A stretch of 64,000 nucleotides of DNA, taken from the NCBI GenBank assembly GCA_018826905.1, contig JAHJYC010000003.1:36963-100962 (forward strand). The letters are read 5' to 3'. Both the position numbers and the translations under genes were made by a program. Below the pieces are notes generated by a model, which was given only the letters and a program-made list of their open reading frames with translations, had not been told where the DNA came from and made no database searches. Of this stretch, positions 1 to 64,000 are shown one piece after another (position 1 is the first letter of the stretch; each line of letters starts with the position of its first letter). The DNA comes from Patescibacteria group bacterium (GTDB lineage: Bacteria > Patescibacteriota > Minisyncoccia > Phycocordibacterales > Phycocordibacteraceae).

Positions 1-156
1 ATTTATGAGGTAAGAGTCACTTCGCTAGACTTCACGCCTTCAGATGAATGTGTGGAAATAAGGTTTGTAGACGCTGCCGAAGCACGAGAATTGGATCTAT
101 TTGAGAACGTACATATATTTACTGGATTATTTGATGCCTCCAGGCACAGCACATAG
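1..156 (+). CDS. 3' end of an upstream gene cut by the window edge (last ~51 aa; resembles NUDIX-hydrolase C-termini, unconfirmed)
   Basis: Frame 1 is open from position 1 to TAG at 154-156; the next gene starts 12 nt downstream. Confidence 0.3.
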   Translation: MYEVRVTSLDFTPSDECVEIRFVDAAEARELDLFENVHIFTGLFDASRHST

Positions 157-167
157 CAGTTTCCCCT

Positions 168-515
168 ATGAAGTACTGGATTCGCCGTCTCTCTCACCCG
201 TTTCGTGGACTTCGGTACGCATTTACACACGACAGTGCTATTCGTATAGAAACACTGTTGGCTGCTGTAGGGCTTCCTACTGTTTATTTCGTATTCAACC
301 TCTCAACGAGCGAGTTACTGTTGCTCACGTTCTGTTGGTTTTTTGTTATGGTTGCTGAGCTACAAAACTCTGCAATTGAAGTAGCACTCACTAAAGTGCA
401 TCCAGAACACAGCGAAGAAATCGGACGCAGTAAAGACTTGGCAGCTGCTGCAGTAGTGTGGGCGTCACTCTTTGGAGTCATTTGTCTTGTGTATGTCGTG
501 AGCGGAAAACTGTAG
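168..515 (+). CDS. dgkA: diacylglycerol kinase / undecaprenol kinase (DgkA family)
   Basis: 115 aa, three TM helices, motif ...VAELQNSAIEVALTKVHPEHSEEIGRSKDLAAAAV... matches DgkA core (E. coli ...VEILNSAIEAVVDRIGSEYHELSGRAKDMGSAAV). Confidence 0.8.
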   Translation: MKYWIRRLSHPFRGLRYAFTHDSAIRIETLLAAVGLPTVYFVFNLSTSELLLLTFCWFFVMVAELQNSAIEVALTKVHPEHSEEIGRSKDLAAAAVVWASLFGVICLVYVVSGKL

Positions 516-607
516 TTTTACTTTCTGTACCAAAAAGGCGCATGGTATCGTGTACACAGCACACGCGCTTTGCGCAGTGAAATTGTATTCGTAACAGCAC
601 TTTTTAT

Positions 608-1519
608 ATGAACACTCTTGTTTACAAGCACACGATTGAAATTAGTTTAATAGCGTTTCTCGCTCTTGCAGCAGTACTCCTCTATGCACCAAAGGCAGAG
701 GCAGCAACCTGCGTCTTTAGCACAACAAATCTAGAGATGGGATCTGTCGGAGAAGATGTGCGCTGCTTGCAGAAGTATCTAAACGGAGCCGGGTTCACCG
801 TTTCAACAAGTGGAGTCGGGTCTCCTGGAAGTGAAACGAATCAATTTCAGAGTAAGACACTTGATGCCGTAAAGAGGTGGCAAGTAGCCAACGGCGTCAG
901 TCCTTTCACGGGAACCTGGGGACCGCTTTCTCGTGCTAAGTATCTTTCTTTAACTGCTTCAGTCCCTACGACACCTGTCCCAACAACTCCAACAGTCCCT
1001 ACGACACCTGTAGTGAACACGCAGGAGAAGAGTGCACGCACAGCCCTTCAGAACGTTCGTGACAACTATGAAGATGCTCAAGAAGATTATGAAGACGCGA
1101 AAGATGATGGAGACAGTCTTGGGAAGTCTAAGACATACCTCGCAGAGGCTCTAGAAGACCTCCTAAAGGGACTTTATGCATTTATTGACCAGGATTACGC
1201 AAAGGCAGTAAGTCATGCTAAGAACGCAGAATCTTTGGTTGATGACGCACAGGATGAGCTTGGTGGAAGCAAGGGCGATAAAGAGGATGCAAAGGAAGCA
1301 ATTGAAGACGCAGATGAAGCGTATGACGATGCAAAAGACGAGATCAACGACGCAGACGATGACGGAGACGATGTAGACAAGGCAAGAAATATTCTTGCTG
1401 ACGCTAAGGAAGCATTAAAGGATGCAGAAGATGAATATGACGACGGAGACTACAACAGTGCTCTGGAGTACGCAAAGGACGCAAGTGCACTTATAAAGAA
1501 AGCGTTAAAGGCACTCTAG
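608..1519 (+). CDS. secreted protein: signal peptide, PG_binding_1-like peptidoglycan-binding domain, Pro/Thr linker, D/E/K/A-rich helical repeat tail
   Basis: N-terminal hydrophobic signal ending AEA; CLQKYLNGAGF...DAVKRWQVANGVSPFTGTWGPLS fits the PG-binding fold; PTTPVPTTPTVPTTPVV linker; acidic repeats EDAKDDGD/EDAKEAIEDADEAYDDAKDE. Confidence 0.6.
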   Translation: MNTLVYKHTIEISLIAFLALAAVLLYAPKAEAATCVFSTTNLEMGSVGEDVRCLQKYLNGAGFTVSTSGVGSPGSETNQFQSKTLDAVKRWQVANGVSPFTGTWGPLSRAKYLSLTASVPTTPVPTTPTVPTTPVVNTQEKSARTALQNVRDNYEDAQEDYEDAKDDGDSLGKSKTYLAEALEDLLKGLYAFIDQDYAKAVSHAKNAESLVDDAQDELGGSKGDKEDAKEAIEDADEAYDDAKDEINDADDDGDDVDKARNILADAKEALKDAEDEYDDGDYNSALEYAKDASALIKKALKAL

Positions 1520-1532
1520 AAGAATAGAAAAG

Positions 1533-1564
1533 AAAAAGCCCCGCTCTATGCGGGGCTTTTTCTA
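1533..1564 (+). terminator. rho-independent terminator
   Basis: aaaagccccgctctatgcggggcttttt hairpin plus T-run immediately after the stop at 1519. Confidence 0.7.
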
Positions 1565-1578
1565 TAAGTAACGTTGAA

Positions 1579-1851
1579 TTACTTAACTGCGTCCTTAAGT
1601 GCCTTAGCTGCACGGAACTTAGGAGTGCGTGTAGCAGCGATCTTGATAGTCTCGCCAGTGCGTGGGTTGCGGCCAGTGCGAGCTGGGCGTGCCTTTGCAC
1701 TGAAGATACCAAGTCCAGCGATGGAAACTTCGTCTCCGCTGCTGATACCGGTGCTGATGCTTTCAATAACACACTCAACTGCGCGCTCTGCATCGGCCTT
1801 TGTTCCGCCGAGTACTTCCTGCACCTTTGCTGCGATGTCTGCTTTGTTCAT
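1579..1851 (-). CDS. hup: HU family DNA-binding protein
   Basis: 90 aa; [10 protein letters not shown]...[22 protein letters not shown]...-like core; classic HU/IHF signature. Confidence 0.9.
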   Translation of the reverse strand: [90 protein letters not shown]

Positions 1852-1974
1852 GGTACGTAATGAGGATTAATCCCGTGTAGGGCTTGGTAAAGCCCTAAGA
1901 CAGGGCTACGTGGAAAGTATAGGAAATGCGCCATTTTACGCAATAGGGGTTGAAAAAGCGCGGGGATAATGCAA

Positions 1975-2008
1975 AATCCGCTTCGTCTATTGAACGAAGC
2001 GGATTTTA
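1975..2008 (-). terminator. rho-independent terminator downstream of rny
   Basis: atccgcttcgtctattgaacgaagcggat hairpin flanked by A/T runs. Confidence 0.65.
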
Positions 2009-2018
2009 GTTGCCTAAT

Positions 2019-3548
2019 TTAGCGAGCAAATTCAACGACTCTGTTCTCGCGGATCACATTTACCTTGATTTCTCCTGGGTATTTTAGCTCTGCCTGTACA
2101 CGGTCTGAAATATCGCGAGCAAGTCGGTGCATGGCAAGGTCTGAGACCTTTCCAGGGTTTACGAATATGCGAATCTCGCGTCCTGCTGATATTGCGTATA
2201 CCTTTTCTACGCCAGGGAAGGCAGAAGCGATGCGCTCAAGGTCTCCAAGACGGTCTAGGTACCGCTCTACAGTGTCTCTGCGAGCGCCTGGACGTCCTGC
2301 TGATATTGCGTCTGCCACCTGCACGATTACTGATTCAGGAGTTTCGTACGGATACTCTTCATGGTGCGATTGCATTGCCTGAATCACTGGTTTTGCAACA
2401 CCAAACTTCTCAAGGATCCTGCGCCCGATCTCCACGTGTGTTCCTTCAACTTCATGATCTACCGCTTTTCCAATGTCATGAAGAAGAGCACCTGCCTTAG
2501 CAACATCTATATCTGCACCGAGCTCTGTAGCAAGCATGGTAGCGAGGTGTGCCATTTCAATTGAGTGCTGAAGTACGTTTTGTCCGTAGCTCGTACGGAA
2601 ATGGAGGCGGCCCAGGAGCGCAACCAGGCGAGGATCAAGTCCTACAACGCCAACCTCGTACGCAGCCTCCTCACCCTTTTGTCGCACCATCTCTGTTATC
2701 TCTTCGCGAGCCTTCTCAACACTTTCCTCAATCTTAGCGGGCTGAATACGGCCGTCGCTAATAAGGCGCTCAAGAGCAAGCTTTGCAGTGTGGCGGCGCA
2801 ACGGATCAAAGGAAGAAAGGGTTATTTTGTCCGGAGCGTCGTCAATAATCACATCAACACCAGTAGCGCGTTCAAATGCCTTAATATTTCTTCCTTCCTT
2901 TCCAATAACTTTCCCCTTGATCTCCTCAGACGGAATCTGAACAGAGAGTGTCATCACTTCGTTGTTCACGCTCGCACTCATGCGGTGAATAATAGAAAGA
3001 AGGATGGAGCGGGCCTTCTCCTCAAGCTGTGCTTTTCCGTGTGCCTCAAGCTTCTGAAGACGCACAAGCACACTCTCTTGCTGGCTCTCCTCAAGGTCCT
3101 TCATGAGAAGCGCGCGCGCTTCATTCTCAGAGAGGTGCGCGAGCCGTACGAGCTCTTGTCTGCGTTCGGTAAGCAACTTATCAAATTCACGCTTAAGGTT
3201 AGCCACTTCGTTCTCACGATTCTTTATGTCCTCTGCCTCAATTGAGAGGCCGCGCTCACGATCATCAAGAAATTCCTCACGCTTTGACAGGCGCTCTGCA
3301 TATTTAGCTACTTTTTCCTCACGTTCCCTAATAGGTTCAGAACGCTCGCTCTCCAGCTTTTTTGCGCGGTGCTCAGCGTCTTCAATAAGACGGCTGGCGC
3401 GCTCCTTTGCCTCAAGCATTTTCTGCTTTACCTCAAGCTCAAGCGAGCCACGCTGCCCAAGTGCAATCAAAAGGCGCAGCACATACCCAAGGGCAATGCC
3501 GGCAAGACCCGAAAGGGCCAAAAGGCTCAATACTATTTTTATGGACAT
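2019..3548 (-). CDS. rny: ribonuclease Y
   Basis: 509 aa; N-terminal TM, long coiled coil, KH domain (VIGKEGRNIKAFERATGVDVIID), HD domain (LLHDIGKAVDHE...). Confidence 0.9.
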   Translation of the reverse strand: MSIKIVLSLLALSGLAGIALGYVLRLLIALGQRGSLELEVKQKMLEAKERASRLIEDAEHRAKKLESERSEPIREREEKVAKYAERLSKREEFLDDRERGLSIEAEDIKNRENEVANLKREFDKLLTERRQELVRLAHLSENEARALLMKDLEESQQESVLVRLQKLEAHGKAQLEEKARSILLSIIHRMSASVNNEVMTLSVQIPSEEIKGKVIGKEGRNIKAFERATGVDVIIDDAPDKITLSSFDPLRRHTAKLALERLISDGRIQPAKIEESVEKAREEITEMVRQKGEEAAYEVGVVGLDPRLVALLGRLHFRTSYGQNVLQHSIEMAHLATMLATELGADIDVAKAGALLHDIGKAVDHEVEGTHVEIGRRILEKFGVAKPVIQAMQSHHEEYPYETPESVIVQVADAISAGRPGARRDTVERYLDRLGDLERIASAFPGVEKVYAISAGREIRIFVNPGKVSDLAMHRLARDISDRVQAELKYPGEIKVNVIRENRVVEFAR

Positions 3549-3688
3549 ACAGGGGGAGCTTTTACGCCCTTACGACAGGGAATAAAAGAATATAAACAAA
3601 TGTAAGTGAGGACAGATAAGCAATCAGGTCAGTTGTGCAGATCCTCAGAACATCAGCAAAATAACACGTTTTTTAGGGTTCGTAAAAT

Positions 3689-3721
3689 TAAGAAGGGCTC
3701 CCTTTAGGGGAGCCCTTCTTA
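3689..3721 (-). terminator. rho-independent terminator downstream of clpP
   Basis: aagaagggctccctttaggggagcccttctt perfect hairpin with an A-run on the plus strand (U-run on the transcript). Confidence 0.7.
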
Positions 3722-3733
3722 CCCTCGCGTCCT

Positions 3734-4342
3734 CTATTTTGTCTTGTACACCTGGTCTACAAGCCCATACTTCTTGGCCTCGTCTGCCATCATGAAGTAG
3801 TCGCGGTCCACATCCTTTTCAATTTTAGACAGCTCTTGTCCGGTGGCTTTCGCAAGAATCTTATTCAAGCGATCGCGTGTTGCAAGAATGTGCTTTGCGG
3901 TGATTTCAATGTCAGCTGCCTGTCCCTGCGCGCCTCCCCATGGCTGGTGGATCATCACCTCAGCGTTTGGAAGTGCGTAGCGCTTACCTTTAGCACCAGA
4001 CGCTAAGATAACTGCAGCAGCAGACGCTGCCATACCAACACATACCGTAGATACGTCTGGCTTCACATGATTCATGGTATCCAGAATCGCAAGACCAGCT
4101 GTAACAGAACCGCCAGGAGAGTTTACGTACAAAGAAATATCTTTCTTTGGATCCTCAGACTCAAGAAAGAGGAGCTGGGCGATAATGAGATTGGCCATAT
4201 CATCATCAATACCGCCTCCAAGAAAGACGATGCGGTCTTTTAGAAGACGTGAATAGATATCATACCCACGCTCCCCGAATTGAGATTTCTCAACAACCAT
4301 TGGGACGAGCATGGCGCGAGGATTTTTGTGTTGGTGTTCCAT
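3734..4342 (-). CDS. clpP: ATP-dependent Clp protease proteolytic subunit
   Basis: Start taken at the internal ATG ([16 protein letters not shown]...), giving a 202-aa ClpP; motifs GxSAAAL ([10 protein letters not shown]) and HQP present; the ORF upstream of this ATG has no ClpP similarity. Confidence 0.9.
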
Positions 4343-4424
4343 AGTGAAGAGTATGGTACCAGACGAGAGGAGGGGTACGCAAAAGCGCTCCCTGTAAGGA
4401 GCGCTTTGTGCGAAAGAGGTATCG

Positions 4425-4697
4425 CTATTCTGCAAGCGAGGCCTCAAGCTCTGCAAAGGCTGCGTCAATCTCTTGGTCAAACTGCTCAGGGGATTGAGCT
4501 TCAAGATCTCCCTCAATTGCAGCTTGTTCGGTTGAGTCACTCTGAGTACTGAGTGCCTCAACAACTGAGTCCTCGTTTGCGGGGAACGTATCTCTCAAAT
4601 AAAAGATACCTATTGCAACAAGGAGCATGACGAGAACTGCAATACCGAGTGTGATCCAGGAGATCTTACGAGCTGGAGTTGATGGGGAATATGCCAT
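4425..4697 (-). CDS. small membrane-anchored protein with acidic C-terminus (hypothetical)
   Basis: Start at MAYSPSTP...; one TM helix ([20 protein letters not shown]); 90 aa. Confidence 0.4.
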
Positions 4698-4707
4698 ACA
4701 AGTGAGA

Positions 4708-5520
4708 TTACTGCGCAGGTGTATCCTCGCGCTTTGGTAATGCCGAAACGGTAGCGCGGAGGGCTTCATGTGCGGACCTGAGTGCCTCCTTAGCGCGAGT
4801 AATACTTGGCTGTATTGAACCCAGTAACTCTCTTGGGTTCTCTGAGGCGAGTGCAGATGCAGTTGCGTCTGCTACAGCGGTAATTGCGTCTTCAGCTGCA
4901 GCAATCTTTGTGCGTGCTGTACCTAAGGCGCTTTCAGCAGCACTCGTGTCGGCCCCTCCTTCGCTAAGTTCTGAGATTCTTGCCTCAATGCGATCTGCAA
5001 GACCTGTTAGTCGCAGGCTCATTGCGCTCAATACCTGCATCGCATGATCAAAGCGCTTGCTCACTGCTTCAGTCACGCGCTCCTTAAATAGTTCTTTTCT
5101 CTCAGCAGTACTTGAGGCAAACGCAGCGCGCTTTTCCATAACCTGCTCTTTACGTTCTTCAAGATTTACACGCATGAGTTGCTTGCGCTCCTCTACATGT
5201 ACGCGCACCGCTTCCTTTCGCTCAGCTTGGATTTCTTTTTTTTCCTCAATAGCTGCGGCTCTCTCTTCTTGACGAGCTTCTGGTGTCAGTTGCTCTTTGC
5301 GTAGATCGCGTTCAGCAGCAAGCTCAGCTGCTGTTTTGCGAGCCTCTTGTTGGCGCTCAAGAAGTGCGTCTTTCTTTTCTAAGGCACGTTCTTTCACTTG
5401 AACTGCTCTATCAAGGAAAGTAGGTTCAGGTTTTGGTTCAGTGTTTGTGTCCTGTCCAAATACTGCAGGAGCAGCAAGGAGGAACGTGGCCACAAACATA
5501 ACGAATACAGATATCTTCAT
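4708..5520 (-). CDS. secreted coiled-coil protein (hypothetical)
   Basis: Signal peptide MKISVFVMFVATFLLAAPAVFGQ; E/R/K-rich heptad-like repeats (ERKEAVRVHVEERKQLMRVNLEERKEQ). Confidence 0.5.
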   Translation of the reverse strand: MKISVFVMFVATFLLAAPAVFGQDTNTEPKPEPTFLDRAVQVKERALEKKDALLERQQEARKTAAELAAERDLRKEQLTPEARQEERAAAIEEKKEIQAERKEAVRVHVEERKQLMRVNLEERKEQVMEKRAAFASSTAERKELFKERVTEAVSKRFDHAMQVLSAMSLRLTGLADRIEARISELSEGGADTSAAESALGTARTKIAAAEDAITAVADATASALASENPRELLGSIQPSITRAKEALRSAHEALRATVSALPKREDTPAQ

Positions 5521-5641
5521 GGGGAAATTGTTCTAGTACTAACAGACACTGCTGAAAGGCAATGTATGTGTAGTATACCGCTTCTGTATTACACAAAAGT
5601 ACCCTGCGTGAACAGAGTACTTTGTAGTATCACTTGTGAAG

Positions 5642-5902
5642 TTAGCGAGGCTGCGGCTCCATGTCTCCTGACTCAACGTCAGCAGACCCGTCAACATCAG
5701 GAAGCACTTCTCCGAGAGCTTCATTCTGCGGCATCTCTTCGTTAATACGCTCGCCCCAGACGTAGAACGCACCTGCAACGAGAATAACCACAATAAGAAT
5801 GATACCGAGAATAGCTCCGTATGCAGGTGCCTTCTTAGGTTCTGGTGCAGGAGCAGGCTCAGGGGTGGTCTCAACAGGGTTCATGTTCTCGTCTGGATTC
5901 AT
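5642..5902 (-). CDS. small single-TM membrane protein (hypothetical)
   Basis: 86 aa; Pro/Glu-rich N-terminus, TM ILGIILIVVILVAGAFYVW, acidic tail. Confidence 0.4.
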   Translation of the reverse strand: MNPDENMNPVETTPEPAPAPEPKKAPAYGAILGIILIVVILVAGAFYVWGERINEEMPQNEALGEVLPDVDGSADVESGDMEPQPR

Positions 5903-6015
5903 AGGTACGTGATTAGGCTATGTACTTAAGTATATAAGGAATATCTAGCAGAGGCCTTGTGGTTGGGGATAGAGAAATCCCCGGGTATATTCCCGGGGAT
6001 TTCCTTCTCGCTTCT

Positions 6016-6534
6016 TTATTTCTTCGCCGTATACAACTCACACGCACGCGTGAAAGCTGACTGTGCTGCTTCCTTATCTTGCCACTCTCCCAAAGACACT
6101 TCCTTGTTCTGTATCTTCTTGTACGTCTCAAAGAAATGCGAAATCTCTTTAAGTGTGTGCTTGTTTACATCCGAGAGATCTTTAATGTCTGCAAAGCGTG
6201 GATCGTTTGCTGGCACTGCAAGTACTTTCTCGTCTGGCTCGCCTCCGTCCACCATAGGCAGGACACCGATAGGGCGCGCATGCACGAGAATTCCTGGGAG
6301 TAGAGGCTGCGTTGTAAGAAGAACAACATCAAGCGCATCTCCGTCATCCCAGAGTGTCTGTGGCACAAAGCCATAGTCAAATGGGTACGCCTGAGCAGTG
6401 TGTAACACACGATCAAGCGCAATCATGCCGGTCTCCTTGTCTATCTCGTACTTGTTCCGCGATCCATTTGGAATCTCAATGATGACGTTCATTTCATCTT
6501 TCGTTCCCGGTGCTATGTCGTGAAGAAGATTCAT
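6016..6534 (-). CDS. ppa: inorganic pyrophosphatase (family I)
   Basis: 172 aa; ...IEIPNGSRNKYEIDKETG...DGDALDVVLL...GEPDEK... family I PPase signature. Confidence 0.9.
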   Translation of the reverse strand: MNLLHDIAPGTKDEMNVIIEIPNGSRNKYEIDKETGMIALDRVLHTAQAYPFDYGFVPQTLWDDGDALDVVLLTTQPLLPGILVHARPIGVLPMVDGGEPDEKVLAVPANDPRFADIKDLSDVNKHTLKEISHFFETYKKIQNKEVSLGEWQDKEAAQSAFTRACELYTAKK

Positions 6535-6546
6535 AGATTAAGTAGG

Positions 6547-7926
6547 TTACGCTTCGTCTCTTGCTTCCTCAGCGTCAGACACGCTTTCATTGCCATCATC
6601 TGTCTGTGTTGTCTCCTCTTCCATAGACAGGGTGTTGTTCGCAGGAGCTTCTTCTGTAACTACAGACTCAGATTCTGTTGGGTCAATACCAGCTGCAACA
6701 GCAGGGTCCATATCCTCAGCTGCTTCAGTAGCGGCAACAGATTCGTCAGACGCACCCTCAACTGCAGCGGCATTTCCTGAGTCAGCAACGCTTTCGCCAC
6801 CTACTGCTGCGATATCAATGTTCCAGCCAGTAAGCTTTGCGGCGAGTCGTACATTTTGTCCGCCTCGTCCGATAGCAAGTGACTGCTGATCTTCAGATAC
6901 GGTCACTGTTGCACGGTGTCCTTCCTCGTCTATCTCAACATCAAGCACTGTTGCAGGGGAGAGAGATTCTTTAATAAAGGCTGCCTGGTCTTCAGACCAC
7001 TCAATAATATCAATGCGCTCTCCGCCAAGGGCGGCCATAACGGTAGACACACGAACTCCACGCTGTCCGACGAGTGATCCAACCGGATCAACATGTGGAT
7101 CAAGAGAAGCAATCGCAATCTTTGTACGGCTTCCTGGTTCGCGCGCGAGACCCTTTACTTCAATTGCGCCAGAAGCTAGTTCAGGCACTTCCATCTCAAA
7201 CAGGCGAGTGAGGAAGCGAGGGTGACTGCGTGAAAGACGCAGGTACACACCGCGGAATCCCTCGTCTACTGCATAGAGGTAAGCACTGATGCGCTCTCCG
7301 GTGCGGTAGCGCTCTCCTGGGATCTGCTCCTCGTAGGGAATGATTCCTGTCGCGCGTCCAAGGTCCACAAAGATAGCGCCGCGCTCAGCGCGCTGCACAA
7401 TACCGGTAACGATTTCACCCTTCTTGTGACCGAACTCGTCCAGGATAGAAAGCTTCTCAGCTTCGCGGATCTTTTGAATAACCACCTGCTTTGCTGTCTG
7501 TGCTGCAATACGTCCAAAATCATCCTGTGGCTCAAGAGGGAAGATAAGTTCTTGTCCCACTTCAGCGTCGCGCTTAATACGCTTCGCGTCTTCAATAAGG
7601 ATGTGCTTCTCAGCATCATAACGAGGAAGTTCTCCCTCAGCGACAACCTCCTCTCGTTCGTAGTGAGGGTGTGCTTCAGGAAGCTCCTCTTCTCCCTCTT
7701 CAGGGAAACGCACCATCGTGTCGTCCACAATAGTTTTTACTTGTTCAAATGACACAGTTCCTGTGTCCATATCAAGCATGCCGCGTACTACCTGTCCGCG
7801 CTTCCCGTACTCCTTCTTGTAGGCAGTAGCCATGGCCTGCTCAATAGCATCCACCATAGTTTCCTTGGTGATGCCACGCTCTTCAAATTCTCCGAGCACT
7901 GAGTTGATTGTTTTTAGATCCAACAT
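6547..7926 (-). CDS. nusA: transcription termination/antitermination factor NusA with acidic C-terminal extension
   Basis: 459 aa; N-terminal NusA domain, S1, two KH domains (SLAIGRGGQNVRLAAKLTGWNIDI); D/E-rich tail. Confidence 0.9.
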   Translation of the reverse strand: MLDLKTINSVLGEFEERGITKETMVDAIEQAMATAYKKEYGKRGQVVRGMLDMDTGTVSFEQVKTIVDDTMVRFPEEGEEELPEAHPHYEREEVVAEGELPRYDAEKHILIEDAKRIKRDAEVGQELIFPLEPQDDFGRIAAQTAKQVVIQKIREAEKLSILDEFGHKKGEIVTGIVQRAERGAIFVDLGRATGIIPYEEQIPGERYRTGERISAYLYAVDEGFRGVYLRLSRSHPRFLTRLFEMEVPELASGAIEVKGLAREPGSRTKIAIASLDPHVDPVGSLVGQRGVRVSTVMAALGGERIDIIEWSEDQAAFIKESLSPATVLDVEIDEEGHRATVTVSEDQQSLAIGRGGQNVRLAAKLTGWNIDIAAVGGESVADSGNAAAVEGASDESVAATEAAEDMDPAVAAGIDPTESESVVTEEAPANNTLSMEEETTQTDDGNESVSDAEEARDEA

Positions 7927-8197
7927 ACTTCTCTGTATTTAGTTGTTCGCACTATAGATGATTGTAATCGCACAGGGCTTTCTTAAAAAGAAATGCCCGC
8001 GGGAGCGGACAATTCAGATAGGCAAAAGGTACCATTTTAGGAGGGAAGGGTCAATAAGGGACTTGACACATATATTAATATATGTACTACTGTGTCCAGG
8101 TCCGCGTATATGGAACCTAGTTTCCTTACAACTCACACCAGTGACTTGTAGAGCATTGTTCTTTGCAGTCACATCGCCTCAAGGAGGGGCAAAACAC

Positions 8198-8614
8198 ATG
8201 CGTACCACCGGTTTCAACACCTGGATGCAGAACAAGAAGGTCCAGACGGCCGCCGTGGCCGCCTGTAGCCTGATCCTCGGCGCCGTCGGCCATGCGATCA
8301 TCACGCCCGAGCCGGTCATCGCCGCCCCGCTGCCCGTCGAGTTCCGCGTCGGTCCCGGCGAGAGTCCGGCCAAATACGTCGGGAACATGACGGCCATCGC
8401 CCTGGGCGATGCCTGCAAGCTCCCGATCTATCTGGGTCAACAGCAGATCCGCAACCATGAGATCACGGCGCAGGAGGCCCGTGGCCACATGGCCGTTACT
8501 CGGAACTTCACCGACATCGTCCAGATCACGGTCGGCGTCCATCCGGACGCCAGGTTCCAGATCGTCGGCTCGACCATCACCTGCCCCGACGGCACCGTGG
8601 TCGGCGAAGGCTGA
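8198..8614 (+). CDS. high-GC (~65-70%, GC3 ~90%) small secreted protein, 138 aa, two Cys; no recognisable family
   Basis: ATG at 8198 preceded by aaggagggg SD; signal peptide MRTTGFNTWMQNKKVQTAAVAACSLILGAVGHA; sharp GC jump relative to flanks; own terminator. Confidence 0.6.
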   Translation: MRTTGFNTWMQNKKVQTAAVAACSLILGAVGHAIITPEPVIAAPLPVEFRVGPGESPAKYVGNMTAIALGDACKLPIYLGQQQIRNHEITAQEARGHMAVTRNFTDIVQITVGVHPDARFQIVGSTITCPDGTVVGEG

Positions 8615-8640
8615 TCTGCGACTGACTGCTACAAGAAAAA

Positions 8641-8682
8641 GCGCCCCGCAACTCCGGTTGTGTGGGCGTTTTCCTTTTTCAT
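8641..8682 (+). terminator. rho-independent terminator of the high-GC cassette
   Basis: gcgccccgcaactccggttgtgtgggcgttttcctttttc. Confidence 0.65.
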
Positions 8683-8735
8683 ACACATATATAGGTACGA
8701 GTGAATTGAGGGTGCTGCGTTATACTTTCTAAAGC

Positions 8736-10490
8736 ATGCAGGTATCTGAAAGCGAACTCAAAGAATTCATTCTTGATTCCGGACTTGTTCCTCGGAAGGA
8801 TGTTGAGGCTGCAGACGAGGAGGCAAAGAAGAAGAAACAATCTCTTGGAGATATTCTTATTGCCCAAGGTGCGCTCTCCACTGATTCTTTGCGACGCATT
8901 AAAGCATATGTGCTCGGTATTCCGTTCGTTAATTTGAAGGATAGGAAGATTCCTTTGGAAGTACTCTCTCTTATTCCTGAACCAATTGCTCGCACGCACT
9001 CCATCGTTGCCTTCCGCAAAGGAGAAGGAGAACTTGAGGTGGCAATGCTAGATACAGAAGATTTGCCTGCGATTGATTCCGTGCGTAAGACAACAGGACT
9101 TAAGATTCAGGCGAGGCTTACAGACGAAGACTCTCTGAAGAATGTTCTTTTGCAGTACCAGAAGTCTTTGAAGGAAGAGTTCGGCGACCTCATTTCAACT
9201 GAAGCAGGGAAGATTAACCTTATAAAGGATGCAGTTGAGGGAGACGAGACCTCTGGAGAGGATCTTAAGAAGATGGCTGAGGATCTTCCTATTGTACGTA
9301 TTGTTGATACTTTGCTCCGACACGCCATTATTCAGAAGGCATCTGACATTCATATTGAGCCAATGGAGCACGAGGTGTTGGTGCGGTATCGTATTGACGG
9401 TGTGTTGCATGATGCTATGACCCTGCCACGCACTGCTGCAGCTGGTATTACCGCTCGTATTAAAGTGCTTGCGAACTTGAAGCTAGACGAGAAGCGTCTT
9501 CCACAAGACGGACGATTCAAGATGGAAACGGAGACGGATAAGGTCTCGTTCCGTGTGTCTATGCTCCCTACGTATTTTGGAGAGAAGATCGTTATGCGTT
9601 TGCTTCGCGAAACGGGAGAGGGCTTTACCCTTGATGTGCTCGGGTTTCATGGAGATTCCATGGAGCGTATCCATAAGGCAACAAAAGCATCAACGGGACT
9701 CATTCTTATTTCAGGACCAACAGGATCAGGAAAGACAACAACCCTCTATACCATTCTGGATATTTTAAATACTCCTGATGTGAACATAAGTACCGTTGAG
9801 GATCCAATTGAGTACCAGATGAAGCGAGTAAATCAGACACAGGTGAACCCTGCGATTGGGTTTACCTTCGCAAATGGACTCCGTTCTCTCGTTCGTCAGG
9901 ACCCAGACGTTATTATGGTAGGAGAGATTCGTGACGGTGAGACTGCGTCACTTGCGATTAACGCTGCACTTACGGGACACTTAGTGCTCTCAACCATTCA
10001 CACTAACTCAGCAGCAGGTGCAATCCCTCGTCTTATGGATATGGGGGTTGAGCCCTTTCTTCTCGTGTCTACACTTCGCGTTATTGTGGGTCAACGACTT
10101 GTGCGTAGACTGTGCGATGGAAAGGAGCAGTATTCGCTAGATGCTGAAGAGCGCGCAAAGGTTGCAGGTACTGACAAGTTTGATGCAGTACTCAAGGCAC
10201 TCACAGACGAGAAGCTTGTAAAGGCAGGAAGCGGACTTGATGACGTGCCGTTCTATAAACCAACTCCTTCAGCTCAGTGTGAGGATGGATATTCAGGACG
10301 TATTGGTATTCATGAAGTACTCTCAGTCACTCCAACCATTCGTGATTTGATTTTGCATAATGGAACAACTGACGCTATAGAGGAACAGGCACGCAAAGAG
10401 GGCATGCTTACTATGCTTGAGGATGGAATCTATAAGGCAACAAGAGGAGTTACCTCAATTGAAGAGGTATTGCGTGCTGTTACGGAGTAG
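8736..10490 (+). CDS. pilB: type IV pilus assembly ATPase PilB (GspE family)
   Basis: 584 aa; N-terminal GSPII_E_N domain; Walker A GPTGSGKTTT; Asp and His boxes; ...VGEIRD... Confidence 0.9.
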   Translation: MQVSESELKEFILDSGLVPRKDVEAADEEAKKKKQSLGDILIAQGALSTDSLRRIKAYVLGIPFVNLKDRKIPLEVLSLIPEPIARTHSIVAFRKGEGELEVAMLDTEDLPAIDSVRKTTGLKIQARLTDEDSLKNVLLQYQKSLKEEFGDLISTEAGKINLIKDAVEGDETSGEDLKKMAEDLPIVRIVDTLLRHAIIQKASDIHIEPMEHEVLVRYRIDGVLHDAMTLPRTAAAGITARIKVLANLKLDEKRLPQDGRFKMETETDKVSFRVSMLPTYFGEKIVMRLLRETGEGFTLDVLGFHGDSMERIHKATKASTGLILISGPTGSGKTTTLYTILDILNTPDVNISTVEDPIEYQMKRVNQTQVNPAIGFTFANGLRSLVRQDPDVIMVGEIRDGETASLAINAALTGHLVLSTIHTNSAAGAIPRLMDMGVEPFLLVSTLRVIVGQRLVRRLCDGKEQYSLDAEERAKVAGTDKFDAVLKALTDEKLVKAGSGLDDVPFYKPTPSAQCEDGYSGRIGIHEVLSVTPTIRDLILHNGTTDAIEEQARKEGMLTMLEDGIYKATRGVTSIEEVLRAVTE

Positions 10491-10570
10491 CTAGCCAAGC
10501 TACATTTTCATGCTATTGTGCGCTGGTCGCACGAAAGAAGCACCGGGCTTCTCGCGACAGGGAGGTACCA

Positions 10571-10927
10571 ATGAGTAAGGTGTTTGTTGGAATCCTGGTG
10601 TCCGCGTTTTTGGGCGTCATCGTCTATTCGCTCGGCGCCCACTACTTCGGCACCGCGATCATGCCGGGCGGTGAACAGCCGAGTCTGTTCGCGCCGACGC
10701 TGCAGTGGCTGGTCGCCGCGGTGGGAGCGGTCGCCATCTACATGGCGGCCGACGTGGTCGCTTCGGGCGTGCTCGCCATCATCCTGTTCGTCGTCGCCCT
10801 CGTTGTGGGCGGGACGCTGCAGGTCGGCTGGGAGTCCTGGCTCTGGGCTGCTGTCGCTGCCGCCATCGGCGCCACGCTCGGCAACCTGTTCGTTCCGGTT
10901 CAGCGCGGGACCGTGAGCGCCCAGTAG
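10571..10927 (+). CDS. high-GC small polytopic membrane protein, 118 aa (3-4 TM), unknown family
   Basis: gggaggtacc SD 5 nt before ATG; GC3 nearly all G/C; hydrophobic segments VGILVSAFLGVIVYSL, LVAAVGAVAIYMAADVVASGVLAIILFVVALVVGG, LWAAVAAAIGATLGNLFV. Confidence 0.55.
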   Translation: MSKVFVGILVSAFLGVIVYSLGAHYFGTAIMPGGEQPSLFAPTLQWLVAAVGAVAIYMAADVVASGVLAIILFVVALVVGGTLQVGWESWLWAAVAAAIGATLGNLFVPVQRGTVSAQ

Positions 10928-10971
10928 TCGCGCTTGCACTGCCGCATTTGTGACGGGACGCGGCGCATATC

Positions 10972-11013
10972 GAGCTGAGACTCTTCTTCGGAACGTCTCA
11001 GCTCTTTTCTTTT
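10972..11013 (+). terminator. rho-independent terminator of the cassette
   Basis: gagctgagactcttcttcggaacgtctcagctc hairpin + ttttctttt. Confidence 0.65.
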
Positions 11014-11032
11014 GCATGCTACGATTATGTAC

Positions 11033-12244
11033 ATGAAATTTCGTGTCACCGTTAAGACCGCAGAGGGGAGCGAGGAGAAGCGAGTCGTTGAAGCAGCGTC
11101 TCGCTTTGGTGTGTACTCTGAAATAGAAAAAGAAGGAGCAACAGTGCTCTCTGTTGAAGACGGTGCGGGGACAAAGATGCCGAAGTGGAGTGAGATAACT
11201 ATCGGAACAGGAGTGAAGATGGATGAGCGGATTACGTTTACCAAAAACTTGGCAGCAATGATCTCTGCTGGACTCACACTCTCGCGTGCACTCTCTGTTA
11301 TTGAACGCCAATCAACAAACAAGGCACTGAAGAAAATTGTTATAGACCTTGAGGAGCGAGTGAAGAAGGGAGATGCATTCCATGAAGCACTGGCCGGGCA
11401 CTCAAAGGTCTTCTCTGAACTCTTTATTGCGATGACTAAGGCGGGGGAAGAGTCTGGAACGCTTGCGGAGTCGCTTACGGTTGTGGCTAGTCAGATGGAT
11501 AAGGCCAATTCGCTTCAGAAGAAAGTGAAGGGTGCGATGATTTACCCGTCTATCATTCTGTCTGCCGTGGTGGTGATTGGTATTCTTATGCTTATTTATG
11601 TAGTGCCAACACTTTCAAATACATTTAAGGAACTTGGAGTGGAGTTACCAGCTGCCACGAAAGCAATTGTGAATACCTCAGACTTTATGGCAAACAATGT
11701 TGCCTTGGTGTTCGGACTCCTTATTGGCTTCTTTGGAGGGCTCTATTTCTTCCTTAAATCCAAGGTGGGGGGAAAGACACTTCTGTTCGTGTCTTTACGT
11801 CTTCCTATAATTGGGGAGCTTGTAAGAGAAACTATGAGTGCGCGTGGTGCTCGTGCACTCTCATCCCTCCTTTCTTCAGGGGTAGAAATGTTATCTGCAC
11901 TTAAAATCACAAGTGAGGTAGTGGGAGATAATGTGTTTGGAAAAGTGGTTGATGAAGCATCTGAGCGAGTACGAAAGGGAGAAGCACTTTCCGCTGCGTT
12001 CACCGATCATCCAAAGCTGTATCCTATTTTTGTTGCAGACATGATTGCTGTTGGAGAAGAGACAGGAAAGGTTGCAGACATGTTGGGACAAGTTGCGCAG
12101 TACTACGAGACTGATGTAGAAGATCGTACGAAAGACCTCTCAACAATTATTGAGCCAGTGCTCATGCTTGTTATCGGAACGGTTGTAGGTATCTTTGCGA
12201 TGTCTATGATTTCTCCGATCTACTCTCTCTCGGACAAGATTTAA
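11033..12244 (+). CDS. pilC: type IV pilus assembly platform protein PilC (GspF family)
   Basis: T2SSF-like domains with three TM segments; ATG start chosen at MKFRV... (the ORF track begins at an upstream TTG). Confidence 0.85.
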   Translation: MKFRVTVKTAEGSEEKRVVEAASRFGVYSEIEKEGATVLSVEDGAGTKMPKWSEITIGTGVKMDERITFTKNLAAMISAGLTLSRALSVIERQSTNKALKKIVIDLEERVKKGDAFHEALAGHSKVFSELFIAMTKAGEESGTLAESLTVVASQMDKANSLQKKVKGAMIYPSIILSAVVVIGILMLIYVVPTLSNTFKELGVELPAATKAIVNTSDFMANNVALVFGLLIGFFGGLYFFLKSKVGGKTLLFVSLRLPIIGELVRETMSARGARALSSLLSSGVEMLSALKITSEVVGDNVFGKVVDEASERVRKGEALSAAFTDHPKLYPIFVADMIAVGEETGKVADMLGQVAQYYETDVEDRTKDLSTIIEPVLMLVIGTVVGIFAMSMISPIYSLSDKI

Positions 12245-12279
12245 ATAGAGGTGAGCGAGTGCGTTATCATACGTAGCAT

Positions 12280-13743
12280 ATGACCGTACAGCGTGGCATG
12301 ACGCTTATTGACGTACTCGTGGGATCAGCACTCGTGCTTATTGTATTCCTCACACTCCTTGGACTCTTGCGTGCGTCGTTACTTATTTCCTCTTCTTCAA
12401 AAGCAAAGGCTGGAGCAACTGCTGTTGCAACTACGCAGATGGAGTACTTGCGTTCTCTTCCGTATGCATCTGTAGGAACAGTAGGAGGTATACCTGCAGG
12501 AAATATTCCACAAACTGCGACAACAACTATGAACGGCATTCCCTACACTATTCGCACGTTCGTTGCGTATGTGGACGATGTGAAAGATGGGACAGGGGTG
12601 AGTGATTCAAACGGGATCACCACAGACTATAAAAAGGCGAAGGTTGCGGTGACGTATGTTTTTAGAGAGACCGTGCGGGAGGTTGCACTTATTTCAAATA
12701 TCGCGCCTCCTTCTATTGAAACAACGGCAGGGGGAGGAACTCTTCGTGTGAATGTTGTAGACGCAGTCGGTGTCCCAGTATCTGGTGCTTCAGTGCGTAT
12801 TCAAAATACGTCGCTCGCACCAACAGTTGATGTAACTACTTTCTCTGATGTTTCAGGGGCGGCAACGTTTCCCGGAGCGCCAACATCAACTGAGTATCAG
12901 ATTTCTGTAACAAAGTCTGGCTATTCAAGTGCGGAGACGTATGTACGTGATGCAACAAATCAGAATCCTACTCCGGGGTATCTCACTGTTGTTGGGGACC
13001 AGACAACATCAGGAACATTCAGCATTGATGCGTTAGTACCGTTTACGTTGCGTACTCTGTATCCAATTCGCTCAGCAAGTCAGTCCGACACCTTTTCAGG
13101 GAGTGCAGGGTTGTTGTCTATGACAAACACGCAAGTGTCTGGAGGAGCACTGCAGCTTGCGGGAAGCGTTGGAAGTTATGCTGCATCAGGAAGCGCGCGT
13201 TCCACAACAACTACACCGGCGTACCTTTCTGCGTGGACAAACGTTTCAGGGGCTCTAACTGCTGATACTGGTACTACTGTACGCGTCCATGTCGGAGATG
13301 CTGATGGAGTTCTCATACCAGACGCGGTGCTTTCAGGAAATGCGACTGGGTTTTCTGCGTTTCCCATTTCACTTTCTACAGTCTCAACGTCAACATATCC
13401 GAGTCTTACACTTGTAACAGAACTCACTACAAACAATGCCTCCTCAACGCCAGAAATTCTTGAATGGGGATTTGTATATGATGAAGGACCAATTCCTGTT
13501 CCAGATGTACCCTTCACTCTTACCGGCGCAAAGAAGAAGGGGACAACAGGAGAGGGTGCAGCAATTTATAAAACCATTGTTTCAACAACAACGGATGCAA
13601 CAGGTGCTCGTTACATTCCAATTGAATGGGATGTGTACACTCTCTCGGAGGTAACTGGGTATACGGTCTCAAGTTCTTCGGTCGCGTCACCGTACACGCT
13701 TACACCGGGAGTGCCGTTTGATGTGTCACTTTTCTTAGAATGA
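12280..13743 (+). CDS. large pilin-like protein with prepilin-type N-terminus and Ig/CarboxypepD_reg-like beta domains
   Basis: N-terminus MTVQRG|MTLIDVLVGSALVLIVFLTLLGL resembles a class III signal peptide / N-methylation site (D in place of the usual E at position +5). Confidence 0.55.
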   Translation: MTVQRGMTLIDVLVGSALVLIVFLTLLGLLRASLLISSSSKAKAGATAVATTQMEYLRSLPYASVGTVGGIPAGNIPQTATTTMNGIPYTIRTFVAYVDDVKDGTGVSDSNGITTDYKKAKVAVTYVFRETVREVALISNIAPPSIETTAGGGTLRVNVVDAVGVPVSGASVRIQNTSLAPTVDVTTFSDVSGAATFPGAPTSTEYQISVTKSGYSSAETYVRDATNQNPTPGYLTVVGDQTTSGTFSIDALVPFTLRTLYPIRSASQSDTFSGSAGLLSMTNTQVSGGALQLAGSVGSYAASGSARSTTTTPAYLSAWTNVSGALTADTGTTVRVHVGDADGVLIPDAVLSGNATGFSAFPISLSTVSTSTYPSLTLVTELTTNNASSTPEILEWGFVYDEGPIPVPDVPFTLTGAKKKGTTGEGAAIYKTIVSTTTDATGARYIPIEWDVYTLSEVTGYTVSSSSVASPYTLTPGVPFDVSLFLE

Positions 13744-13744
13744 T

Positions 13745-14326
13745 ATGAAACGCGCGTTCACTCTTGTTGAGACAATTGTAGTGGTGGCCATCCTGGCTAC
13801 TGTTGGAGTCGGGCTTCTGACGATGATTGCGTACTTCTATCGCTCAAATGCCTATGTGCTAGAGCAGACTACTGCTCTAGATTCTGCGCACAGAGGTATT
13901 GATGAAGCGTTTGGAATTTTGCGTGAAGCTTCGTATGGAGAAGACGGTGCGTTTCCTCTTGCTGCCGCTGCTACCTCAAGCATCATGTTTTACAGCGACA
14001 TAGATATTGATACTCCCGTTGAGCGTGTCCATCTGTACCTTTCAAATGGGACGATGTACCAGGGAGTTACAAATGCAGCAGGGAATCCTCCTTCGTATGT
14101 GGGGCAACCTGAGACAACGTATACGATCGCAACGTATGTAAAGAATGCGACATCAACACCAATCTTTAGGTACTACAATACGGTAGGCACTGAGCTTACT
14201 GGGACGATAAACCTTGCTGACGTAGCGTCCGTGAAGTTGCGTCTAGACGTGGACTTAAATCCACTCCGTGCACCAAATATTCTCACGATTGAACAGAGCG
14301 CAACGCTCAGAAACTTGCGATACTAA
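13745..14326 (+). CDS. prepilin-type N-terminal cleavage/methylation domain protein (minor pilin/pseudopilin)
   Basis: MKRAFTLVETIVVVAILATVGVGLL canonical G/A-FTLVE prepilin motif; 193 aa. Confidence 0.7.
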   Translation: MKRAFTLVETIVVVAILATVGVGLLTMIAYFYRSNAYVLEQTTALDSAHRGIDEAFGILREASYGEDGAFPLAAAATSSIMFYSDIDIDTPVERVHLYLSNGTMYQGVTNAAGNPPSYVGQPETTYTIATYVKNATSTPIFRYYNTVGTELTGTINLADVASVKLRLDVDLNPLRAPNILTIEQSATLRNLRY

Positions 14327-14331
14327 TATCT

Positions 14332-15768
14332 ATGAAAGGACACACACCAGTTCGCGGATATCTCATGCTTCTCGCAATTGTATTTGGAGCGGTGTTTATA
14401 ACAGTGCTCGGTGCGTTGTCTGGTTATGTGCTCACACAAAATCGTGCACAGTCTACTGCTACTGCGGGAAGTAGAGGATTTGCAATTGCAGAAGCGGGAC
14501 TAGAGTACTACCGCTGGTTTCTCGCACACTACCCAAACGATCTTACAAACGGAACGGGGGGAGGGGGACCATATACTATTCCTTACAATGATCCAGAAGG
14601 AGGAGAGACTGGGACCATCTCGCTAGATATTTCAGGAAACATTTCCTGTGGGCAAACTACCTCAATTGATATTCGTTCAACTGGAATTCCTACTGAGCAA
14701 GAGAGTGCAGAGCAAACAATTGTTGCGAGGTACGCACGTCCGACAGTTGCACGCTTTTCGTATGTTTTGAATGACAGCGTATGGGCAGGAGACGATCGCA
14801 TAATAAATGGTCCGTATCATAGCAACGGAGGTATCCGCATGGATGGTACTGCAAACGCTCCCGTAACAAGTTCGCTTTCTAGCTGGCTCTGCACTTCTTC
14901 GTTTGGTTGCTCTCCGAATCAAACAAAGACAGGAGTGTGGGGAAGTGGAGGAATACAAAGTTTGTGGGAGTATCCGGTGCCTCAAGTAGATTTTGCTGGT
15001 ATTGCTGCAGACTTCAGTACGCTGAAGAATACTGCGAATACGAGTGGGCTGTATCTTGCCCGGTACAGTTCAGGATCTAACAAAAACAATGCAAATTACT
15101 GGCGCGGGTACCATCTTATTTTTAATGGAAACGGAACAGTTACCATTCGTCGCGTAACGGGAACTACCTCCCTCTCATTTGTTGGAATAAATGCTGAAGA
15201 TACAGTAGATCGTACACTTATCTCATCAGAAAGTTTTTATAGTACGTACACACTTCCTGCGGACTGCGGACTTATTTTTGTTGAAGACAACGTGTGGGTA
15301 GAGGGAGTAGTTGATCGCAAGGTAACACTCGTTGCTGCAAACATCACCACGACAGGTATTGCTCCTAGCGCCGTACTTAAGGAAGACATCACCTATGCAG
15401 CAACTGACGGCTCAGACGGACTTACGCTTATTGCTGAAAACAATGTTCTTATAGCTCCCGACTCTCCACACAACATGACACTGAATGGAATTTTCGTCGC
15501 GCAGGGAGGAGCATTCGGGAGAAACCTCTATTCTTGCCCGGGCTCCTATGAACCCAAAGGAACGCTCACCATTCTTGGAACTACAGTATCTAATTTGCGT
15601 ACAGGAACACAGTGGCAAAATGGCTGTTACTCGTGGTGGAGCGGGTATGGCGATGCAGGGTATCAATCGCGTGTAGATGCGTTTGATAGAAATCTCTCAA
15701 CAGACCCTCCTCCTTTCACTCCAACGACTTCAACAGACTACGAGTTCGTAGACTGGAGAGAGGAATAA
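14332..15768 (+). CDS. pilus-associated protein with PilX_N-like N-terminus (minor pilin / tip component candidate)
   Basis: TM anchor then NRAQSTATAGSRGFAIAEAGLEYYRW motif typical of PilX N-domain; large beta-rich remainder. Confidence 0.5.
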   Translation: MKGHTPVRGYLMLLAIVFGAVFITVLGALSGYVLTQNRAQSTATAGSRGFAIAEAGLEYYRWFLAHYPNDLTNGTGGGGPYTIPYNDPEGGETGTISLDISGNISCGQTTSIDIRSTGIPTEQESAEQTIVARYARPTVARFSYVLNDSVWAGDDRIINGPYHSNGGIRMDGTANAPVTSSLSSWLCTSSFGCSPNQTKTGVWGSGGIQSLWEYPVPQVDFAGIAADFSTLKNTANTSGLYLARYSSGSNKNNANYWRGYHLIFNGNGTVTIRRVTGTTSLSFVGINAEDTVDRTLISSESFYSTYTLPADCGLIFVEDNVWVEGVVDRKVTLVAANITTTGIAPSAVLKEDITYAATDGSDGLTLIAENNVLIAPDSPHNMTLNGIFVAQGGAFGRNLYSCPGSYEPKGTLTILGTTVSNLRTGTQWQNGCYSWWSGYGDAGYQSRVDAFDRNLSTDPPPFTPTTSTDYEFVDWREE

Positions 15769-15791
15769 CAGGCACGTGCTAGGATTCATGT

Positions 15792-16529
15792 ATGCTTATC
15801 ATCGGAAATTGGAAGGCCTACATTGAATCTACAACGAAGGCAAAGGCTCTCTTTGCTTCTGCAAAACGACTTTCTGCAAAGGGAGTACATGAGGTAGTAG
15901 TTGCACCAGCATATCCCTATATAGGTATGGGGGCAGGAATTAAAGGACTTATTCTTGGTGCGCAGGATGTATCGGAAACGACCGGGGGCGCACAAACAGG
16001 CGAAGTTGCGGCTGGGCAGCTGGCTGATCTGGGAGTGTCGTATGTTATTGCAGGACATTCGGAGCGTAGAGCGCGTGGAGAGACTGACGAAGTTGTTACT
16101 GAAAAAGTCCGGCACATATTCGCGCACGGCATGGTCCCTGTACTTTGCGTTGGAGAGCGAGAGCGAGATTCAGATGCGCAGTATTTGAAGGAAGTACGCC
16201 AGCAGATAAGTGTTGTTATGGAGGCGTTGTCTCAAAAGGAGCGTTTACAGGTAGTTCTTGCATATGAGCCGGTCTGGGCAATTGGAAAAACCGGGGCTGA
16301 CGCAATCACTGCAGGAGACCTGGCTGAGATGGTGTTGTATATCAGAAAGATTCTCGGGGACTACATTCCAGGGAGAGCAACTACAAAAGTGAAGATTTTG
16401 TACGGCGGGTCTGTTGATGCAGAAAATATTCGTATGCTCGCGAGTGGGACGGGAGTGGAAGGATTTTTAGTAGGACGAGCCAGTGCAGACGTGGCCGCTT
16501 TTTCTGGATTGGTTAAGGCGCTTTCCTAG
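15792..16529 (+). CDS. tpiA: triosephosphate isomerase
   Basis: IIGNWKAY..., AYEPVWAIGTG, ...ILYGGSV signature motifs. Confidence 0.9.
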   Translation: MLIIGNWKAYIESTTKAKALFASAKRLSAKGVHEVVVAPAYPYIGMGAGIKGLILGAQDVSETTGGAQTGEVAAGQLADLGVSYVIAGHSERRARGETDEVVTEKVRHIFAHGMVPVLCVGERERDSDAQYLKEVRQQISVVMEALSQKERLQVVLAYEPVWAIGKTGADAITAGDLAEMVLYIRKILGDYIPGRATTKVKILYGGSVDAENIRMLASGTGVEGFLVGRASADVAAFSGLVKALS

Positions 16530-16538
16530 TGTATCTTC

Positions 16539-17237
16539 ATGCGTATCTTTTTACTTCTCCTTTTAGCTTTCCTTATAGTACTGATTTGTTACTGGGCAAC
16601 TACTTTTTATCTTACAGTGCAGACATCCAAAAAGATTATTGAGAATACCACTCCGTACACAAAGGAAGGGGAGGGAGACGCAGTTCTCGTGCTCGGAGAC
16701 AGTACTGCAGTTGGTATTGGAGCAGCAGCGCCTGAAGAAAGCGTCGCGGGCCAGGTAGCAAAGGAGATTGAGGTGGGGTCAGTTGAGAACTATGCGAAGT
16801 CTGGTGCTGAAGTTAACGATTTGTCAGGACAGATTGCACAAGCAAAGAAAGGTGACTATCGATTGATACTCATTCAAATTGGAGGGAACGATATCATCAG
16901 ATTCCATAATGCGCAGAAGGTAGGTAAAGAACTTGCTCAAGTATTGAAAACACTTCCCGGAAGCGAAAAGGTAATTGTTATAAGTGCGGGAGACGTGGGG
17001 GGAGCACCGCTCTTCCCGTTTCCTATTCGTCCTTTCTACACGCGGCTCAACAACGAATATCACGAAGTCTTTGAACATGTGGTTAGCGAAGCGGGATATA
17101 CTTACGTAAACTTTGGAAACTCCCCAGCAACGAAGACTATTAATGAAGACCCAAAAACATATTTAGCGGCAGATGGTTTGCATCCTTCTTCAGCGGGGTA
17201 CAAGTTATGGTTTGAAGACATTCGTCCTGAGCTTTAA
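16539..17237 (+). CDS. SGNH/GDSL-family hydrolase with N-terminal TM anchor
   Basis: VLVLGDSTAVG (block I GDS), IQIGGNDI (block III), DGLHPSSAGY (block V DxxH). Confidence 0.7.
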   Translation: MRIFLLLLLAFLIVLICYWATTFYLTVQTSKKIIENTTPYTKEGEGDAVLVLGDSTAVGIGAAAPEESVAGQVAKEIEVGSVENYAKSGAEVNDLSGQIAQAKKGDYRLILIQIGGNDIIRFHNAQKVGKELAQVLKTLPGSEKVIVISAGDVGGAPLFPFPIRPFYTRLNNEYHEVFEHVVSEAGYTYVNFGNSPATKTINEDPKTYLAADGLHPSSAGYKLWFEDIRPEL

Positions 17238-17258
17238 AAATTCGTATACACTAGACGT

Positions 17259-18392
17259 ATGAGAACAGTACGTGGAATAAAAAGACTAGAAGGCCTTCCT
17301 GTACTCGTCCGTGCAGCATTAAATGTTCCTATTGTTGATGGAAAGGTTTCAGGAAGTTTTCGGCTACGGCGTGCACTCCCTACCATTGAATACCTGCGAG
17401 AGCGTCATGCGAAAGTGATACTTCTCGGACACATTGGAGACCGAGGAACAGAATCTTTGCAACCTGTGTATGAAACTATGAAGACCATGGTGCCAGGACT
17501 TAAGTTCTGTCCGGTAACAACAGGACCAGTAGCACGAGCGGCGGTGCGCGCACTCGCGCCAGGAGAGGTGCTCATGCTTGAGAACGTCCGAAGAGATGTG
17601 GGGGAGAAGAAAAACACAAAGGCATTTGCAGCAGCACTCGCTGATTTGGCAGACGTGTTTGTTCAGGACTCTTTTGATGTATGTCATCGTCCACACGCAT
17701 CAGTTGTTGGTGTACCAGAGTTCCTCCCTTCGTATGCGGGACTTCTTGTTGAAGAAGAAGTGCGAGAACTTAAGAAGGCATTGAAGCCAAAGAATCCTTC
17801 TCTCGCTGTAATTGGAGGAGCGAAGTTTGCAACAAAGCAACCAGTCTTAAAGAAGCTTCTTGCTGTCTATGAGCGGGTGTACGTAGGAGGGGCACTCGCA
17901 AATGATTTTGCAGTTGCTGAAGGGTTGCCTGTAGGAAAGTCACTTGTTGGGGGAGCAAGCAAAGCTGAGATACGAGTGCTACTTGGGAATCGCAGATTAA
18001 GTTTGCCGCTTGATTATGTCGTTGCGCCACATGGGGGGAAGCGTGAACAAGGGAGAGTAGCTACTGTCCGCGATGTAAAGGATAGCGAGGCAATCCTAGA
18101 TAATGGACCGAAGACAATTGCCATGCTTGCGGAGCGAGTTGAGAAGGCAAAGACCATCGTATGGAACGGTCCTTTGGGGAACTATGAGAACGGATTCACA
18201 ACGGCAACTGAAGATTTGGCAAGGCTTATTGCAAATTCTCGCGCACATTCAATTGTTGGGGGTGGGGACACTGTTGCGGCAATTGAAAAGGTTGGCGTCT
18301 CAGGAAAGTTTTCTTTTATTTCTACGGGTGGCGGGGCGATGTTGGACTTTCTTTCCAAAGGCACCCTTCCAGGAATTGAAGCACTTCGTTAG
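17259..18392 (+). CDS. pgk: phosphoglycerate kinase
   Basis: 377 aa; RxDxNVP motif (RAALNVPIVDG), hinge and C-domain GGGA/GGGD motifs. Confidence 0.9.
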   Translation: MRTVRGIKRLEGLPVLVRAALNVPIVDGKVSGSFRLRRALPTIEYLRERHAKVILLGHIGDRGTESLQPVYETMKTMVPGLKFCPVTTGPVARAAVRALAPGEVLMLENVRRDVGEKKNTKAFAAALADLADVFVQDSFDVCHRPHASVVGVPEFLPSYAGLLVEEEVRELKKALKPKNPSLAVIGGAKFATKQPVLKKLLAVYERVYVGGALANDFAVAEGLPVGKSLVGGASKAEIRVLLGNRRLSLPLDYVVAPHGGKREQGRVATVRDVKDSEAILDNGPKTIAMLAERVEKAKTIVWNGPLGNYENGFTTATEDLARLIANSRAHSIVGGGDTVAAIEKVGVSGKFSFISTGGGAMLDFLSKGTLPGIEALR

Positions 18393-18799
18393 GCGATTTC
18401 TTTACGGATACGGGAAGCAATTTCACTCGCTTCAACAGGGTCATGGGGGAGCTTCGGCCAGAATGCGTAGGTACCTCTTTCTACACGGGGGATGATATGG
18501 ACGTGTAGATGGAATACCGTTTGCCCGGCCTCGGCCTCATGGTTTGAGTTTATGTGTACTCCCTTAGCGTTAACGCTATCGCGGACGGCAGGACTTATTT
18601 TTCGCACCGTACGCATTACTGCAGCGAGCGTTTCATCGTCTATATCAAAGATGTTGCGGAAGGGTTTCTTTGGGATAACAAGAGTATGTCCTGGAGTAAC
18701 CGGTTCAATGTTCATGAATGCGAGCGTTTCATCGTCTTCGTATACGATTTCCGCAGGCAACTCTCTCCGTATGATTTTCCCAAATACTGTGTCTTCCAT
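18389..18799 (-). CDS. HIT family (histidine triad) protein
   Basis: Start at MEDTVFGKIIRRELPAEIVYEDD...; HIT motif HLHVHIIPR. Confidence 0.8.
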   Translation of the reverse strand: MEDTVFGKIIRRELPAEIVYEDDETLAFMNIEPVTPGHTLVIPKKPFRNIFDIDDETLAAVMRTVRKISPAVRDSVNAKGVHINSNHEAEAGQTVFHLHVHIIPRVERGTYAFWPKLPHDPVEASEIASRIRKEIA

Positions 18800-18828
18800 A
18801 TAAGGAAACGATACCGTAGAAGGGCTAT

Positions 18829-20577
18829 TTGGTACAATGCGCTCACATGTTCCCACTCTCCAAAGAACTAGACGAAGGCATACGCAAGGAACTCAGTGCG
18901 TACGATGATTTCACGGCGTCACTGCTTGCCCGCAGAGGACTTATAACAAAAGAAGCAGCAGAAGCGTTTCTCAGTCCTTCCTATGATGAGCATATCCACG
19001 ACCCTATGCTCATGAAGGATATGCCGAAGGCTGCAGCAAGACTGGCGGATGCAATAGCAAAGAAAGAAAAGATTGCAGTTTGGAGTGATTACGATTGCGA
19101 CGGTATTCCGGGAGGAGTGTTGCTCCATGACTTTCTTAAAAAGGCAGGGGCAAACTTTGTGAATTACATTCCTCACAGACATAACGAGGGGTACGGGGTG
19201 AATATCCCTGGGCTAGAATCGCTCGCTCGTGATGGCGTTACTCTTGTGGTGACTGTTGACTCGGGAATCGTAGACAATATCCCTGTAGCGCACGCACGTA
19301 CGTTAGGTATGGATGTCATCGTGACAGATCACCACCTTCCTCAAGAAGGTTTGCCTGAAGCTTATGCAGTATTGAATCCGAATGCACACCCTGATGAAAC
19401 GTATCCGTACAAGAGTTTGTGTGGGGCAGGGGTAGCGTGGAAACTCGTGTGCGCCACGCTTGCCATTGGATTCCCTGGAAGAGAAGAAATTCCAGAGGGA
19501 TGGGAGAAGTGGCTTCTAGACATGGCAGGTCTTTCAACAATTGCAGATATGGTTCCCCTTACAGGAGAGAACAGGGTTATCGCTTCTTACGGACTCTTGG
19601 TTATGCGAAAATCCCCGCGTATTGGATTACAGAAACTGTGTAAGATAGCGAGAGTACAGCAATCAAAAATAACCGAGGATGATGTTGGGTTTATGATTGG
19701 TCCGCGCATCAATGCAGCGTCACGCATGGGAGACCCCCGAGATGCATTTCTTTTGCTCTCAACAACGGATGAGTCTGAAGCAGATCTTCTTGCAAAGAAA
19801 CTGGAGTCTTTGAATCGCTCACGTAGAGCAACTGCTGGAGCTATTACTCGTGCAGTGCATGAGCGGTTGGAAGAACGAAAAGTTCTCGGCACGCTTCCTG
19901 CAGTTATTGCGCTTGGTGACCCGGACTGGAGACCGGGACTCCTTGGTCTTGTTGCGAATGGCATTGCAGAGGAATATGGGAGACCAACCTTCCTCTGGGG
20001 AAGAGAGGGAAACGATACTATAAAAGGATCATGTAGGAGCGGTCCGGGAAAAGTACATTTGCTTTCGCTTATGACAGAAGCAAAAGACGCTTTCATTGAA
20101 TTTGGAGGACATGCGGCGTCTGGGGGATTTTCAGTCGCAGCAGAATCAGTGTTCACACTTGAGGAGCAGTTGTCTGCGGCGCTTGCCTCGCTCCCTGAAA
20201 AAGAAATTGAAGCAGAAGACGCAGACAAACATATTGCTCCAGAAGATGCTACGCATAAACTATTGAAATCTTTAGAGCGGTTTGCGCCTTTCGGCATGGG
20301 TAACCCAAAACCAACTTTTGCACTGCATGATGTTCGTGTTGAATCAGTGTCTTGGTTTGGAAAGGCAGAGGAGCATTTACGTTTACATATTGGAAGAGGG
20401 CACGAAGAGTTCCCGGATACCCCACTTGAGGCAATTACATTTTATGCGAGAAGGGAATTTGGAGAGAAATGCGATACGTTAACCGCAGGGGCAAGCGTGC
20501 ATCTTTTAGCGCATCTTGAGAAAGACCAGTTTAAGCGAGGGCAACCGGTACGGCTTCGCATTATTTCACTGCGCTAG
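18829..20577 (+). CDS. recJ: single-stranded-DNA-specific exonuclease RecJ
   Basis: DHH motifs (WSDYDCDGI, VIVTDHHLPQ), DHHA1 region, C-terminal OB-like region; 582 aa. Confidence 0.85.
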   Translation: MVQCAHMFPLSKELDEGIRKELSAYDDFTASLLARRGLITKEAAEAFLSPSYDEHIHDPMLMKDMPKAAARLADAIAKKEKIAVWSDYDCDGIPGGVLLHDFLKKAGANFVNYIPHRHNEGYGVNIPGLESLARDGVTLVVTVDSGIVDNIPVAHARTLGMDVIVTDHHLPQEGLPEAYAVLNPNAHPDETYPYKSLCGAGVAWKLVCATLAIGFPGREEIPEGWEKWLLDMAGLSTIADMVPLTGENRVIASYGLLVMRKSPRIGLQKLCKIARVQQSKITEDDVGFMIGPRINAASRMGDPRDAFLLLSTTDESEADLLAKKLESLNRSRRATAGAITRAVHERLEERKVLGTLPAVIALGDPDWRPGLLGLVANGIAEEYGRPTFLWGREGNDTIKGSCRSGPGKVHLLSLMTEAKDAFIEFGGHAASGGFSVAAESVFTLEEQLSAALASLPEKEIEAEDADKHIAPEDATHKLLKSLERFAPFGMGNPKPTFALHDVRVESVSWFGKAEEHLRLHIGRGHEEFPDTPLEAITFYARREFGEKCDTLTAGASVHLLAHLEKDQFKRGQPVRLRIISLR

Positions 20578-20615
20578 TCGCTGTTTCCTTTATCGCTATT
20601 GCTATACTGACTTGC

Positions 20616-21032
20616 ATGCAATTTACTCTTTACGCAGACGGGGGCTCCAGAGGAAATCCAGGACCTGCCGGCGCCGGCGCAATTGTAAGAGATGAGACAG
20701 GAGAGACTGTTGTTGAAGTCTCTGAGTTTTTAGGACATGCAACGAACAATATTGCTGAGTACACTGCAGTACTTCGTGCTCTTGAAGTACTTTCTGAAAA
20801 ACTTGGACCAGAGGCCGTAAAGGCAACAGTCCATGTTCGCTTGGACAGCATGCTCGTTGTGCGTCAGATGATGAAGCAATGGAAGTTAAAAAACGAAGGG
20901 CTAAAGCCGCTTGCTGCACGAGTAGAGGAGCTTATGCAGAATTTTAATTCTGTCTCTTTTGAGCATGTATACAGAGAAGACAACACTGACGCAGACAGGC
21001 TCGCAAATAGAGCGATGGATCGGGGGAGGTAA
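20616..21032 (+). CDS. rnhA: ribonuclease HI
   Basis: LYADGGSRGNPGPAGAGAIV...NNIAEYTAVLRALE...TDADRLAN: DEDD catalytic residues of RNase H1. Confidence 0.85.
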   Translation: MQFTLYADGGSRGNPGPAGAGAIVRDETGETVVEVSEFLGHATNNIAEYTAVLRALEVLSEKLGPEAVKATVHVRLDSMLVVRQMMKQWKLKNEGLKPLAARVEELMQNFNSVSFEHVYREDNTDADRLANRAMDRGR

Positions 21033-21040
21033 TTGTTTTC

Positions 21041-22501
21041 ATGGACAAGACACTTCTTCTTGCAGTGTTTCTAGGTTTTGTAAGTGGCATCATTTGCCGC
21101 TCTTTTTATGATATTCCCTCTGAAATATTCGTATTAGGGTTGCTTCTTGTAAGTATTTTTATTTTTGCGTGGGTAGTTAATCGTGGGGCAGCATACGCGT
21201 TCTGCGGAATATTTTTATGTATGGCATTGCTTGGGGCATATAGAACCGATCTCGCAACACAAGGCATGGCGGATGCATTTAAGGAACAGATAGGGCAACG
21301 GACAGCATACGAAGGGAAGGTAATAACCGATCCAGATATACGAGAAACAACTCAGCGCGTAACAGTTGCGGTGGAAGGAGGAAAGATACTTGTTGTCGCA
21401 CCCTTGTATCCAAAAGTTATGTATGGAGAAACGGTCCGTATTGAGGGTGTGCTCGTAGAGCCCGAGCCGTTTGATACTACCGGAGGAAGAACATTTCAGT
21501 ACGACAAGTTTTTGCAAAAAGACGAGATATTTGTGCTTATGCAGAGGGCTCACATAAGTAGAGTGCACGAAGCTGAGGGCTTAGACGCAGGAATGGCCTT
21601 TCTGTTTGGGCTGAGACATTCTTTTCTCTCCGCACTTTCGTACGCACTTCCAGAACCGCATTCTGCACTTGCTGGAGGGCTGATTGCAGGCGGTAAGCAG
21701 GGTTTGGGTACTACGTTACTCGCTGCATTCGTATTGTCAGGATTAGTGCACATAGTTGTGCTGTCGGGCTATAACGTAATGATTGTTGCTGAGGCAGTGC
21801 TCAGGTTCTTTGCGTTCCTTCCAAAGCGCACGGGTGCAGTACTGGCCTTAATTGTTATCGGGGCGTTTGTCCTTGCTGCTGGCGCTGGCGCCGCCAGTAT
21901 CCGTGCGGGCATTATGGCGGGGCTTGCACTCGTAGCCCGCGCCACAGGAAGAACGTACGCAGTTATACGAGCACTGCTTGTCGCTGCTTTTTTGATGCTT
22001 CTTCTAAACCCGCACCTCCTTATGCTTGATCCAGGTTTCCAGCTTTCATTTGTTGCTACGTTTGGGCTTATTGTCGGAGCGCCATTATTGTCTGAAAAAC
22101 TTAGAATGATCAAGAATACCTTTGTGAAAGAATTGCTTGCATCTACGCTCGCAGCGCAAATAGCAGTTCTCCCTCTACTTTTGTATCAAACAGGGGTTCT
22201 CTCTCTTGTATCCCTTCCGGCAAACTTAGCAGTTCTCCCTGCAGTTCCGTTGGCGATGTTGCTCTCTGCTGTTGCTGGGGTTGCGGGTCTATTAAGTACC
22301 ACACTTGCTCCAATATTTGGATTACCTGCCTTCGCAGTACTTTCTTACATTATTGCCGTAACAGAAAAAACAGCTAGCCTGCCATTTGCAGGGGTGTCAC
22401 TCCCAGTGTTTCCATTCTGGATAGTTCTAATCGCGTATGGGGCTCTCGGTATTGGCGCGCACTTTCTCTCAAAGAAGAGTCTTATAGCAAGGCCTTGTTA
22501 A
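21041..22501 (+). CDS. comEC: ComEC/Rec2 membrane channel portion (DUF4131 + Competence domain), lacking the C-terminal MBL domain
   Basis: Polytopic membrane protein with an N-terminal OB-like region and the ComEC competence-domain helices; 486 aa. Confidence 0.75.
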   Translation: MDKTLLLAVFLGFVSGIICRSFYDIPSEIFVLGLLLVSIFIFAWVVNRGAAYAFCGIFLCMALLGAYRTDLATQGMADAFKEQIGQRTAYEGKVITDPDIRETTQRVTVAVEGGKILVVAPLYPKVMYGETVRIEGVLVEPEPFDTTGGRTFQYDKFLQKDEIFVLMQRAHISRVHEAEGLDAGMAFLFGLRHSFLSALSYALPEPHSALAGGLIAGGKQGLGTTLLAAFVLSGLVHIVVLSGYNVMIVAEAVLRFFAFLPKRTGAVLALIVIGAFVLAAGAGAASIRAGIMAGLALVARATGRTYAVIRALLVAAFLMLLLNPHLLMLDPGFQLSFVATFGLIVGAPLLSEKLRMIKNTFVKELLASTLAAQIAVLPLLLYQTGVLSLVSLPANLAVLPAVPLAMLLSAVAGVAGLLSTTLAPIFGLPAFAVLSYIIAVTEKTASLPFAGVSLPVFPFWIVLIAYGALGIGAHFLSKKSLIARPC

Positions 22502-23078
22502 TGCGTGCTTCTGCAACAGACCAATTAACGTTCTCTAGAAACGCCTCAACGTATGTTTTCTTTTCTGCAGGAACGTAATCAACCATAAAAGCATGCTCCC
22601 AAAGATCTATGGCGAGGACGATAGGCAGTCCTGAAAGTTGCCCGATCTCATGGTCATTCACAAATGCTGTATGAAGCGTTTCTGCAACAGCATCAAAGTA
22701 CACAACCACCCAGCCGATGCCACGAGTCCCCGCAACCTCTTTCATGTGTGCAATAAACTCGCCCCACCCTCCATATTTCTCCGTCGCTACTTTTAGGAGG
22801 TTTCCTTCGCTATTTGCTGCCTGGGGCCCTCCAACGAATTGGTCAAAATAATACTCGTGCATACGCATGCCATCAAATTCAAATCCAAGACGGCGACGGA
22901 GCTCTGCAATGACGAATGCATTTGATTCAGCATTCTCAGATCGAAGCCGTTGGATAGTTTCAAGAATAAGATTCACGTGCTTTACGTACCCTTCGTATAG
23001 TGCGAGGTGTACATCAATTTGTTTCTTGGAAAGTCCCTTTAGCTCAGGGAGGTCAAAAGTGCGGGTACTGTAAATCAT
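22482..23078 (-). CDS. sod: Fe/Mn superoxide dismutase
   Basis: 198 aa; HxxxHH-like N-domain (VHLALYEGY), DLWEHAFMVDY C-terminal signature. Confidence 0.9.
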   Translation of the reverse strand: MIYSTRTFDLPELKGLSKKQIDVHLALYEGYVKHVNLILETIQRLRSENAESNAFVIAELRRRLGFEFDGMRMHEYYFDQFVGGPQAANSEGNLLKVATEKYGGWGEFIAHMKEVAGTRGIGWVVVYFDAVAETLHTAFVNDHEIGQLSGLPIVLAIDLWEHAFMVDYVPAEKKTYVEAFLENVNWSVAEARINKALL

Positions 23079-23148
23079 AGATATATATCGTTAAGTAGTA
23101 CTAGTATACCGTCTCGGCCAATGAGCGTTCTATGAGTATTCTTAGATC

Positions 23149-24033
23149 ATGCAACGACGCGCAATTCTGTGGCTTCTTCTGATTGTAGTGTGTTCCATTA
23201 ATCTACTTGTCTTTGTTGCTACTCGCTTACCCGCGCCTTCGGGGACAATGGAGGTTTCTTTTCTTGACGTAGGCCAAGGAGACGCAATTCTCATAACAGG
23301 ACCAACAGGGATCCAGTTGCTTGTAGATGGAGGGAGAGATAGGTCTGCGGTGCGCGAGCTCCCGAAGGTAATGAATCTTTTAGATAGGCGTATTGAGATG
23401 GTCTTAGCAACGCATCCAGATGCAGACCATATTGGCGGACTCCCAGATGTTCTGAGCCGGTATCGTGTGTCCTATGTTCTTACTCCGGGCCGCGAGGGAG
23501 AGAGTGAAGTATTCAGTTCGTTTGAAGAGAGCATAAAAAATGAAAGCGGAGCAAAAGAGCTGGTTGCCCGGGCAGGAATGAGAATCAATTTAGGTGGGGG
23601 ATCGTACGCTGACGTCCTGTATCCAGGAGACAATGTTGCGCAACTGCGAGAACCAAATGATGCGTCTGTGATACTACGTGTCGTGTATGGTGATACAGAA
23701 TTTCTTCTTACAGGAGATGCTCCTTCGTGGGTGGAGGAGCGGCTTGTCTCCCAGTATGGAGCTAGTCTCCAAAGCGATGTTCTTAAAGCAGGACATCATG
23801 GGTCGCGCTCATCAACAAGTAAGCTCTGGCTTGCCATAGTGCAGCCTGAGGTGGTCGTTGTTTCTGCTGGAGAAAATAATAGTTATGGACACCCGCACCC
23901 TGAAGTCTTGGAGAATGTAGAGAAGAGTGGTGCCACTCTTCTCTCTACGGTTTCCGAAGGAACTATTACGTATGTGTCGGATGGAATCACGTATGAGCGT
24001 AAAAGATTGACAGGGGTAGGTTGGTGGCGTTAA
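23149..24033 (+). CDS. ComEC C-terminal-type metallo-beta-lactamase domain protein (separate gene with its own N-terminal TM)
   Basis: SFLDVGQGDAILI, HPDADHIGG, LTGDAPSWVEERL, KAGHHGSRSS, VVSAGENNSYGHPHPEVL: ComEC Lactamase_B-domain motifs. Confidence 0.8.
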   Translation: MQRRAILWLLLIVVCSINLLVFVATRLPAPSGTMEVSFLDVGQGDAILITGPTGIQLLVDGGRDRSAVRELPKVMNLLDRRIEMVLATHPDADHIGGLPDVLSRYRVSYVLTPGREGESEVFSSFEESIKNESGAKELVARAGMRINLGGGSYADVLYPGDNVAQLREPNDASVILRVVYGDTEFLLTGDAPSWVEERLVSQYGASLQSDVLKAGHHGSRSSTSKLWLAIVQPEVVVVSAGENNSYGHPHPEVLENVEKSGATLLSTVSEGTITYVSDGITYERKRLTGVGWWR

Positions 24034-24064
24034 GTAGCTACACAGTTCATTGGGAGAGAAGGCC

Positions 24065-24337
24065 ATGCGAGAGAATCAAGAAGTCCCCGCTAGGGGCGGA
24101 CTTCGGAAAGGTGCCGGGAGGTACAAGGAGAAGCGGTGGTACCGCATCATCTTCCACGGCAAGCCGAAACAGCGCGTCAAGGCAGAGGACGACGAGGAAG
24201 CGCGGACTCTGGTGGCTTTCAAGCTGCACTTGCCACATCCGCTCACCGAAGAAGACTTCGTGCGCGTGCACGGCAAGAAGATCCTGGACGACAACAACGT
24301 CCAGATTTTCCCACCGAAAAAAGACACTCGGCACTAA
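24065..24337 (+). CDS. high-GC small basic protein, 90 aa, unknown family
   Basis: gggagagaagg SD then ATG at 24065 (MRENQEVPARGG...RWYRIIFHGKPKQRVK...); GC3 biased; nested between the comEC C-terminal gene and the rpmB 3' end. Confidence 0.5.
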   Translation: MRENQEVPARGGLRKGAGRYKEKRWYRIIFHGKPKQRVKAEDDEEARTLVAFKLHLPHPLTEEDFVRVHGKKILDDNNVQIFPPKKDTRH

Positions 24338-24341
24338 GAAC

Positions 24342-24366
24342 AAAACCGCCAGCGGCGGTTTTTCCT
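24342..24366. terminator. bidirectional rho-independent terminator between the high-GC ORF and rpmB
   Basis: aaaaccgccagcggcggtttttcc. Confidence 0.65.
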
Positions 24367-24609
24367 TTATATAACTCCTGCTTTCTTGAGAGTGGCGTGT
24401 GCGCCGTTCTTCTTGATGTGACGCATGCCCTTGGCGCTTATGTCCACAAGGACTGCTTTCCCAAGTTCAAGAACAAAGATACGACGCTTCTGAAGATTCG
24501 CCTTACGACGGACCTTTCCTGTTGGGTTGAATTGAGTCGCACGGGTGCGGTTTGAATACCGTCCGCCAATTTGCGTACTCTTTCCGGTTACTGCGCATTC
24601 GCGTGCCAT
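24367..24609 (-). CDS. rpmB: 50S ribosomal protein L28
   Basis: MARECAVTGKSTQIGG...RRKANLQKRRIFV... L28 signature. Confidence 0.85.
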   Translation of the reverse strand: MARECAVTGKSTQIGGRYSNRTRATQFNPTGKVRRKANLQKRRIFVLELGKAVLVDISAKGMRHIKKNGAHATLKKAGVI

Positions 24610-24656
24610 AGTTCACGCATGCTAGCATACAGAGACGTATTTGAGCAACCTGACCC

Positions 24657-25286
24657 ATGTCCATGATTTTCCTTACAATCGCAATCCTTATTATTTCCGT
24701 GATTATTCACGAGGTGGCTCATGGGTGGGCGGCGAACGCCCTTGGAGACCCAACAGCCAAATTGCAGGGCCGTTTGTCGCTTAATCCTGTCCGTCACATA
24801 GATCCAATAGGATCTATCCTCATTCCAGCTGTACTAGTTATTACGCAATCAAGCTTTCTGTTTGGTTGGGCGAAGCCAGTTCCGTACAATCCGTATAACC
24901 TAAAGAATCAGCGCTGGGGCGAAGCAATTGTTGGGTCTGCTGGAGTTCTTACAAACCTGCTTTTAGCAGTTATTTTTGCGGTGATTACACGGGCTGCGGC
25001 AGGAGCCGGAATGATTGAGTTCGCACTTTTGGCAGCCATCGTTGTTTCAGTGAATCTTTCGCTCGGTATCTTTAACTTGCTCCCTATTCCTCCGCTTGAT
25101 GGCTACACGGTACTGCGCGGACTTCTTCCCTATAAAATGTCTATGGCATTTCGTGAATTTGAGGAGCGAATTCTTCAAGGGGGCATCTTTTCGCTCATAC
25201 TTATATTGTTCCTGTTTTCCTATTTCCTTTCCGCACCATTCGGAGCCTTGATAAGAACGGTATTCAAATTCTTGGTGGGAGCCTAG
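24657..25286 (+). CDS. site-2 protease (peptidase M50) family membrane metalloprotease
   Basis: HEVAHGWAA HExxH inside a TM helix; polytopic; 209 aa. Confidence 0.65.
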   Translation: MSMIFLTIAILIISVIIHEVAHGWAANALGDPTAKLQGRLSLNPVRHIDPIGSILIPAVLVITQSSFLFGWAKPVPYNPYNLKNQRWGEAIVGSAGVLTNLLLAVIFAVITRAAAGAGMIEFALLAAIVVSVNLSLGIFNLLPIPPLDGYTVLRGLLPYKMSMAFREFEERILQGGIFSLILILFLFSYFLSAPFGALIRTVFKFLVGA

Positions 25287-25310
25287 TATATAGAACAATT
25301 GTTCTATATA
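25287..25310. promoter_or_regulatory. LexA operator (Cheo-type SOS box GAAC-N4-GTTC) within a 24-bp perfect palindrome
   Basis: tatatagaacaattgttctatata ends 8 nt before the lexA ATG. Confidence 0.6.
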
Positions 25311-25318
25311 CTGTGTGA

Positions 25319-25885
25319 ATGACACAGGATCGTAAAAGGAAGGTACTTGCGTTCTATCGCGCCCAGAAGCGCATGCCTTCTATAACGGAGCTTATGAAGC
25401 TTTTTAGTTTAGAGTCCCGCAGCGCTGCCTTCTATGCGGCAAATAAACTAATTGAGGAGGGAATTCTTGAAAAGGATTCCTCTGGGAAGCTACTCCCTGC
25501 TGCAGGACTTTTTTCAGTCCCACTTGTGGGACATATACGTGCGGGTTTCGCGGCGCCCGCAGAAGAAGAATTAGCCGATACTATTTCAATAGGAGATTTT
25601 CTTTTGGACAATCCAAATGCAAGTTACTTACTGCAGGTCTCTGGGGACTCTATGGAAGACGCAGGAATTCGCGAGGGAGACATGGTTGTCTTTGAGCGTA
25701 CACAGAATGTGAAGCCGGGAGATATTGTCGTTGCCTTAACGGAAGACGGGTACACGCTTAAATATTTACGAAAGAAAGGAAAGGTCTTTTATCTTGAAGC
25801 AGCAAACAGCGCGTACCCTGATATTCACCCAAGAGAAGGGGAGATTGTGGGGAGAGTTACCTCTACCTTTAGGAAGTACACATAA
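25319..25885 (+). CDS. lexA: LexA repressor (S24 peptidase)
   Basis: wHTH N-domain; cleavage site AG in VGHIRAGFAAP; catalytic S (SGDSM) and K (LKYLRKKGK). Confidence 0.85.
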   Translation: MTQDRKRKVLAFYRAQKRMPSITELMKLFSLESRSAAFYAANKLIEEGILEKDSSGKLLPAAGLFSVPLVGHIRAGFAAPAEEELADTISIGDFLLDNPNASYLLQVSGDSMEDAGIREGDMVVFERTQNVKPGDIVVALTEDGYTLKYLRKKGKVFYLEAANSAYPDIHPREGEIVGRVTSTFRKYT

Positions 25886-25888
25886 CGT

Positions 25889-27157
25889 ATGGAGCGCTCT
25901 TACCCACGAGCGATACTGCATTTTGATGGTGATGCATTTTTTGCATCAGTTGAGCAAGCGAAAGACTGGCGACTAAGAGGAAAGCCTGTTGTTACAGGAG
26001 GCGAACGAGGCGCTGCCACGTCGCTTTCGTACGAGGCGAAGGCTCGCGGTATTCACCGAAGTATGCCGATGCACGAGATCAGGAGAATCTGCCCGGACGT
26101 AGTTATCGTGTCTTCTGACTACACTTCGTACTCGCTTTTTGCGCGACGGATGTATGCCATTGTGCGGGAGTATACCGATGCAGTTGAGGAGTACAGCATT
26201 GATGAATGTTTTGCTGACATAACGGGACTTGAGCAGAGTCTCGACATGTCTTACGAAGAAATCGGCAAAACAATTAAAGCGAAGTTAGAAACGAGTCTCG
26301 GTATTACGTTTGGTGTGGGACTTTCCGTTACAAAGACACTTGCAAAAGTAGCATCTAAGCACAGAAAACCTGCAGGCTTTACAACAATCCCGGTGGAGAA
26401 AATTGAGGAGTATTTAGGGCAGACTGAAATTTATGATATTTGGGGATTGGGTGGCGCCTCTGGAGGGCACCTAAGAAAGTCTGGAGTTAGTACGGCGCTT
26501 GAATATATTCAGAAGGATGAAGGATGGCTTAAAGATCACGGCATCGTAAAGCCGCAGCGAGCTACTTGGCTTGAGTTGCAAGGACACTCAGTGCTTTCGC
26601 TGGGGAGCGGTGTTCGTGCACTCCCGCACTCAGTTATGAAGACACGCACGTTCTCTCCGCCATCTATGGATAGGGAGTATGTCTTTTCTCAACTCTCAAA
26701 GAATGTGGAAGCTGCGTGTGTGAAGTTGCGGAAGGAGGGGCTCAGAGCACATGCGTTAAGTTTTTATTTAAAGACTCAGGAGTTTACATACCATGGTGTG
26801 CAGATAGATTTTCCTGTTGCCTTGTCTGAACCTTCGCAGCTACTCGCGCATATAGAGAAGAGATTTAATGAAGTATACGCAACAGAGATTTTGTATCGGG
26901 CGAGCGGGGTAACGCTGCGCTCGCTCGTACCATCTGTTGCTGTTACGCCTGATTTGTTTGGAGAGTTTAAACAGATCTCTGAAAAGCAGGAAACATTTTC
27001 AACTCTTGATGCGCTCAACAAAAAGTTTGGAAGACATACGGTTTTTCTTGCGTCTAGCATGCGCGCCCTTGGAGTTGAGGCCAGAGACACTTTTCTTCGT
27101 GCAGGACCGCAGCACAAGAAGCGGATAAATATTCCGTATCTGGGGGAAGTTACATAA
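25889..27157 (+). CDS. dinB: Y-family DNA polymerase IV
   Basis: ILHFDGDAFFASVE (catalytic D/F motif), SIDECFADITG, little-finger domain; 422 aa; 3 nt after the lexA stop. Confidence 0.85.
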   Translation: MERSYPRAILHFDGDAFFASVEQAKDWRLRGKPVVTGGERGAATSLSYEAKARGIHRSMPMHEIRRICPDVVIVSSDYTSYSLFARRMYAIVREYTDAVEEYSIDECFADITGLEQSLDMSYEEIGKTIKAKLETSLGITFGVGLSVTKTLAKVASKHRKPAGFTTIPVEKIEEYLGQTEIYDIWGLGGASGGHLRKSGVSTALEYIQKDEGWLKDHGIVKPQRATWLELQGHSVLSLGSGVRALPHSVMKTRTFSPPSMDREYVFSQLSKNVEAACVKLRKEGLRAHALSFYLKTQEFTYHGVQIDFPVALSEPSQLLAHIEKRFNEVYATEILYRASGVTLRSLVPSVAVTPDLFGEFKQISEKQETFSTLDALNKKFGRHTVFLASSMRALGVEARDTFLRAGPQHKKRINIPYLGEVT

Positions 27158-27166
27158 AAAACACCC

Positions 27167-27436
27167 CTATCGTTGCGGGGTGCGTGATGGATGGCGCTCA
27201 TCATATTCAAGCATAAGGGCTCGTTCCAGGATTCTCCTCCCCTCAGGCGAATCGTGTGCAAAGGGAAGATCTAGCTCCTTGTATTTGGTGTGAGCGACTT
27301 TTTGAGCCTCTCTGCTGCTGAAAGAGCCTCCTTCCGCAAGTGTGAGCAGCAGGTCTGCCTGATGCTCATACAGACGGCTCAGCTTTTTGACGAGATTTTT
27401 TACGAGGGATTCCTCGTGTGGCGAAAGTGGTGCCAT
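27167..27436 (-). CDS. hypothetical small cytoplasmic protein (89 aa) with strong SD
   Basis: aaggagg SD 8 nt upstream of ATG; terminator hairpin caccccgcaacgataggggtg downstream. Confidence 0.4.
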   Translation of the reverse strand: MAPLSPHEESLVKNLVKKLSRLYEHQADLLLTLAEGGSFSSREAQKVAHTKYKELDLPFAHDSPEGRRILERALMLEYDERHPSRTPQR

Positions 27437-27520
27437 AAGTTGTGCCTCCTTTCAGGAAGTAGACTTATTGCGTCTGGCGCCCTTATGGGTCTGAGTAAAT
27501 TATGTTATAAATCTTGATAT

Positions 27521-28381
27521 ATGCAAGAGGATCGTATACGGCGGCTCATTTCCTACGCCCCGGCTGGTTTTGGGGCCGTAGTGCTTGTTGCTGCACTGCT
27601 GGCCATTGCAACTGCTCCACAGCTTCCTGTGGGCGGGCTTCCTGCTGCTGTAGTTTCAGGATCAGTGTTCTCCCTTACGAATCAAGAGCGCGCGAGCGAA
27701 GGAGTACAGGCTTTAATTCGGAATACTAAGCTTGATCGGGCTGCGCAGATGAAAGCTGAGGACATGGCGAACAAGTCGTACTATGCACATGTTTCTCCAG
27801 AGGGTCTTACGCCAATGCATTTTGTGGATCGGGCAGGGTACAGCTATTTGATGGTGGGAGAGAACCTGGTTGTAAACCGAGATTCTGCGCAAGAAGTGAT
27901 TAGTGCATTTATGGGGTCTCCCGGACACCGTACAAATATACTCCGTTCTGAGTTTACAGATATTGGGGTGGGGGTTGCGAATGGTACCTATAAAGGAAAG
28001 GAGGCGGTGTTTGTTGTGCAGATTTTTGCTGCTCCGAGGGCAGAGGCACCTAAGTCAGTACCGAAGAAAATTGTTTCCATAGAAGAAAAGATAGCTACTC
28101 CTAAAAAGGAAGAAGTAAAACCTGCACCGCTTCCCGCACTTGCTGAAAAAGTAGAGGATGCTCTGTCTCCGATTTTAGTCCCTATAGCTGAAGCAACGAG
28201 TACTGCTGTTGTGGCGTCTTCAACTGAAGAGACTGTACTCGTTCCTGCATTCTCTATCTCTTCTACGAATGCGATTGAGCTATACGCAGTTGAAGAAAGG
28301 AAACCAATTAGTGCGAGAGAAAGAGTTCAGCAATCTTTGCGATCTTGGCTAAAACAATTTCAGGCACGCTTTGTGTTCTAA
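27521..28381 (+). CDS. CAP/SCP/YkwD-domain protein with N-terminal TM anchor and Ser/Thr-rich C-terminus
   Basis: GYSYLMVGENLV...SAFMGSPGHRTNILRSEFTDIGVGVA CAP-domain core. Confidence 0.7.
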   Translation: MQEDRIRRLISYAPAGFGAVVLVAALLAIATAPQLPVGGLPAAVVSGSVFSLTNQERASEGVQALIRNTKLDRAAQMKAEDMANKSYYAHVSPEGLTPMHFVDRAGYSYLMVGENLVVNRDSAQEVISAFMGSPGHRTNILRSEFTDIGVGVANGTYKGKEAVFVVQIFAAPRAEAPKSVPKKIVSIEEKIATPKKEEVKPAPLPALAEKVEDALSPILVPIAEATSTAVVASSTEETVLVPAFSISSTNAIELYAVEERKPISARERVQQSLRSWLKQFQARFVF

Positions 28382-28842
28382 GTTCTCCGATACCGGCCAA
28401 TTAGTTCTACGCGTTCAAGCACGTGTCCGTCTAATGCATCTTCAACGTGCTCTCTTGAGGAGCCGGGGGGCAGATCAAGCATCGTATCTAGAGCGAAAAG
28501 TTTAAAGAAGTACCGATGTTCTGCCGGATCGTATTCAGGAGGCGGACATGGCCCTGTGTACTGTGCGTCTCCTCTCGTGTTCATACCAAGGTGTCCTGGA
28601 TGCGTGCCCTCGGGAATCTCTTCAGTGTCGGCGGGAATATTAAAAAGTACCCAGTGCGTAAAAAGCTTGTCGGGGAGTATCTCAGCAGGCACATCTGGAT
28701 CGTCTGCAATAAGCACAAAGGATTTGGTATCCTCGGGAGCATCTTCTATATATAGAGGAGGGGACAAAAACCTATCTCCATCGCAAGTGTACTTAGTTGG
28801 GATGAGTTCTCCGTCTTCAAATGCAGGACTGGTTAGTTTCAT
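28378..28842 (-). CDS. YbhB/YbcL-family PEBP (Raf-kinase-inhibitor-like) protein
   Basis: FVLIADDPDVP...THWVLFNIPADT...GPCPPPEYDPAEHRYFFKLFALD UPF0098 signature. Confidence 0.8.
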   Translation of the reverse strand: MKLTSPAFEDGELIPTKYTCDGDRFLSPPLYIEDAPEDTKSFVLIADDPDVPAEILPDKLFTHWVLFNIPADTEEIPEGTHPGHLGMNTRGDAQYTGPCPPPEYDPAEHRYFFKLFALDTMLDLPPGSSREHVEDALDGHVLERVELIGRYRRT

Positions 28843-29009
28843 TTTAGCAGTGTACTAGAGGCGGAGTGAATGCTTGATGAGTTAATCCTACTTTAATAAT
28901 GCCCACGCAACTAAATTGGATTTGGAACATGATCTAGATTTGTATTTGCATGGTTCGCTTTACACAATAAGATTTACAAATCTGGGCTTAGCATCGCACA
29001 TTGAAGTGA

Positions 29010-30041
29010 GTGTATAATTATCCGAATGGGAACACTCGGTCCGAAACGAGCACCAAAGACATGATAACGAATGATCTGTACTCCAAAATTCTCCTAGAAC
29101 CCGCCGAAAGGGGAGGCGATGAATTGTTTATTGTCAGCGGATATGCGTCTGCCACATTTGCAAGACGTCACTTAAAAGATTTGTCTGAACGCAAAGAAGA
29201 CACAAAAATAAACCTAATTATTGGGATGCCAAAGAATACGGTGGACCATAATGCCTATTTACAACTGCACACTGAATTTGGCAACAGGTTTCGTGGCTAC
29301 TACCTGAAGTCAACGCCACCAGTCCATAGTAAAGTGTTCACTTGGTTTAATTCAGGCAAACCTCAAGAGGCATACAGCGGTTCTGCCAACTATAGTCAGT
29401 ATGGCTTTTTTGAGGACAAGCAAAGAAACCAGATGGTTAGTGACAACTCTATAGAAATAAAAAATTTCTTTGATGATCTGCTGAGTTCATCCATATTTAT
29501 GCCGCATGCTGAGATAGATAACTCAGCAGTCTTCTACAGGGTACAGAAAGTTCATGGAAGTGTACCGGCAGGAGGCGTAGAGTGGATAGAGTTAGGGAAA
29601 ACAGTGAGAATTAGTTTCCTAGATAAAAAGGGTATGTTGCCTCCAGTTTCAGGACTGAACTGGGGACAGAGGAAAGAGAAGAGAATAAACAAAGGAACGG
29701 GTGAAGTAAAATATGTGCTACGAGAAAAGAACCAAGCGTACTTGAGTTTAAAGGGTGATGTTAGAGAAGAAGGTTTCCTTCCTAAGATGGCATATAACTT
29801 CACTTTACTAACCGATGACAACGCTTCCTTTGATTGCGTAGTTGCACAGGAGGGCAGGAAAGCAATTCATTCTACAAATGACAACAGTGAACTAGGTAGG
29901 TATTTTCGTAAAAGACTAGGGCTTGAGCCAGGAGCTTTTGTTACAGTTGAAGACTTGGAGCGATACGGAAGAACCGACTATACTTTGTCTAAAATTGACG
30001 ATGAGAACTTCCTATTGGATTTTTCCGTAAAGCCAAATTAA
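29010..30041 (+). CDS. Type II restriction endonuclease, phospholipase-D (HKD) superfamily, BfiI/NgoFVII-like, with C-terminal DNA-binding region
   Basis: DELFIVSGYAS... and HSKVFTWFNS...GSANYS correspond to BfiI TLYLISGFSN... / HAKLYG...SSGNFT (HxK...GSxN); more likely start is ATG 29060 (MITNDLY) downstream of a TGTATAAT -10 at 29011-29018; 3' end overlaps the convergent MTase by 4 nt. Confidence 0.65.
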   Translation: MYNYPNGNTRSETSTKDMITNDLYSKILLEPAERGGDELFIVSGYASATFARRHLKDLSERKEDTKINLIIGMPKNTVDHNAYLQLHTEFGNRFRGYYLKSTPPVHSKVFTWFNSGKPQEAYSGSANYSQYGFFEDKQRNQMVSDNSIEIKNFFDDLLSSSIFMPHAEIDNSAVFYRVQKVHGSVPAGGVEWIELGKTVRISFLDKKGMLPPVSGLNWGQRKEKRINKGTGEVKYVLREKNQAYLSLKGDVREEGFLPKMAYNFTLLTDDNASFDCVVAQEGRKAIHSTNDNSELGRYFRKRLGLEPGAFVTVEDLERYGRTDYTLSKIDDENFLLDFSVKPN

Positions 30042-31135
30042 AAAATATCGTTTTTAATTTCTTCAATAGAGAATTTAGAATCTACCGACGGGTAAGGGAT
30101 CCCTGCAAAAGTCTTAAGAACAGCTTCTACAATTATTTTTGCACCAAGCGGAGGTACCGCCATGCCTATTTGCTTTCTTACACTCTCCTTTGGGCCTTTA
30201 AAAATAAAATTGTCAGGGAAGCTCTGTATTCGGGCCCTTTCGCGGTTTGTAAGTGCACGTGGTTCTATCCAGTGATACACATGTGTGCCACCACCTCCGC
30301 TTCCTGTGATTGTGTAAGATGGCTTATTGGGATCAAGACGCTTATAAATTTGGCTCATCTTAGCTCCTTTGACATTAAGTCGAAGATGTTTAGGGAGACC
30401 TTCATACCACGCGTTTTCGCCGGCAGGAATATGCAAAAGACGTTCAATTACGTGAGTAGCTTGCTTAGTGTGTTCATTATTGGACACTTCTTTGGGTATT
30501 GGCGGCTTCTCAAGGGCCATCTTTGCTGTGACAGGTTTATTCTTTGTGGTTGGAGCAGGAATTCTGAACTCAAGTCCTTGGTCTTTTCTTATCCCAATAA
30601 TTACAACGCGGTGCCTTTGTTGAGGAACGCCATATTCCTCGAATTTATATAGATGAGGGTATAGATTGTATCCCTTACCTGCAGCCTGAAGATCGGTAAG
30701 AATTTTCTTAAAGGCCTCACCTCCGTTTGCGCTCTGTAGACCGCCAACATTTTCAGCAAAAAACCATAGAGGGTTATGTTCATTTATTGCTTTTACACCA
30801 TATGTATAAAGGGGACCATATTTGCCGTTAAATCCTTTCTGCTTGCCAACTAAACTGAAATCGTTGCATGGAAAACCAAAAGCCAAGGCATCAAATTTAG
30901 GGATTTTTTTGAAATCAACTTTTTCAACAGGGCCACAGAAGACTCTTTTCTGGTTACCATGATGTATGTTTAACGCGTATGTTTGGCAGGTGTCCTCATC
31001 AATATCATTGGCCCAAACTGGAACTACCTTATACACAGCATTGCCTTTTTTCACCTCTGCCATGGAGGCGCCAAGACTTAGACCGCCTGGGCCACAGAAC
31101 AGCTCGGCAAAACGGAATTCTACCTTCTTTTTCAT
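30038..31135 (-). CDS. DNA (cytosine-5)-methyltransferase
   Basis: Motif I FCGPGG, motif IV PCNDFS, motif VI ENV, C-terminal motifs; start taken at MKKKVEF. Confidence 0.9.
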   Translation of the reverse strand: MKKKVEFRFAELFCGPGGLSLGASMAEVKKGNAVYKVVPVWANDIDEDTCQTYALNIHHGNQKRVFCGPVEKVDFKKIPKFDALAFGFPCNDFSLVGKQKGFNGKYGPLYTYGVKAINEHNPLWFFAENVGGLQSANGGEAFKKILTDLQAAGKGYNLYPHLYKFEEYGVPQQRHRVVIIGIRKDQGLEFRIPAPTTKNKPVTAKMALEKPPIPKEVSNNEHTKQATHVIERLLHIPAGENAWYEGLPKHLRLNVKGAKMSQIYKRLDPNKPSYTITGSGGGGTHVYHWIEPRALTNRERARIQSFPDNFIFKGPKESVRKQIGMAVPPLGAKIIVEAVLKTFAGIPYPSVDSKFSIEEIKNDIF

Positions 31136-31185
31136 AATAAGAATCCTAGCACTATAGTAATAATTTTGCAGCAACGAAATTTAAG

Positions 31186-31213
31186 TACCCTAACTTATAA
31201 GCTAGGGTACTGC
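31186..31213. promoter_or_regulatory. 14-bp near-perfect inverted repeat upstream of the methyltransferase gene (possible operator)
   Basis: agtaccctaacttataagctagggtact, about 50 nt upstream of the M-gene ATG. Confidence 0.3.
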
Positions 31214-31351
31214 CTCAGTTGCCCGGCACTAGCGATTGATAGGATTCACTCCATGATAGGCGCTATACCCCATGTGTAGGAAATGGTTGCATTTCCAGAG
31301 CAGCTCTTATATAGTGCTTTTAGCTCCCACGGGGGAGTTTTCATTTGCTGC

Positions 31352-31762
31352 ATGGCTACAATAAATCAACTCACCAAGAAAGCTCGTAAGAATACAACCA
31401 AGAAAACTAAGGTTGTGGCTCTTGGTCGTGGATTTAATGCACTTAAGAACCGTCCTACGTTTTACCCTGCTCCGTTTAAGCGCGGTGTATGTGTAAAAGT
31501 AACGACAAAAACCCCTCGTAAGCCTAACTCTGCTATTCGTAAGATCGCTCGTGTGCGCCTTACAAACGGTATGGAAGTAACGGCATATATCCCTGGAGAG
31601 GGACACAACCTCCAAGAGCACTCAGTAGTTATGCTTCGCGGTGGACGCGTGAAGGACATTGGTGTTCAGTACACTATCGTTCGCGGACGCCTTGATACTG
31701 CTGGTCTTGATAAGCGCCGCCGTGGTCGCTCTAAGTACGGAGCTAAAAAGCCTAAGGCATAG
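31352..31762 (+). CDS. rpsL: 30S ribosomal protein S12
   Basis: [13 protein letters not shown]...; start moved to the internal ATG. Confidence 0.9.
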
Positions 31763-31774
31763 TTTTAAAACATC

Positions 31775-32239
31775 ATGCGACACCCAGTAAAGAACAAGTA
31801 CCCACGCCGTCCGGACCTCGTATACCAGTCCGAAGCTATTTCACGTTTCATTAACACTGTTATGTGGGACGGAAAGAAAGATACAGCCACTAAGCTCGTA
31901 TACGACGCACTAGACCTCATCAAGGCACAGGAGATGGACCCCCTAGAGACATTTGAGACTGCTATCCGCAACGTCTCTCCGCTCATGGAAGTTCGTTCAC
32001 GACGCGTCGGAGGTGCAAACTACCAGGTTCCTCGTGAAGTACCTCAGCAGCGCCGCGTATCTCTCGCATACCGCTGGCTCATTAACGCAGCGCGCTCTCA
32101 GAAGGGAAAGCCAATGGCACAGAAGCTTGCAAATGAGATTCTCCTTGCCGTTAAGAACGAGGGAACTGCAATTAAAAAGAAGGACGACATGCACCGCATG
32201 GCAGATGCCAACAAGGCCTTCGCACACTTCGCCTGGTAA
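31775..32239 (+). CDS. rpsG: 30S ribosomal protein S7
   Basis: 154 aa, S7 family. Confidence 0.9.
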   Translation: MRHPVKNKYPRRPDLVYQSEAISRFINTVMWDGKKDTATKLVYDALDLIKAQEMDPLETFETAIRNVSPLMEVRSRRVGGANYQVPREVPQQRRVSLAYRWLINAARSQKGKPMAQKLANEILLAVKNEGTAIKKKDDMHRMADANKAFAHFAW

Positions 32240-32251
32240 CAAACTAACAAG

Positions 32252-32277
32252 AGACCGCCCAACGAGGCGGTTTTTTG
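32252..32277 (+). terminator. rho-independent terminator after rpsG
   Basis: gaccgcccaacgaggcggttttttg. Confidence 0.7.
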
Positions 32278-32292
32278 ATGCCCTATGTACTA

Positions 32293-32321
32293 TTGACAAA
32301 TATGGTGTATTGTGCTATGTT
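32293..32321 (+). promoter_or_regulatory. sigma70-like promoter (TTGACA-N17-TATGTT) driving the first gene of the two-gene high-GC cassette
   Basis: tattgacaaatatggtgtattgtgctatgttgg. Confidence 0.45.
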
Positions 32322-32380
32322 GGTAAGGAAGTGCTTGCTGTTTCCATTCGTTCAACAAAGTCCTGAGGAGGGACACGACA

Positions 32381-32632
32381 ATGACCAAGACACAGACCAA
32401 AGAAGAGGTCTTCAACTTCATGAACCGTCTGGGCCTGATCATCGCCATCACGGGTGTTCTGGTGATGGTGCCCGGCGCCTATCTGACCCTCCACGTCGCC
32501 TTCTTCGGCGTCGCGGACCCGGCCGTCACCGGCGCCCTCATCTTCGGTTCCTACCTGGGTGGCGGCGCTACGCTGGCCGTCGGGCTGGCCCTCAAGGGCA
32601 TCGCCTGGGTCACCCGCTTCGGCTGGCACTGA
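32381..32632 (+). CDS. high-GC small 2-TM membrane protein (83 aa)
   Basis: gaggaggg SD; MTKTQTKEEVFNFMNRLGLIIAITGVLVMVPGAYL...; GC3 biased. Confidence 0.5.
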   Translation: MTKTQTKEEVFNFMNRLGLIIAITGVLVMVPGAYLTLHVAFFGVADPAVTGALIFGSYLGGGATLAVGLALKGIAWVTRFGWH

Positions 32633-32770
32633 CCACGTGTCTTTCTTCAAAGACACAGAACTCGGAAGAGCTCTGGACATCCTCGGCGCCGTGATCATCA
32701 TCGCCGTGGTGTCGCACCCTCTGTTCCAGGGATGGTTGGTTTCAGTCGTGAGCTGAACGAACACAAAAGG

Positions 32771-32815
32771 GCTCGGACCGCAGCGATATGCGTGGTCCGG
32801 GCTCTTTCTCTTTAC
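32771..32815 (+). terminator. internal terminator between the two cassette genes
   Basis: gctcggaccgcagcgatatgcgtggtccgggc 9-bp stem + tctttctcttt. Confidence 0.5.
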
Positions 32816-32889
32816 ATATATGGGTTCTGGGAGTACTTTTTCAGTTCAACTGAAGTCCTTTCAGTTGGAAGTTCAAGGAGGGAAGAGAG

Positions 32890-33099
32890 ATGTCGCTTAA
32901 GAAGATGCTTGGTGTTCCGGTGCTGATTTCGGCCGGGCTCGCGCTCATCATCGCTGCCACCAATACGATCGCACATGCAGGTGGCGCGAAGACGCCCGAA
33001 GACCAGCTGGTGATCGCCTTCGGTCTCGGCGTCGGGATCTGTATCCTTTTCGGTGCTGGTTTTCTGGCCGCCTGGCCGAAGAATCCTCAGCAGCCCTGA
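32890..33099 (+). CDS. high-GC small 2-TM membrane / secreted protein (69 aa)
   Basis: aaggagggaagagag SD; MSLKKMLGVPVLISAGLALIIAATNTIAHAGG... Confidence 0.5.
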   Translation: MSLKKMLGVPVLISAGLALIIAATNTIAHAGGAKTPEDQLVIAFGLGVGICILFGAGFLAAWPKNPQQP

Positions 33100-33117
33100 C
33101 CAACACAGAACATTCAA

Positions 33118-33150
33118 GCCCGAGCGCAAAGCGCCCGGGCCTTTTTCTTG
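33118..33150 (+). terminator. rho-independent terminator of the cassette
   Basis: gcccgagcgcaaagcgcccgggcctttttctt. Confidence 0.65.
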
Positions 33151-33218
33151 CCTTTTCCTGCTCCTAAACGTATCTTATAGCTAACGCCCTGGCGGCTTTT
33201 ATTTTATTTATACCTACT

Positions 33219-35366
33219 ATGAATCGCGATTATCCCCTAGAGAAAGTGCGCAACTTCGGAATTGTGGCCCACGTGGACGCAGGAAAGACGACTACGTCTG
33301 AACGCGTGCTCTACTACACAGGTTCCCAGCACAAAATTGGTGAGGTGCACGAAGGAGAGACCACCACTGACTGGATGGAACAAGAGCGTGAGCGCGGAAT
33401 CACTATTACCGCAGCGGCTATTACCTGTTTCTGGACTCGTACAAATGAACCAGACAAGAAGGACCTTGCTAAGAAGTACCGTTTCAATGTGATTGATACG
33501 CCAGGACACATTGACTTCACTGCTGAGGTAAAGCGCTCTATGCGCGTGCTTGATGGAGCTATTGTGGTGTTTGACGGCGTGGCTGGTGTTGAGCCACAGT
33601 CTGAGACTAACTGGCGCTACGCTGACGAAGCGGGAGTACCTCGTGTTTGTTTCATCAACAAGCTAGACCGCACCGGAGCGTCTTTTGAAGACTCATACAA
33701 GTCTATTCTTGATCGTCTTTCAAAGAAGGCTGTGCGTGCTCAGATCCCTATGGGAGCTGAGGGAGACTTTGAGGGAGTAGTGGACCTTCTTTCTATGAAG
33801 GCCTTCACGTTCTCTGGAAACATGGGAGAGGAGGTTACTGAAGGAGAGGTGCCAGAGAAGTACGTAGAGGAGGCAAAGAAGTATCGCGCTGAGTTTATTG
33901 AGCGCATCGTTGAGCACGACGAAGAGCAAATGAATGCCTTTTTTGAAGGAAACGAGCCATCTCTAGAAGATCTTAAGAAAACGCTTCGCAAGGCAGTTAT
34001 CGCAAACGAGATTTTCCCTGTGTACACCGGGTCTGCCCTTAAGAACAAGGGAGTACAGCTCGTACTTGATGCAGTTGTTGATTATCTTCCAAGCCCGCTA
34101 GACCTTCCTCCTGTTAAGGGATTGAACCCAAAGACAGGTGAAGAGATTGAACGAAAGGCAGATGACGCTGAACCGTTTACAGCGCTTGCGTTCAAGCTTC
34201 AGACTGACCCATTCGTGGGAGCACTCACGTTCTTCCGTGTGTATGCGGGAACAGTAGCTGCAGGCTCCTATGTATACAACTCAAGCACAGGAACAAAGGA
34301 GCGTGTTGGACGTATTGTACGTCTGCAGGCAGACAAGCGTGAGGAAGTAGATAAGGTGTTCACCGGAGAGATTGCCGCTATGGTGGGTCTTAAGGACACA
34401 AAGACGTCACACACTCTCTGCGATGAAGCAAATCCAATTGTGCTTGAAGAGATTAAGTTCCCTGAGCCAGTGGTATCCCTTCGTATTGAGCCAAAGACAA
34501 AGGCGGACCAGGAGAAGATGGGTATGGCGCTTCGCAAGCTTGCTGATGAAGATCCTACCTTCAAGGTAACGACTGATGACGAGACTGCTGAGACAATTAT
34601 GGCAGGTATGGGTGAGCTGCATCTTGAGATTCTCGTTGATCGTATGAAGCGCGAGTTTAATGTGGAAGCGAATGTCGGTAAGCCACAGGTGGCATACCGC
34701 GAAACCATCCTTGGTGCTGCTGACGTGGACAACAAGTACATCAAGCAGACGGGAGGTAAGGGTCAGTACGGACACGTGAAGATTAAGATCAAGCATCTTG
34801 AGCCAGTTGATCCTGAAGCAAAGGTTGCGAAGAACGTTACTCGTGAAGATCACTTTGAGTTCATCAACAACATCAAGGGAGGTGTTATTCCTCAGGAGTA
34901 CATCAACCCTATTGAAAAGGGTATTCGCGAAGCAATGAATCGCGGAGTGCTTGCGGGGTATCAGATGGTAGATGTGTCTGTTGATCTCTATGACGGATCA
35001 TTCCACGAAGTGGACTCGTCTGAAATCGCTTTCAAGATTGCCGCTTCTCAGGCATTCCAGGAAGCAGCACAGAAAGCAAAGCCAGTTATCCTTGAGCCAA
35101 TTATGAATGTTGAAGTGGTTATCCCTGAGCAGTTCATGGGTGACATCACGGGCTCACTTTCAGGAAAGCGCGGGGCTATTGAGGGTATGGAGGATCGTGG
35201 AATGAATAAAGCTGTACACGCGAAGGTGCCGCTTTCAGAAATGTTCGGATATACCACAACCCTTCGCTCAATGACTGAAGGACGTGGATCTATGACTATG
35301 GAGTTTGATCACTACGAAGTAGTGCCAAGCAACGTAGCGCAGGATATTATCGCGAGCCGCAAGTAA
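33219..35366 (+). CDS. fusA: elongation factor G
   Basis: 715 aa; AHVDAGKTT, DTPGHIDF, NKLD G-motifs; domains II-V. Confidence 0.95.
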   Translation: MNRDYPLEKVRNFGIVAHVDAGKTTTSERVLYYTGSQHKIGEVHEGETTTDWMEQERERGITITAAAITCFWTRTNEPDKKDLAKKYRFNVIDTPGHIDFTAEVKRSMRVLDGAIVVFDGVAGVEPQSETNWRYADEAGVPRVCFINKLDRTGASFEDSYKSILDRLSKKAVRAQIPMGAEGDFEGVVDLLSMKAFTFSGNMGEEVTEGEVPEKYVEEAKKYRAEFIERIVEHDEEQMNAFFEGNEPSLEDLKKTLRKAVIANEIFPVYTGSALKNKGVQLVLDAVVDYLPSPLDLPPVKGLNPKTGEEIERKADDAEPFTALAFKLQTDPFVGALTFFRVYAGTVAAGSYVYNSSTGTKERVGRIVRLQADKREEVDKVFTGEIAAMVGLKDTKTSHTLCDEANPIVLEEIKFPEPVVSLRIEPKTKADQEKMGMALRKLADEDPTFKVTTDDETAETIMAGMGELHLEILVDRMKREFNVEANVGKPQVAYRETILGAADVDNKYIKQTGGKGQYGHVKIKIKHLEPVDPEAKVAKNVTREDHFEFINNIKGGVIPQEYINPIEKGIREAMNRGVLAGYQMVDVSVDLYDGSFHEVDSSEIAFKIAASQAFQEAAQKAKPVILEPIMNVEVVIPEQFMGDITGSLSGKRGAIEGMEDRGMNKAVHAKVPLSEMFGYTTTLRSMTEGRGSMTMEFDHYEVVPSNVAQDIIASRK

Positions 35367-35385
35367 AAAGATAAAGGTTTGTACA

Positions 35386-35415
35386 CAAAACCGCCTCAGT
35401 AAGGGGCGGTTTTGT
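35386..35415 (+). terminator. rho-independent terminator after fusA
   Basis: aaaaccgcctcagtaaggggcggttttg. Confidence 0.65.
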
Positions 35416-36058
35416 GCTACGGTGTACCTATATGACCAAACGAACTAAAGCTTTCCTTGCTGTTTTTGTAGTAGTTGCCCTTGGTGCGTACGGATATTTG
35501 TATTGGTGGGCAAATACTCCAGAGCACGGAGTCTTTGATTCTATCCCTATCGTGCGTGAGGTGTCGGACTCTCTTTCAAAGGGAGTAGTGCGTACTCCAG
35601 TTGTTGAGGAAGAGGCAGTAGTAGAAGAAGAGGAGAGTGTTCCTGTTGATACACAGACCTATAAGACATATGAGAACACTACGCAGAAGTTCAGCTTGGA
35701 CTATCCGGACACTTGGATTCCAACCGTTACGAACATAGACGGTGTTATGACGCTCTGTATCACTGATACTGAAGCAACGGGCCCTTGCATGCTTACCGTT
35801 GAGAGCGAAGCAGAGGGTGTGAATGTGAGCGAGGAGAAGACTTATATTGCGCTTAAGGCTGAGTACCGCGCTGGCAAGCTTACTGAGCTTGAGCGCGCTG
35901 TTGGCGGAGAGATGGGACGATTGCTCCGTATTTCAGGAGAACCAACAGTGAGTCGTGTGGTGGTATTCAGTCACGAAGGACGTGTCTACACTGTTTCAGC
36001 CCTTGAAGGACAGGAAACTGTATTTGATCGGGCAACTGAGTCCTTTAGATTCCAGTAA
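35414..36058 (+). CDS. hypothetical membrane-anchored protein (likely start ATG 35432, MTKRTKAFLAVF...)
   Basis: Single N-terminal TM, acidic linker EEEAVVEEEE, beta-rich C-domain; unusual position between fusA and tuf. Confidence 0.5.
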   Translation: MLRCTYMTKRTKAFLAVFVVVALGAYGYLYWWANTPEHGVFDSIPIVREVSDSLSKGVVRTPVVEEEAVVEEEESVPVDTQTYKTYENTTQKFSLDYPDTWIPTVTNIDGVMTLCITDTEATGPCMLTVESEAEGVNVSEEKTYIALKAEYRAGKLTELERAVGGEMGRLLRISGEPTVSRVVVFSHEGRVYTVSALEGQETVFDRATESFRFQ

Positions 36059-36314
36059 ACCCAACATTTCGGAACAGGCAGGCAGCAGTGCCTGCCTGTT
36101 CCCATTTTAGGCAGATATTTTCTTGACCTTTGTTACTCGCTCCGGTACCTTAAGAAGTAACGCGAAATACGGCGCTCTTTTCAATATTCCTCTCCATACG
36201 GAGCCTGGGATGGCTGAAAGACGTTGCGCGGGTTATGCCCAACGCCTTGGTCGCCTGGTTTCAGGCAGGCGCGGCAGCATGTTATTCAACTAGCTACCAG
36301 TAATTTTAGAACGT

Positions 36315-37517
36315 ATGGCAGATGTATTTGATCGCAGCAAGCCGCACATGAACGTGGGTACTATTGGCCACGTTGACCACGGCAAGACGACCCTAACGGC
36401 GTCAATCCTTAATGTGCTTAACCTAAACGCTGACAAGGGCTACAAGGCTCGTGCAGAGAAGGTTGAGAACATCGACAACGCTCCTGAAGAGAAGGCGCGT
36501 GGTATTACCATTGCTCTTCACCACTCGGAGTACGAGAGCCCAAACCGTCACTACGCACACATTGACGCTCCAGGCCACGCCGACTACATCAAGAACATGA
36601 TCACAGGAGCCGCTCAGATGGACGGCGCTGTGCTCGTAGTCGCCGCGACCGACGGCGCGATGCCGCAGACCCGCGAGCACATTCTCCTAGCTAAGCAGGT
36701 TGGTGTGCCTCGTCTCATCATCTTCCTCAACAAGGTTGATATGGTTGATGATGCAGACATGCTAGACCTCGTGGAGGAAGAGATCCGTGAACTTCTTACG
36801 AAGCAGGGATACGACGGTGCAGAGACTCCAATTATCCGCGGTTCTGGACTCAAGGCTCTTGAGGCAACCAGCGCAGATGATGAGTACGCACTCAAAGTGA
36901 AGGAGCTTGTTGACACTATGGACAGCTACTTCCCGCAGCCAGAGCGCGAGCTTGATAAGCCATTCCTTATGCCAATTGAGGACATCTTCTCAATTGAAGG
37001 ACGTGGAACCGTTATCACTGGTCGCATTGAGCGCGGTGTGGTTAAGGTTGGTGAGGAAATTGAGATCGTTGGTCTCAAGGACACCGTTAAGACCACCGTT
37101 ACCGGTATTGAGATGTTCAACAAGCAGCTCCAGGAGGGACAGGCTGGCGACAACGCTGGTATCCTTCTTCGCGGAACTAAGAAGGAGGACGTACATCGCG
37201 GACAGGTTCTTGCGAAGGTAGGTTCTGTAAAGCCGCACACTGAGTTTGAGGCTGAGGTATACGTTCTTTCTAAGGACGAGGGTGGACGTCATACTCCATT
37301 CTTCTCAGGCTACAAGCCTCAGTTCTATGTTCGTACAACGGACGTAACTGGAGAGGTAACCCTTCCAGACGGAAAGGAGATGGTTATGCCGGGTGACACT
37401 GTTACCTTCAAGGTAAAGCTCACTGCACCAATCGCACTTGAGGACAACTTCCGTTTCTCAGTACGTGAGGGAGGACGCACTGTAGGTGCTGGCGTGGTCA
37501 CGAAGATCATCGCGTAA
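36315..37517 (+). CDS. tuf: elongation factor Tu
   Basis: [21 protein letters not shown]; 400 aa. Confidence 0.95.
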
Positions 37518-37540
37518 GTTTCCTGGATTATCTTACTCGT

Positions 37541-37897
37541 ATGGCAACCACCACAAAGAAGACCGTAAAGAAAGAGGCTGCGCCAGCAGGCGAGCCAAAG
37601 CTCCGGATCCGGGTACGTGCCTACGAGCACAAAATCCTGGATCTCTCAGTGAAGCAGATCATGGACACAGCAGCTCGCTTTGAAGCGAAGACTGTTGGAC
37701 CAGTTCCGCTTCCAACTGAAATTAAGCGTTGGACCGTTAACCGCTCAACCTTCGTGCATAAGGATGCACGTGAGCAGTTTGAAATGCGCATCCACAAGCG
37801 TCTTATAGACATCCTTTCGCCAAACCCAAAGGTTATTGAGGCTCTCACGAATCTCACCCTTCCTTCTGGAGTGACGATTGATGTAAAGATGGTCTAG
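37541..37897 (+). CDS. rpsJ: 30S ribosomal protein S10 with ~15-aa N-terminal extension
   Basis: ...KLRIRVRAYEHKILD... S10 core. Confidence 0.9.
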   Translation: MATTTKKTVKKEAAPAGEPKLRIRVRAYEHKILDLSVKQIMDTAARFEAKTVGPVPLPTEIKRWTVNRSTFVHKDAREQFEMRIHKRLIDILSPNPKVIEALTNLTLPSGVTIDVKMV

Positions 37898-37914
37898 TCC
37901 CGAGAGGGATAGAA

Positions 37915-37945
37915 GCAAAACCGCCCGAGAGGGCGGTTTTGTGTT
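37915..37945 (+). terminator. rho-independent terminator after rpsJ
   Basis: aaaaccgcccgagagggcggttttgtg. Confidence 0.65.
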
Positions 37946-38013
37946 GTGCTAGCACCTGCAAGAATTGCTTTTTTCTTCTGCTATTATGACGGACATACTC
38001 CTATGATGTCTTC

Positions 38014-39120
38014 ATGAATCCATTCCAAGCACAGTTCCCGTTGAGCCCTAGGAAGTTCTGGAAAAAATTTCTTCCGGTCATAATTCCCAGCATTCTTTTC
38101 AGTGCGTTTGTGGGCGTATTTTTCGCATTCTTTTTGCCATTCTTTCATGGAAATCTAGAGCTCTCTGCTGAAAGCATGATTAGGACGAGTATACTTCTTA
38201 CCGTCGGGCTCTCTATTTTAGTGTTGGCCCTCTATGCTTGGTACTTTAAGGTGTACATTCGCACTTATTCGTATGAAGGAGGAGATAACTTCATTCGAAT
38301 AAAGAAGGGCGTATTCGCACCACGTGAAATCCATGTGCAGTACCAAAAGATTCAGGACGTCTATGTGGATCAGGATATTCTAGATCGTATTTTGGGTATT
38401 TATGACGTACATATCTCAAGTGCGACTATGTCTTCAGGAATGGAAGCGCACATTGATGGTGTGAATAAAGATGTAGCGGACGGACTACGGGAGTTCTTTC
38501 TCAATAAGGTCCAACGTGCAACCGTGGGCTATGTAGACCCTGCAGCGCCAGCTATGGCGGAGCAGAATCAGGCCGCTGCCCCAGTTCAGCTCTCTGAAGA
38601 GATATCAAGCGCGGCGTATCCAATCCGTCCTATGTGGATGGTGGTAAGCGTGCTCGGTACAATATTTATGAGTTTGATCATAGGTCTCTTTACGGCAGGC
38701 TACGCAGTAGCGAAGACGTCGGATGATGGCGATGGCCTTCCGTTCCTCGGCACATTTCTCGTTTTTACCGCAGGATACTTCGTGTTCCACTTCATCGGGA
38801 TACTTCTTTGGAAGAGTAACTATAGTTTCCAGCTTACTCCTGACTATGTGCTCTACCGCACCGGTATACTTAGTAAGTCAGAGCGCCATCTTCCATACCG
38901 CACAATCCAGGACGTAAGTATCTCCCAGTCGTTCTTTGATCGCATATTTGGTCTCTATAATGTCGTAATTGAGAACGCAGCGCAGGTCGCCATGACTAAA
39001 GGCCGCCTTTCTAATGCGAACATAAAGCTTGTTGGTCTTGCTAAGGATCAAGCGACCCACATAACTGAGACACTGAAACCGATCATACTCTCTAAGACGA
39101 GTATCCAGACCGGCATATAA
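38014..39120 (+). CDS. membrane protein with two bacterial PH (YdbS/YdbT-like, DUF304) repeats
   Basis: Two repeats each with TM hairpin + DRILGIYDVHISSATMSSG / DRIFGLYNVVIENAAQ motifs. Confidence 0.55.
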   Translation: MNPFQAQFPLSPRKFWKKFLPVIIPSILFSAFVGVFFAFFLPFFHGNLELSAESMIRTSILLTVGLSILVLALYAWYFKVYIRTYSYEGGDNFIRIKKGVFAPREIHVQYQKIQDVYVDQDILDRILGIYDVHISSATMSSGMEAHIDGVNKDVADGLREFFLNKVQRATVGYVDPAAPAMAEQNQAAAPVQLSEEISSAAYPIRPMWMVVSVLGTIFMSLIIGLFTAGYAVAKTSDDGDGLPFLGTFLVFTAGYFVFHFIGILLWKSNYSFQLTPDYVLYRTGILSKSERHLPYRTIQDVSISQSFFDRIFGLYNVVIENAAQVAMTKGRLSNANIKLVGLAKDQATHITETLKPIILSKTSIQTGI

Positions 39121-39129
39121 TTAGACTGT

Positions 39130-39507
39130 ATGCAGGACTCCCTCAATTCTCTCTGGAACACCGTGGGTGAATGGGGCACATCATCTGAAGGGTTTGCAAT
39201 CATAATTGGCTGTACTGTTCTTCTCGTTGCGTATGCGCATTTTAAGAACGCACGTACATGGAAGGCCCAGAACTCCGGAGTGCGCGCGCGCTTCTCAAAG
39301 AGAAACGCCTTCAAGTTACTCATGTCAGGAATAGTCTTATTTGTATCAAGTATTGGGGGGTTGCTGTTCGTCCAACGTCTACATTCAGTTCTCAACTCAA
39401 ATACTCCAGTTCCGCTATCCGGACATGTGTTGCTTTTAGGAGGGCTCGGCTTTGTCGGTTTAATGTTGGTCGGTTTCAGCCTCTGGCTTTTGGCGCGATC
39501 TGAATAG
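39130..39507 (+). CDS. small 3-TM membrane protein (hypothetical)
   Basis: 125 aa with hydrophobic helices. Confidence 0.4.
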   Translation: MQDSLNSLWNTVGEWGTSSEGFAIIIGCTVLLVAYAHFKNARTWKAQNSGVRARFSKRNAFKLLMSGIVLFVSSIGGLLFVQRLHSVLNSNTPVPLSGHVLLLGGLGFVGLMLVGFSLWLLARSE

Positions 39508-39570
39508 TGCCTGCCCAAAGGGTAGTTTTATTATTTCTTTAGAGGTTAGTTCAGTCGTATACTTACTTGT

Positions 39571-40251
39571 ATGAAAACGATTTTTATCTCCGGGGGGAAC
39601 CAAGGTCTCGGAAGAGCTCTGGCAGAGAAATTCGCAGGAGAGCACAATGTAGTTATTCTTGCGCGTAACGAAGACAAGGGCAGACAAGCAGCTGAAGAGG
39701 TGGGGTGTGACTTAGTCGTTGCTGATGTTTCAGATTACACTCAAATTCAGGCTGCAGTTGATTCTGTTATTCAGAAATACGGCGCAATAGACTGCTTGAT
39801 AAACAATGCTGGTCTCTGGATACAAGGGGCTCTGGAAGACAATGACCCAGAACAGGTAAGCGCTGCTATGAATGTGAATGCAACAGCGACCATTCTTTTG
39901 ACCCGTGCGTGTCTGCCGTACATGAAAAAGGCGCAGAAGGGAAGAATAATTAACGTAATTTCTCAATCAGGGTTTTATGGAAAAGGGGAGCGAAGTGTGT
40001 ACACCGCTTCAAAATGGGCGATTGCTGGCTTTACTAAGTCTCTTCAAATGGAACTAACGGGTACCGCAGTCACGGTTTGTGGGTTTTATCCAGGCTCTAT
40101 GAAGACGGAGTTTTTTGCTAACGCTGGAGTGGAGAAGGACAGTTCCAAGTTCATGGAGTTATCGGAAGTTGTCCGGGCAGTTGAGTTTATAGTAGATACA
40201 CCAGACCATCTTTCTATCCCTGAATTAGGAATCAAGCCCGCCTATTACTAA
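39571..40251 (+). CDS. SDR-family oxidoreductase
   Basis: TGGNQGLG Rossmann motif, NNAG, YTASKWA (YxxxK). Confidence 0.8.
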   Translation: MKTIFISGGNQGLGRALAEKFAGEHNVVILARNEDKGRQAAEEVGCDLVVADVSDYTQIQAAVDSVIQKYGAIDCLINNAGLWIQGALEDNDPEQVSAAMNVNATATILLTRACLPYMKKAQKGRIINVISQSGFYGKGERSVYTASKWAIAGFTKSLQMELTGTAVTVCGFYPGSMKTEFFANAGVEKDSSKFMELSEVVRAVEFIVDTPDHLSIPELGIKPAYY

Positions 40252-40374
40252 GTTGCATTCCCCGGCCATACCCTGTATAGTCCCTAAGTCGCAAGAACAA
40301 CCCTCGGGTTGGTCCAATGGACGGGAAGCCCGAAAGGGCCTAACGCGCTATTGGTAGCGCGCTTTATTTTTTCT

Positions 40375-40989
40375 ATGAAATTCATCCTTGCCCGAAAAGG
40401 CCGCATGACTCAAGTCTTTAACGAGGCTGGAGAAGTATTTGCAGGTACGAAAGTAACTGCAGGTCCTGTTGTGGTTACGCAGGTAAAGGATGAAAAAGGC
40501 GCAGACGGATATTCAGCAGTGCAGGTAGCTTTTGGAGAGCAGAAGGTTCAGCGCCTTGGAAAGTCCATTCTCGGACACACTAAGGGTGTTGGATACAAGG
40601 TTCTTAAGGAGTTCCGTACAGATGCTGGAGACCTTACGGTTGGAAGCCAGATAACTGCAGACACCTTCGCAGAGGGTGATATCGTGGTGGTAACTTCAAC
40701 CTCTAAGGGACACGGGTTTGCTGGTGTGGTGAAGCGCCATGGATTCCATGGAGGACGACGCTCACACGGACAGAAGCACTCAGAGCGCGAGCCGGGCTCC
40801 ATTGGTGGAGGAGGTCGTGCTGGAGGCCGTGTTATCAAGGGAATGCGCATGGGTGGACGCATGGGAAATGATCGCGTCACTGTTAAGAACCTTAAGGTTC
40901 TTAAGGTAGATGCAGCTACTGGAGAAATGATTATCTCTGGAGCACTTCCTGGCGCCCCTGGCGCACTCGTTGAGATCCGCTCAATGTAA
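40375..40989 (+). CDS. rplC: 50S ribosomal protein L3
   Basis: MKFILARKGRMTQVFNEAGE...; start moved to the internal ATG. Confidence 0.9.
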   Translation: MKFILARKGRMTQVFNEAGEVFAGTKVTAGPVVVTQVKDEKGADGYSAVQVAFGEQKVQRLGKSILGHTKGVGYKVLKEFRTDAGDLTVGSQITADTFAEGDIVVVTSTSKGHGFAGVVKRHGFHGGRRSHGQKHSEREPGSIGGGGRAGGRVIKGMRMGGRMGNDRVTVKNLKVLKVDAATGEMIISGALPGAPGALVEIRSM

Positions 40990-40999
40990 TTTACGTACT

Positions 41000-41740
41000 A
41001 TGGCTACTCCTACAAAGAAAACCGTCGCCAAGAAGGCACCAGCAAAGAAGACTGCTTCTGCAGTATCTATGGAGGCGACTATTTGGAACACAAAGGGAAC
41101 AAAGGCAGGTTCAGTTACTCTTCCTGAGGAATTGTTCGGTCTTTCTTGGAACTCAGATTTGGTACATCAGGTAGTTGTTGGTATGCAGGCAAACGCTCGC
41201 GCAATAACTGCACACACTAAGTTCCGTGGAGAAGTATCAGGAGGAGGAAAGAAACCATGGAAGCAGAAGGGAACAGGACGTGCTCGTCATGGGTCTAACC
41301 GCTCTCCAATATGGCGTGGCGGAGGTGTGACACATGGTCCACGCGCTGAGAAGGATTACTCTGTAAAGATTAATCGCAAAATGCGTGCAGCAGCACTTGC
41401 AACTGTGCTCTCTCGCAAGCACCGTGATGGCCAGGTTATCTTCGTTGATTCCTTTGGACTCACTACTCCTTCAACAAAGGATGCAAAGGCAATGCTCGTT
41501 GCTATTGCAAACGGATCTGGAGTAACTGAGCTTGCAACTAAGCGCAAGAATGCAGCGGTCGTCGCATTCGCTAAGAAGGATAGTGCAAGCGAGAAGTCCT
41601 TCCGTAACATTGGCAGCCTTACCCTAGAGGAGGTTCGCAATCTAAATCCGGTGGATTTGGTAAACAAGAAGTATCTTGTTATTGAGAACCCAACTGATGC
41701 ACTTCCTGTGCTTTCAGCGCGCCTCAACAAGAAGGGCTAA
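41000..41740 (+). CDS. rplD: 50S ribosomal protein L4 with N-terminal K/A-rich extension
   Basis: ...GGGKKPWKQKGTGRARHGS... L4 core. Confidence 0.9.
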   Translation: MATPTKKTVAKKAPAKKTASAVSMEATIWNTKGTKAGSVTLPEELFGLSWNSDLVHQVVVGMQANARAITAHTKFRGEVSGGGKKPWKQKGTGRARHGSNRSPIWRGGGVTHGPRAEKDYSVKINRKMRAAALATVLSRKHRDGQVIFVDSFGLTTPSTKDAKAMLVAIANGSGVTELATKRKNAAVVAFAKKDSASEKSFRNIGSLTLEEVRNLNPVDLVNKKYLVIENPTDALPVLSARLNKKG

Positions 41741-41750
41741 TACAGTATTT

Positions 41751-42128
41751 ATGGCACTCTTTTCATCTGACAAAAAGGAAACAAAGGCAAAAAAGACGAA
41801 GTCTGGAACTCGTCTCTGGGGTCGCGGCATGCTCGCCGTTGACGACTCTCGTCTTGCAAACGTACTCAAGCGCCCCTGGTTCTCTGAGAAGGCCCTTATT
41901 GGTACTGAGTCAGGCGTGTACGTCTTTGAAGTTCCTCAGGCTGCAACAAAGGAGGATGTTGCACAGGCCATTATTAAATTCTATGGCGTTACACCAATGA
42001 AGGTGCGCATGGTGAACCTTCCAGCAAAAAAGGTGTCACTTCGCACACGCAGGGGAGTCGGTACCCGCGCACGTCGCCACAAGGCATACGTCTATCTTAA
42101 GAAGGGTGAGAGCATCACCTTCGCATAA
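41751..42128 (+). CDS. rplW: 50S ribosomal protein L23
   Basis: ...VLKRPWFSEKA...YVFEV... L23 core. Confidence 0.85.
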   Translation: MALFSSDKKETKAKKTKSGTRLWGRGMLAVDDSRLANVLKRPWFSEKALIGTESGVYVFEVPQAATKEDVAQAIIKFYGVTPMKVRMVNLPAKKVSLRTRRGVGTRARRHKAYVYLKKGESITFA

Positions 42129-42139
42129 CTTAGAGTCCT

Positions 42140-42982
42140 ATGAAGTCTTTTAAACCAACATCAGCAAGTCGCCGAAGCATGACCGTTGTCACGTACCGTG
42201 GCGTGCTTTCAGGTGACAAGCCACACAAGCCACTTCTTTCGTACAAGAAGCGTCAGGGAGGTCGCAACAATGCAGGACGCATTACAACTCGTCATCAGGG
42301 AGGCGGACATAAGCGCATGCTTCGCGATGTTGACTTTAAGTACAACAAGCACGACATTCCTGCTCGTATTGAGACTATTGAGTACGATCCATATCGCACC
42401 GCATTCATTGCACGTACCGTCTTTGCTGATGGAGAGCGTCGCTATGTAACGGTCCCTAAGGACATGAAGGTGGGCGACACATTCATCGTATCTGAGAAAG
42501 CACCTATCAAGACTGGAAACCGTCTTCCGCTTGGAAAGATTCCTTCAGGAACATTTATCTACAACGTAGAGCTTCGTCCAGGAGCTGGTGCGCGCATCGC
42601 TCGCTCTGCTGGAAACTACGCTGAGATTGTTGCGCATGATGCTGGCTACGCACAGATCAAGATGCCTTCAAGTGAGGTACGTAAGGTTATTGAGTCTGCA
42701 TGGGCTTCAGTTGGAGCAGTAGGCAACGAAGAGCAGCGTCTTCAGAATTACGGAAAGGCAGGAAAGAGTCGCTGGAAAGGTATTCGCCCAACAGTGCGTG
42801 GTACTGCGATGAACCCAGTTGATCACCCACACGGAGGTGGTGAAGGAAAGCAGGGACGTGGACTTCGTCGTGCCAAGAGCATGTGGGGCAAGCCAACAGG
42901 TAAGGGACAGAAGACCCGTACTCCAAAGAAGTACTCAAACAAGTTTATTGTTTCTCGCCGAAAGGTTGGAAAGAAGCGATAA
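42140..42982 (+). CDS. rplB: 50S ribosomal protein L2
   Basis: 280 aa; ...GRNNAGRITTRHQGGGHKR..., ...HPHGGGEGK... Confidence 0.95.
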   Translation: MKSFKPTSASRRSMTVVTYRGVLSGDKPHKPLLSYKKRQGGRNNAGRITTRHQGGGHKRMLRDVDFKYNKHDIPARIETIEYDPYRTAFIARTVFADGERRYVTVPKDMKVGDTFIVSEKAPIKTGNRLPLGKIPSGTFIYNVELRPGAGARIARSAGNYAEIVAHDAGYAQIKMPSSEVRKVIESAWASVGAVGNEEQRLQNYGKAGKSRWKGIRPTVRGTAMNPVDHPHGGGEGKQGRGLRRAKSMWGKPTGKGQKTRTPKKYSNKFIVSRRKVGKKR

Positions 42983-42992
42983 GACACAAAGA

Positions 42993-43025
42993 AAAGCCCC
43001 GCCAGAGTGCGGGGCTTTTCTTTTA
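42993..43025 (+). terminator. rho-independent terminator after rplB
   Basis: aaagccccgccagagtgcggggcttttctttt. Confidence 0.7.
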
Positions 43026-43073
43026 TGTATAGAGAGAGTAGGGTGATGCAGAAGACACGCCAGGAGGTAAGTG

Positions 43074-43307
43074 ATGCACATTTTTCGTTCGCTCCGCCTG
43101 AGAAAGTGGCGAGAACAACAACGGTTGAGGCGAGAGCTCAGGAAGACAGTAAGCTATCTGAAACATCTCGCCTCTATGTATGAGGAAACTAAAGGAAACG
43201 ACGATCAATCAAAGATCCTCCTTTGGGTAATTAAGGCCTGGTACGCACGAAAATGGGAATTGATGAGAAAGATCAAGCCCCCTTTGCGTTCCAGGTACAA
43301 GACTTAA
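43074..43307 (+). CDS. hypothetical small basic protein (77 aa) with perfect SD
   Basis: caggaggtaagtgATG; R/K-rich (pI high); followed by hairpin gccagctatagtacgctggttcttttt. Confidence 0.35.
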   Translation: MHIFRSLRLRKWREQQRLRRELRKTVSYLKHLASMYEETKGNDDQSKILLWVIKAWYARKWELMRKIKPPLRSRYKT

Positions 43308-43332
43308 GCCAGCTATAGTACGCTGGTTCTTT

Positions 43333-44172
43333 TTATGGAACGTACTTCTCGTTCAGAACTTCTGAAAGCTGTGCGAGCGGAATAGATACACTTTGTGGCC
43401 CAAGCGCATAGGGACCAACTTGGTAGGGAGGGAACAGGAAGACTAGAGTGTTTCCTTCAACAACAAAGGTCTGAAAGTTAGCGGTCTCTGGGGCTGTGCC
43501 TTGCTGCATGTAGGAGACATCTGCATCTTCTCCAAGTTTCTTTTGAAGCTCAAAGCGTGCAATCTCAGAGATGCGCTTTAGATAGTCTGTGCGGGGCTTG
43601 AATAAAGAGGCGAGTGAAAGCTCTGCGCCAGTTTCTGCATCAAAAACGAAGGTCCTATAGAAAGAGTTCGGGTGTGCACCAAACGTGTCTGTATAGAGCG
43701 TATAGGCGTATGAGACGGTATGTGGAGCGAGTACTTCGTTGTATTCAATAGCGAGCGCCTGCTTCCTCCCGTCCTCGTATCCCATCATTTGAATATCCTC
43801 TTTTGTGAGGCTTGCGAAGTTACCTTCACGCTTGAACTGTTGAATGGTGTCTTCAACAAAGCTCTTCATAGTGTCTATAGCCTCTACGTCTGCAGTGGTT
43901 CCTGCAGAGACTGAGAGGGGTGTCTCAGACGGGTACGCAGCCTCAATATCGTAATACTGCGCATGTTCACGAATAGTCTGTGGTTCTGTAGGAGGAACAG
44001 GTACCGTCTCTTCTACGAGAGGACTATAAGGCTCTGGTGCCTGATGGGTGGCCATGTACCAAAGAGAAAGTCCAAGGACTACCGCTATGAGAGCACCAGC
44101 ACCGAGAAGTTCCAGCTTCTGAACACGAGTGAGAGAGTGAATGTTCCACATATAGGAAGAAGTATAGCCCAT
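43333..44172 (-). CDS. membrane-anchored DUF3298/DUF4163 (RsiV/PdaC-like) domain protein
   Basis: N-terminal TM; ...YAYTLYTDTFGAHPNSFYRTFVFD... characteristic of DUF3298. Confidence 0.55.
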   Translation of the reverse strand: MGYTSSYMWNIHSLTRVQKLELLGAGALIAVVLGLSLWYMATHQAPEPYSPLVEETVPVPPTEPQTIREHAQYYDIEAAYPSETPLSVSAGTTADVEAIDTMKSFVEDTIQQFKREGNFASLTKEDIQMMGYEDGRKQALAIEYNEVLAPHTVSYAYTLYTDTFGAHPNSFYRTFVFDAETGAELSLASLFKPRTDYLKRISEIARFELQKKLGEDADVSYMQQGTAPETANFQTFVVEGNTLVFLFPPYQVGPYALGPQSVSIPLAQLSEVLNEKYVP

Positions 44173-44181
44173 AAATGAAAA

Positions 44182-44207
44182 GGGCCGGATGCGTGTGCGT
44201 CCGGCCC
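44182..44207 (-). terminator. terminator hairpin immediately upstream of (abutting) the DUF3298 gene start, terminating the small acidic peptide gene
   Basis: gggccggatgcgtgtgcgtccggccc with U-run on the minus transcript. Confidence 0.55.
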
Positions 44208-44225
44208 CTGGAAAGATCTGGTGCT

Positions 44226-44372
44226 TTACCAGAAGATACTGTCAGGATCGTAGCCGGGGTCAGAGTTCCAACTCATCATTGAATCAATGGCCCCATCATC
44301 AATCTCGGGGTCTTCCCCAAGATCCTGACTGTCAGAATCGGTGGCTGGAAAGCCACCCAGCGTAGTTGTCAT
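44226..44372 (-). CDS. high-GC small acidic peptide (48 aa)
   Basis: Not in the ORF track (<60 aa); found by translating the minus strand: gagggaggaatagcATG then MTTTLGGFPATDSDSQDLGEDPEIDDGAIDSMMSWNSDPGYDPDSIFW*. Confidence 0.4.
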   Translation of the reverse strand: MTTTLGGFPATDSDSQDLGEDPEIDDGAIDSMMSWNSDPGYDPDSIFW

Positions 44373-44413
44373 GCTATTCCTCCCTCTCAACTACTTTTTC
44401 ACCCTATCATGAA

Positions 44414-44440
44414 AAAAGCTATGCGCGAGCATAGCTTGTG
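44414..44440 (-). terminator. terminator between the two small acidic peptide genes
   Basis: agctatgcgcgagcatagct perfect hairpin + U-run on the minus transcript. Confidence 0.55.
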
Positions 44441-44449
44441 TTGGCTATT

Positions 44450-44620
44450 CTAGCCAAAAGAGCCCACCAGCCGGCGCACCATAGCATCAGCGTCCTGAAA
44501 GAGGCCTCCATAGATGGCGAGCGCGCCTTCACCGAATTCTTCAGTGATTTCAGCGATTGCAGACGTTACATCTGCGTGCGGGACGGGCTCCTCGGCCTGT
44601 CCACGGGTATCTGTAGTCAT
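44450..44620 (-). CDS. high-GC small acidic protein (56 aa)
   Basis: gagggaggaagtATG SD; MTTDTRGQAEEPVPHADVTSAIAEITEEFGEGALAIYGGLFQDADAMVRRLVGSFG. Confidence 0.45.
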   Translation of the reverse strand: MTTDTRGQAEEPVPHADVTSAIAEITEEFGEGALAIYGGLFQDADAMVRRLVGSFG

Positions 44621-44737
44621 ACTTCCTCCCTCGTTGAGCACCAAAGTACCCTATCATGGAGCCCGGTAGTTTGACACTTCTCTCTGTTTCATATAGATTC
44701 TATCTATCCCGCCTGGCGGGCTTTCCATTGTCTATCT

Positions 44738-45085
44738 ATGTCCCGATCCCTTAAAAAAGGCCCATACATTGACCTGAACCTTATGAAGAAAGTTCAGGAC
44801 AAGAAGCCGTCTGCGACCGGTACTATTAAGACATGGGCACGCAACAGCCAGATTGCTCCTGAGTTCGTTGGATTCACTTTTGGAGTCCATAACGGCAAGC
44901 AACACGTAGACGTACTCGTTTCTGAGGAAATGGTCGGACACCGTCTCGGCGAGTTCTCTCCAACGAAGAAATTCCTTCGTCACGGAGGAAAGATGCAGAA
45001 GCAGCTTGAGGAGAAGCGAAAGGTTGCTGAAATTGCAGCAGCAAAGGCCGCTAAAGCAGCCCCATCACCTGCTAAGAAGAAATAA
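44738..45085 (+). CDS. rpsS: 30S ribosomal protein S19 with K/A-rich C-terminal extension
   Basis: [12 protein letters not shown]... S19 core. Confidence 0.9.
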
Positions 45086-45087
45086 TC

Positions 45088-45483
45088 ATGGCATCTACTG
45101 GAACACACAAGCAGCCTGCGCAACTGCGTAAGGACGAAGACAAGAAGGCTATTCGTGCTTCTCTTGCTACGTACAACCAGTCACCTCGCAAGGTGCGATT
45201 GGTAACTGATCTCGTAAAGGGTAAGAAGGTAACAGAGGCAGTAAAGGCACTTGCGTTCCTTCCTAAGCGCGCAGCTCTTCCAGTACAGAAGCTTATTGAA
45301 TCTGCTGCAGCTACTGCTAAGAGTCGTGGAGAGGACATTGACACACTTCGTATTGCTGACGTTCGTGTTGACAGTGCTGGTATGTTCACTCGCTTCATGC
45401 CTCGCGCTATGGGACGTGCAGCTCCAATCCGCAAGCGTCGTAGCCGTATCACTCTTCGTCTGACTTCAGATACCACTAAATAA
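45088..45483 (+). CDS. rplV: 50S ribosomal protein L22
   Basis: L22 family, 131 aa. Confidence 0.9.
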   Translation: MASTGTHKQPAQLRKDEDKKAIRASLATYNQSPRKVRLVTDLVKGKKVTEAVKALAFLPKRAALPVQKLIESAAATAKSRGEDIDTLRIADVRVDSAGMFTRFMPRAMGRAAPIRKRRSRITLRLTSDTTK

Positions 45484-45485
45484 CC

Positions 45486-46181
45486 ATGACACACACCGTC
45501 CATCCGTACGCACACCGCCTAGGCATCATCCGTGATTGGAAGAGCCGCTGGTTCGCTACAGACAAGCAATCATTCCGCGAGAATATCGCTGTAGATGCTG
45601 CTATCCGTGGCTACTTCAAAAAGCGTGGACGCGGGATGTACATTGCTGATCTTGAGATTGAGCGCACTGCCGCTGAGATCCGCATTCTTTTGCATACTGC
45701 TCGTCCTGGTGTGGTTATTGGTCGCAGCGGAGACAATGCTACAAAGCTCCGCAACGAACTCACTCGTTTGGTGAATTCAAAGGCAACTGGCACAAAGCGT
45801 GCAGTGAAGCTAGATATCATTGAAGTGCGTCAGCCAGAGACCTCTGCTGCTGTTGTTGGCCTTATGGTTGCTGAAGGTCTTGAGAAGCGAATGCCATTCC
45901 GACGTGTGCTTAAGCAGACTGTTGAGAAGGTTATGGCAGTACGCGAGGTAGTGGGAGTACGTATCGTAGTATCTGGTCGTCTTGGAGGAGCTGATATGTC
46001 GCGCACTGAGCAGATCAAGCGTGGGCGTATTCCACTTCAGACCTTCCGTGCAAACATTGACTACGCACACCAAGAGGCACTTCTTCCATACGGAGTGATT
46101 GGTATTAAGGTATGGATCTACCTAGGAGAGACATTTACCGATCAGGCTGCTAGCGGCCGCATCGGAGCCCCTAAACACTAG
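45486..46181 (+). CDS. rpsC: 30S ribosomal protein S3
   Basis: KH + S3_C domains, 231 aa. Confidence 0.9.
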   Translation: MTHTVHPYAHRLGIIRDWKSRWFATDKQSFRENIAVDAAIRGYFKKRGRGMYIADLEIERTAAEIRILLHTARPGVVIGRSGDNATKLRNELTRLVNSKATGTKRAVKLDIIEVRQPETSAAVVGLMVAEGLEKRMPFRRVLKQTVEKVMAVREVVGVRIVVSGRLGGADMSRTEQIKRGRIPLQTFRANIDYAHQEALLPYGVIGIKVWIYLGETFTDQAASGRIGAPKH

Positions 46182-46185
46182 ACCT

Positions 46186-46605
46186 ATGTTGTTTCCTAAG
46201 AAAGTAAAGCACCGCAAGTGGCAGACTGCTCGCAAGAGTCCTGAGAAACTCGCACGCCCTGATACTCGTGGTATTACCGTTGCGTTTGGTTCCTATGGTC
46301 TTCGTGCAACAACGCCATCTCGCATCACTTCAAACCAGATTGAGGCCGCACGTAAAGTGCTTACTCGCGTTACTGGAAAGGGTGGTAAGCTTTGGATTCG
46401 CATCTTCCCTGATCGTCCGATCACTAATAAGCCAGCTGAGGTGGGCATGGGTAAGGGAAAGGGAGACCCGAAGCACTTTGTGTTTGAGGTACGTCCAGGC
46501 CGCATTCTTTTTGAACTTGATGGTGTTGATGATGCTAAGGCGCGCGACGCACTTCGTCGTGCTGGGGCAAAGCTTCCTCTTAAGACAACCGTAATTACCC
46601 GATAA
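46186..46605 (+). CDS. rplP: 50S ribosomal protein L16
   Basis: L16 family, 139 aa. Confidence 0.9.
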   Translation: MLFPKKVKHRKWQTARKSPEKLARPDTRGITVAFGSYGLRATTPSRITSNQIEAARKVLTRVTGKGGKLWIRIFPDRPITNKPAEVGMGKGKGDPKHFVFEVRPGRILFELDGVDDAKARDALRRAGAKLPLKTTVITR

Positions 46606-46606
46606 C

Positions 46607-46801
46607 ATGGCAAAGAAACTTTCATTCAAGGACATGAAGCCAGAGGAGATTCAGAAGCTCCTCGTTGAGAAGCGTGCAGAGCTCCGTACACTCCGTTTCG
46701 CAGCTGCTGGCGCCCGTCCAAAGGACGCTTCTGCTCCCGCTAAGGTCCGCAAGGACATCGCTCGTCTTCTTACTGAAGAGACTGCGCAGAAGAACGCATA
46801 A
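46607..46801 (+). CDS. rpmC: 50S ribosomal protein L29
   Basis: 64 aa L29. Confidence 0.85.
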   Translation: MAKKLSFKDMKPEEIQKLLVEKRAELRTLRFAAAGARPKDASAPAKVRKDIARLLTEETAQKNA

Positions 46802-46806
46802 CTACT

Positions 46807-47049
46807 ATGGAACACACACCCGCAAAACCACAGTCATTCAAAGGAACCGTTGTTAAGACGGCGATGAAGGATACTGCTACCGTTGCCGTTTCTCGCTACG
46901 TGAAGCACCCTAAGTACAAGAAGTATCAGACTCGCACGAAGAAGTTTCTTGTTCATGACGAAGGAAACACTGTTTCTGTTGGAGACGAGGTAACAATTGT
47001 TGCATGCGCACCAATTTCAAAGTTGAAGTCATTCAAGATCGCTAAGTAA
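46807..47049 (+). CDS. rpsQ: 30S ribosomal protein S17
   Basis: 80 aa S17. Confidence 0.9.
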   Translation: MEHTPAKPQSFKGTVVKTAMKDTATVAVSRYVKHPKYKKYQTRTKKFLVHDEGNTVSVGDEVTIVACAPISKLKSFKIAK

Positions 47050-47056
47050 CTAATTT

Positions 47057-47434
47057 ATGGTACAGCCCCAATCAATCGTTAAAGTTGCAGACAATTCAGG
47101 CGCCAAGATCGCTCGTGTCTTCAAAGTGCTTGGGGGTTCAAAGCGTCGCTATGCAGAAATCGGAGACGTCGTTGTGGTGTCTGTGCAGACTGCAGAGCCT
47201 CGCAAGTCCGTAAAGAAGAAGGATATCTACAAGGCAGTCGTTGTGCGTCAGCGTAAGGCATTCCGCCGTGCATCTGGTATTTATGTACGTTTTGATGACA
47301 ATGCTGTTGTTCTTATTGAAAAGCAGGGTAAGGAGATGGGTCCAAAGGGGAACCGTGTATTTGGTCCTGTGCCTCGCGACTTGGTTGAGCGCGGATGGCA
47401 GAATATTGCTTCTATAGCCCCTGAAGTGGTCTAA
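47057..47434 (+). CDS. rplN: 50S ribosomal protein L14
   Basis: L14, 125 aa. Confidence 0.9.
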   Translation: MVQPQSIVKVADNSGAKIARVFKVLGGSKRRYAEIGDVVVVSVQTAEPRKSVKKKDIYKAVVVRQRKAFRRASGIYVRFDDNAVVLIEKQGKEMGPKGNRVFGPVPRDLVERGWQNIASIAPEVV

Positions 47435-47445
47435 CCTCTCTGTAT

Positions 47446-47787
47446 ATGTCAAAAGCAACTCAAGGAAAGCAAACCGCAAAGTTTAAAATAAAGAAAGGCG
47501 ACACAGTCGTGGTTATTTCAGGCAAGGACAAGGGTAAGACCGGCGCTGTTGAGCGTGTACTCCGCGAAGAGGCGAAGGTAGTAGTTGAGGGTATTGCACT
47601 CGTAAAGCGACACAATCGTGGAACTCGCGGACAGACAGGGCGAATTGTAGAGAAGCCTCGCGCAATCTCAATCTCAAACGTTATGATTCAGGACCCTAAG
47701 GAAAAGAAGGGAACTCGTGTAAAGCGTGAGATGAAGGATGGAAAGCGCGTTCGTGTGTCAGTTAAGAGTGGCACGACACTCTCCTAA
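47446..47787 (+). CDS. rplX: 50S ribosomal protein L24
   Basis: KOW motif, 113 aa. Confidence 0.9.
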   Translation: MSKATQGKQTAKFKIKKGDTVVVISGKDKGKTGAVERVLREEAKVVVEGIALVKRHNRGTRGQTGRIVEKPRAISISNVMIQDPKEKKGTRVKREMKDGKRVRVSVKSGTTLS

Positions 47788-48335
47788 TGAATTTGAGTAT
47801 GATGATGACTAAAGAAAAACAAGCAAAGGCGTATGAGGCTCTCAAAGAGAAGTTCGGATACACGAACCTCTTTGCAAGTCCTCGTCTTCAGAAGATCGTT
47901 GTATCTTCAGGAGTTGGTAAGGCAGACAAGGCGCGTAAGGCATTTGTTGAGAAGCGTCTTGCAACTATCACTGGCCAGAAGGCATCTCCTCGTGCATCTA
48001 AGCAGTCTATTGCACAGTTTAAGATGCGTCAGGGCGAGATTGTCGGGTATCAGGTAACGATGCGTGGAGCTCGCATGAATGACTTCCTAGACAAGCTCAT
48101 TCACATTACGCTTCCTCGTACTCGTGACTTCCGTGGACTCTCAGCTACTGCTATTGATGAGATGGGGAACCTTACGATTGGTATTAAGGACCACACTATC
48201 TTCCCAGAGACTGCAGACGAAGATCTCAAGGATGTGTTTGGTGTTGCTGTTACGCTCGTAACAACAGCAAAGACTAAAGAAGAGGCAGAAGCCTTCTTCC
48301 GCTACCTCGGTATTCCGTTTACGGCTGCTGTATAA
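47787..48335 (+). CDS. rplE: 50S ribosomal protein L5
   Basis: L5 family, 182 aa. Confidence 0.9.
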   Translation: MNLSMMMTKEKQAKAYEALKEKFGYTNLFASPRLQKIVVSSGVGKADKARKAFVEKRLATITGQKASPRASKQSIAQFKMRQGEIVGYQVTMRGARMNDFLDKLIHITLPRTRDFRGLSATAIDEMGNLTIGIKDHTIFPETADEDLKDVFGVAVTLVTTAKTKEEAEAFFRYLGIPFTAAV

Positions 48336-48354
48336 AGAAGAGGATGTTGCAAAA

Positions 48355-48377
48355 GAGCCCGGAAACGGGCTCTTTTG
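48355..48377 (+). terminator. rho-independent terminator after rplE
   Basis: gagcccggaaacgggctcttttg. Confidence 0.6.
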
Positions 48378-48402
48378 ACATATAGAAACAGGGTTGTAGT
48401 AT
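48375..48402 (+). promoter_or_regulatory. sigma70-like promoter TTGACA-N16-TAGTAT driving the high-GC lipoprotein cassette
   Basis: ttgacatatagaaacagggttgtagtat. Confidence 0.4.
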
Positions 48403-48452
48403 CAAAATACTAAGTTTGGTAGTTGTATCAGGCTTTTAAGAAGGAGGATGAA

Positions 48453-48944
48453 GTGAGAAAGATGTTCTTTGCGGGGGCTCTTGTCCTTGCACTTTCCGCC
48501 TGCGACAGGAACACGGACAACAATCTGCGGTACGAAGTTTCCGTGGACTACCGTGAGCCTGTGGGCGCCGTGGTCAGGGAGCTCGGCCTTAACACGGAGG
48601 AAGTGCCTGTGTACGAGGTCATGAACCGCAGCAGGCATGGAGTCGGCGAAGAGCTTCGCTGGATGCGCGTGGTTCGGCATCGGGAGCTGAAGGACACCTA
48701 CAGCCCCAAAAACGGGTTTCACCCGGCCGATACGCGCGAAATGCTGGCGTTCTACGCCACGCACCCCCAGGCAGTGCCTTTCAAAGGGCTCTGCGCTCCG
48801 GGCGAGCAACTGCCGCTTGGGGAAGGGGTGATCGGCGTGCCGGTTATCACGCGCGCAGGCAATCTCGGCATTTCCGCCCATGGCTGCAAGAAGCCGGGCC
48901 GTCGCGTGCTCGTGGTGCGAGATTTCGGCCGCACGCAGCCCTGA
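48453..48944 (+). CDS. high-GC lipoprotein (~163 aa), unknown family
   Basis: aaggagg SD 5 nt before GTG 48453 (alternative ATG 48462); lipobox LVLALSAC; GC3 nearly all G/C; own terminator. Confidence 0.55.
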   Translation: MRKMFFAGALVLALSACDRNTDNNLRYEVSVDYREPVGAVVRELGLNTEEVPVYEVMNRSRHGVGEELRWMRVVRHRELKDTYSPKNGFHPADTREMLAFYATHPQAVPFKGLCAPGEQLPLGEGVIGVPVITRAGNLGISAHGCKKPGRRVLVVRDFGRTQP

Positions 48945-48950
48945 ATATAC

Positions 48951-48990
48951 GGTCCCCATGTCTTCATTGGCGCGGGGACCATTTTCTTTG
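48951..48990 (+). terminator. terminator of the lipoprotein cassette
   Basis: ggtccccatgtcttcattggcgcggggacc + attttcttt. Confidence 0.55.
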
Positions 48991-49061
48991 GGGTCAATGT
49001 TTGACAGCCTATATCCTTACTGATAGATTACATGAACGGCTCCCCGGAGCTATTTTTTCTT

Positions 49062-49331
49062 ATGGCCAAAGCCTCACAAATCGCCCGCAACAACAAGAGA
49101 ATTAAACTTGTTGAGAAGTACGCAGAAAAGCGTGCTGCTCTTAAGGCTGCTGGTGATTGGGAAGGGCTTCAGAAGCTCCCTAAGAATTCATCTCCTGTTC
49201 GTGTAAAGAATCGCTGTGCAGTTACTGGTCGTCAGCGTGGATTTATGCGCCACTTCGGTCTTTCTCGTATCACCTTCCGCGAGCTCGCTCGTGAGGGAAA
49301 GATTCCGGGAGTTAAGAAAGCCTCTTGGTAA
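49062..49331 (+). CDS. rpsN: 30S ribosomal protein S14
   Basis: [13 protein letters not shown]...; start at the internal ATG; possible TTGACA-N17-TAGATT promoter at 49001-49029. Confidence 0.85.
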
Positions 49332-49341
49332 TATTTTTTGT

Positions 49342-49731
49342 ATGGTAACTGACCGCGTAGGAGATTTCATCATCCGCCTCAAGAATGCTGGCGCTATTGG
49401 CAAGGAAAAGATTTCCATGCCGTACTCAAAGCACGTTGAGGAAATTGCTAATAAGCTCAAGTCTTTGGGCTATGTTGGTGAAGTAACAAAGGGGAAGGCC
49501 CCGTACACTTTTGAGGTCACTCTTGCGTACGATGAGCGTGGACAGCACAAGATTCGTGGCGTGAAGCGTATTTCAAAGCCAGGACGTCGCCTCTACACTC
49601 CTGCTGCTGAGGCGCACAGTGTAAAGAACGGTATTGGTGCTCGTTTGATCTCAACTCCACGTGGAGTACTTACAGATCGCGAGGCTCGTAAAGTACGTTC
49701 TGGAGGGGAAGATCTCTTTGAGATTTGGTAA
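49342..49731 (+). CDS. rpsH: 30S ribosomal protein S8
   Basis: MVTDRVGDFIIRLKNA...; start at the internal ATG. Confidence 0.9.
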   Translation: MVTDRVGDFIIRLKNAGAIGKEKISMPYSKHVEEIANKLKSLGYVGEVTKGKAPYTFEVTLAYDERGQHKIRGVKRISKPGRRLYTPAAEAHSVKNGIGARLISTPRGVLTDREARKVRSGGEDLFEIW

Positions 49732-49740
49732 TACATCTAT

Positions 49741-50274
49741 ATGTCACGTCTTGCTAAAAAACCAATCGCCATTCCTTCAAAGGTTACCGTTTCAACAACT
49801 AACGGAATGCTTTCGGTGAAGGGTCCTTCAGCAACACTTGAGCGCCCTATTCACGCAGCAGTTTCAATTGAGGTTACCCCAGAAGGAGTAATGGTTGGTC
49901 CTGCAAACGATACAAAGCTTGCTCGTGCATTGACTGGTACATTTGCCGCACACGCTCGTGCCATGATCTCTGGAGTTGAGACTCCATTCAAGCGTGTCCT
50001 TGTTATTAAGGGAGTAGGGTACAAAGTAGAGCTTCGTGGACGTGATCTTGTCTTCAACGTAGGCTTTTCACACCAGGTGACTCTTACTGTTCCTGAGGGA
50101 CTTGAGGCAAAGGTTGAGAAGCTCACTATCACTATTGAAGGAGCTGACAAGCAGAAGGTCGGACAGTTCGCTGCAGAGATCCGCGCCATCAAGCCACCGG
50201 AGCCATACCTTGGAAAGGGTATTGCATACGATGATGAAGTTATTCGCCGCAAGCAAGGAAAGAAAGCCGTATAG
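49741..50274 (+). CDS. rplF: 50S ribosomal protein L6
   Basis: 177 aa L6. Confidence 0.9.
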   Translation: MSRLAKKPIAIPSKVTVSTTNGMLSVKGPSATLERPIHAAVSIEVTPEGVMVGPANDTKLARALTGTFAAHARAMISGVETPFKRVLVIKGVGYKVELRGRDLVFNVGFSHQVTLTVPEGLEAKVEKLTITIEGADKQKVGQFAAEIRAIKPPEPYLGKGIAYDDEVIRRKQGKKAV

Positions 50275-50277
50275 CCT

Positions 50278-50628
50278 ATGCCATCTACACTTCTTAACAA
50301 AAAGGAACTTCGCGACCGTCGCCACAAGCGTGTTCGCGCGCGTATTTCAGGAACTGCTGAGCGTCCTCGCCTTGCAGTCTATAAGTCAAACAAGTTTATT
50401 TCAGTACAGCTTATTGACGACGCTGCCGAGAAGACACTTGCAGCATCACACGGACGCGCGTTTCCTGGATCTCTTTCAGTACAAGCTGCAGCTGTAGGAA
50501 AAGCAATTGCAGAGAGCGCTAAGAAGGCGGGTATTTCAACAGTAGTATTTGATCGTGGAGGCTATATGTATGCGGGACAGGTTAAGGCCGTTGCAGAGGC
50601 TGCGCGCGAGGCAGGACTTACGTTTTAA
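50278..50628 (+). CDS. rplR: 50S ribosomal protein L18
   Basis: 116 aa L18. Confidence 0.9.
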   Translation: MPSTLLNKKELRDRRHKRVRARISGTAERPRLAVYKSNKFISVQLIDDAAEKTLAASHGRAFPGSLSVQAAAVGKAIAESAKKAGISTVVFDRGGYMYAGQVKAVAEAAREAGLTF

Positions 50629-50631
50629 ATC

Positions 50632-51231
50632 ATGACTGACACACCAACACCAACCATGGATACTGAGAAGAAGGCACCGGAGACCACTCCAGAGACTGCA
50701 ACTACAGCAGCACCTACTCGCGACGACCGTCGTGGCGGAGGACGTCGCCCAGGTGGCCGTGATTCACGTGGACGCGGACCCCGTGCTCCTCGTGAGCGCT
50801 CAGAGTTTGAGCAGGCAACAATTGAAGTGCGCCGTGTTGCTCGTGTGATGGCTGGAGGACGTCGTTTCTCCTTCTCTGTAACAGTAGTTATTGGAGACAA
50901 GAAGGGACGCGTGGGTGTTGGCCTTGGAAAGGGAGCTGATACTGCACTCGCTATTGATAAGGCAGTACGAGATGCTAAGAAGCACCTCATCACCGTTGCT
51001 CGCACTGCAGACGGTTCTATCGCGCATGATGTCTCTGTAAAGAACTCATCTTCAATAGTTACTATCGTTCCGAGTCCTGGTCGCGGTATCGTTGCAGGGT
51101 CTGCGATGCGTGTCGTGCTTGAACATGCAGGCGTAACGAACGTCGTTGCGAAAATCCTTACTCGCACTAAGAACAAGCTTACTATTGCTCGTGCAACCGT
51201 AGATGCACTTGCAAGCGCAGGCGCTCGCTAA
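50632..51231 (+). CDS. rpsE: 30S ribosomal protein S5 with low-complexity N-terminal extension
   Basis: S5 dsRBD + C-domain; followed directly by L15 (no L30 gene). Confidence 0.9.
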   Translation: MTDTPTPTMDTEKKAPETTPETATTAAPTRDDRRGGGRRPGGRDSRGRGPRAPRERSEFEQATIEVRRVARVMAGGRRFSFSVTVVIGDKKGRVGVGLGKGADTALAIDKAVRDAKKHLITVARTADGSIAHDVSVKNSSSIVTIVPSPGRGIVAGSAMRVVLEHAGVTNVVAKILTRTKNKLTIARATVDALASAGAR

Positions 51232-51242
51232 CCGTATTTTTT

Positions 51243-51695
51243 ATGCAGTCCAACACTCTCGCACCAAAGACAGCTCGCATCACAACGCCTCGCGTAGGTC
51301 GTGGGGGGAAGCGTGGAAAGACTTCAGGTCGTGGGACTAAAGGTCAGAACGCACGTGCAGGACACCGCAAGCGTCCTGAGATGCGTGACATCCTCAAGAA
51401 GCTTCCAAAGCTTCGTGGACACGGACAGAACCGCTCACACACTGTTCGCTCTAATCGTCTGATCTACGCCCCAGTTAACCTCACTCTTCTAGAGGCCGCA
51501 TTTAATGCGGGAGACACTGTTACTCCAGAGACTCTTTACAAGAAGGGGTTGATATCAGCACGTGGAGGAAAGATTGCGTACGTAAAGATCCTAGGGACTG
51601 GATCACTCACGAAAGCACTTACTGTTTCAGACTGCGCGGCGTCGGGCGCAGCAAAGACTGCAATTGAAGCAGCAGGCGGTTCGCTTGTCTCCTAA
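51243..51695 (+). CDS. rplO: 50S ribosomal protein L15
   Basis: 150 aa L15. Confidence 0.9.
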   Translation: MQSNTLAPKTARITTPRVGRGGKRGKTSGRGTKGQNARAGHRKRPEMRDILKKLPKLRGHGQNRSHTVRSNRLIYAPVNLTLLEAAFNAGDTVTPETLYKKGLISARGGKIAYVKILGTGSLTKALTVSDCAASGAAKTAIEAAGGSLVS

Positions 51696-51701
51696 TCCGC
51701 C

Positions 51702-52967
51702 ATGGCAAGCCAGGCGATACACAAACTAAAGATTATCTTCTCAGACGCGACTATTCGTAATCGCGTGCTGTTTATCCTTGCGGCATTTGCTGCATTCCGT
51801 GTACTCGCTGCGGTGCCGATCCCAGGTGTAAACCGTGTCGCACTTGAGCAGTTTTTCAATAACAATCAGTTCCTCGGACTCCTCAATATCTTCTCCGGAG
51901 GAGGCCTTTCAAGTCTTTCAATAGTTATGCTCGGTGTGGGCCCGTACATTACGGCGTCTATCATCATGCAGCTTGCTACCGTTATCTTCCCGAAGGTAAA
52001 GGCAATGTACACAGAAGAGGGAGAAGCAGGGCGCACCAAGTTCATCTCACTGTCCCGTGTCATTACGGTGCCATTTGCGATTCTACAGTCTGTAGCGTTC
52101 CTCTCTCTTCTTGAGAATCAGGGCATTGTTGTGGCGCTCACACCGTTCGCGTTTGCACTAAACGTGTTCCTTGTGGCCGCTGGATCCATGCTTCTTATGT
52201 GGGTTGGTGAGCTTATTACTGAGTTTGGTATCGGAAACGGTGTTTCACTCATCATCTTTGCTGGTATTGTTGCAGGGCTCCCCGCAGGTATCAGCCAGCT
52301 TCTCTTTACTGCGTCTGCAGCAAATATCCCTGCGTATGTAGGATTTACTTTCCTTGCGCTTCTGGTTGTCTTTGCCGTGGTTCTGGTGTCTGAAGCAGAG
52401 CGATCTATTCCTATTCACTATGCCCGCGCAACGCGTGGTATTTCTGGATCTCCAACGTACCTTCCAATTCGCTTGCTTCAGGCAGGAGTTATGCCGATTA
52501 TCTTCGCGCTTTCACTTCTCCTTCTTCCGCAGATGGTACTTACGGGACTTTCTGCAGTTGGTATTGCAGGGTCTGCCGGACTACTCGCTGCATTCACTGA
52601 GTTTGCTGCAAATCCATTTGCGTATGGAGCCTTCTACTTTGTACTCGTTGTTATGTTCACTTATTTCTACACTTCAATTACCTTTGAACCACATCGTGTT
52701 GCGGAGAACCTTCAGAAGTCAGGTGCGTTCATTCCTGGAGTTCGCCCAGGGCGCGAGACTGAGAACTACATTGCAAACGTTGTTAATCGCGTGACTCTTC
52801 CGGGCGCAACCTTCCTCGGACTTGTTGCAGTTATTCCGTTCATTATCCAGGGTATCACTGGTATCACCGCTATCCTCATTGGCGGTACAGCACTCCTCAT
52901 CGTTGTGAACGTAGTACTTGATCTTATCCGTAAGATTGATGCGCAGGCATCTCTCGGAGAGTATTAA
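51702..52967 (+). CDS. secY: preprotein translocase subunit SecY
   Basis: 10-TM, 421 aa, SecY signature. Confidence 0.95.
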   Translation: MASQAIHKLKIIFSDATIRNRVLFILAAFAAFRVLAAVPIPGVNRVALEQFFNNNQFLGLLNIFSGGGLSSLSIVMLGVGPYITASIIMQLATVIFPKVKAMYTEEGEAGRTKFISLSRVITVPFAILQSVAFLSLLENQGIVVALTPFAFALNVFLVAAGSMLLMWVGELITEFGIGNGVSLIIFAGIVAGLPAGISQLLFTASAANIPAYVGFTFLALLVVFAVVLVSEAERSIPIHYARATRGISGSPTYLPIRLLQAGVMPIIFALSLLLLPQMVLTGLSAVGIAGSAGLLAAFTEFAANPFAYGAFYFVLVVMFTYFYTSITFEPHRVAENLQKSGAFIPGVRPGRETENYIANVVNRVTLPGATFLGLVAVIPFIIQGITGITAILIGGTALLIVVNVVLDLIRKIDAQASLGEY

Positions 52968-53001
52968 ACGCGCGTAGCGGTGCGCGTGCTAGAGTCTCTA
53001 T

Positions 53002-53589
53002 ATGAATACACGAGGTATCTTAGTTCCCGTCGTAGCTCCCACTGGAAGCGGGAAGGATACGCTCATTACGTACGCGAAGTCTCTGTATCCTGAAATTGTG
53101 TTGTCCATATCGTGCACGACTCGTGCTCCTCGCGAAGGGGAGGTTGATGGTGTTGATTACTACTTCCTTACGCGAGAAGCGTTTGAGGCGCGTATCGCAG
53201 AGGGCGGGTTACTTGAGTGGGCAGAGTATGGAGGCAACTACTATGGCACGCCAAAGGCAGAGATAGAACAGGCTCTTTCAGAAGGGAAGCTTATTATGGG
53301 AGATATTGAAGTGCAGGGAGTGCGCCTCATTAGCGAACTCCTCCCAAAGGAAGAATTTAGCACCATATACATTGATGCAGGGTCTTGGGAGGTATTGTCT
53401 GCGCGCGCTCTCTCTCGCGCTCCTATGAGCGAGCAGGAGCTTCTGAAGAGAAAGTCACGATACGAGGATGAGGCATCATACAAAGCTGAAGCAACCTATG
53501 TTGTTCATAATCCAGACGGGCACCTTGAGGTGGCAAAAGAGGAAATGAAGCAGGTTGTGGAGGAGCTTCTTGCACGAATCGCTCGCTAA
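53002..53589 (+). CDS. gmk: guanylate kinase
   Basis: P-loop APTGSGKDT; TTRAPREGEVDGVDYYF guanylate-kinase signature. Confidence 0.8.
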   Translation: MNTRGILVPVVAPTGSGKDTLITYAKSLYPEIVLSISCTTRAPREGEVDGVDYYFLTREAFEARIAEGGLLEWAEYGGNYYGTPKAEIEQALSEGKLIMGDIEVQGVRLISELLPKEEFSTIYIDAGSWEVLSARALSRAPMSEQELLKRKSRYEDEASYKAEATYVVHNPDGHLEVAKEEMKQVVEELLARIAR

Positions 53590-53612
53590 TACTTATTTGG
53601 TACTATTATCTT

Positions 53613-54194
53613 ATGGAACAACTTTCGTACAGCAACGTACTTCTTATGGGCCGTCCTGGGTCTGGGAAGGGGACACAAGCAAAGCGTCTTGCAGAGAAGT
53701 TTGGATGGGAACACTTTTCTACGGGAGATCGGTTTAAGATACTTCGCGACGAGGACAGCGAGATCGGAAGAAGCGTACGTGAAGCGTATGACGCAGGGAA
53801 ACTGCTTCCTGATTGGTTTGCAACGTATCTTTTTGAAAGCGTTGTTTTGTCTATGAGTCCTGAGAAGGGACTTGTATCTGAAGGGTACCCTCGTTCCCTA
53901 GGACAGGCAGAGATATTTGATGAGATTCTTTCATGGCTAACCCGCCCATATAAGGTCTTGGATCTTGCTGTTTCTGATGAGCTTGTAACAGAGCGCATGC
54001 TTCTTCGCGCAGAGACGGAACACCGTCCTGACAGCGCAACAAAGGAGCAGATTATGGCTCGCCTTGCGACCTACGAAGAGCACACTGCTCCTGTGCTTGA
54101 TTTCTTTAGAGAGAGAGGGCTCCTTGTTTCAATAGACGGAGCTCTTTCTCCTGACCAGGTTACCGAAGCAATTCTAAGAGAGCTCTCTGCATGA
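53613..54194 (+). CDS. adk: adenylate kinase
   Basis: GRPGSGKGTQ P-loop, NMP-binding and LID regions. Confidence 0.9.
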   Translation: MEQLSYSNVLLMGRPGSGKGTQAKRLAEKFGWEHFSTGDRFKILRDEDSEIGRSVREAYDAGKLLPDWFATYLFESVVLSMSPEKGLVSEGYPRSLGQAEIFDEILSWLTRPYKVLDLAVSDELVTERMLLRAETEHRPDSATKEQIMARLATYEEHTAPVLDFFRERGLLVSIDGALSPDQVTEAILRELSA

Positions 54195-54973
54195 TTGTAC
54201 GTACAAGCGAGGAGCGAGAAGGAATTTTGGAATCAGGGAGGCGACTTGCCGCAGTCCTCTCAAAACTTGAGAACATGGTAGCGCCAGGTGTGTCTGTTGA
54301 AGACTTGGACACTGAAGCAGAGCGTCTTATTCGTGAGACGGGAGATACTCCTGCCTTTCTTCACTACACCCCAGAAGGGGCCAGAAGGCCCTATCCTGCG
54401 TCGTTGTGTGTCTCAGTGAATGAGGAAGTAGTGCATGGACTTCCGAATGAGGCACCAAGAATACTTAAACAAGGAGATGTAGTGTCCCTAGACCTAGGTC
54501 TTACTCACAAAGGATTTATAACTGATTCTGCGATTACGGTCCCTGTTGGGAAGATCGCTAAGAACATTCAATCGTTGCTGGATACTACTCGCGCTTCTCT
54601 TGAGGCGGGTATTCTCGCAGCACGTCCGGGCAACCGCATTGGAGATATTTCATACGCAACCGGAAGTGCATTCAAAGGAACAGGTTTTTCTGTTGTAAAG
54701 ATGCTTGGCGGACACGCAGTGGGACGCGCGGTGCACGAGGAGCCATTTATAGCTAATGACGGGCACCCAGGAACAGGTCCAGAAATTGTTGCGGGTATGG
54801 TGCTCGCTATTGAGCCCATCGCAAACATAGGCAAGGCCGCCGTTATTATTGCTCCAGACGGGTATACATACAGAACAAAGGACGGATCTGTATCTGCACA
54901 CTTTGAGCACACTATTTTAGTTGAAGAGAATGAGACGGTGGTGGTAACGAGGAGAGAGGGAGAAGTGTACTAA
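54191..54973 (+). CDS. map: type I methionine aminopeptidase
   Basis: 260 aa; metal ligands D/D/H/E/E in the pita-bread fold (VSLDLG..., GHAVG...). Confidence 0.9.
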   Translation: MIVRTSEEREGILESGRRLAAVLSKLENMVAPGVSVEDLDTEAERLIRETGDTPAFLHYTPEGARRPYPASLCVSVNEEVVHGLPNEAPRILKQGDVVSLDLGLTHKGFITDSAITVPVGKIAKNIQSLLDTTRASLEAGILAARPGNRIGDISYATGSAFKGTGFSVVKMLGGHAVGRAVHEEPFIANDGHPGTGPEIVAGMVLAIEPIANIGKAAVIIAPDGYTYRTKDGSVSAHFEHTILVEENETVVVTRREGEVY

Positions 54974-54974
54974 T

Positions 54975-55508
54975 ATGCAGCCACAGATCCCACACCCGTA
55001 CGGTTTGAATGAAGGGTACATGTGGCTCCCTACACCTGTTGAGTGGTTTGCTGATATTCCAGAGCATGTTTTTGTGGATGGGATTGAACTTGAGCGAAAG
55101 ACGAGTTTCCATGTGAGTTTGTTTGAGCTCCCGCATCTTGTTGCATTCATTGCTGAAAGGACAGGTGTTTCTCCTGACGAGGTTGAGAAGAAGGTACTCG
55201 CACATTTCTTGTCGTATGTAGCTGAGAAACCCATCACGTTCAAAGCATTTTTGGATGATTTCAGATGTGTGGAAAAGGAAGAAAGAAAGAGCGTTGTTGT
55301 CCGTTGCGAGATTCATAACCTGAACGGGTTCTTTGAAGTCCTGGAGAACGAGTTTGGAATCAGTGTATACAGACAACCAGCACATGTAACGATATACACG
55401 CTCGGTCTTAACAAGGGAATAGGACTTCACACGCTTGAAGAAATGGAGTCACTCCCTAAGGTAGATCTTCCGGAAGTATTCATCTCTATTTACGATATAA
55501 TTACGTAA
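54975..55508 (+). CDS. 2H-phosphoesterase superfamily protein (LigT-like), putative
   Basis: Two H-x-T/S-x motifs (FHVSLF and HVTIYT) spaced as in 2H family. Confidence 0.45.
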   Translation: MQPQIPHPYGLNEGYMWLPTPVEWFADIPEHVFVDGIELERKTSFHVSLFELPHLVAFIAERTGVSPDEVEKKVLAHFLSYVAEKPITFKAFLDDFRCVEKEERKSVVVRCEIHNLNGFFEVLENEFGISVYRQPAHVTIYTLGLNKGIGLHTLEEMESLPKVDLPEVFISIYDIIT

Positions 55509-55810
55509 TGAGTCATTACCGAAAATTGGTTCGGGACAATATACCGCAGATCTTAGATGAAAAGGGTGTTTCATATACTCAAACTATTGCGGACGATACG
55601 GAGTACAAGAAGGAGCTCATAAAGAAATTGCTTGAGGAAGCAACTGAGTTTGCGGAACAGAGTTCTGTAGAAGAACTCGCAGATGTGCTTGAGGTGGTGG
55701 CTGCCTTAAAGAAGCTAGAGGAATATGCTGACGTTGAGGCAGTCTGCTTAGACAAGCGAGAGGAACGGGGAGGATTTGAGAAGAGGATTATCCTTGAGGG
55801 GGAGAAATAA
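55508..55810 (+). CDS. MazG-like all-alpha NTP pyrophosphohydrolase domain protein
   Basis: 100 aa; EExxEFAEQ...EELADVLEVVAAL EExx(E/D) motifs. Confidence 0.5.
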   Translation: MSHYRKLVRDNIPQILDEKGVSYTQTIADDTEYKKELIKKLLEEATEFAEQSSVEELADVLEVVAALKKLEEYADVEAVCLDKREERGGFEKRIILEGEK

Positions 55811-55896
55811 GACCCACTGACAGCAACAGGGCAATGTAGTATAGTGCGGTTATACACGCCCTCGGGCGATTTTTAGTAACAATTACCTACGTACTC

Positions 55897-56505
55897 ATGC
55901 CTATTCCACATCCAAAGTTAGAGCGCACCTTCGTTATTGTTAAACCTGATGGTGTTCAGCGTTCTCTCATCGGAGAAATTATTAAACGCTTTGAGCGAAC
56001 TGGTCTTAAGCTTATTGGTCTTAAGCTCACCGTTCTTGATGCAGACCGTATCTGGAAGCACTACAGCAAGGATGATGCTTGGTTCATAAAGAAAGGAACT
56101 AAGATTGCTGAAGACCGCGCTGCAGCTGGGCTTTCGGCTGAGAAGGAGCCTATTGAGTACGGAAAGGACATCATTAGAGCTCTAGAGAAGTTCATGACTT
56201 CTGGGCCGGTGGTGATGATGGCATGGGAAGGAAACTCTGCAGTAAGTGTTGTTACAAAACTCGTAGGAGACACAGAGCCGACAAGCTCTGATGTGGGTAC
56301 TATTCGTGGAGATTTCACAATTGATTCGTACAACATCGCAGCAGTTGATGATCGCGCAGTGCGCAACCTCATTCACTGCTCAGATACTCCTGAGAATGGA
56401 GAGAACGAGATTAACCTCTGGTTCACTCCTGAGGAATTGATTACGTATCGCCTGGTTGGAGACCAGATCATTTACGACGTGAATCTAGACGGGATTTTGG
56501 AATAG
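55897..56505 (+). CDS. ndk: nucleoside diphosphate kinase (long form with insertions)
   Basis: ERTFVIVKPDGVQR, NLIHCSD (active-site His). Confidence 0.8.
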   Translation: MPIPHPKLERTFVIVKPDGVQRSLIGEIIKRFERTGLKLIGLKLTVLDADRIWKHYSKDDAWFIKKGTKIAEDRAAAGLSAEKEPIEYGKDIIRALEKFMTSGPVVMMAWEGNSAVSVVTKLVGDTEPTSSDVGTIRGDFTIDSYNIAAVDDRAVRNLIHCSDTPENGENEINLWFTPEELITYRLVGDQIIYDVNLDGILE

Positions 56506-56715
56506 TATTTCCCAAAGGTATACTTTTCCCGGAGCCGTCCCTAAAACGCAACTTGCTTAATTTTCGGGAGTCTTATATTCACGTGTCGGGGTGCTCCTTT
56601 AAGGACTAACCGGTGCGATGCGGGCACCCACGTGGCATCAAAAAGTTGCCACATGGGGACGGTTCCGACGAAAGCTCGCCATTATGGCGGGCTTTCGTCG
56701 TGCTACCATACCTCC

Positions 56716-57075
56716 ATGCGTCTCCCGTGGCTCATTTCTGCACTCATACTTGCAGCAGTGCTTGCGCTCCTACAGCATGTAGCACTCGCTGACTATTTGT
56801 ACTGGAGGTATCCTTGGTTTGATACACTCATGCACTTTTTGGGAGGACTTACGGTTGCTTGTTTTGCTGTGGGATTGCTACGGAAACACCGTGCACAATT
56901 ATTTCTAGTTGGAATGGTCGCTATCGCTGTTGGATGGGAAGTGTTTGAATTTGCTATAGGAACTCAAAGAGAGGCTAATTTTGTATTTGATACATCACTT
57001 GATTTGCTTATGGACACATTGGGAATGGTAACGGTGTACTTAGTCGCTAGATATACGCTATGGCGCTCCGCGTAA
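56716..57075 (+). CDS. VanZ-like small membrane protein (ORF extends upstream to 56632, but that part is probably a structured leader)
   Basis: 4 TM; VGWEVFEF...DTSLDLLMDTLG typical VanZ acidic residues. Confidence 0.45.
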   Translation: MRLPWLISALILAAVLALLQHVALADYLYWRYPWFDTLMHFLGGLTVACFAVGLLRKHRAQLFLVGMVAIAVGWEVFEFAIGTQREANFVFDTSLDLLMDTLGMVTVYLVARYTLWRSA

Positions 57076-58457
57076 CATTTCATGGTGGAGCCGGGTCTGT
57101 GACAGGCTCTAATTTCCTTGTTGAGGGCTCTAAAGGAAGACTGCTTGTTGATTGCGGACTAGAGCAAGGACAGGATTTTTGTATGCAGTGTATGTATGCA
57201 CCATTTCCCTATGACGTATCTTCAATTGATGCGCTCGTTATAACGCACGCGCACCTAGATCATATTGGGAGGGGCCCTAAGCTGATTAAGGAGGGCTTTA
57301 GGGGAACTGTTTATATGACACCTCCTACTCGTGATTTAACAGCACTTATGCTCAAGGATAGCGTAGGGCTTTTGGCGCGAGAAGCGAAGCGTCTCGGGCA
57401 AGACCCTTTGTATTCAGAACAGGATGCCACGAGTTTCATGGAGAGCGTGGTAACTGTTGGATATCATGAAGAGAAGGAGGTCGCCCCTGGTCTCTCTGTG
57501 TACTTAAGAGACACTGGACACATTCTCGGCGCCGCAAGCGTCCGCATTAAGGACACAGAGGATGGTACGAGTCTTTTGTGCACTGGAGACATTGGAAACA
57601 CACCGAACCCCTACCTTGCAGACTTTGAGCTCGCCCCTGATGCTGACGCAGTTATTATGGAGGCCGTATATGGAGACCGGCAACACGAGCACGTTGCTGA
57701 GCGAGTCCCACGTCTCCGGGACGCGATGAAGCGGGCTATTGAGCGTGGCGGAGCTATTCTGATGCCTGCCTTCTCTATGGAACGCACACAGCTCATGCTA
57801 TACGAGCTTTCTAACTTAATGGAGGCAGGGGAGATTCCACAGATTCCAGTGTTCTTGGATTCTCCGCTCGCCATATCTGTAACAGATGTGTATGAGAAAT
57901 GGGCTGGGGAATACTTTAATAAGGAGGCAAGAGAAGAGATGAAAAAGGAGCACAGTATCTTTAGATTCCCGTTTCTTTCCATGACACCCTCTAGAGAAGA
58001 CTCAGAAACAATTGCGAGCGCACCAAACCCAAAGCTTATTATTGCGGGTGCCGGTATGAGTCACGGAGGAAGAATTGGAAAGTGGGAGACAAAGTATCTT
58101 CCTGATCCTAAAACCACACTCTTTATTGTAGGGTACCAAGCACCGGGAAGTCCTGGGAGATTGCTTCAGGACGGAGCACCAAAGGTAAAACTTGATGGGA
58201 GGGAGGTGAAAGTAAAGGCAAAGATTGAAACCCTTACCAGCTGGTCAGCACATGCAGATAGAGATGGACTCCTAAAGTTTGCTGAAGGCACTCTTCCACG
58301 CGCTAAAGCGATCTTTGTCTCTATTGGAGAGCCAACAAGCCAGAGATTCTTAGCACAGCGTATTCACGACTACTTGGGAGCTAAAGCTATCGTACCCTCT
58401 CAGGGAGAGGTGTGGAATATAACAAAAGAAGGAGCGCAAAAAGAAAAGGCCCTATAG
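57060..58457 (+). CDS. beta-CASP family MBL-fold ribonuclease (RNase J / CPSF-like)
   Basis: ITHAHLDHIG (HxHxDH), beta-CASP motifs A-C, 465 aa. Confidence 0.75.
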   Translation: MALRVTFHGGAGSVTGSNFLVEGSKGRLLVDCGLEQGQDFCMQCMYAPFPYDVSSIDALVITHAHLDHIGRGPKLIKEGFRGTVYMTPPTRDLTALMLKDSVGLLAREAKRLGQDPLYSEQDATSFMESVVTVGYHEEKEVAPGLSVYLRDTGHILGAASVRIKDTEDGTSLLCTGDIGNTPNPYLADFELAPDADAVIMEAVYGDRQHEHVAERVPRLRDAMKRAIERGGAILMPAFSMERTQLMLYELSNLMEAGEIPQIPVFLDSPLAISVTDVYEKWAGEYFNKEAREEMKKEHSIFRFPFLSMTPSREDSETIASAPNPKLIIAGAGMSHGGRIGKWETKYLPDPKTTLFIVGYQAPGSPGRLLQDGAPKVKLDGREVKVKAKIETLTSWSAHADRDGLLKFAEGTLPRAKAIFVSIGEPTSQRFLAQRIHDYLGAKAIVPSQGEVWNITKEGAQKEKAL

Positions 58458-58475
58458 GGCCTTTTCTCATTTGTT
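58442..58475. terminator. bidirectional terminator
   Basis: aaaagaaaaggccctatagggccttttctcatttg. Confidence 0.65.
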
Positions 58476-58481
58476 GGATGG

Positions 58482-58829
58482 TTACCCAACCTTCTTAACG
58501 ATGCGTGTGAACACCTCTGGCTCAGTTGCAGCGAGTGTGGCGAGTACTTTTCGGTCTAGACCGATCTCAGCCTTCTTAAGGGCGTTGATGAAAGTACTGT
58601 ATGACTTAAAGCCATTCTCACGAACTGCAGCATTGAGTCGTACAATCCAAAGCTGACGGAAGTCAGTCTTCTTGTCGCGACGGTGGTTGAACGCATTCTT
58701 ACCTGCGTGTACCAAAGATTCCTTTGCGAGGCGTACCTTAGTTGATCGTCCATGACGATACCCCTTAGCACGCAAGAGAATATTCTTGCGACGCTTTGCT
58801 GATGCTACTCCTCCTTTTACTCGTGCCAT
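58482..58829 (-). CDS. rplT: 50S ribosomal protein L20
   Basis: [18 protein letters not shown]... L20. Confidence 0.9.
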
Positions 58830-58848
58830 ACAATAGTAATTACTGAAA

Positions 58849-59043
58849 TTATTTGGTTGTCGTCTTGCTCAAGAACTGGCGAACAATGCGCTTAGGAACT
58901 GAGATGATGTTCGCGCGTCTCTTCACGGTCTTTGTGCGTCCGCGCTCTTTTGCATTGAAATGGTCCTGACCAGGCTTGCGTGCAACAAGCTTCCCGTTTC
59001 GGGTCACCTTAATGCGCTTTGTGTATGACTTATTCGTTTTCAT
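58849..59043 (-). CDS. rpmI: 50S ribosomal protein L35
   Basis: [25 protein letters not shown]...; start at the internal ATG; overlaps the infC 3' end by 14 nt. Confidence 0.85.
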
Positions 59044-59620
59044 GGGTAGGTGATTCGGGTGGTGTCTGTTGCGGTTTTTTAGCGGCCTCCGCAATGGCCT
59101 TGCTGTCGCGTTCAATAATTCCTGCGAACCCTTTCGGAGCGCGAGCGATTGGCTCAGCTATCTTGTAGGGGTAGGGAATAAGGAGCACAAACTTCTCCAG
59201 CCGGGTCTTGAGGAATGTCTCCTCCATACCCTTGTATCGGCCTTTGAGGAAGAGCTCAACGCGTACTCGGTGCCCGTCAGCGAGCCACTCGGCTGCTTTC
59301 TTGGCTTTGAGACGCATATCGTTCTCTCCAGTGCCCACTTTGATCTGGACCTCCTTCGTCTCGGAGACCTTTACCTTGGCCCTGGCAGCACTCTCTCGCT
59401 TGCTTCTCTCGTACTCGAATTTACCATAATCCATTATTTTAGCAACGGGAGGAATGGCATTTGGAGAGATTTCAATAAGGTCCAGGGTGAGGTCCTGGGC
59501 GCGCTTGAGGGCTTCTTCCGTAGAGATAACACCCAGGTTTTCTCCCTGAGCGCCAATAACACGCAATTCGCGTGCTTTGATCTCTTTATTTATGCGTATG
59601 CGGTCGGAATTAGTACTCAA
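59030..59620 (-). CDS. infC: translation initiation factor IF-3 with C-terminal extension; TTG start codon
   Basis: IF3 N- and C-domains; the first codon reads TTG on the minus strand, as expected for autoregulated infC. Confidence 0.85.
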   Translation of the reverse strand: MSTNSDRIRINKEIKARELRVIGAQGENLGVISTEEALKRAQDLTLDLIEISPNAIPPVAKIMDYGKFEYERSKRESAARAKVKVSETKEVQIKVGTGENDMRLKAKKAAEWLADGHRVRVELFLKGRYKGMEETFLKTRLEKFVLLIPYPYKIAEPIARAPKGFAGIIERDSKAIAEAAKKPQQTPPESPTHENE

Positions 59621-59692
59621 AGCTGTTTAGTGTATATATTTTAGCACGCAAATCCTCAATAAACAAGGTACTGTAAGGATATTTTACAAATA

Positions 59693-59727
59693 ACACCCGC
59701 CTGCACAGATGCAGGCGGGTGTTATGA
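59693..59727. terminator. bidirectional terminator
   Basis: acacccgcctgcacagatgcaggcgggtgttatg. Confidence 0.6.
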
Positions 59728-59735
59728 AAGGGGTC

Positions 59736-60023
59736 CTATTGAGCTGCTGAGCTGGTAGCAGAATTAATGTCGTTGCTGAAGTCGCGAAGAAGCTGAGAGA
59801 GGACCTCTAGTTCGTCCTGACAGTCTGATTTGCTTCCTGCATTCGGGCCAGAACAGACCTCAGCAATACGTGCTCGCTGAGCTGTTATGTCTTCTTTGCC
59901 TTCCTGGAGCACGGTACCCAAATCCTTCTTCGGATTCATGATAACGAAGAGAGCTATGATGAGAAGAACGGCAAGAATTCCTGCAACGGACCAAGCGAGA
60001 GTAAGCTGTTTTTTAGTGTTCAT
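59736..60023 (-). CDS. small membrane-anchored protein (hypothetical)
   Basis: 95 aa, N-terminal TM, two Cys. Confidence 0.4.
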   Translation of the reverse strand: MNTKKQLTLAWSVAGILAVLLIIALFVIMNPKKDLGTVLQEGKEDITAQRARIAEVCSGPNAGSKSDCQDELEVLSQLLRDFSNDINSATSSAAQ

Positions 60024-60124
60024 GTCTGAATTGAGGTTATGTGTGCATTGTACACCTTTTGGCTGAATGGTTCATGAAATACAAAAGCCCTGGATATCCA
60101 GGGCTTTTGTGCAAAGAGGGAGTG

Positions 60125-60769
60125 TTAGGCTCCAGACTCTTCCGTAGGCATTTCCTCCTCAGGGGACACAATAGCGTCTACCTCTATAGTAGCGTCCATT
60201 GCTCCTTCCGTCGTTTCCTCAGTAGCTGGAACAGAGTTCTCTTCTGTCACTTGCTCTTCTTCCACAGAAGCCTCGGTTTCAGCAGAGAGATCGTATCCAG
60301 CGTCCTCTAGAAGTGCTGCGAGGTCTTCATCTGAGACGTTTAGAGCAAGCTCAGCGTCTTCTGAAATCATTGCATCGTCTTCTGCAACAACGGCAGTGTC
60401 ACTCTCTTCAGAGAATGAGCCATCACCATCATCTACAACGATAGCTGCTGAAATAGTTCCGCCTGCAACGATTGCTCCATTTCGGTGCTTCACGTGCACA
60501 TTGCGGTGTTCACCAGCTGACATGAGCTCACTTGAGCCAACAACACTCTTGTTTCCGGCTGCGTCAGTTGAGTACACAACAACATAGCCAGACTGTGCGA
60601 GTTTGGCATACGTAACAACAGTCTCGTCAGATGGTTGCTGGTCAGAGACGAGCACTGCGTTTTCATCAGTAATAAGCGATGCCTCAGCTTGCTGAGAGTT
60701 ATTCCAGTACCAGGCAAAAGCGCCAAGCAATATAACTACAACCGCAATAATCAATACCTTACTTTTCAT
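60125..60769 (-). CDS. secreted/anchored protein with acidic low-complexity C-terminus (hypothetical)
   Basis: N-terminal signal/anchor MKSKVLIIAVVVILLGAFAWYW; E/D/T-rich tail. Confidence 0.45.
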   Translation of the reverse strand: MKSKVLIIAVVVILLGAFAWYWNNSQQAEASLITDENAVLVSDQQPSDETVVTYAKLAQSGYVVVYSTDAAGNKSVVGSSELMSAGEHRNVHVKHRNGAIVAGGTISAAIVVDDGDGSFSEESDTAVVAEDDAMISEDAELALNVSDEDLAALLEDAGYDLSAETEASVEEEQVTEENSVPATEETTEGAMDATIEVDAIVSPEEEMPTEESGA

Positions 60770-60856
60770 ATGAGTAGGAACGTTTACTAAGTAATACCCT
60801 TTAAAGATAGCACTTGAGAAGTTCGTTCATGAACGCTTCAGGGGAGGAGGAGTACT

Positions 60857-61102
60857 GTGGAGCATATTACTTTTAATCCAATTCAAGACATGGCAACAAT
60901 TGTGAACAACCCAAATCCAGAATCATCAGGAGGCGCAGGAGGATGGATTATCGCAGGCGTACTTATTATCGCTGTTGTGCTGATTGCCATATTTGTGTGG
61001 CCAGGCTTCGGCAATCAGGGGAGCGTCCCCACCCCTACGCAAGTAAATGTTGAAATCCCCACCCCTGACCTAGGAGGAGGGGAAGGAGCGCCCGCTCAAT
61101 AG
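60857..61102 (+). CDS. small single-TM membrane protein (GTG start, strong SD)
   Basis: ggggaggagg then GTG; TM WIIAGVLIIAVVLIAIFVW. Confidence 0.4.
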   Translation: MEHITFNPIQDMATIVNNPNPESSGGAGGWIIAGVLIIAVVLIAIFVWPGFGNQGSVPTPTQVNVEIPTPDLGGGEGAPAQ

Positions 61103-61134
61103 TCTTATTCATTCCTTAACGTAACTAAATTCTT

Positions 61135-61386
61135 ATGGCATTTCTTATCTGGATTATTTTTGGAGCTCTCGCAGGATGGATCGCATCAATGATTATGAAG
61201 ACAAATGGACAGCAGGGACTTCTGCTAGACATTATCGTCGGTATCGTTGGAGCTGTTCTTGGAGGATGGATTATGAACTTCTTCGGAGAGGGAGGAGTGG
61301 ATGGGTTCAACCTCTACAGCTTCCTCGTTGCAATCCTTGGAGCAGTTGTATTGCTCGCAATCGTGAAGATGGTGCGTCGCGCATAA
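61135..61386 (+). CDS. GlsB/YeaQ/YmgE-family transglycosylase-associated membrane protein
   Basis: GALAGWIASMIM...GIVGAVLGGWIMNFFG...AILGAVVLLAIV repeated GxxxG-type motifs. Confidence 0.75.
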   Translation: MAFLIWIIFGALAGWIASMIMKTNGQQGLLLDIIVGIVGAVLGGWIMNFFGEGGVDGFNLYSFLVAILGAVVLLAIVKMVRRA

Positions 61387-61408
61387 AACCTCTTCGCAGG
61401 ATACACAA

Positions 61409-61437
61409 AGAGCCGCATGATGCGGCTCTTTGTGTAT
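61409..61437. terminator. bidirectional terminator
   Basis: aaagagccgcatgatgcggctctttgtgt. Confidence 0.6.
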
Positions 61438-61458
61438 AGAAAAACTCCTGCCGATTGC

Positions 61459-61833
61459 TCAGCAGGAGGGGTGGATTGAAAGAACCTTTGTGACGTTAAG
61501 TCGTCCGTGTTTGGAGTTGTATAGCGTCTCGCAGGAGACAACGTCTCCTATGTTCAGGGAGACATGCCGTACATTTTGAAACTTTCGGAGTGTGCACAGC
61601 CAGAGAAAGATCCCTTCACCGTCCGCAGTTTCAAGAATGGCGTAACCCTTGTGGAAGGCTATTCTTGAAACCCTTCCTTCAACAGGGAAGAGTGCTCCGA
61701 TATCAGGCTCAGTCTCCCTTGCAAGTTGCTTCTTCTTGTATCTGGACATTTTCGGAGCGTTTCCGGAATGTCTTTTCTTCTTTCCTCTTTTCACCGTATC
61801 CTCCCAGGTGTCTACTAGTCTGTAGTACCGCAT
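61459..61833 (-). CDS. stand-alone OB-fold protein resembling the N-terminal domain of ribosome-biogenesis GTPase RsgA (no GTPase domain follows)
   Basis: MSRYKKKQLARETEPD...GRVSRIAFHKGYAILETADGEGIFLWLCTLRKF...NIGDVV parallels RsgA N-term ([27 protein letters not shown]...TGDRVV); likely start at the internal ATG 61749. Confidence 0.4.
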   Translation of the reverse strand: MRYYRLVDTWEDTVKRGKKKRHSGNAPKMSRYKKKQLARETEPDIGALFPVEGRVSRIAFHKGYAILETADGEGIFLWLCTLRKFQNVRHVSLNIGDVVSCETLYNSKHGRLNVTKVLSIHPSC

Positions 61834-61882
61834 AGAGGTATCCAGGTCAATTCTCTCTGGAAGGGGGTATACTTTTGAGAAT

Positions 61883-62542
61883 ATGAATGAATTCTGGGGG
61901 GCAGTCGGTTTTTATCTAATTGATAATCTACTCGGCATTGTCACGCTAATCCTCGCGTACTTTGCAGGACACGCAGCCGCAAAGATTAACCGCAAGAATA
62001 AGATTGCCGATGTCGTGATGCACTGTATTGATAGGTACGATGCTATTGCAAGAGATAAAGCGCTAATTGAAAACAAGTACCAAGCACATGGATACTATCG
62101 TCGGTACTTTGGTCTTAAAAGCGACCAGTTTGATTATTGGCTCTCAGGGCTCATTGATGCAGAGAATATTTCCAGTTGGCTGTATTCATTGCTTAACTCA
62201 TTTGAACAAGGAAAGCGCGTGCACTATGTAGAGAATGGAGAAGAAAAGTGGATGACGTTCCATGAGGGATGGGAGAAGAGTAAGACTTCGCATGATGCAC
62301 CGAACATTGTGTTTGTGAGAGTTATTGAACGTATTCAGGAACTTTCTCGGGCACCCATGGATACGAGAAGCAAATACTACGAACTCATTTCGCTTTTGTG
62401 CACCGTTGAGAAGGCAGAGCGAGATGTTATTAAATTTGCGGATATAAGTTTTATTAACCGGCGTATTCGCGGAGGAGATATGCGTGCGTTTCAGAAGATG
62501 GAGCGTAAGCATCACACGCGTGCAGGGAAGGTTGAGCAGTAG
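61883..62542 (+). CDS. hypothetical protein with N-terminal TM and cytoplasmic alpha-helical domain
   Basis: 219 aa; no confident family. Confidence 0.35.
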   Translation: MNEFWGAVGFYLIDNLLGIVTLILAYFAGHAAAKINRKNKIADVVMHCIDRYDAIARDKALIENKYQAHGYYRRYFGLKSDQFDYWLSGLIDAENISSWLYSLLNSFEQGKRVHYVENGEEKWMTFHEGWEKSKTSHDAPNIVFVRVIERIQELSRAPMDTRSKYYELISLLCTVEKAERDVIKFADISFINRRIRGGDMRAFQKMERKHHTRAGKVEQ

Positions 62543-62597
62543 AGCTCTTGCCGATTTGGTAAACTAGAAACTACTTACCCGTAAACATATACATATT

Positions 62598-62963
62598 ATG
62601 GCCACATACGTAGATGGATTTGTGCTCTCAATCCCAAAAGCAAAGAAAGCAGAGTATAAGAAGCTTGCACGAGAGGCGGCACTTGTATGGAAGAAGTTCG
62701 GAGCTCTGGAGTATAAGGAGTGCCGCGCGAATGATATGAGTCCGAAGGGAGTTACGTTTACATTCCCTAAGATGGCAAAGACAAAAGAAGATGAGGAAGT
62801 ATGGTTCTCCTATATTGTATTTAACTCTCGCGCAGAGCGGAATGCGATTAACAAGAAGGTAATGGCGTACTTTGATGAGAAGTATGCAGGCAAGGAAATG
62901 GCAATGCCGTTTGATATGAAGCGGTTTGCGTATGGTGGGTTTGTTACGGAAGTAGAAGCATAG
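62598..62963 (+). CDS. DUF1428 (YbaA-like) family protein
   Basis: MATYVDGFVLSIPKAKKAEYKKLAREAALVWKKFGALEYKEC...VFNSRAERNAINKKVM...MPFDMKRFAYGGF matches DUF1428 almost motif-for-motif. Confidence 0.75.
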   Translation: MATYVDGFVLSIPKAKKAEYKKLAREAALVWKKFGALEYKECRANDMSPKGVTFTFPKMAKTKEDEEVWFSYIVFNSRAERNAINKKVMAYFDEKYAGKEMAMPFDMKRFAYGGFVTEVEA

Positions 62964-62981
62964 TCTGCAGATACGCCCGAC

Positions 62982-63911
62982 ATGTCAGAAGGTCTAACAT
63001 TCACTCCAGAGAAGCCTCTTAGCGAACATGAGAAGCTTGTTCGGTCCTGGAAGAAGGGACCAGTTATACTGGCGTCTGGTTCTTCTTTTAAACTTGAGAG
63101 TTTGCGCGCACTTGGTATGCCACAGGCAGTGGGGGTGTCAGTGCCTGAAATTGTAGAGGAGGATCTCTTTGAAAAGGTTGGTGACCGATCAATGCACATG
63201 CATGAAATGGTTGCGGCTATGGTGGCGAGAGAAAAGGTACGGCATGTCCTAAAAGACGGTGCTCCTGAAGATGCGCTCGTGTGCGCGTTTGATACCGTTG
63301 TTATGGAGACAACAGGTTCGCTCCAGAACAAGAAGCGTCGCTATCTTCAGAAGCCTGAAACAAGAGAGCAAGCGACTGCAGATCTCACTACGTACTTTAC
63401 AAATCTTGTAGAAGGAAAGGAGTGGAAGGATGTGGTTACGAAAGGTCTAGTTGAAGAAGCGAGGAGGTTAGGACGTGAAGACTCTCTTGAATCACTGCTT
63501 TCCGTTGGGTACCCTCAATCTCTCATACACATAACAACCGGTATGGCAGTACGGGTGCCGAATGCAGGGGATGATGTAGATATGATTTTCTCTGTCATGC
63601 GGCTTACCCCTACAGTCCTGCAGGATCTCGTACCTCTCTCAGCTGAAAAGCGACGAGCTCGTATAGAAGAAATTGTAGAGAAGGCACTTTCTATAATGGA
63701 TGATAATGAGCGATGGCGTTCTATAACAACAGGGATTGATTATTCTGATCCACGGATTAAAGAGCTCCTCGGGTTAACTGAAGCCAAGATATTTTCAGAT
63801 ATGGATGAGAGCGAAGAGGGAATAATGAAGGGGATGCCCAAAGAAGCCTTTGAAAAGTATCTGAGTGCGCTTGCCGAGGAGCAAGTAGAGCCGAGCTCTG
63901 ATGCAGTATGA
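62982..63911 (+). CDS. Maf-like nucleotide pyrophosphatase domain protein with long C-terminal extension
   Basis: VILASGSSFKLESLRALG...DALVCAFDTVV matches the Maf N-terminal motifs. Confidence 0.5.
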   Translation: MSEGLTFTPEKPLSEHEKLVRSWKKGPVILASGSSFKLESLRALGMPQAVGVSVPEIVEEDLFEKVGDRSMHMHEMVAAMVAREKVRHVLKDGAPEDALVCAFDTVVMETTGSLQNKKRRYLQKPETREQATADLTTYFTNLVEGKEWKDVVTKGLVEEARRLGREDSLESLLSVGYPQSLIHITTGMAVRVPNAGDDVDMIFSVMRLTPTVLQDLVPLSAEKRRARIEEIVEKALSIMDDNERWRSITTGIDYSDPRIKELLGLTEAKIFSDMDESEEGIMKGMPKEAFEKYLSALAEEQVEPSSDAV

Positions 63912-64000
63912 TGTGGGTATTCAAGTGAGCTGAAATATAACTAACACTGCACTATGCACGAAATTGAGATAAAGGCGGCAGTGCGAAATAAGGAGGGGCT

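Follow-up and report, generated by a model that had tools for sequence, protein, structure and literature searches.

Small GC-rich accessory genes between conserved core genes of a Patescibacterium

The window analyzed here, a stretch of 64,000 nucleotides from the assembly of a Patescibacteria group bacterium (GCA_018826905.1), has a GC content of 0.485, and several short ORFs in its intergenic spacers are much richer in G and C. The question that these ORFs raise is how they came to lie where they do and why their composition differs. A preliminary description had offered three answers: recent insertion at several sites from a high-GC donor, chimeric assembly or contamination, and deliberate engineering.

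Composition and layout of the units

All eight small ORFs that had been singled out as high-GC inserts are present where they were placed, and six of them are GC3 outliers, with values of 0.69–0.87 compared with 0.35–0.57 for the backbone ORFs. These six, all on the plus strand, are P1 (8198-8614; 138 aa; GC 0.65, GC3 0.87), P2 (10571-10927; 118 aa; GC 0.66, GC3 0.86), P3 (24065-24337; 90 aa; GC 0.57, GC3 0.74), P4 (32381-32632; 83 aa; GC 0.64, GC3 0.87), P5 (32890-33099; 69 aa; GC 0.60, GC3 0.69) and P8 (48453-48944; 163 aa; GC 0.63, GC3 0.75). The further statement that third positions are almost exclusively G or C applies to three ORFs only, and the high-GC designation had to be withdrawn for the minus-strand pair at 44226-44620. 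The members of this pair, of 48 aa (44226-44372; GC3 0.53) and 56 aa (44450-44620; GC3 0.56), belong together with a DUF3298 gene (43333-44172) to a minus-strand unit in the rplB/rpsS gap (43071..44737), which also holds a plus-strand 78-aa ORF, and GC3 throughout the gap is 0.46–0.56. Both the DUF3298 unit and the 78-aa ORF are conserved in sister genomes, while the gap content otherwise varies (a 2OG-Fe(II) oxygenase in one sister, a different 90-aa ORF in another). The filling of the rplB/rpsS gap is not a small high-GC insert.

The six outliers are foreign to the host core in codon choice as well as in GC3, as had been proposed. Their RSCU is uncorrelated with that of the window's own genes (r = -0.04 versus translation genes and -0.29 versus core genes), and they favor CTG over CTC (28:18, versus 63:170 in the window's core genes; Fisher p = 2e-5) and GCC over GCG (43:14 versus 78:179; Fisher p = 4e-10).

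Based on the Pfam tables, the units were correctly located in the nusA/pilB, pilB/pilC, MBL(comEC-C)/rpmB, rpsG/fusA and rplE/rpsN spacers, and each is self-contained, consisting of a promoter, a leader with a Shine-Dalgarno (SD) sequence, an ORF and a terminator hairpin 3' of it. A canonical SD had been reported before every high-GC ORF; this is true of five of the six, which have matches of 6–7 nt (AAGGAGG, GGAGGT or AGGAGG), but not of P3, which has only GGAG. Backbone genes do mostly lack an SD, a match of at least 5 nt being found in only 2 of 57 genes with verified starts.

Slot 1, the divergent nusA/pilB spacer (7927..8735, plus strand), has a framework conserved in a six-species alignment: a hairpin (7994-8011), a -35 box TTGACA (8063-8068), a leader of ~110 nt carrying the invariant ATCTTTGC, P1 with its SD AAGGAGG, a terminator ending in GCGTTTTCC near 8650-8690, and then the pilB -10 box TATACT. 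P1 combines a hydrophobic anchor or signal at its N terminus with a Cys-containing domain of ~90 aa, which has distant relatives and no Pfam match. In slot 2, the pilB/pilC spacer (10491..11032, plus strand; aligned with a sister species), a leader with GGAGGT is followed by P2, which has four hydrophobic segments, a conserved hairpin (ACTGCCGCAT..GACGCGGCGCA) and a terminator (GAGCTGAGAC..GTCTCAGCTCTTTTC). P3 is basic and soluble, and has a bidirectional terminator (24342-24362) in common with rpmB. Slot 4, the rpsG/fusA spacer (32240..33218, plus strand), was resolved by a three-way alignment with a GenBank record and a sister species into the rpsG terminator (about 32250-32275), the P4 promoter (32293-32321), P4, a GC-rich tail of ~140 nt, a terminator (about 32770-32812), P5 preceded by its leader and SD, a second terminator (about 33118-33150) and, last, the promoter region of fusA; P4 and P5 each have two hydrophobic segments. 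Slot 6, the rplE/rpsN spacer (48336..49061, plus strand), comprises the P8 promoter (48375-48402), an SD AAGGAGG, P8, a terminator-like hairpin (48960-48979) and the rpsN promoter (49001-49029), an arrangement also seen in three sister genomes. P8 is a putative lipoprotein (lipobox LSAC, weak LPAM_1 match) whose AF2 model is unusable (pLDDT 43). The promoters previously named in these two slots (TTGACA-N17-TATGTT at 32293, TTGACA-N16-TAGTAT at 48375 and, for rpsN, TTGACA-N17-TAGATT at 49001) were all recovered by the scanner. Five of the six products look like envelope proteins, that is, anchored or secreted proteins, a lipoprotein and small polytopic membrane proteins.

Genuine genes rather than artefacts

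Sharp compositional boundaries in a metagenome-assembled genome (MAG) could mean that high-GC reads of another organism were mis-joined into it, and a modular promoter-RBS-ORF-terminator layout could suggest deliberate placement. However, identical junctions recur across independent assemblies and samples, namely in at least three NCBI MAGs (GCA_018826595.1, GCA_018821225.1 and GCA_018828265.1 among them) as well as in Logan assemblies made independently from five runs (SRR10598216, -218, -219, -220 and -221), and we therefore exclude both explanations for practical purposes, giving next to no credence to a chimera or contamination and even less to engineering. Also contrary to a chimera, orthologous cassettes in the same framework are present in other species from other studies, and the ORFs are surrounded by conserved promoters, leaders and terminators of native appearance. 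Engineering is further contradicted by the source of the sequences, which are environmental MAGs of an uncultured lineage, by diverged natural alleles (29–90% identity) at the same sites in several species, by purifying selection on the cassette orthologues (dN/dS about 0.2–0.5), and by the Pfam search of the ORFs, in which no family was matched above its cut-off.

Slot variability and exchange between species

The slots were surveyed in 80 species-level relatives, the comparison spanning flanks of 4–10 kb. The nusA/pilB and pilB/pilC gaps are empty in many of these relatives and contain unrelated genes in others, among them a TetR-like regulator, a HIT-like protein, a Cys-rich secreted protein and a lipoprotein. 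Empty gaps measure 140–260 nt for nusA-pilB and 1–30 nt for pilB-pilC, and the compact ancestral junctions that had been predicted by removing the units in silico do, therefore, exist in relatives. The contents of the rpsJ/rplC, rplB/rpsS and rpsG/fusA gaps differ among sister genomes, and slot genes across the clade are SD-led. No integrase or transposase is listed among the Pfam matches of gene products in window positions 1-42.2 kb; families in the window include Competence and T2SSE/T2SSF.

At the same sites, the sister species has homologues that are diverged for P1, P2, P3 and P8 and near-identical for P5. P1-family genes occupy the nusA/pilB slot of six species (core pilB identity 79–95%), with identities to P1 of 89% (sister species), 54–55%, 39% and 29%. 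The sister copy of P2 is 68% identical (dS 0.46, dN 0.215), the P3 homologue, on the same strand, is 53% identical with saturated dS, and for P8, orthologues share 90% and 73% identity and have a dS comparable to that of the flanks or higher. P4 is an orphan for which no homologue was found beyond this population; at its position the sister species has a non-homologous 71-aa ORF with two TM segments (GC3 0.57) behind the same GAGGAGGGA.

Four results show that cassettes pass between species through recombination in conserved flanking sequence. The first is the low dS relative to the sister species of P1 (0.17, versus 1.08 for nusA and 1.03 for pilB) and of P5 (0.08 at 97% identity, versus 0.60 for rpsG and 0.70 for fusA). 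The second is a variant tract in P5 (32868..32985, plus strand; 11 SNPs and a 2-bp indel), apart from which the window is identical to GCA_018826595.1 over 20.4 kb; in the three-way alignment, all 11 SNPs and the indel of this 115-bp tract match the sister-species allele. The third is that P1 allele similarity, as judged from sequence identities, contradicts core-gene relationships: P1 is 32% identical between relatives L005 and L106 and 39% between the window and L104, pairs with 93% identical cores, but 66% between L005 and L007, whose cores are 82% identical. The fourth is the P2 duplicate, the whole unit being tandemly duplicated in one sister species, as the alignment shows, where the second copy is 37% identical to P2. 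The history of the cassettes is decoupled from that of the backbone, with horizontal exchange between species. Among close relatives, divergence is confined to the interval from the -35 box to the terminator, and replacement boundaries in conserved framework sequence are as expected for homologous recombination.

These comparisons bear on the proposal that the units were inserted recently as cargo from a high-GC donor outside the phylum, such as an actinobacterium or a proteobacterium, through some unrecognised site-specific mechanism leaving short target duplications. Codon usage rich in CTG, GCC and GGC is generic for high-GC non-CPR bacteria, and its presence in the cassettes, unlike in the clade's own genes, would fit such a donor, as would the restriction of P4 to this population and the 10-nt repeat flanking P1, ACACATATAT, which occurs in the window only at 8066 and 8683 (expected 0.06). 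Nevertheless, we consider this proposal improbable. The same-site homologues of five cassettes, four of them diverged, and the presence of the P1 family in six species speak against a single recent event. Homologues outside the clade's syntenic slots were not found, except for unannotated metagenomic proteins, which argues against an actinobacterial donor, as does the use of SDs by slot genes across the clade. The upstream copy of ACACATATAT is not conserved even in the sister species, and the other two proposed repeats, CATGCTA (8 in the window versus 8.6 expected) and TTTGACA (6 versus 11.5), overlap -10 and -35 boxes of adjacent promoters. The islands resemble each other in neither DNA nor protein sequence, and shared repeats or common end sequences were not found. 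Promoter motifs or chance account for the flanking direct repeats, which are not target-site duplications, and a mechanism that generates such duplications is also at odds with boundaries in the conserved framework.

The host is an uncultured groundwater Paceibacteria/Kaiserbacteria-like Patescibacterium, with the six ORFs as genuine chromosomal accessory genes. Each forms a promoter-leader(SD)-ORF-terminator unit in an intergenic slot that is hypervariable although the core genes on both sides are highly conserved. The units turn over by homologous recombination in conserved flanking and framework sequence; gain, loss, duplication and swapping between related species affect whole cassettes, from promoter to terminator, and do not follow the core genome. 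The DNA is most plausibly taken up by natural transformation, because the window itself encodes ComEC together with a type IV pilus machine.

Cause of the GC-richness and relation to known systems

On balance, we favor the view that the GC-rich ORFs are accessory genes in hypervariable slots that are swapped by recombination and probably owe their composition to a circulating pool. GC-rich, CTG/GCC-preferring codon usage would then be a property of that pool and not of the host chromosome, and for this reason the cassettes would stand out in a 48% GC genome. An alternative that is compatible with cassette exchange, and differs only in the cause of the GC-richness, is that the cassettes are long-resident native genes of the clade whose third positions are driven to G/C by a gene-local force; we regard it as possible, if rather unlikely. 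The likeliest candidate for the force would be GC-biased gene conversion, because recombination at the cassette loci far exceeds that elsewhere in the genome, the other being selection on leadered, SD-dependent mRNAs of envelope proteins in favor of codons that end in G or C.

Several observations favor an intrinsic cause. The syntenic P1 family has a GC3 of 0.87–0.96 and keeps its CTG/GCC preference in all six host species examined, where core GC3 is 0.43–0.81; P1 being an outlier even in the high-GC hosts speaks against a pool origin, as does P3, whose GC3 is 0.74 in the window and 0.67 in the sister species despite saturated dS (neighbors 0.41–0.48). At four-fold sites, P1 alleles show 20–45% C<->G differences and only 0–14% W<->S differences, and must therefore have evolved for long without gaining A/T, a history difficult to reconcile with repeated stays in low-GC hosts. 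In P8, GC->AT and AT->GC changes are balanced (8:7, compared with ~3.7:1 by our own estimate for neutral amelioration), which suggests that its composition is actively maintained and not merely imported. An elevated GC3, of 0.58, is likewise seen in a distant P1-family member from a genome of 39% GC (most neighboring genes 0.26–0.36, one 0.44). Finally, the loci demonstrably recombine between species, and GC3 is higher in recombining genes of bacteria (PMC4450053).

However, the increase of 0.4 in GC3 seems far above the effects suggested for bacteria in that study (PMC4450053). Neither a consistent GC3 spill-over into the flanking core-gene ends nor GC-rich leaders were found, although conversion tracts must end in the flanks. 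Nor would gene conversion be expected to reverse the preference among codons ending in G or C, to CTG/GCC from CTC/GCG: core genes favor CTC in nearly all 80 relatives, regardless of GC3, and GCG in most of them, including every P1-bearing host. Folding of the ORF-only mRNAs was not unusual relative to synonymous-codon permutation (z = -0.85 to -1.8), P1 shows a GC->AT bias in its few polarised changes (7:2), and the codon usage of several slot genes in relatives is like that of their hosts. Diverged relatives do carry the same cassettes at corresponding sites, but without the ameliorated composition that the preliminary description had associated with old, native genes. No host was found with core codon usage matching the cassettes, and the GC3 and codon bias of the P1 family could reflect either an unsampled pool of donors or a force intrinsic to the genes that drives GC upward.

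Exchange of cassettes by recombination, the reading that we prefer, has precedents. Work on Saccharibacteria has demonstrated natural competence involving homologous recombination (PMC10633639), and HGT into Patescibacteria is mostly from other Patescibacteria (PMC12455944). Transformable bacteria are enriched in HGT hotspots devoid of mobile elements, at which recombination takes place in the core genes on either side (PMC5635113). The cassettes described here are a variant of such recombination-driven hotspots and not a new kind of mobile element.

Composition and expression signals of the GC-rich ORFs

In a window with a GC of 0.485 and GC3 values of 0.35-0.57 in backbone ORFs, six ORFs were far beyond the backbone in third-position composition. 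These were the following: P1 (8198-8614, GC3 0.87) in the gap between nusA and pilB, P2 (10571-10927, GC3 0.86) between pilB and pilC, P3 (24065-24337, GC3 0.74) between the MBL (comEC-C) gene and rpmB, P4 (32381-32632, GC3 0.87) and P5 (32890-33099, GC3 0.69) between rpsG and fusA, and P8 (48453-48944, GC3 0.75) between rplE and rpsN. The preliminary description had counted eight such ORFs, but the other two, on the minus strand at 44226-44372 and 44450-44620, are ordinary in composition (GC3 0.53 and 0.56) and form part of a DUF3298 transcription unit which, together with a plus-strand ORF of 78 aa, fills the rplB/rpsS gap and is kept in sister genomes. The promoters named in that description were recovered and hairpins were found after the units, so that each ORF is treated here as part of a cassette of promoter, leader, ORF and terminator.

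A canonical Shine-Dalgarno (SD) sequence had been claimed for all of the ORFs; five of the outliers match AAGGAGGT over 6-7 nt, but P3 has only GGAG. Among the backbone genes with verified starts, an SD match of at least 5 nt was present in 2 of 57; ten starts in the 33.2-41.7 kb region, displaced by 2 nt through the indel described below, are not part of this count. The backbone genes that start a transcription unit look leaderless because a TAnnnT box, often with TG upstream, sits 6-9 nt before the ATG without an SD (for example at 8716-8735 for pilB, 11012-11032 for pilC, 17240-17258, 20597-20615 and 55490-55507), and internal backbone genes likewise have no SD. Translation in this organism thus seems to be mostly leaderless or coupled, with the SD kept for leadered accessory genes. 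The same pattern of leaderless core and SD-led accessory genes was seen in relatives, and since the slot genes of those relatives are also SD-led, the SD is a trait of the leadered accessory genes of the clade and not the mark of an actinobacterial origin. A separate 89-aa ORF on the minus strand at 27167-27436 (GC3 0.51) has a perfect AAGGAGG SD and a dS of 0.53 versus the sister species, compared with 1.9 for its neighbours DinB and CAP; it is another small SD-led gene, far below its surroundings in divergence.

Values of dN/dS of ~0.2-0.5 indicate that the cassette ORFs are under protein-coding constraint, and hydropathy suggests that five of the six products are envelope proteins. A true gene on the opposite strand was rejected, given that the antisense ORFs are R/D/G-rich, as chance ORFs in high-GC sequence are, and lower in GC3. 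Searches of Pfam gave no match above cut-offs for any of the eight proteins, and none for ten distant relatives of the P1 domain. The AF2 model of P8, built from a three-sequence alignment, was unusable (pLDDT 43). The P1 domain (~80 aa), which no Pfam family covers, follows the pattern ..GEG..YV...TAI.LAE...LPLY.G..Q......IT..EAR......TD.VQVTV.V..GD.F.L and also occurs at the C-terminus of uncharacterised proteins of 200-370 aa with a conserved N-terminal module (metagenomic P0022-P0029; locus L108 2641-3255).

Cassette turnover in fixed slots

Same-site homologues of P1 were identified in the sister species at 89% identity and in four other loci at 54-55% (L007 and L005), 39% (L104) and 29% (L106), the last two having been recovered by profile search only, and the orthologues of P8 at its own site are 90% and 73% identical. 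The P5 protein of the window is an exact match to the deposited KJ894_01440, a different entry from that of MAG GCA_018826595.1, to a contig of which exact-protein look-ups assign the window, so that the window probably stems from another MAG of that population; in the sister species P5 is 97% identical. For P3 the identity to the sister species is 53%, and there the annotation had called the antisense strand: at 1184-1471 of sister locus L103, GenBank calls a 95-aa antisense ORF, while the real P3 homologue lies on the plus strand at 1199-1474 behind a GGAGGGA SD. P2 is 68% identical to the sister copy, and the second copy in the sister is 37% identical. In the pilB/pilC gap of sister locus L003 (10536-11593) the entire P2 unit is tandemly duplicated, including promoter, leader, ORF, conserved hairpin and terminator; the non-coding parts of the duplicates are still similar, and their ORFs are 37% identical with GC3 of 0.93 and 0.76. 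P4 is an orphan, and its sister counterpart in position is a non-homologous 71-aa ORF of ordinary composition with two TM segments, behind the same GAGGAGGGA. The str locus of the sister was found via the P5 cluster, since exact-protein look-ups with RpsG and RpsL returned the same population only. Downstream of the P4 stop codon, a GC-rich stretch of ~140 nt (32633-32765) runs to the next terminator and holds a hydrophobic frame (..LDILGAVIIIAVVSHPLFQGWLVSVVS*) whose sole in-frame start is a GTG at 32559 inside P4, with none past the stop codon of P4. This frame may represent a third small ORF, either decayed or unconventional.

A pilB-based scan with one genome per GTDB species gave 80 relatives with PilB identities of 64-86%, labelled Candidatus Kaiserbacteria, Paceibacterota or Parcubacteria, and with locus GC of 0.33-0.66 and core GC3 of 0.24-0.91. 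In many of them the nusA/pilB spacer is 140-260 bp without an ORF, and elsewhere it is 0.4-2.6 kb with unrelated genes (a TetR-like regulator, HIT-like proteins, a Cys-rich secreted protein, a lipoprotein). The pilB/pilC gap is 1-30 nt in many of the relatives and ~500 bp in the closest ones, where it encodes a small polytopic membrane protein. The empty sites that the preliminary description had obtained by removing units in silico therefore occur naturally, as short nusA/pilB and pilB/pilC gaps.

Differences in gap content extend to the sister genomes, whose ordinary core genes are ~84% identical to those of the window at the nucleotide level and whose NusA and PilB are 94-95% identical in amino acids, at a core dS of 1.0-2.3. 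The rpsG/fusA gap differs between sisters, and in the rplB/rpsS gap one sister has a 2OG-Fe(II) oxygenase gene and another a different 90-aa ORF. Between rpsJ and rplC the S10 cluster of the window is broken at 38014-40251 by genes of native composition, encoding bPH_2 (368 aa), a 125-aa ORF and a short-chain dehydrogenase (SDR); one sister has a 109-aa ORF and an SDR gene there, and another has ORFs of 56 and 166 aa. Directly upstream of rpsL, the window lineage alone carries an island with genes for a restriction endonuclease of the NgoFVII type and a C5 DNA methyltransferase (29061-31135, GC ~0.41, GC3 0.36-0.40), and a 139-aa ORF takes the place of this island in the sister species. Only the sisters have an island next to HU, comprising a Band_7 (SPFH) gene and a 110-aa gene (GC3 0.81 and 0.75) between the HU and PG-binding genes (L003 292-1507, L004 2050-3265); the Band_7 gene shows the CTG/GCC preference of the cassettes described below, and the adjoining 110-aa gene does not. 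A 208-aa ORF of native composition lies between fusA and tuf at 35432-36058.

The cassettes diverge independently of the core. In the comparison of the window with the sister, dS was 0.17 for P1 versus 1.08 and 1.03 for its flanks nusA and pilB, and 0.08 for P5 versus 0.60 and 0.70 for rpsG and fusA, against 1.2-2.3 for ordinary core genes. The window and GenBank record GCA_018826595.1 are identical over the 35 kb compared save for a 115-bp tract within 32868-32985, in the 5' part of P5, with 11 SNPs and a 2-bp indel, and every variant is the allele of the sister species; this is a textbook short interspecies recombination tract. The 2-bp difference leads the GenBank annotation to call a spurious extended ORF of 121 aa across a terminator. 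The identity matrix of P1 also contradicts that of the core: L005 and L106 share 93% in PilB and 32% in P1, the window and L104 share 93% and 39%, and L005 and L007 share 82% and 66%. In a six-species alignment the nusA/pilB framework is conserved, namely the hairpin GCCCGCGGGAGCGGAC, the -35 TTGAC, the leader ATCTTTGC, the terminator GCGTTTTC, CATACACATATATAGGTACG and the -10 box of pilB. In close pairs the collapse of identity is confined to the stretch from the -35 box to the terminator, and the cassette is therefore the replacement unit, with break points in homologous sequence. The hairpin GCCCGCGGGAGCGGAC at 7994-8011, with a T-run after it on the nusA strand, lies between the divergent nusA and P1 and is invariant in the six species while the other spacer sequence has diverged; it may serve as a terminator that insulates the two genes, or as a regulatory element.

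Of the mechanisms considered, turnover by recombination has the best support; cassettes would be replaced by it in fixed slots flanked by conserved core genes. The incoming DNA would be taken up by transformation, as may be supposed for a lineage whose window encodes ComEC (PF03772) and PilB/PilC (T2SSE, T2SSF). Competence with homologous recombination has been demonstrated in Saccharibacteria (PMC10633639), and detected HGT into Patescibacteria is mostly from other Patescibacteria (PMC12455944). Beside the competence genes, at 25319-27157, a gene for a LexA-like S24 peptidase is directly followed by one for a DinB-type (IMS) translesion polymerase, a pair that looks like a minimal SOS module.

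Insertion by a mobile element was also considered. The preliminary description had pointed to short direct repeats around three units, but these do not hold up as target-site duplications: the 10-mer around P1, although unique in the window, already differs in its upstream copy in the sister species and is not conserved in relatives, and the two 7-mers are no commoner than expected by chance and coincide in part with the -10 and -35 boxes of adjacent promoters. Comparison among the islands found no common DNA repeats and no relationship between their proteins, so that neither shared mobile-element ends nor paralogy was apparent. Transposon, IS or MITE insertion was rejected because there are no conserved terminal inverted repeats or target-site duplications and the island ends are not shared. 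An integron cassette was rejected on the grounds that the islands share no imperfect inverted repeat, the Pfam tables for window 1-42.2 kb contain no integrase and each unit has its own promoter, and a phage moron or prophage remnant because the units lie beside nusA, pilB/pilC, ribosomal-protein genes and fusA, not in a phage cluster. No integrase, transposase or other mobile-element Pfam family was present in the called-gene tables for window positions 1-42.2 kb. Neither Rfam families nor tRNA genes were found in scans of the full window, and thus no riboswitch or tRNA integration site accounts for the leaders or slots. Scans of IMG/VR with P1, P8 and P2 found no relatives, and a metagenome scan with the P1 profile found one contig only, which was already known. 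A chimeric assembly, raised earlier as a possible source of the islands, is excluded by near-identical contigs that span the cassette junctions in several MAGs, two of them in addition to GCA_018826595.1, and in independent Logan assemblies of runs SRR10598216, -218, -219, -220 and -221. Deliberate engineering, also raised, is excluded as well.

Origin of the G/C-ending codons

The GC-rich codons of the cassettes are not simply those of a GC-rich relative. The fit to high-GC relatives as simple donors is partial: cassette RSCU correlates with that of their core genes (r = 0.76) and the third-base spectrum is nearly equal, but the choices among Leu and Ala codons are reversed. The cassettes have CTG:CTC and GCC:GCG counts of 28:18 and 43:14, versus 63:170 and 78:179 in the window core (Fisher p = 2e-5 and 4e-10). 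CTC is preferred in the core genes of nearly all 80 relatives at any GC3, and GCG in most, including every P1-bearing host. Translational selection was rejected as the cause of the high GC3, because GC3 does not exceed 0.50-0.57 in tuf, rpsG and fusA, and the RSCU of the cassettes shows no correlation with that of translation genes (r = -0.04). Selected mRNA structure in the ORFs found no support either (z = -0.85 to -1.8); the strongly negative z of whole transcripts probably reflects the terminator hairpins, which ORF-only folds exclude.

The signature persists across hosts. In 6/6 hosts, with core GC3 anywhere from 0.43 to 0.81, the P1 family combines a GC3 of 0.87-0.96 with a preference for CTG/GCC, and a 204-aa member of the family whose genome has 39% GC is likewise elevated in GC3. 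Where the residue is conserved, C<->G differences between P1 alleles affect 20-45% of four-fold sites and W<->S differences (A/T versus G/C) 0-14%; with almost all differences being C<->G, the alleles have therefore reached near-saturated divergence while keeping A and T out. For P3, synonymous divergence from the sister has reached saturation, with GC3 of 0.74 and 0.67 in the two lineages. For P8, the dS of which equals or exceeds that of its flanks, the changes are 8 GC->AT versus 7 AT->GC (small counts), a larger share of AT->GC than in the ratio of ~3.7:1 that we estimate for host-like mutation. Recent arrival with composition not yet ameliorated, which the preliminary description had put forward, does not fit every unit.

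Two readings remain. In the first, most of the evolution of the alleles takes place in a GC-rich reservoir lineage, as yet unsampled and with the same flanks, from which they are repeatedly imported, but the cassette signature is matched by no sampled host. In the second, a gene-local force, such as GC-biased gene conversion (gBGC; PMC4450053) at hyper-recombining loci or selection, keeps third positions at G/C. Against such a force, core genes abutting cassettes show no consistent rise of GC3 in 40-codon bins, leaders and promoters are of ordinary GC, the choice among G/C-ending codons is reversed, ORF mRNA folding is unremarkable, and the very few polarised P1 changes lean 7:2 toward GC->AT. 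We consider it rather unlikely that a gene-local force keeps hyper-recombining cassette genes at a GC3 of ~0.9 in every Patescibacteria host across core GC3 values of 0.43-0.81; were there such a force, very strong gBGC on the cassettes would be the most plausible.

Implications and comparison with known systems

The preliminary description was largely right about composition and partly wrong about location and the details of mechanism. What emerges is a streamlined, episymbiont-type genome that diversifies via interspecies swaps of single-gene, self-expressing envelope-protein cassettes in fixed slots, some of them within ribosomal-protein clusters that are usually taken as inviolate phylogenetic markers. 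Caution is needed, as the ribosomal-protein and pilus loci of CPR MAGs can hold recombinant inserts, and annotation pipelines miscall such inserts. Cassette turnover is a known kind of genome dynamics, here unusually miniaturised, self-expressing and within CPR ribosomal-protein clusters, and the genuinely odd residue is that the cassette pool persistently keeps its GC3 and its codon signature whatever the host. Simple recent transfer cannot account for a GC3 that stays near 0.9, together with a distinct codon signature, in compositionally unlike hosts, and this persistence makes the cassettes a concrete test case for bacterial gBGC or another composition-maintaining force. A gene-local force, if true, would to our knowledge be by far the most extreme bacterial case of recombination-driven base composition, and would provide a natural system for direct measurement of bacterial gBGC.

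Phage morons are autonomous promoter-ORF-terminator units of atypical base composition between two genes of a conserved cluster. The cassettes are likewise autonomous, compositionally atypical units within conserved clusters, but the clusters are chromosomal core operons with no phage genes nearby. Integron cassettes are small, usually carry one gene and often encode proteins without an assigned function; the units here are also small and mostly single-gene, but have no attC-like shared repeat, IntI or array, have their own promoters, and have boundaries in a homologous framework. In Pseudomonas aeruginosa, pilin islands beside pilB hold pilA allele groups and accessory genes that are exchanged horizontally. 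Here too, divergent allele classes of small envelope proteins adjoin pilB/pilC and are incongruent with the core genome, but P1 and P2 have no prepilin leader (no G/FTLIE-type motif), and gaps between ribosomal-protein genes, which have no connection to pili, behave in the same way.

Runaway GC3 is known from mammalian genes at recombination hotspots. As in bacterial gBGC at recombination hotspots (Lassalle et al. 2015, PMC4450053), high GC3 is limited to unusually recombining loci in any genomic background. On a qualitative comparison the magnitude here looks far larger than the effect that PMC4450053 describes for bacteria, and there is no spill-over into the flanks and the preference among G/C-ending codons is reversed. 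With HR-driven HGT hotspots (PMC5635113) the slots share gene content that varies while the conserved core genes on either side stay the same, as found in the 80 relatives and the sisters; the lack of integrase or transposase, no recognisable mobile element having been found in the Pfam tables for window 1-42.2 kb; signs of recombination in or across the slot, from the dS of P1 and P5, the P5 tract and the P1 matrix versus the core; and host-encoded DNA-uptake machinery. Unlike those hotspots, the slots hold single-gene units of 0.3-0.9 kb with their own promoter, leader and terminator, several of them within ribosomal-protein clusters (str, S10 and spc), and one cassette family keeps its extreme GC3 in all hosts examined.

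Follow-up and report, generated by a model that had tools for sequence, protein, structure and literature searches.

A GC-rich gene between nusA and pilB in a Patescibacteria group bacterium: a candidate exchangeable module for a surface protein

The locus between nusA and pilB raises the question of how a small gene of deviating composition came to lie between two genes that are direct neighbours in many relatives, and what it does there. In the window (the whole 64-kb stretch of DNA that was analysed, from a Paceibacterota genome), nusA (6547-7926, minus strand) and pilB (8736-10490, plus strand) form a divergent pair, and the space between them holds an ORF with an ATG start (8198-8614, plus strand) that encodes 138 amino acids and is here called cas1. 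The first-pass annotation had reported this 138-aa ORF between the divergent genes, misplacing its start by one base, and had read the region as a cassette flanked by a 10-bp target-site duplication. The idea of a cassette holds, since the region is a discrete GC-rich unit, but the repeat has another explanation. The reading that we consider probable is that of a moron-like, horizontally exchanged module for a surface protein, originating in GC-rich relatives and swapped as a promoter-to-terminator unit.

The cas1 transcription unit and its product

Several lines of evidence argue that cas1 is a genuine coding gene. The strong Shine-Dalgarno sequence that had been claimed for it is there (AAGGAGGGG, 8181-8189, plus strand, with the ATG 8 nt downstream), and a purine-rich stretch of this kind (GGAGG or GGAAGG) occupies the equivalent position in 6/6 cas1 alleles. 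Homologues at 90% and 57% identity have conserved its length, dN/dS against L001, the genome of the closest relative, is 0.33, and the differences at codon positions 1, 2 and 3 number 8, 7 and 18. The sense frame carries the coding signature GC3 > GC1 > GC2. The other ORFs listed between nusA and pilB are spurious ones that overlap cas1 in other frames or on the opposite strand. It is extremely improbable that the GC-rich stretch is something other than cas1, i.e., an antisense gene, a structured RNA, or a chimeric assembly. The sense frame does have unusually conserved synonymous sites, which would suit an antisense gene or an RNA, and the minus frame is open across 177-198 codons in the four loci examined (in the window as an ORF of 186 aa, 8126-8686, minus strand). 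However, a codon-aligned antisense frame would be open in any gene with a GC3 of about 0.9, because the antisense stops correspond to the sense codons TTA, CTA, and TCA, and we rejected the 186-aa ORF as the shadow frame expected at such GC3. It is the sense frame that has the Shine-Dalgarno sequence, the ATG, and the codon-position signature, and its protein is backed by a profile family of 33 members and by a fold predicted with confidence. Rfam gave no match that would favour a structured RNA, either in the whole window (gathering thresholds) or in 7927-8740 (E <= 1). Against a chimeric assembly, an independent assembly has cas1 with 100% sequence identity, and six other assemblies also contain the gene.

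At the N-terminus of the protein, R2, K13, and K14 precede a hydrophobic stretch (approximately residues 16-34) that is followed by G-H-A. A signal peptide is plausible, and we infer a Sec-type leader that is either cleaved or kept as an N-terminal anchor. This region (approximately residues 1-34) is followed by a Pro-rich linker and by an alpha/beta domain of about 90 aa. The precursor has three cysteines, rather than the two initially counted, which is the number in the mature part: C23 lies in the hydrophobic leader, and C73 and C129 lie in the domain. The latter two occur together in 8 family members and are both missing in nearly all others; this covariation suggests a disulphide bond, which probably locks the domain. 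A pilin or pseudopilin identity was considered and rejected because the protein lacks a class III leader, in which a short basic segment is followed by G/F(M)xxxE and immediately by a hydrophobic helix: its N-terminus (MRTTGFNTWMQNKKVQTAAV...) has no Glu at +5 and has polar residues after G-F, and the homologues have no G-F.

The family had not been recognised from the sequence, and the databases agree. Scans of the cas1 protein and of four other cassette proteins of the window against Pfam, NCBIfam, PHROGs, and PADLOC gave nothing above threshold, Pfam matched none of the 10 family members scanned, and the 10 clusters of the family that were looked up had no informative source name. A profile search (E <= 1e-3) gathered 33 representatives that share a core of about 80 aa (F-x-I-x2-GEGL-x2-YV ... 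LP-L/I-Y-x-G ... TD-x-VQVTV ... GD-x-F), and against the family HMM the protein of the window reaches 114 bits. The profile of the family hit no PDB sequence, a further word-indexed protein search with a 35-sequence profile found no new members, a scan of metagenome contigs for more cas1 alleles recovered only the already known L004 contig, and scans of viral contigs for cas1 and for another unit of the window, cassette 5, gave no relatives. These searches place the cas1 protein in a domain family that is rare, has no name, and turns up in small-genome contexts. The longer members of the family are mostly lipoproteins, with visible lipoboxes, and the domain would therefore work outside the cytoplasmic membrane. 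With 4 sequences, AlphaFold gave a poor model (pLDDT 59), and our statements on the fold rest on a 35-sequence run, where pLDDT is 81.8 overall and mostly above 90 in residues 41-130 (means of 10-residue blocks 86-97). Foldseek searches of PDB and BFVD with both models had best E values of about 1 and revealed no neighbour. Taken as predictions from sequence, export, the disulphide bond, and a surface role of the product form the basis of the functional proposal made below.

The stretch 8063-8680 is predicted to be an autonomous transcription unit with its own promoter and terminator. To its left, a terminator-like hairpin with a U-run in the nusA leader (7994-8011, minus strand; -14.3 kcal/mol, z = -4.7) keeps its sequence in all relatives, including those where the site is empty, and is part of the conserved left flank, outside the cassette. 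The end of this flank is marked by a putative nusA promoter (8026-8054, minus strand) that was assigned from consensus alone: -35 TTGACC (8054-8049), a 17-nt spacer, and -10 TACCTT (8031-8026). Its GTCAA does not vary among six lineages or among empty sites. Back to back with it lies the predicted cas1 promoter (8063-8090, plus strand), with -35 TTGACA (8063-8068), a 16-nt spacer, and a degenerate -10 TACTAC (8085-8090). The TTGAC is invariant in 6/6 alleles, and the -10 position reads TATTAT in L001 and L003 and TATACT in L005. A consensus promoter scan did not call the cas1 promoter because its -10 lacks the final T, and this degeneracy makes the expression of cas1 in this genome uncertain. 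The spacer contains a perfect 18-nt palindrome, ACATATATTAATATATGT (8068-8085; 9+9, 100% complementary), which resembles an operator; in L005 the palindrome is a related one, ATACATATATATGTAT, and likewise perfect. The 8-mer core ACATATAK is present in 9 copies, vs 1.9 expected (4.7-fold enrichment), and at least 5 of the 9 are at intergenic, promoter-like positions.

Between promoter and ORF, the 5' UTR of cas1 can form a hairpin (8141-8172, plus strand) made of GUGACU-U-GUAGAG, a 7-nt loop, and CUUUGC-AGUCAC. All six cas1 alleles fold into it independently, 95.6% of the cells of the alignment are paired, vs 39-51% in slid controls, and 3 pairs have compensatory changes. The hairpin is not a feature of all cassettes, a possibility that we rejected as the motif was found at cas1 alone. 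After the ORF comes the intrinsic terminator that had been noted previously (8639-8680, plus strand): a hairpin (8639-8671; -25 kcal/mol, z = -3.55) with stem AAAGCGCCCCGCAAC/GUUGUGUGGGCGUUU and then a run of T, i.e., of U in the transcript, to 8680. Its 3' half, GCGTTTTC, is invariant in six lineages. The conserved right flank starts with the block CATACACATATATAGGTACGA (8680-8700, plus strand), an element with an identical or almost identical counterpart 53 nt upstream of pilB in L001, L087, L003, and L089 and none in L005; in L016, ATATAGGTAC is also near pilB. This flank includes the pilB -10 hexamer TATACT (8721-8726, plus strand), invariant in all cas1-bearing loci and in most of the empty-site relatives shown. 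The pilB ATG is just 9 nt downstream of it and has no Shine-Dalgarno sequence, suggesting that the pilB transcript is leaderless or has a very short leader.

Occupancy of the site and the 10-bp repeat

The gap between nusA and pilB is empty (144-291 bp) in 24/66 related species, and the empty gaps share the nusA leader hairpin and the pilB TATACT. The cas1 family occupies the site in six lineages whose PilB are 79-95% identical. In other relatives, the gap contains unrelated small transmembrane, lipoprotein, or RTX-like genes, and of 224 ORFs in occupied gaps only that of L008 has remote similarity to cas1 (hhalign 62%, E = 7.6e-5). Most relatives have no cas1 and keep the pilB-pilC cluster. 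Elsewhere, members of the family adjoin secDF, purE, or lipoprotein genes.

Could the unit have arrived as a mobile cassette, by a transposition-like integration that duplicated the 10-bp target ACACATATAT? The 10-mer does recur upstream of the gene and just past its terminator, at 8066-8075 and 8683-8692 (both plus strand), i.e., one copy near either end of the variable module, and many relatives lack cas1, as such an integration would predict. We nevertheless regard this scenario as very improbable. The upstream copy overlaps the -35, the promoter spacer, and the 18-nt palindrome, and it is specific to this genome: L001 reads ACACATAATT at this place, and the spacers of L087, L003, L089, and L005 are unrelated and lack it. 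The downstream copy is part of the 21-nt block CATACACATATATAGGTACGA upstream of pilB, kept in L001, L087, L003, and L089. Moreover, cas1 is older than the split between lineages that have otherwise strongly diverged in their intergenic DNA, and a neutral scar could therefore not have stayed perfect. The first-pass annotation had suggested a search for empty sites with a single copy, and none of the 24 empty gaps (in relatives with PilB <=81% identical) carries one. The repeat search of 7900-8800 gave no inverted repeats at the ends, and none of the listed ORFs next to the unit encodes a transposase or integrase. Such pairs are also common, since the window has 125 exact 10-mer pairs spaced 300-1000 bp, vs about 50 in a first-order Markov null. 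Matches to ACACATATAT with one mismatch number 5, vs 2.3 expected, and 8/100 shuffles reach 5. By itself, the repeat pair is unremarkable. On this comparative evidence, the two copies are instances of an AT-rich motif of promoter or operator type and no insertion scar. Two things had been named beforehand as speaking against the insertion: a protein from a conserved family, and a 10-mer common throughout the genome. The protein does belong to a recurrent family, albeit unnamed and rare, and the exact 10-mer occurs in the 64 kb at these two positions only.

Composition, exchange, and origin

The GC content of cas1 is 0.655 (GC1, GC2, and GC3 of 0.62, 0.48, and 0.87). Its GC3 compares with 0.42-0.50 in the neighbouring genes and with 0.35-0.57 in all the other long ORFs of the window, an excess that far exceeds chance. 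The codon usage is that of GC-rich genomes (ATC 0.94 vs 0.32, GGC 0.60 vs 0.11). GC-rich relatives exist, and some carry the cas1 family at a GC3 of 0.93-0.95 (host GC3 0.70-0.84), so that cas1 exceeds its host even when the host is GC-rich. Across hosts, the GC3 of cas1 is 0.87-0.95 regardless of host GC3 (0.43-0.80), and distant members of the family in the low-GC genomes L091, L094, and L099 have a GC3 of 0.72-0.78 vs 0.33-0.45 in the host. Within the window, the bias is common to all five unrelated small exported or membrane genes found in cassettes, whereas other small membrane genes do not have it. Since the split between the window and L001, the polarised third-position changes are 8 from GC to AT and 0 from AT to GC, by a parsimony polarisation that rests on 14 sites and is biased towards GC ancestors because its outgroups are GC-rich.

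The divergence of cas1 does not follow that of its neighbours. The window and L087 have PilB 93% identical and cas1 39%, L003 and L089 have PilB 93% and cas1 32%, and L003 and L005 have cas1 66% identical with PilB at 82%, while cas1 reaches 89% between hosts whose PilB are at 95%. Judged from the NusA, PilB, and cas1 identity matrices of six lineages, the cas1 alleles disagree with the host tree. Along the DNA, the nucleotide identity between the window and L087 is 73-88% in the flanks and 31-61% from about 8070 to 8660, and between L003 and L089 it passes from 90-96% to 13-60% and then to 76-93% across the site. In the comparison with L001, the dS of cas1 is 0.17 and that of the flanks 1.0-1.5, with 86-96% identity in the non-coding parts of the unit. 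There, third-position identity is 0.73 in the first 60 nusA codons and 0.77 in the first 30 pilB codons, and mostly 0.4-0.7 further into these genes; the edges of this recombination tract are soft, not sharp. Cassette 5 behaves in the opposite way, with a dS above that of its flanks (1.18 vs 0.44-0.74). With cas1 below its flanks and cassette 5 above, the coalescence of the units is uncoupled from that of the flanks, and this in either direction.

In our favoured reading, the segment at 8070-8660 (plus strand), with the promoter spacer, the 5' UTR, the ORF, and most of the terminator, would act as a replaceable module for which a lineage may have a diverged allele, an unrelated gene for an exported protein, or nothing. 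The likely mechanism would be uptake of DNA from related lineages followed by a double crossover in the conserved flanks, with nusA and its leader as left arm and the 3' half of the terminator, the ACACATATATAGG block, and pilB as right arm. The pilus genes are the one support for natural transformation in these organisms. The GC-rich codon usage would be the mark of a donor, a GC-rich lineage from the same radiation, and would now be decaying in a low-GC host. The product may be a cell-surface protein whose variability reflects diversifying pressure (from phage, the host cell, or kin), and it may be co-regulated with the adjoining type IV pilus genes. As regards the donor, GC3 is high in cas1 across hosts and no GC-rich donor genome was found; a force intrinsic to the family, be it synonymous-site selection or biased gene conversion, could be behind the GC3 instead.

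The main alternative to exchange is a vertically inherited resident gene that evolves very fast, with its GC3 and low synonymous divergence kept in place by synonymous-site selection (on mRNA structure or stability, or through a codon programme of exported proteins) or by a hot spot of GC-biased conversion. Such a gene would account for the same site being occupied in six lineages, for a GC3 that is high whatever that of the host and in distant members from other low-GC genomes, and for a bias shared by five unrelated cassettes and lacking in other small membrane genes of the window. A dN/dS that nears 0.8-0.9 at depth makes the synonymous sites look constrained, also in its favour. Yet rate variation cannot give cas1 at 32% where PilB is at 93%, beside 89% where PilB is at 95%, and the borders of the module are sharp. 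The dS of cassette 5 exceeds that of its flanks, and synonymous constraint is therefore not general to cassettes. The third-position changes, all eight towards AT, are unbalanced, and by our own estimate selection holding GC3 at 0.9 would lower dS approximately 2-3 fold, not 6-8. Gene conversion at the crossover zones was rejected, as GC3 is not raised in the 5' ends of nusA or pilB, the flanking zones where it would act. All in all, we hold a resident gene to be rather unlikely. Still less likely is that cas1 encodes a dedicated accessory of the type IV pilus, associated with the pilus or with its assembly, instead of a general variable surface protein. The gene is always directly upstream of pilB in the six lineages, a distant member of the family (P0014) is just downstream of a PilB-like gene, and a ACATATAT-type motif is found both in the cas1 promoter and upstream of pilB. 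But most relatives lack cas1 and have the same pilB-pilC cluster, the protein has no prepilin G/FxxxE motif, other family members adjoin the secDF, purE, or lipoprotein genes mentioned above, and equivalent GC-rich cassettes lie in ribosomal-protein operons.

The exchange of cas1 might be part of a broader process. The five GC3-rich units of the window are at nusA/pilB, at pilB/pilC, at rpsG/fusA (two), and at rplE/rpsN in a ribosomal-protein operon (one), and it is a tentative, somewhat doubtful extension of our reading that they form an undescribed class of chromosomal "morons" in Patescibacteria, swapped across species from a shared pool. Each promoter-to-terminator module would then encode a small envelope protein and lie between highly conserved housekeeping genes that serve as recombination arms, and the accessory pool would have a GC-rich equilibrium of its own, possibly kept by selection and not merely inherited from a donor. 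With what would be a new fold and a conserved regulatory hairpin in the 5' UTR, cas1 would be the founding example.

Significance and comparison with known systems

Patescibacteria (CPR), with their tiny, streamlined genomes, live attached to other cells, and the variation of their surface is poorly understood. The cas1 locus offers a concrete route for it: self-regulated, single-gene modules for exported proteins, placed between essential genes and even within a ribosomal-protein operon, which would be swapped between lineages with the conserved neighbours as homology arms. The locus also yields an uncharacterised domain, predicted to be extracytoplasmic, whose fold is modelled with confidence and for which the structure libraries searched gave no neighbour, a conserved 5' UTR hairpin with covariation, and a compositional anomaly (GC3 of 0.87 vs about 0.45) that can be used as a genome-wide marker for such modules and that can test a donor signature against selection or gene conversion. 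It further corrects a tempting error, namely to take a short repeat in the flanks for an insertion scar. We found no pertinent literature on GC-rich islets in CPR genomes.

Among known systems, replacement-type flexible genomic islands and hypervariable surface loci, a concept from the population genomics of marine and halophilic prokaryotes, share with cas1 a fixed position, divergent or non-homologous contents, sharp borders of identity, alleles that disagree with the host tree, and cell-surface products (predicted in the case of cas1). Unlike these multi-gene islands, cas1 is a single-gene unit of about 0.6 kb that keeps regulatory parts inside (the TTGAC, the 5' UTR hairpin, and the 3' half of the terminator) and is strongly enriched in GC3 relative to its host. 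The pilA allele-group locus of Pseudomonas aeruginosa is a hypervariable, horizontally exchanged gene next to pilB, and cas1 is likewise a hypervariable, probably exchanged gene directly beside pilB. Its product, however, is no pilin (it has no prepilin cleavage motif and another fold), the gene is co-directional with pilB, and most relatives do not have it. Integron cassettes are also small single-ORF units with variable content at a fixed site, but they are usually promoterless, with an attC end and a platform of integrase and attI, whereas cas1 has its own predicted promoter and ends in an ordinary terminator; 7900-8800 contained no attC-like element, and the 3' end of the unit no further inverted repeat. 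The likeness to IS and MITE elements is the short direct repeat near both ends, in this genome only. It contrasts with a repeat that is not conserved in the other carriers and whose copies look like promoter or operator sequences, and with a unit that has neither terminal inverted repeats nor a transposase.

In architecture, our reading makes the cas1 unit a counterpart, on a chromosome, of the phage moron, e.g., HK97 gene 15, an independent unit with its own promoter and terminator that is inserted between genes adjacent in relatives and whose GC content, unlike that of the surrounding genes, implies horizontal transfer (Cumby et al. 2012, PMC3594210). Similarly, the cas1 unit has a predicted promoter and terminator of its own, assigned from the sequence; it lies between genes that are adjacent in relatives (24/66), its composition deviates from that of its neighbours, and both encode a small membrane or exported protein. 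Unlike a moron, cas1 matches no PHROG and has no relatives in the viral contigs scanned, and it resides in a cellular chromosome, flanked by nusA, ppa, pilB, and pilC, not in a phage or prophage. Its site is, moreover, a series of replaced alleles instead of a simple matter of presence and absence.

The cas1 unit and its chromosomal site

The ORF that we label cas1 (8198-8614, ATG start) lies between nusA (6547-7926, minus strand) and the divergent pilB (8736-10490, plus strand). Upstream are the consensus -35 TTGACA of its promoter (8063-8068), a perfect 18-nt palindrome ACATATATTAATATATGT occupying the whole promoter spacer (8068-8085), a 5' UTR hairpin (8141-8172) that folds in 6/6 alleles, and AAGGAGGGG (8181-8189) preceding the ATG; downstream is a hairpin and U-run terminator (8639-8680; -25 kcal/mol, z = -3.55). 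Reading of the sequence confirms what the first-pass annotation described, a 138-aa ORF between divergent nusA and pilB with a Shine-Dalgarno sequence and a terminator. Its count of two cysteines holds for the part after the leader (C73, C129), whereas the precursor has three. The -10 of the window is degenerate (TACTAC, against TATTAT in L001, the closest relative, with NusA and PilB 95% identical), which makes the expression level of cas1 in the window uncertain. The ORF has a GC content of 0.655 (GC1/2/3 of 0.62/0.48/0.87), while GC3 is 0.42-0.50 in its neighbours and 0.35-0.57 in all other long ORFs of the 64 kb. The window is a piece of a 376-kb contig (GCA_018826595.1), and the cas1 locus recurs with 100% identity in an assembly made independently from run SRR10598219; it is therefore not a chimera.

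A PilB scan of species-representative genomes yielded 80 relatives of the Paceibacterota/Kaiserbacteria type, with a measurable divergent nusA/pilB pair in 66. The gap spans just 144-291 bp in 24 of the 66, which upholds the idea of a cassette added between the two genes. These empty gaps have in common a nusA leader hairpin (containing AAAGAAAGCCCGCGGGTGCGGACA), the nusA -35 GTCAA, and the pilB -10 TATACT a few bases 5' of the pilB start. In other relatives the gap is filled by unrelated small genes, each having a promoter, Shine-Dalgarno sequence and terminator to itself, e.g., a 95-aa lipoprotein (L033), small TM proteins (L015, L016) or RTX-like repeat proteins (L011, L019). Remote similarity to cas1 was found in one of the 224 ORFs in occupied gaps (L008, 185 aa; hhalign 62%, E = 7.6e-5). 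Judging from these comparisons, the cas1 unit is a real addition to the site.

The flanking genes have features of their own. The nusA 5' leader carries a terminator-like hairpin with a U-run (7994-8011, minus strand; UGUCCGCUCCCGCGGGCA UUUCUUUUU, z = -4.7), kept in all relatives examined, empty sites included, which looks like a NusA autoregulatory attenuator. A -10-like hexamer, with no Shine-Dalgarno sequence, lies ~9 nt before the start of pilB (8721-8738; TATACT, conserved across the clade) and apparently of pilC (11015-11035), which suggests leaderless or near-leaderless mRNAs for pilB and apparently pilC.

Direct repeat and replacement of the unit

The perfect 10-mer reported on both sides of the unit is present: ACACATATAT occurs at 8066-8075 and 8683-8692, with no third copy in the window. 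Its interpretation as a target-site duplication does not stand. The upstream copy covers the final three bases of the -35 and extends into the palindrome; L001 has ACACATAATT at this position, and the spacers of four further relatives with cas1 at the site (L087, L003, L089, L005) differ again from both. The downstream copy belongs to a conserved 21-nt block, CATACACATATATAGGTACGA, which precedes pilB by 53 nt in the window, L001, L087, L003 and L089, despite only 29-89% identity between the cas1 of these relatives and that of the window. An empty nusA|pilB site with a single 10-mer was the proposed check, and no relative with an empty site has any copy. Exact 10-mer pairs spaced 300-1000 bp are common (125 in the window vs ~50 in a Markov null), and the core 8-mer ACATATAK is enriched 4.7-fold (9 vs 1.9 expected; 0/100 shuffles reach 9). 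Its copies (111, 8068, 8078(-), 8685, 32814, 44148, 48378, 49737(-) and 50562(-)) include at least five that are intergenic and promoter-like, among them the promoters of two other GC3-rich units, cassettes 4 and 5, and often lie immediately 3' of a -35-like TTGACA or TTTACA. In this organism ACATATAK may serve as an operator or promoter-spacer motif. Because of the contexts of the copies, the lack of empty-site copies, the abundance of 10-mer pairs and this enrichment, both copies are occurrences of one AT-rich motif of the promoter/operator type, and the window genome is the only one in which the upstream copy has become perfect. We therefore reject an insertion scar, given the promoter overlap, the conserved pilB-side block and the empty sites without a copy. 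Taken as a whole, the first-pass observation was mostly right, and its cassette idea was right in a different sense.

This sense is replacement. Host proteins group as ((window, L001), L087, L005) and (L003, L089), and cas1 departs from this grouping, as judged from pairwise identities: window and L087 share 93% in PilB and 39% in cas1, L003 and L089 93% and 32%, and L003 and L005 82% and 66%. In a sliding comparison of L003 with L089, nusA and its leader are 90-96% identical. Identity then drops abruptly at the cas1 promoter spacer, stays at 13-60% as far as the terminator, and recovers to 76-93% with the terminator's 3' half and beyond. An equivalent drop separates window and L087 (~8070 to ~8660). 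These sharp drops argue that the unit replaced is the promoter-to-terminator segment. Some regulatory pieces inside it can still be recognised, such as the TTGAC of the -35 and the 5' UTR hairpin, in which 95.6% of cells are paired across six alleles (slid controls, 39-51%). Pairing in this undescribed hairpin is maintained by compensatory changes, with three pairs changed on both sides even on the unrefined alignment, and four on a hand-made structural one.

Protein family and origin of its GC content

Searched by word index, 5.8 billion proteins yielded only three clusters (90%, 57% and 57% identity), all with genes located in nusA|pilB. Among 1.84 billion representatives, 33 matched in a full profile search (E <= 1e-3), including two more at the same site (P0004/L087, P0005/L089); in the remaining ones, of 100-370 aa, the cas1 region forms a C-terminal domain of ~80 aa, and many of these start with a lipobox or TM helix. 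The family shares the motif F-x-I-x2-GEGL-x2-YV...LP(L/I)Y-x-G...TD-x-VQVTV...GD-x-F. No Pfam domain was found in the 10/10 members scanned, no informative name on the clusters looked up, and no PDB sequence relative of the family profile. AlphaFold, from a 35-sequence alignment, gave a mean pLDDT of 81.8 (10-residue block means of 86-97 over residues 41-130) and the order beta-alpha-alpha-beta-alpha-alpha-beta-beta-beta; on this model, cas1 carries a new, confidently folding domain of an undescribed family. C73 and C129 are both present in eight members and both missing in nearly all others, a co-occurrence suggestive of a disulfide. At its N-terminus the protein has R2, K13 and K14, a hydrophobic segment (~16-34) and G-H-A, followed by TPEPVIAAPLP, which is compatible with a Sec leader or N-terminal anchor; a prepilin leader was rejected on sequence. 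We infer an extracytoplasmic domain, surface-tethered or secreted.

Between window and L001, cas1 has dS 0.17 and dN 0.057, against dS 1.0-1.5 and dN 0.03-0.06 for nusA, ppa, pilB and pilC. Outside the ORF, the non-coding sequence of the unit shows 86-96% identity, compared with 50-60% for other intergenic regions, and third-position identity is raised in nusA codons 1-60 (0.73) and pilB codons 1-30 (0.77) relative to mostly 0.4-0.7 further in. This fits a ~1.1 kb segment common to both genomes more recently than the rest. Low dS is not general to such units, since cassette 5, compared with the same relative genome, has dS 1.18 (72% aa identity) vs 0.44-0.74 in flanking ribosomal-protein genes; coalescence times of the cassettes are uncoupled from their flanks.

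Cassette codon usage is of the GC-rich-genome type (Ile ATC 0.94 vs 0.32, Gly GGC 0.60 vs 0.11, Pro CCA 0 vs 0.49), and the clade includes GC-rich lineages (pilB GC3 up to 0.92). Third-position changes since the window/L001 split, polarised with GC-rich outgroups and in small counts, comprise eight GC to AT, none AT to GC and six G/C swaps, as expected of a GC-rich import that decays in a host with AT bias. A family-intrinsic force, synonymous selection or biased gene conversion, is a live rival: cas1 GC3 exceeds that of the host even where the host is GC-rich (0.93-0.95 in such lineages having cas1), and distant members in other low-GC genomes are GC3-rich too. Long-form or distant members in small-genome contexts (L091 6001-6837, beside secDF; L094 58-417, beside purE; L099 622-1377, downstream of a PilB-like gene) have GC3 of 0.72-0.78 vs 0.33-0.45 in neighbours, so the excess travels with the family.

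Further units and comparison with known systems

Four further small ORFs have GC3 of ~0.75-0.86 vs ~0.45 for the genome, membrane or exported products and, apparently, their own Shine-Dalgarno sequence and terminator. They lie in pilB|pilC (10571-10927), a gap of <=40 bp in 46/77 relatives; in rpsG|fusA (32381-32632 and 32890-33099); and in rplE|rpsN, inside the ribosomal-protein operon (cassette 5, 48453/48462-48944), the latter encoding a lipoprotein (LALSAC) found at the same site in GCA_018826945.1 with 72% identity. The pilB|pilC unit, single in the window, is tandemly duplicated in L001 (8374-8712 and 8888-9244; 112 and 118 aa, GC3 0.93 and 0.76). Elsewhere, a low-GC island (29010-31174, minimum 0.36) contains a C5 DNA-methyltransferase-like ORF (30038-31174, minus strand; FAELFCGPGG) and, convergent with it, an ORF of 343 aa, probably a restriction-modification pair gained by horizontal transfer. 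Although the 64 kb has many genes for ribosomal proteins and translation, ARAGORN found no tRNA or tmRNA in it, and no Rfam family reached the gathering threshold.

As read from these genomes, cas1 is shown to form an autonomous unit at a fixed site, present, absent or replaced, with sharp borders, allele/host incongruence and foreign codon usage. Its working may involve 1) a TTGACA promoter that drives its transcription, possibly under the control of a dimeric regulator bound to the palindrome; 2) an influence of the 5' hairpin on mRNA stability or translation; 3) export of a disulfide-locked product; and 4) uptake of DNA that replaces the module by double crossover within the conserved arms. 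The product may be a variable envelope protein facing phage, host cells or kin. The wider significance would be greater if the five GC-rich units represent a general, exchangeable class in Patescibacteria.

We rejected an integron cassette, an IS/MITE insertion and a pilin as identities for the unit. The cas1 protein family and the 5' hairpin are new to description; the class of mechanism is familiar. Phage morons are by definition genes with their own promoter and terminator and a GC content unlike their neighbours, lying between otherwise adjacent genes (PMC3594210). The cas1 unit has this architecture, with promoter, terminator, GC contrast and insertion between adjacent genes, but is chromosomal, and no phage link was found. 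Its behaviour is that of a replacement-type hypervariable surface locus, in this case reduced to a single gene of ~0.6 kb.

Follow-up and report, generated by a model that had tools for sequence, protein, structure and literature searches.

A GC-rich unit that encodes an orphan membrane protein of 118 amino acids (hereafter x118) separates the type IV pilus genes pilB and pilC in the Patescibacteria genome described here. From comparative analysis of a 64,000-nucleotide stretch of this genome (hereafter the window) and of related genomes, we conclude that, in structure and evolution, this is probably a moron-like accessory envelope gene unit that has been moved by homologous recombination. Under this description, x118 is a lineage-restricted orphan inner-membrane protein with four predicted transmembrane (TM) helices, and the unit that encodes it would be self-contained, comprising an extended -10 promoter, a structured 5' untranslated region (UTR), a strong Shine-Dalgarno (SD) sequence, the 118-amino-acid open reading frame (ORF) and an intrinsic terminator. 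It sits in a variable slot that extends from pilB to the pilC promoter of a Parcubacteria/Paceibacteria-type Patescibacteria genome, and its most plausible source would be GC-rich sister lineages of the same family, whose genomes have small envelope genes at matching syntenic positions. The unit has neither mobility machinery nor terminal repeats of its own, and we infer that it moves between related genomes when the conserved core genes on either side of it undergo homologous recombination, with DNA uptake as the probable preceding step. The imported cassette would be slowly losing GC in its low-GC recipient, and pilC would be insulated from the cassette terminator by a conserved promoter of its own, likely producing a leaderless mRNA.

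The unit corresponds to a sharp GC island (positions 10491-11013; 62-70% GC vs 48.5% for the window), one of the four main islands within the window. In a profile of 200-nt windows, a GC content of 0.58-0.70 is reached solely at starts 10500-10800, with the flanks at 0.44-0.50. The island's one credible ORF, located between pilB and pilC (Table 1), encodes x118 and has a GC content of 0.66 (GC1/2/3 = 0.67/0.46/0.86), compared with a median GC3 of 0.45 (sd 0.08) for the ORFs of the window. Its coding status is evidenced by the complete lack of indels over 118 codons, by the order GC3 > GC1 > GC2 and by a dN/dS of 0.37-0.49, vs 0.02-0.09 in the flanking genes, which marks the gene as fast-evolving yet under purifying selection. 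The antisense ORF at 10508-11311 is a by-product of the high GC. Hydrophobic residue content was considered as the reason for the high GC and dismissed, since GC3 is normal in native membrane proteins such as SecY (GRAVY 0.99, GC3 0.46).

The x118 protein contains four hydrophobic segments (residues about 4-24, 43-60, 63-84 and 89-108; GRAVY 1.29) and a conserved aromatic cluster, WxSWLW. An AlphaFold2 model built from a four-sequence alignment has four helices (3-30, 40-58, 62-83 and 87-106) at low confidence (pLDDT 55). K3 and R112 are the sole basic residues, so that, by the positive-inside rule, the N and C termini are probably both cytoplasmic.

Table 1. Features of the pilB-pilC slot and other GC-rich cassettes of the window (positions are those of the window)
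Feature	Position	Strand	Basis and remarks
Cassette 1, 138-aa secreted orphan, nusA-pilB intergenic region	8198..8614	+	ORF; GC3 0.87
pilB, assembly ATPase of the type IV pilus, bounding the slot on the left	8736..10490	+	Pfam T2SSE E = 5e-127, MshEN; GC3 0.42
Predicted cassette promoter of the extended -10 type, TGcTATTGT	10511..10519	+	Read from sequence
5' UTR stem-loop, GUCGC...AGAAGC-loop-GCUUCU...GCGAC	10526..10558	+	RNAalifold consensus, weak evidence
Shine-Dalgarno sequence AGGGAGG, 5 nt before ATG	10559..10565	+	Sequence; unchanged in every homologous cassette
118-aa orphan 4-TM membrane protein gene (x118)	10571..10927	+	ORF, GC3 0.86, TM segments, dN/dS
3' UTR hairpin GCCGC...GCGGC	10941..10964	+	Kept in all copies
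Intrinsic terminator	10972..11013	+	Inverted repeat, fold energy
Native extended -10 promoter of pilC (predicted), TGcTACGAT	11017..11025	+	Motif conserved in 17 related loci
pilC, platform protein	11033..12244	+	Pfam T2SSF E = 3e-58
83-aa and 69-aa TM orphans between rpsG and fusA	32381..33099	+	GC3 0.87 and 0.69; flanks S7 and EF-G by Pfam
Cassette 4 (x163), 163-aa lipoprotein-like orphan between rplE and rpsN	48453..48944	+	GC3 0.75

Candidate expression signals surround the gene on both sides. In L002, L003, L007 and the two L005 copies (all from sister genomes), the predicted extended -10 element takes the form TGCTATTGT or TGGTATTGT, and motifs of this type also precede other genes of the window. 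Promoter activity of this element is our reading of the sequence; a sigma-70 scan that required a -35 element did not list the proposed promoters. The consensus fold of the 5' UTR, calculated by RNAalifold from five sequences, contains 11 pairs, of which six are invariant, four have changes on one side (one of the four being broken in one sequence) and one has changes on both sides; the fold energy of the single sequence is no better than that of shuffles (z = -0.7). Downstream of the stop codon, the motif of the 3' hairpin occurs exclusively in the pilB-pilC slot, both in L001 (the window genome) and in the sister genomes. The terminator is formed by GAGCTGAGAC/GTCTCAGCTC (10972-11004) followed by TTTTCTTTT, with a perfect 10-bp outer stem, three inner pairs and a fold energy of -22.2 kcal/mol (z = -3.5). 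A search of positions 7900-11100 against Rfam yielded a chance miRNA match only (E = 0.33).

The sequence-only reading had described a GC-rich gene for a 118-aa polytopic membrane protein, of foreign composition and with its own SD and a strong terminator, and had proposed a TM-topology prediction as a check. All of this is borne out: the ORF has a GC content of 0.66 and a GC3 of 0.86 vs the window median of 0.45, the SD and the terminator are as described above, and topology analysis gives four hydrophobic segments and four AlphaFold2 helices, the latter at pLDDT 55.

The terminator also raised the question of whether the cassette silences pilC. This is largely answered by a predicted promoter that pilC has for itself: an element of the form TGnTAnnnT (TGCTACGAT) lies 6-9 nt before the pilC ATGAAA in 17 related loci, including the empty sites of L010, L011 and L034. 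In relatives, the pilC start, ATGAAATT, comes after this conserved -10 element with no SD. Further genes of the window have a like arrangement in front of them, such as those at 35410 and 53593. Because the conserved element sits 6-9 nt upstream and an SD is missing, pilC is likely to be transcribed as a leaderless mRNA, with the ATG at 11033, rather than those at 11012 or 11027, as the probable true start.

Homologues of x118 were found solely in the immediate kin of the window genome. A word-indexed search of 5.8e9 proteins returned four clusters at 90% identity, namely, x118 itself and clusters at 88%, 85% and 68%. An exhaustive profile search of 1.84 billion (1.84e9) representative proteins added one match, a 112-aa paralogue in L005, and detected no homologue outside the sister genomes of this Patescibacteria lineage. 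The orthologues, with 62-88% amino acid identity, occupy the same slot and are equally GC-rich in the sister genomes L002, L003/4, L005/6 and L007, such that the cassette is present in the pilB-pilC slot of at least three sister species. An insertion that is recent and private to the window genome can therefore be discounted. In L005 and L006, two units are arranged in tandem and encode proteins of 112 and 118 aa that are about 37% identical; over roughly their last 90 nt, which run from stop codon to terminator, the two units nevertheless match at 100% identity, which indicates that their flanks have recently recombined or undergone gene conversion.

No family assignment for x118 emerged from Pfam, NCBIfam, PHROGs or PADLOC, and membership among known anti-phage defence or superinfection-exclusion proteins was rejected because PHROGs and PADLOC gave no match at E <= 0.1. 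A hit to DUF7670 is noise (E = 0.66). A profile search of the PDB produced a single link, a 43-residue TM stretch aligned to a FEX1 fusion chain (E = 0.006), which was judged compositional since the Pfam CRCB family fails to match; membership of the Fluc/CrcB fluoride channels was likewise rejected, there being no CRCB match even at E <= 1.

The genomic context was explored by a PilB-guided scan of species-representative genomes, which yielded 80 loci, with pilC locatable in 78; the nearest relatives are metagenome-assembled genomes labelled Paceibacterota, Parcubacteria or Kaiserbacteria. The order of a T2SSE ATPase gene followed by a T2SSF platform protein gene is kept in all 78 loci. The spacer between the two genes is at most 25 nt in 52 of the 78 (with many overlapping genes), 32-123 nt in 11 and more than 250 nt in 15, the window spacer being 539 nt. 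Since 52 of the 78 relatives have spacers of at most 25 nt, the cassette is an addition relative to an adjacent pilB-pilC state, in agreement with the initial expectation that the two genes are normally neighbors. Excision of the unit would, as also anticipated, restore a short spacer that resembles the empty sites of close relatives (L011, 23 nt; L034, 32 nt; L010, 65 nt); in L012, the genes overlap. The sequence-only reading had named copies of host-like composition in relatives, or spacers that are normally this long, as evidence against itself; the relatives' copies are GC-rich, and long spacers are not the norm.

In other relatives, the content of the slot varies. Small four-TM proteins of 110-133 aa are encoded there in L008, L009, L013, L017, L027 and L088, with an SD-like GGAG motif before the gene and a terminator-like hairpin after it. 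Smith-Waterman comparisons with shuffles and HMM searches detected no homology of these proteins with x118 or with each other. The slot holds a gene for a hydrophilic protein in L020, RelE/ParE-like pairs (toxin-antitoxin modules) in L021 and L036, and an IS200-like gene in L084.

The history of the cassette differs from that of its flanks. Distances were estimated at four-fold sites with a composition-corrected F81 model for three genomes, the window, L002 and L005, in unrooted comparisons. Between the window and L002, the distance is 0.19 for x118 vs 0.83 for pilB and 0.77 for pilC; between the window and L005, it is 0.34 vs 0.77 and 0.82; and between L002 and L005, 0.45 vs 0.61 and 0.58. 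The silent-site divergence of the cassette is 2-4 times lower than that of the flanks. Over the whole unit (522 aligned columns), the window and L002 are the closest pair in 1000 of 1000 bootstraps, whereas for pilB, pilC and nusA the closest pair is L002 and L005 (975-996 of 1000). In three-point branch length estimates, the window lineage has the shortest branch for the cassette and the longest for the flanks, and therefore a speed-up in L005 alone cannot explain the pattern. Silent divergence below that of the flanks, together with a closest pair that differs from that of the flanks, argues for exchange of the cassette between sister lineages, although a slowdown of the cassette in the window lineage or constraint on its silent sites could mimic recent exchange. 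Homologous recombination is the suggested route because the core flanks are conserved, the histories are discordant and the 3' flanks of the L005 pair are identical. Patescibacteria have tiny genomes, and their pili are thought to be needed for host attachment and DNA uptake. Competence and pili have been proposed to mediate DNA uptake in these bacteria (PMC12455944).

As for the origin of the high GC content, the PilB tree places the window group as sister to L090, then to L008 and L027. The relatives include GC-rich genomes, with a pilB GC3 of 0.70 in L090 and 0.76 in L088. In both, the nusA-pilB slot contains a member of the cassette-1 family (57% identity) with a GC3 of 0.94-0.95, and the slot gene after pilB has a GC3 of 0.84-0.85 (the L090 contig ends 132 nt into this gene). 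Among third-position singleton changes in x118, 19 are GC>AT and 5 AT>GC, with a polarity that is uncertain where the change falls on the L005 branch; pilB is balanced. The cassette that has diverged most, x163, is also the lowest in GC3 (0.66-0.75). Because the slots of L088 and L090 are GC-rich, GC>AT changes are in excess and x163 has the lowest GC3, we favor an origin in a GC-rich gene pool of the same family, with GC content declining slowly after import. The search found no GC-rich genome that carries an x118 homologue, so the donor is proposed by analogy with cassette 1. Slot genes exceed the core in GC3 also in the GC-rich relatives L088, L090 and L008 themselves, which could instead reflect a force that favors GC in slot genes.

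Such a force is part of a different history, which we consider unlikely, namely, that x118 is an old, vertically inherited, fast-evolving gene of the pilus operon whose GC3 and low silent divergence result from selection on codons or mRNA structure or from GC-biased gene conversion. The occurrence of 110-133-aa four-TM genes in the same slot across the clade, down to a PilB identity of about 79%, fits vertical descent, but these slot proteins have no detectable mutual homology, and the slot is empty in the close relatives L010, L011, L012 and L034. A force that keeps GC3 high would also depress the apparent dS, and GC3 in the slot does exceed that of the core (L088, 0.85 vs 0.76-0.81; L090, 0.84 vs 0.70); nevertheless, GC3 in highly expressed native genes of the window goes no higher than about 0.57 (tuf), the third-position bias of 19 GC>AT to 5 means that the sequence is off compositional equilibrium, and the silent divergence of cassette 4 is above, not below, that of its flanks. 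The good conservation of the cassette UTRs likewise accords with descent in place, whereas the disagreement between cassette and flanks on the closest pair does not. Lower still in probability, we place the possibility that the cassette derives from a phage or plasmid of this lineage, as its remnant or as its cargo (a true moron), or was captured from a GC-rich host organism of what is probably an epibiont. The predicted promoter, the terminator, the deviant GC and the insertion between adjacent operon genes are what this origin would lead one to expect, a small exclusion protein of the inner membrane is known from HK97 (gp15; PMC3594210), and phage proteins that target PilB or PilC exist (PMC8764522). 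Against it, there are no phage genes nearby (the neighbors are nusA, the pilus genes, tpiA and pgk), neither PHROGs nor PADLOC produced a match, the flank motif is absent from IMG/VR viral contigs, and no homologue was found outside the Patescibacteria lineage among 1.84e9 representatives.

The sequence-only reading had taken the CATGCTA repeats at 10509-10515 and 11015-11021 as a sign of an insertion event, which would fit a small transposable or site-specific element (of the MITE, IS or integron-cassette type) that duplicated CATGCTA as its target site; this we regard as highly improbable. CATGCTA does flank the island in direct orientation, and the 11-12-nt likeness between TTTTCATGCTA and TTTGCATGCTA could be a decayed duplication, but the repeat is statistically unremarkable because the window contains 8 copies vs 8.6 expected by chance. 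The upstream copy is mostly taken in by the 10511..10519 element and so forms part of the cassette's own predicted extended -10; the downstream one lies mostly within the predicted pilC promoter, inside TTTTGCATGCTACGAT, and is kept as part of that promoter at empty sites. Among sister genomes that carry this cassette, the repeat is inexact or missing: the downstream copy is CGTGCTA in L002 and L005/L006, and the upstream copies in L005 are TATGGTA and TGTGGTA. Hence the two copies do not represent a target-site duplication. Mobile DNA of another kind is found in the slot elsewhere, as with the IS200-like gene of L084; here, however, the unit has no terminal inverted repeats at its ends and no transposase or integrase gene, its sole credible ORF being that of the membrane protein, and neither the window nor the other slots of 93 loci contain the motifs at its flanks a second time. 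An integron cassette was also considered and rejected: there is no attC-like site, the only palindromes being the 3' hairpin and the terminator, the GTTRRRY core site is absent from the 3' region of the cassette (10928-11026, read from sequence), and no integrase was seen among the ORFs of the window, part of which were checked against Pfam. Scans for the 3' motif in metagenome and IMG/VR viral contigs and for the 5' motif in metagenome contigs returned zero matches, a weak negative, given that the L002 JGI contig, which has the 3' motif, was missed as well and thus is evidently not in the metagenome collection. In essence, the initial insertion reading is correct, but it errs on both the mechanism and the timing.

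Recombination of a moron-like unit between related genomes is the description to which we return. Its anatomy, composition, orphan status and conserved position, the variability of the slot and the discordant divergence are observed, whereas the GC-rich donor, the recombination mechanism and the promoter activity are our interpretation. The x118 cassette is a variant of a moron-like unit or flexible islet type that is already known. Phage morons, such as HK97 gene 15, were reportedly described by Juhala and colleagues in 2000. In naturally competent bacteria, flexible genomic islets pass between genomes through homologous recombination at the core genes beside them. A moron is defined by its own promoter and terminator, deviant GC and location between adjacent operon genes (PMC3594210). 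The x118 unit would resemble one in being autonomous, with a predicted promoter and terminator of its own, and does resemble one in deviating from its neighbors in composition (GC 0.66, GC3 0.86 vs 0.45), in lying between genes that are adjacent in relatives, in encoding a small inner-membrane product, and in its presence or absence among close relatives. Unlike a moron proper, it is found not in a phage or prophage genome but in a cellular chromosome, within a pilus operon and with no prophage context, and it has sister cassettes in the str and spc ribosomal operons; x118 bears no sequence or family relation to the phage morons. Like flexible islets, the unit has core flanks that are conserved, a fixed slot whose content changes, a history at odds with that of the flanks and no mobility genes; it differs from them in that units of the x118 type are very small single genes of ~0.5 kb with full (predicted) expression signals, are uniformly GC-rich and encode small envelope orphans. 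Integron cassettes are similar in being insertable units with single small ORFs that are often orphans, and the tandem pair in L005 adds to this likeness, but the x118 unit has its own predicted promoter and a terminator and is not accompanied by an attC-like site, an integrase, attI or an array.

The x118 unit is one of a set of GC-rich cassettes with orphan envelope genes at junctions of core operons in this lineage (Table 1). Cassette 1 is absent from L002 and is under-diverged, with a silent distance of 0.18 vs about 0.77 in its flanks; cassette 4 is over-diverged (1.16 vs 0.42-0.83). Neither pattern fits strict co-divergence with the flanks. A possible, albeit doubtful, extension of our description is that this lineage harbors an undescribed class of "chromosomal morons", GC-rich units of ~0.3-0.6 kb, each with a promoter, SD and terminator and a gene for a small orphan membrane protein, secreted protein or lipoprotein, at the pilB-pilC, nusA-pilB, rpsG-fusA and rplE-rpsN junctions. 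Transformation, together with recombination guided by the flanks, would carry such units between species that differ in genomic GC, as a shared pool of fast-evolving envelope genes, and the pilB-pilC slot would hold interchangeable four-TM proteins that tune or protect the pilus machine.

The function of x118 might be that of a strain-variable envelope factor at or near the pilus platform, for example, one that excludes pilus-dependent phages or modulates PilC. This is an improbable proposal in absolute terms, and it is our preferred guess because of position and analogy only, the analogy being with small moron and superinfection-exclusion proteins of the inner membrane; the AlphaFold2 model (pLDDT 55) is too poor for functional analogy. 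PfsE, a phage protein, is much shorter than x118 and has a single TM helix. Among phage inhibitors of type IV pili, PfsE binds PilC, and Aqs1 and Tip bind PilB (PMC8764522). As a point of likeness, x118 is a small, predicted inner-membrane protein encoded right beside pilB and pilC, and its aromatic cluster WxSWLW is reminiscent of YAWGW in PfsE. Unlike PfsE, x118 has four predicted TM helices and no homology to it, and an interaction between x118 and PilC is a conjecture.

Several implications follow for the biology of this group. The apparent leaderless transcription of pilC, and probably of other genes too, behind extended -10 elements bears on start-codon calls and operon predictions in these genomes. 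The cassettes would supply testable candidates for host interaction or phage exclusion among proteins that otherwise cannot be annotated. The pilus, str and spc operons are the most conserved ones of these bacteria, and their punctuation by exchangeable single-gene envelope cassettes of foreign composition would give a concrete route, and a class of genes, for rapid surface variation.

The junction between the pilus genes pilB and pilC differs in content among relatives (see the table). In the sister genomes L005 and L006, where it holds two tandem units, the two encoded proteins share about 37% identity, and the 3' UTR and terminator of the units, roughly 90 nt, are 100% identical; where the two units meet, the sequence around the pilB stop (ATAGCT-CTAGCCA) recurs. 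The L084 ORF, which is bordered on both sides by palindromic AAAATACCCGACGTCGGACGTCGGGTATTTT repeats, was read by eye as resembling an IS200/REP-associated Y1 transposase, and the minus-strand pair of L021 and L036 we likewise take, by eye, to resemble a RelE/ParE-type toxin with its antitoxin. At the pilB stop of the window, the short hairpin GTAGCTAGCCAAGCTAC is followed by ATTTTC; it is not conserved in L005.

The invariant aromatic cluster of x118, the 118-aa orphan membrane protein encoded in this slot, and its counterpart in the 112-aa paralogue P0008 superficially invite comparison with PfsE, a small phage-encoded pilus inhibitor that requires its YAWGW cluster for PilC binding; for x118, this likeness would serve as a lead only.

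Features of the window, of related loci and of the x118 proteins
Feature	Location	Context
Orphan, 138 aa, GC3 0.87	window 8198-8614	between nusA and pilB
Hairpin, picked up by terminator-like scan	window 10487-10503	overlapping the stop codon of pilB
TGnTAnnnT (extended -10) ahead of SD-less ATG	window 11017-11035	pilC
TGnTAnnnT ahead of SD-less ATG	window 35410-35435	
TGnTAnnnT ahead of SD-less ATG	window 53593-53615	
Low-GC island (about 0.41)	window 29010-31174	NgoFVII-type restriction endonuclease, C-5 cytosine DNA methylase
Pair of small, GC-rich TM orphans (83 aa, 69 aa)	window 32381-33099	between rpsG (S7) and fusA (EF-G), str operon
GC-rich lipoprotein-like orphan, 163 aa	window 48453-48944	between rplE (L5) and rpsN (S14), spc operon
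W-x-S-W-L-W, invariant	x118 residues 87-92	TM4 start
WSMWLW	P0008 residues 81-86	TM4 start
Two tandem cassette units	L005 7404-8456; also L006	pilB-pilC slot
ORF, 231 aa, minus strand	L084 3828-4738	pilB-pilC slot
ORFs of 94 and 73 aa (minus strand), other small ORFs	L021 7557-9628; L036 8747-9927	pilB-pilC slot

The orphan between nusA and pilB has an N-terminus resembling a signal peptide, and it carries a terminator and a promoter-like TTGACA site of its own. Sister genome L002 lacks the gene and has a short hairpin, then TTTTCC, at the site instead; the GC-rich relatives L088 and L090 have a homologue with 57% identity. Upstream of the rpsG-fusA orphans, which may be accompanied by a third, single-TM ORF of 39 aa (at about 32637-32756), lie the rpsG terminator and a promoter-like TTGACA-N17-TATGTT. 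The rplE-rpsN orphan, with the lipobox LSAC, is kept in the same slot in GCA_018826945.1 and GCA_018827225.1, and promoter-like TTGACA sites lie downstream of two terminators, that of rplE and that of the cassette. Opposite in compositional sign to these GC-rich cassettes, the low-GC island is an accessory region, with Pfam matches to the endonuclease (E = 5e-33) and the methylase (E = 1e-73).

The pilC start at 11033 is kept in 17 relatives; positions 11012 and 11027, where mechanical ORF calling puts the start, are probably incorrect. TGnTAnnnT lies 6-9 nt 5' of ATGs without an SD at all three sites in the window; the placement of this extended -10 motif suggests that pilC and other genes of the window are expressed from leaderless mRNAs.
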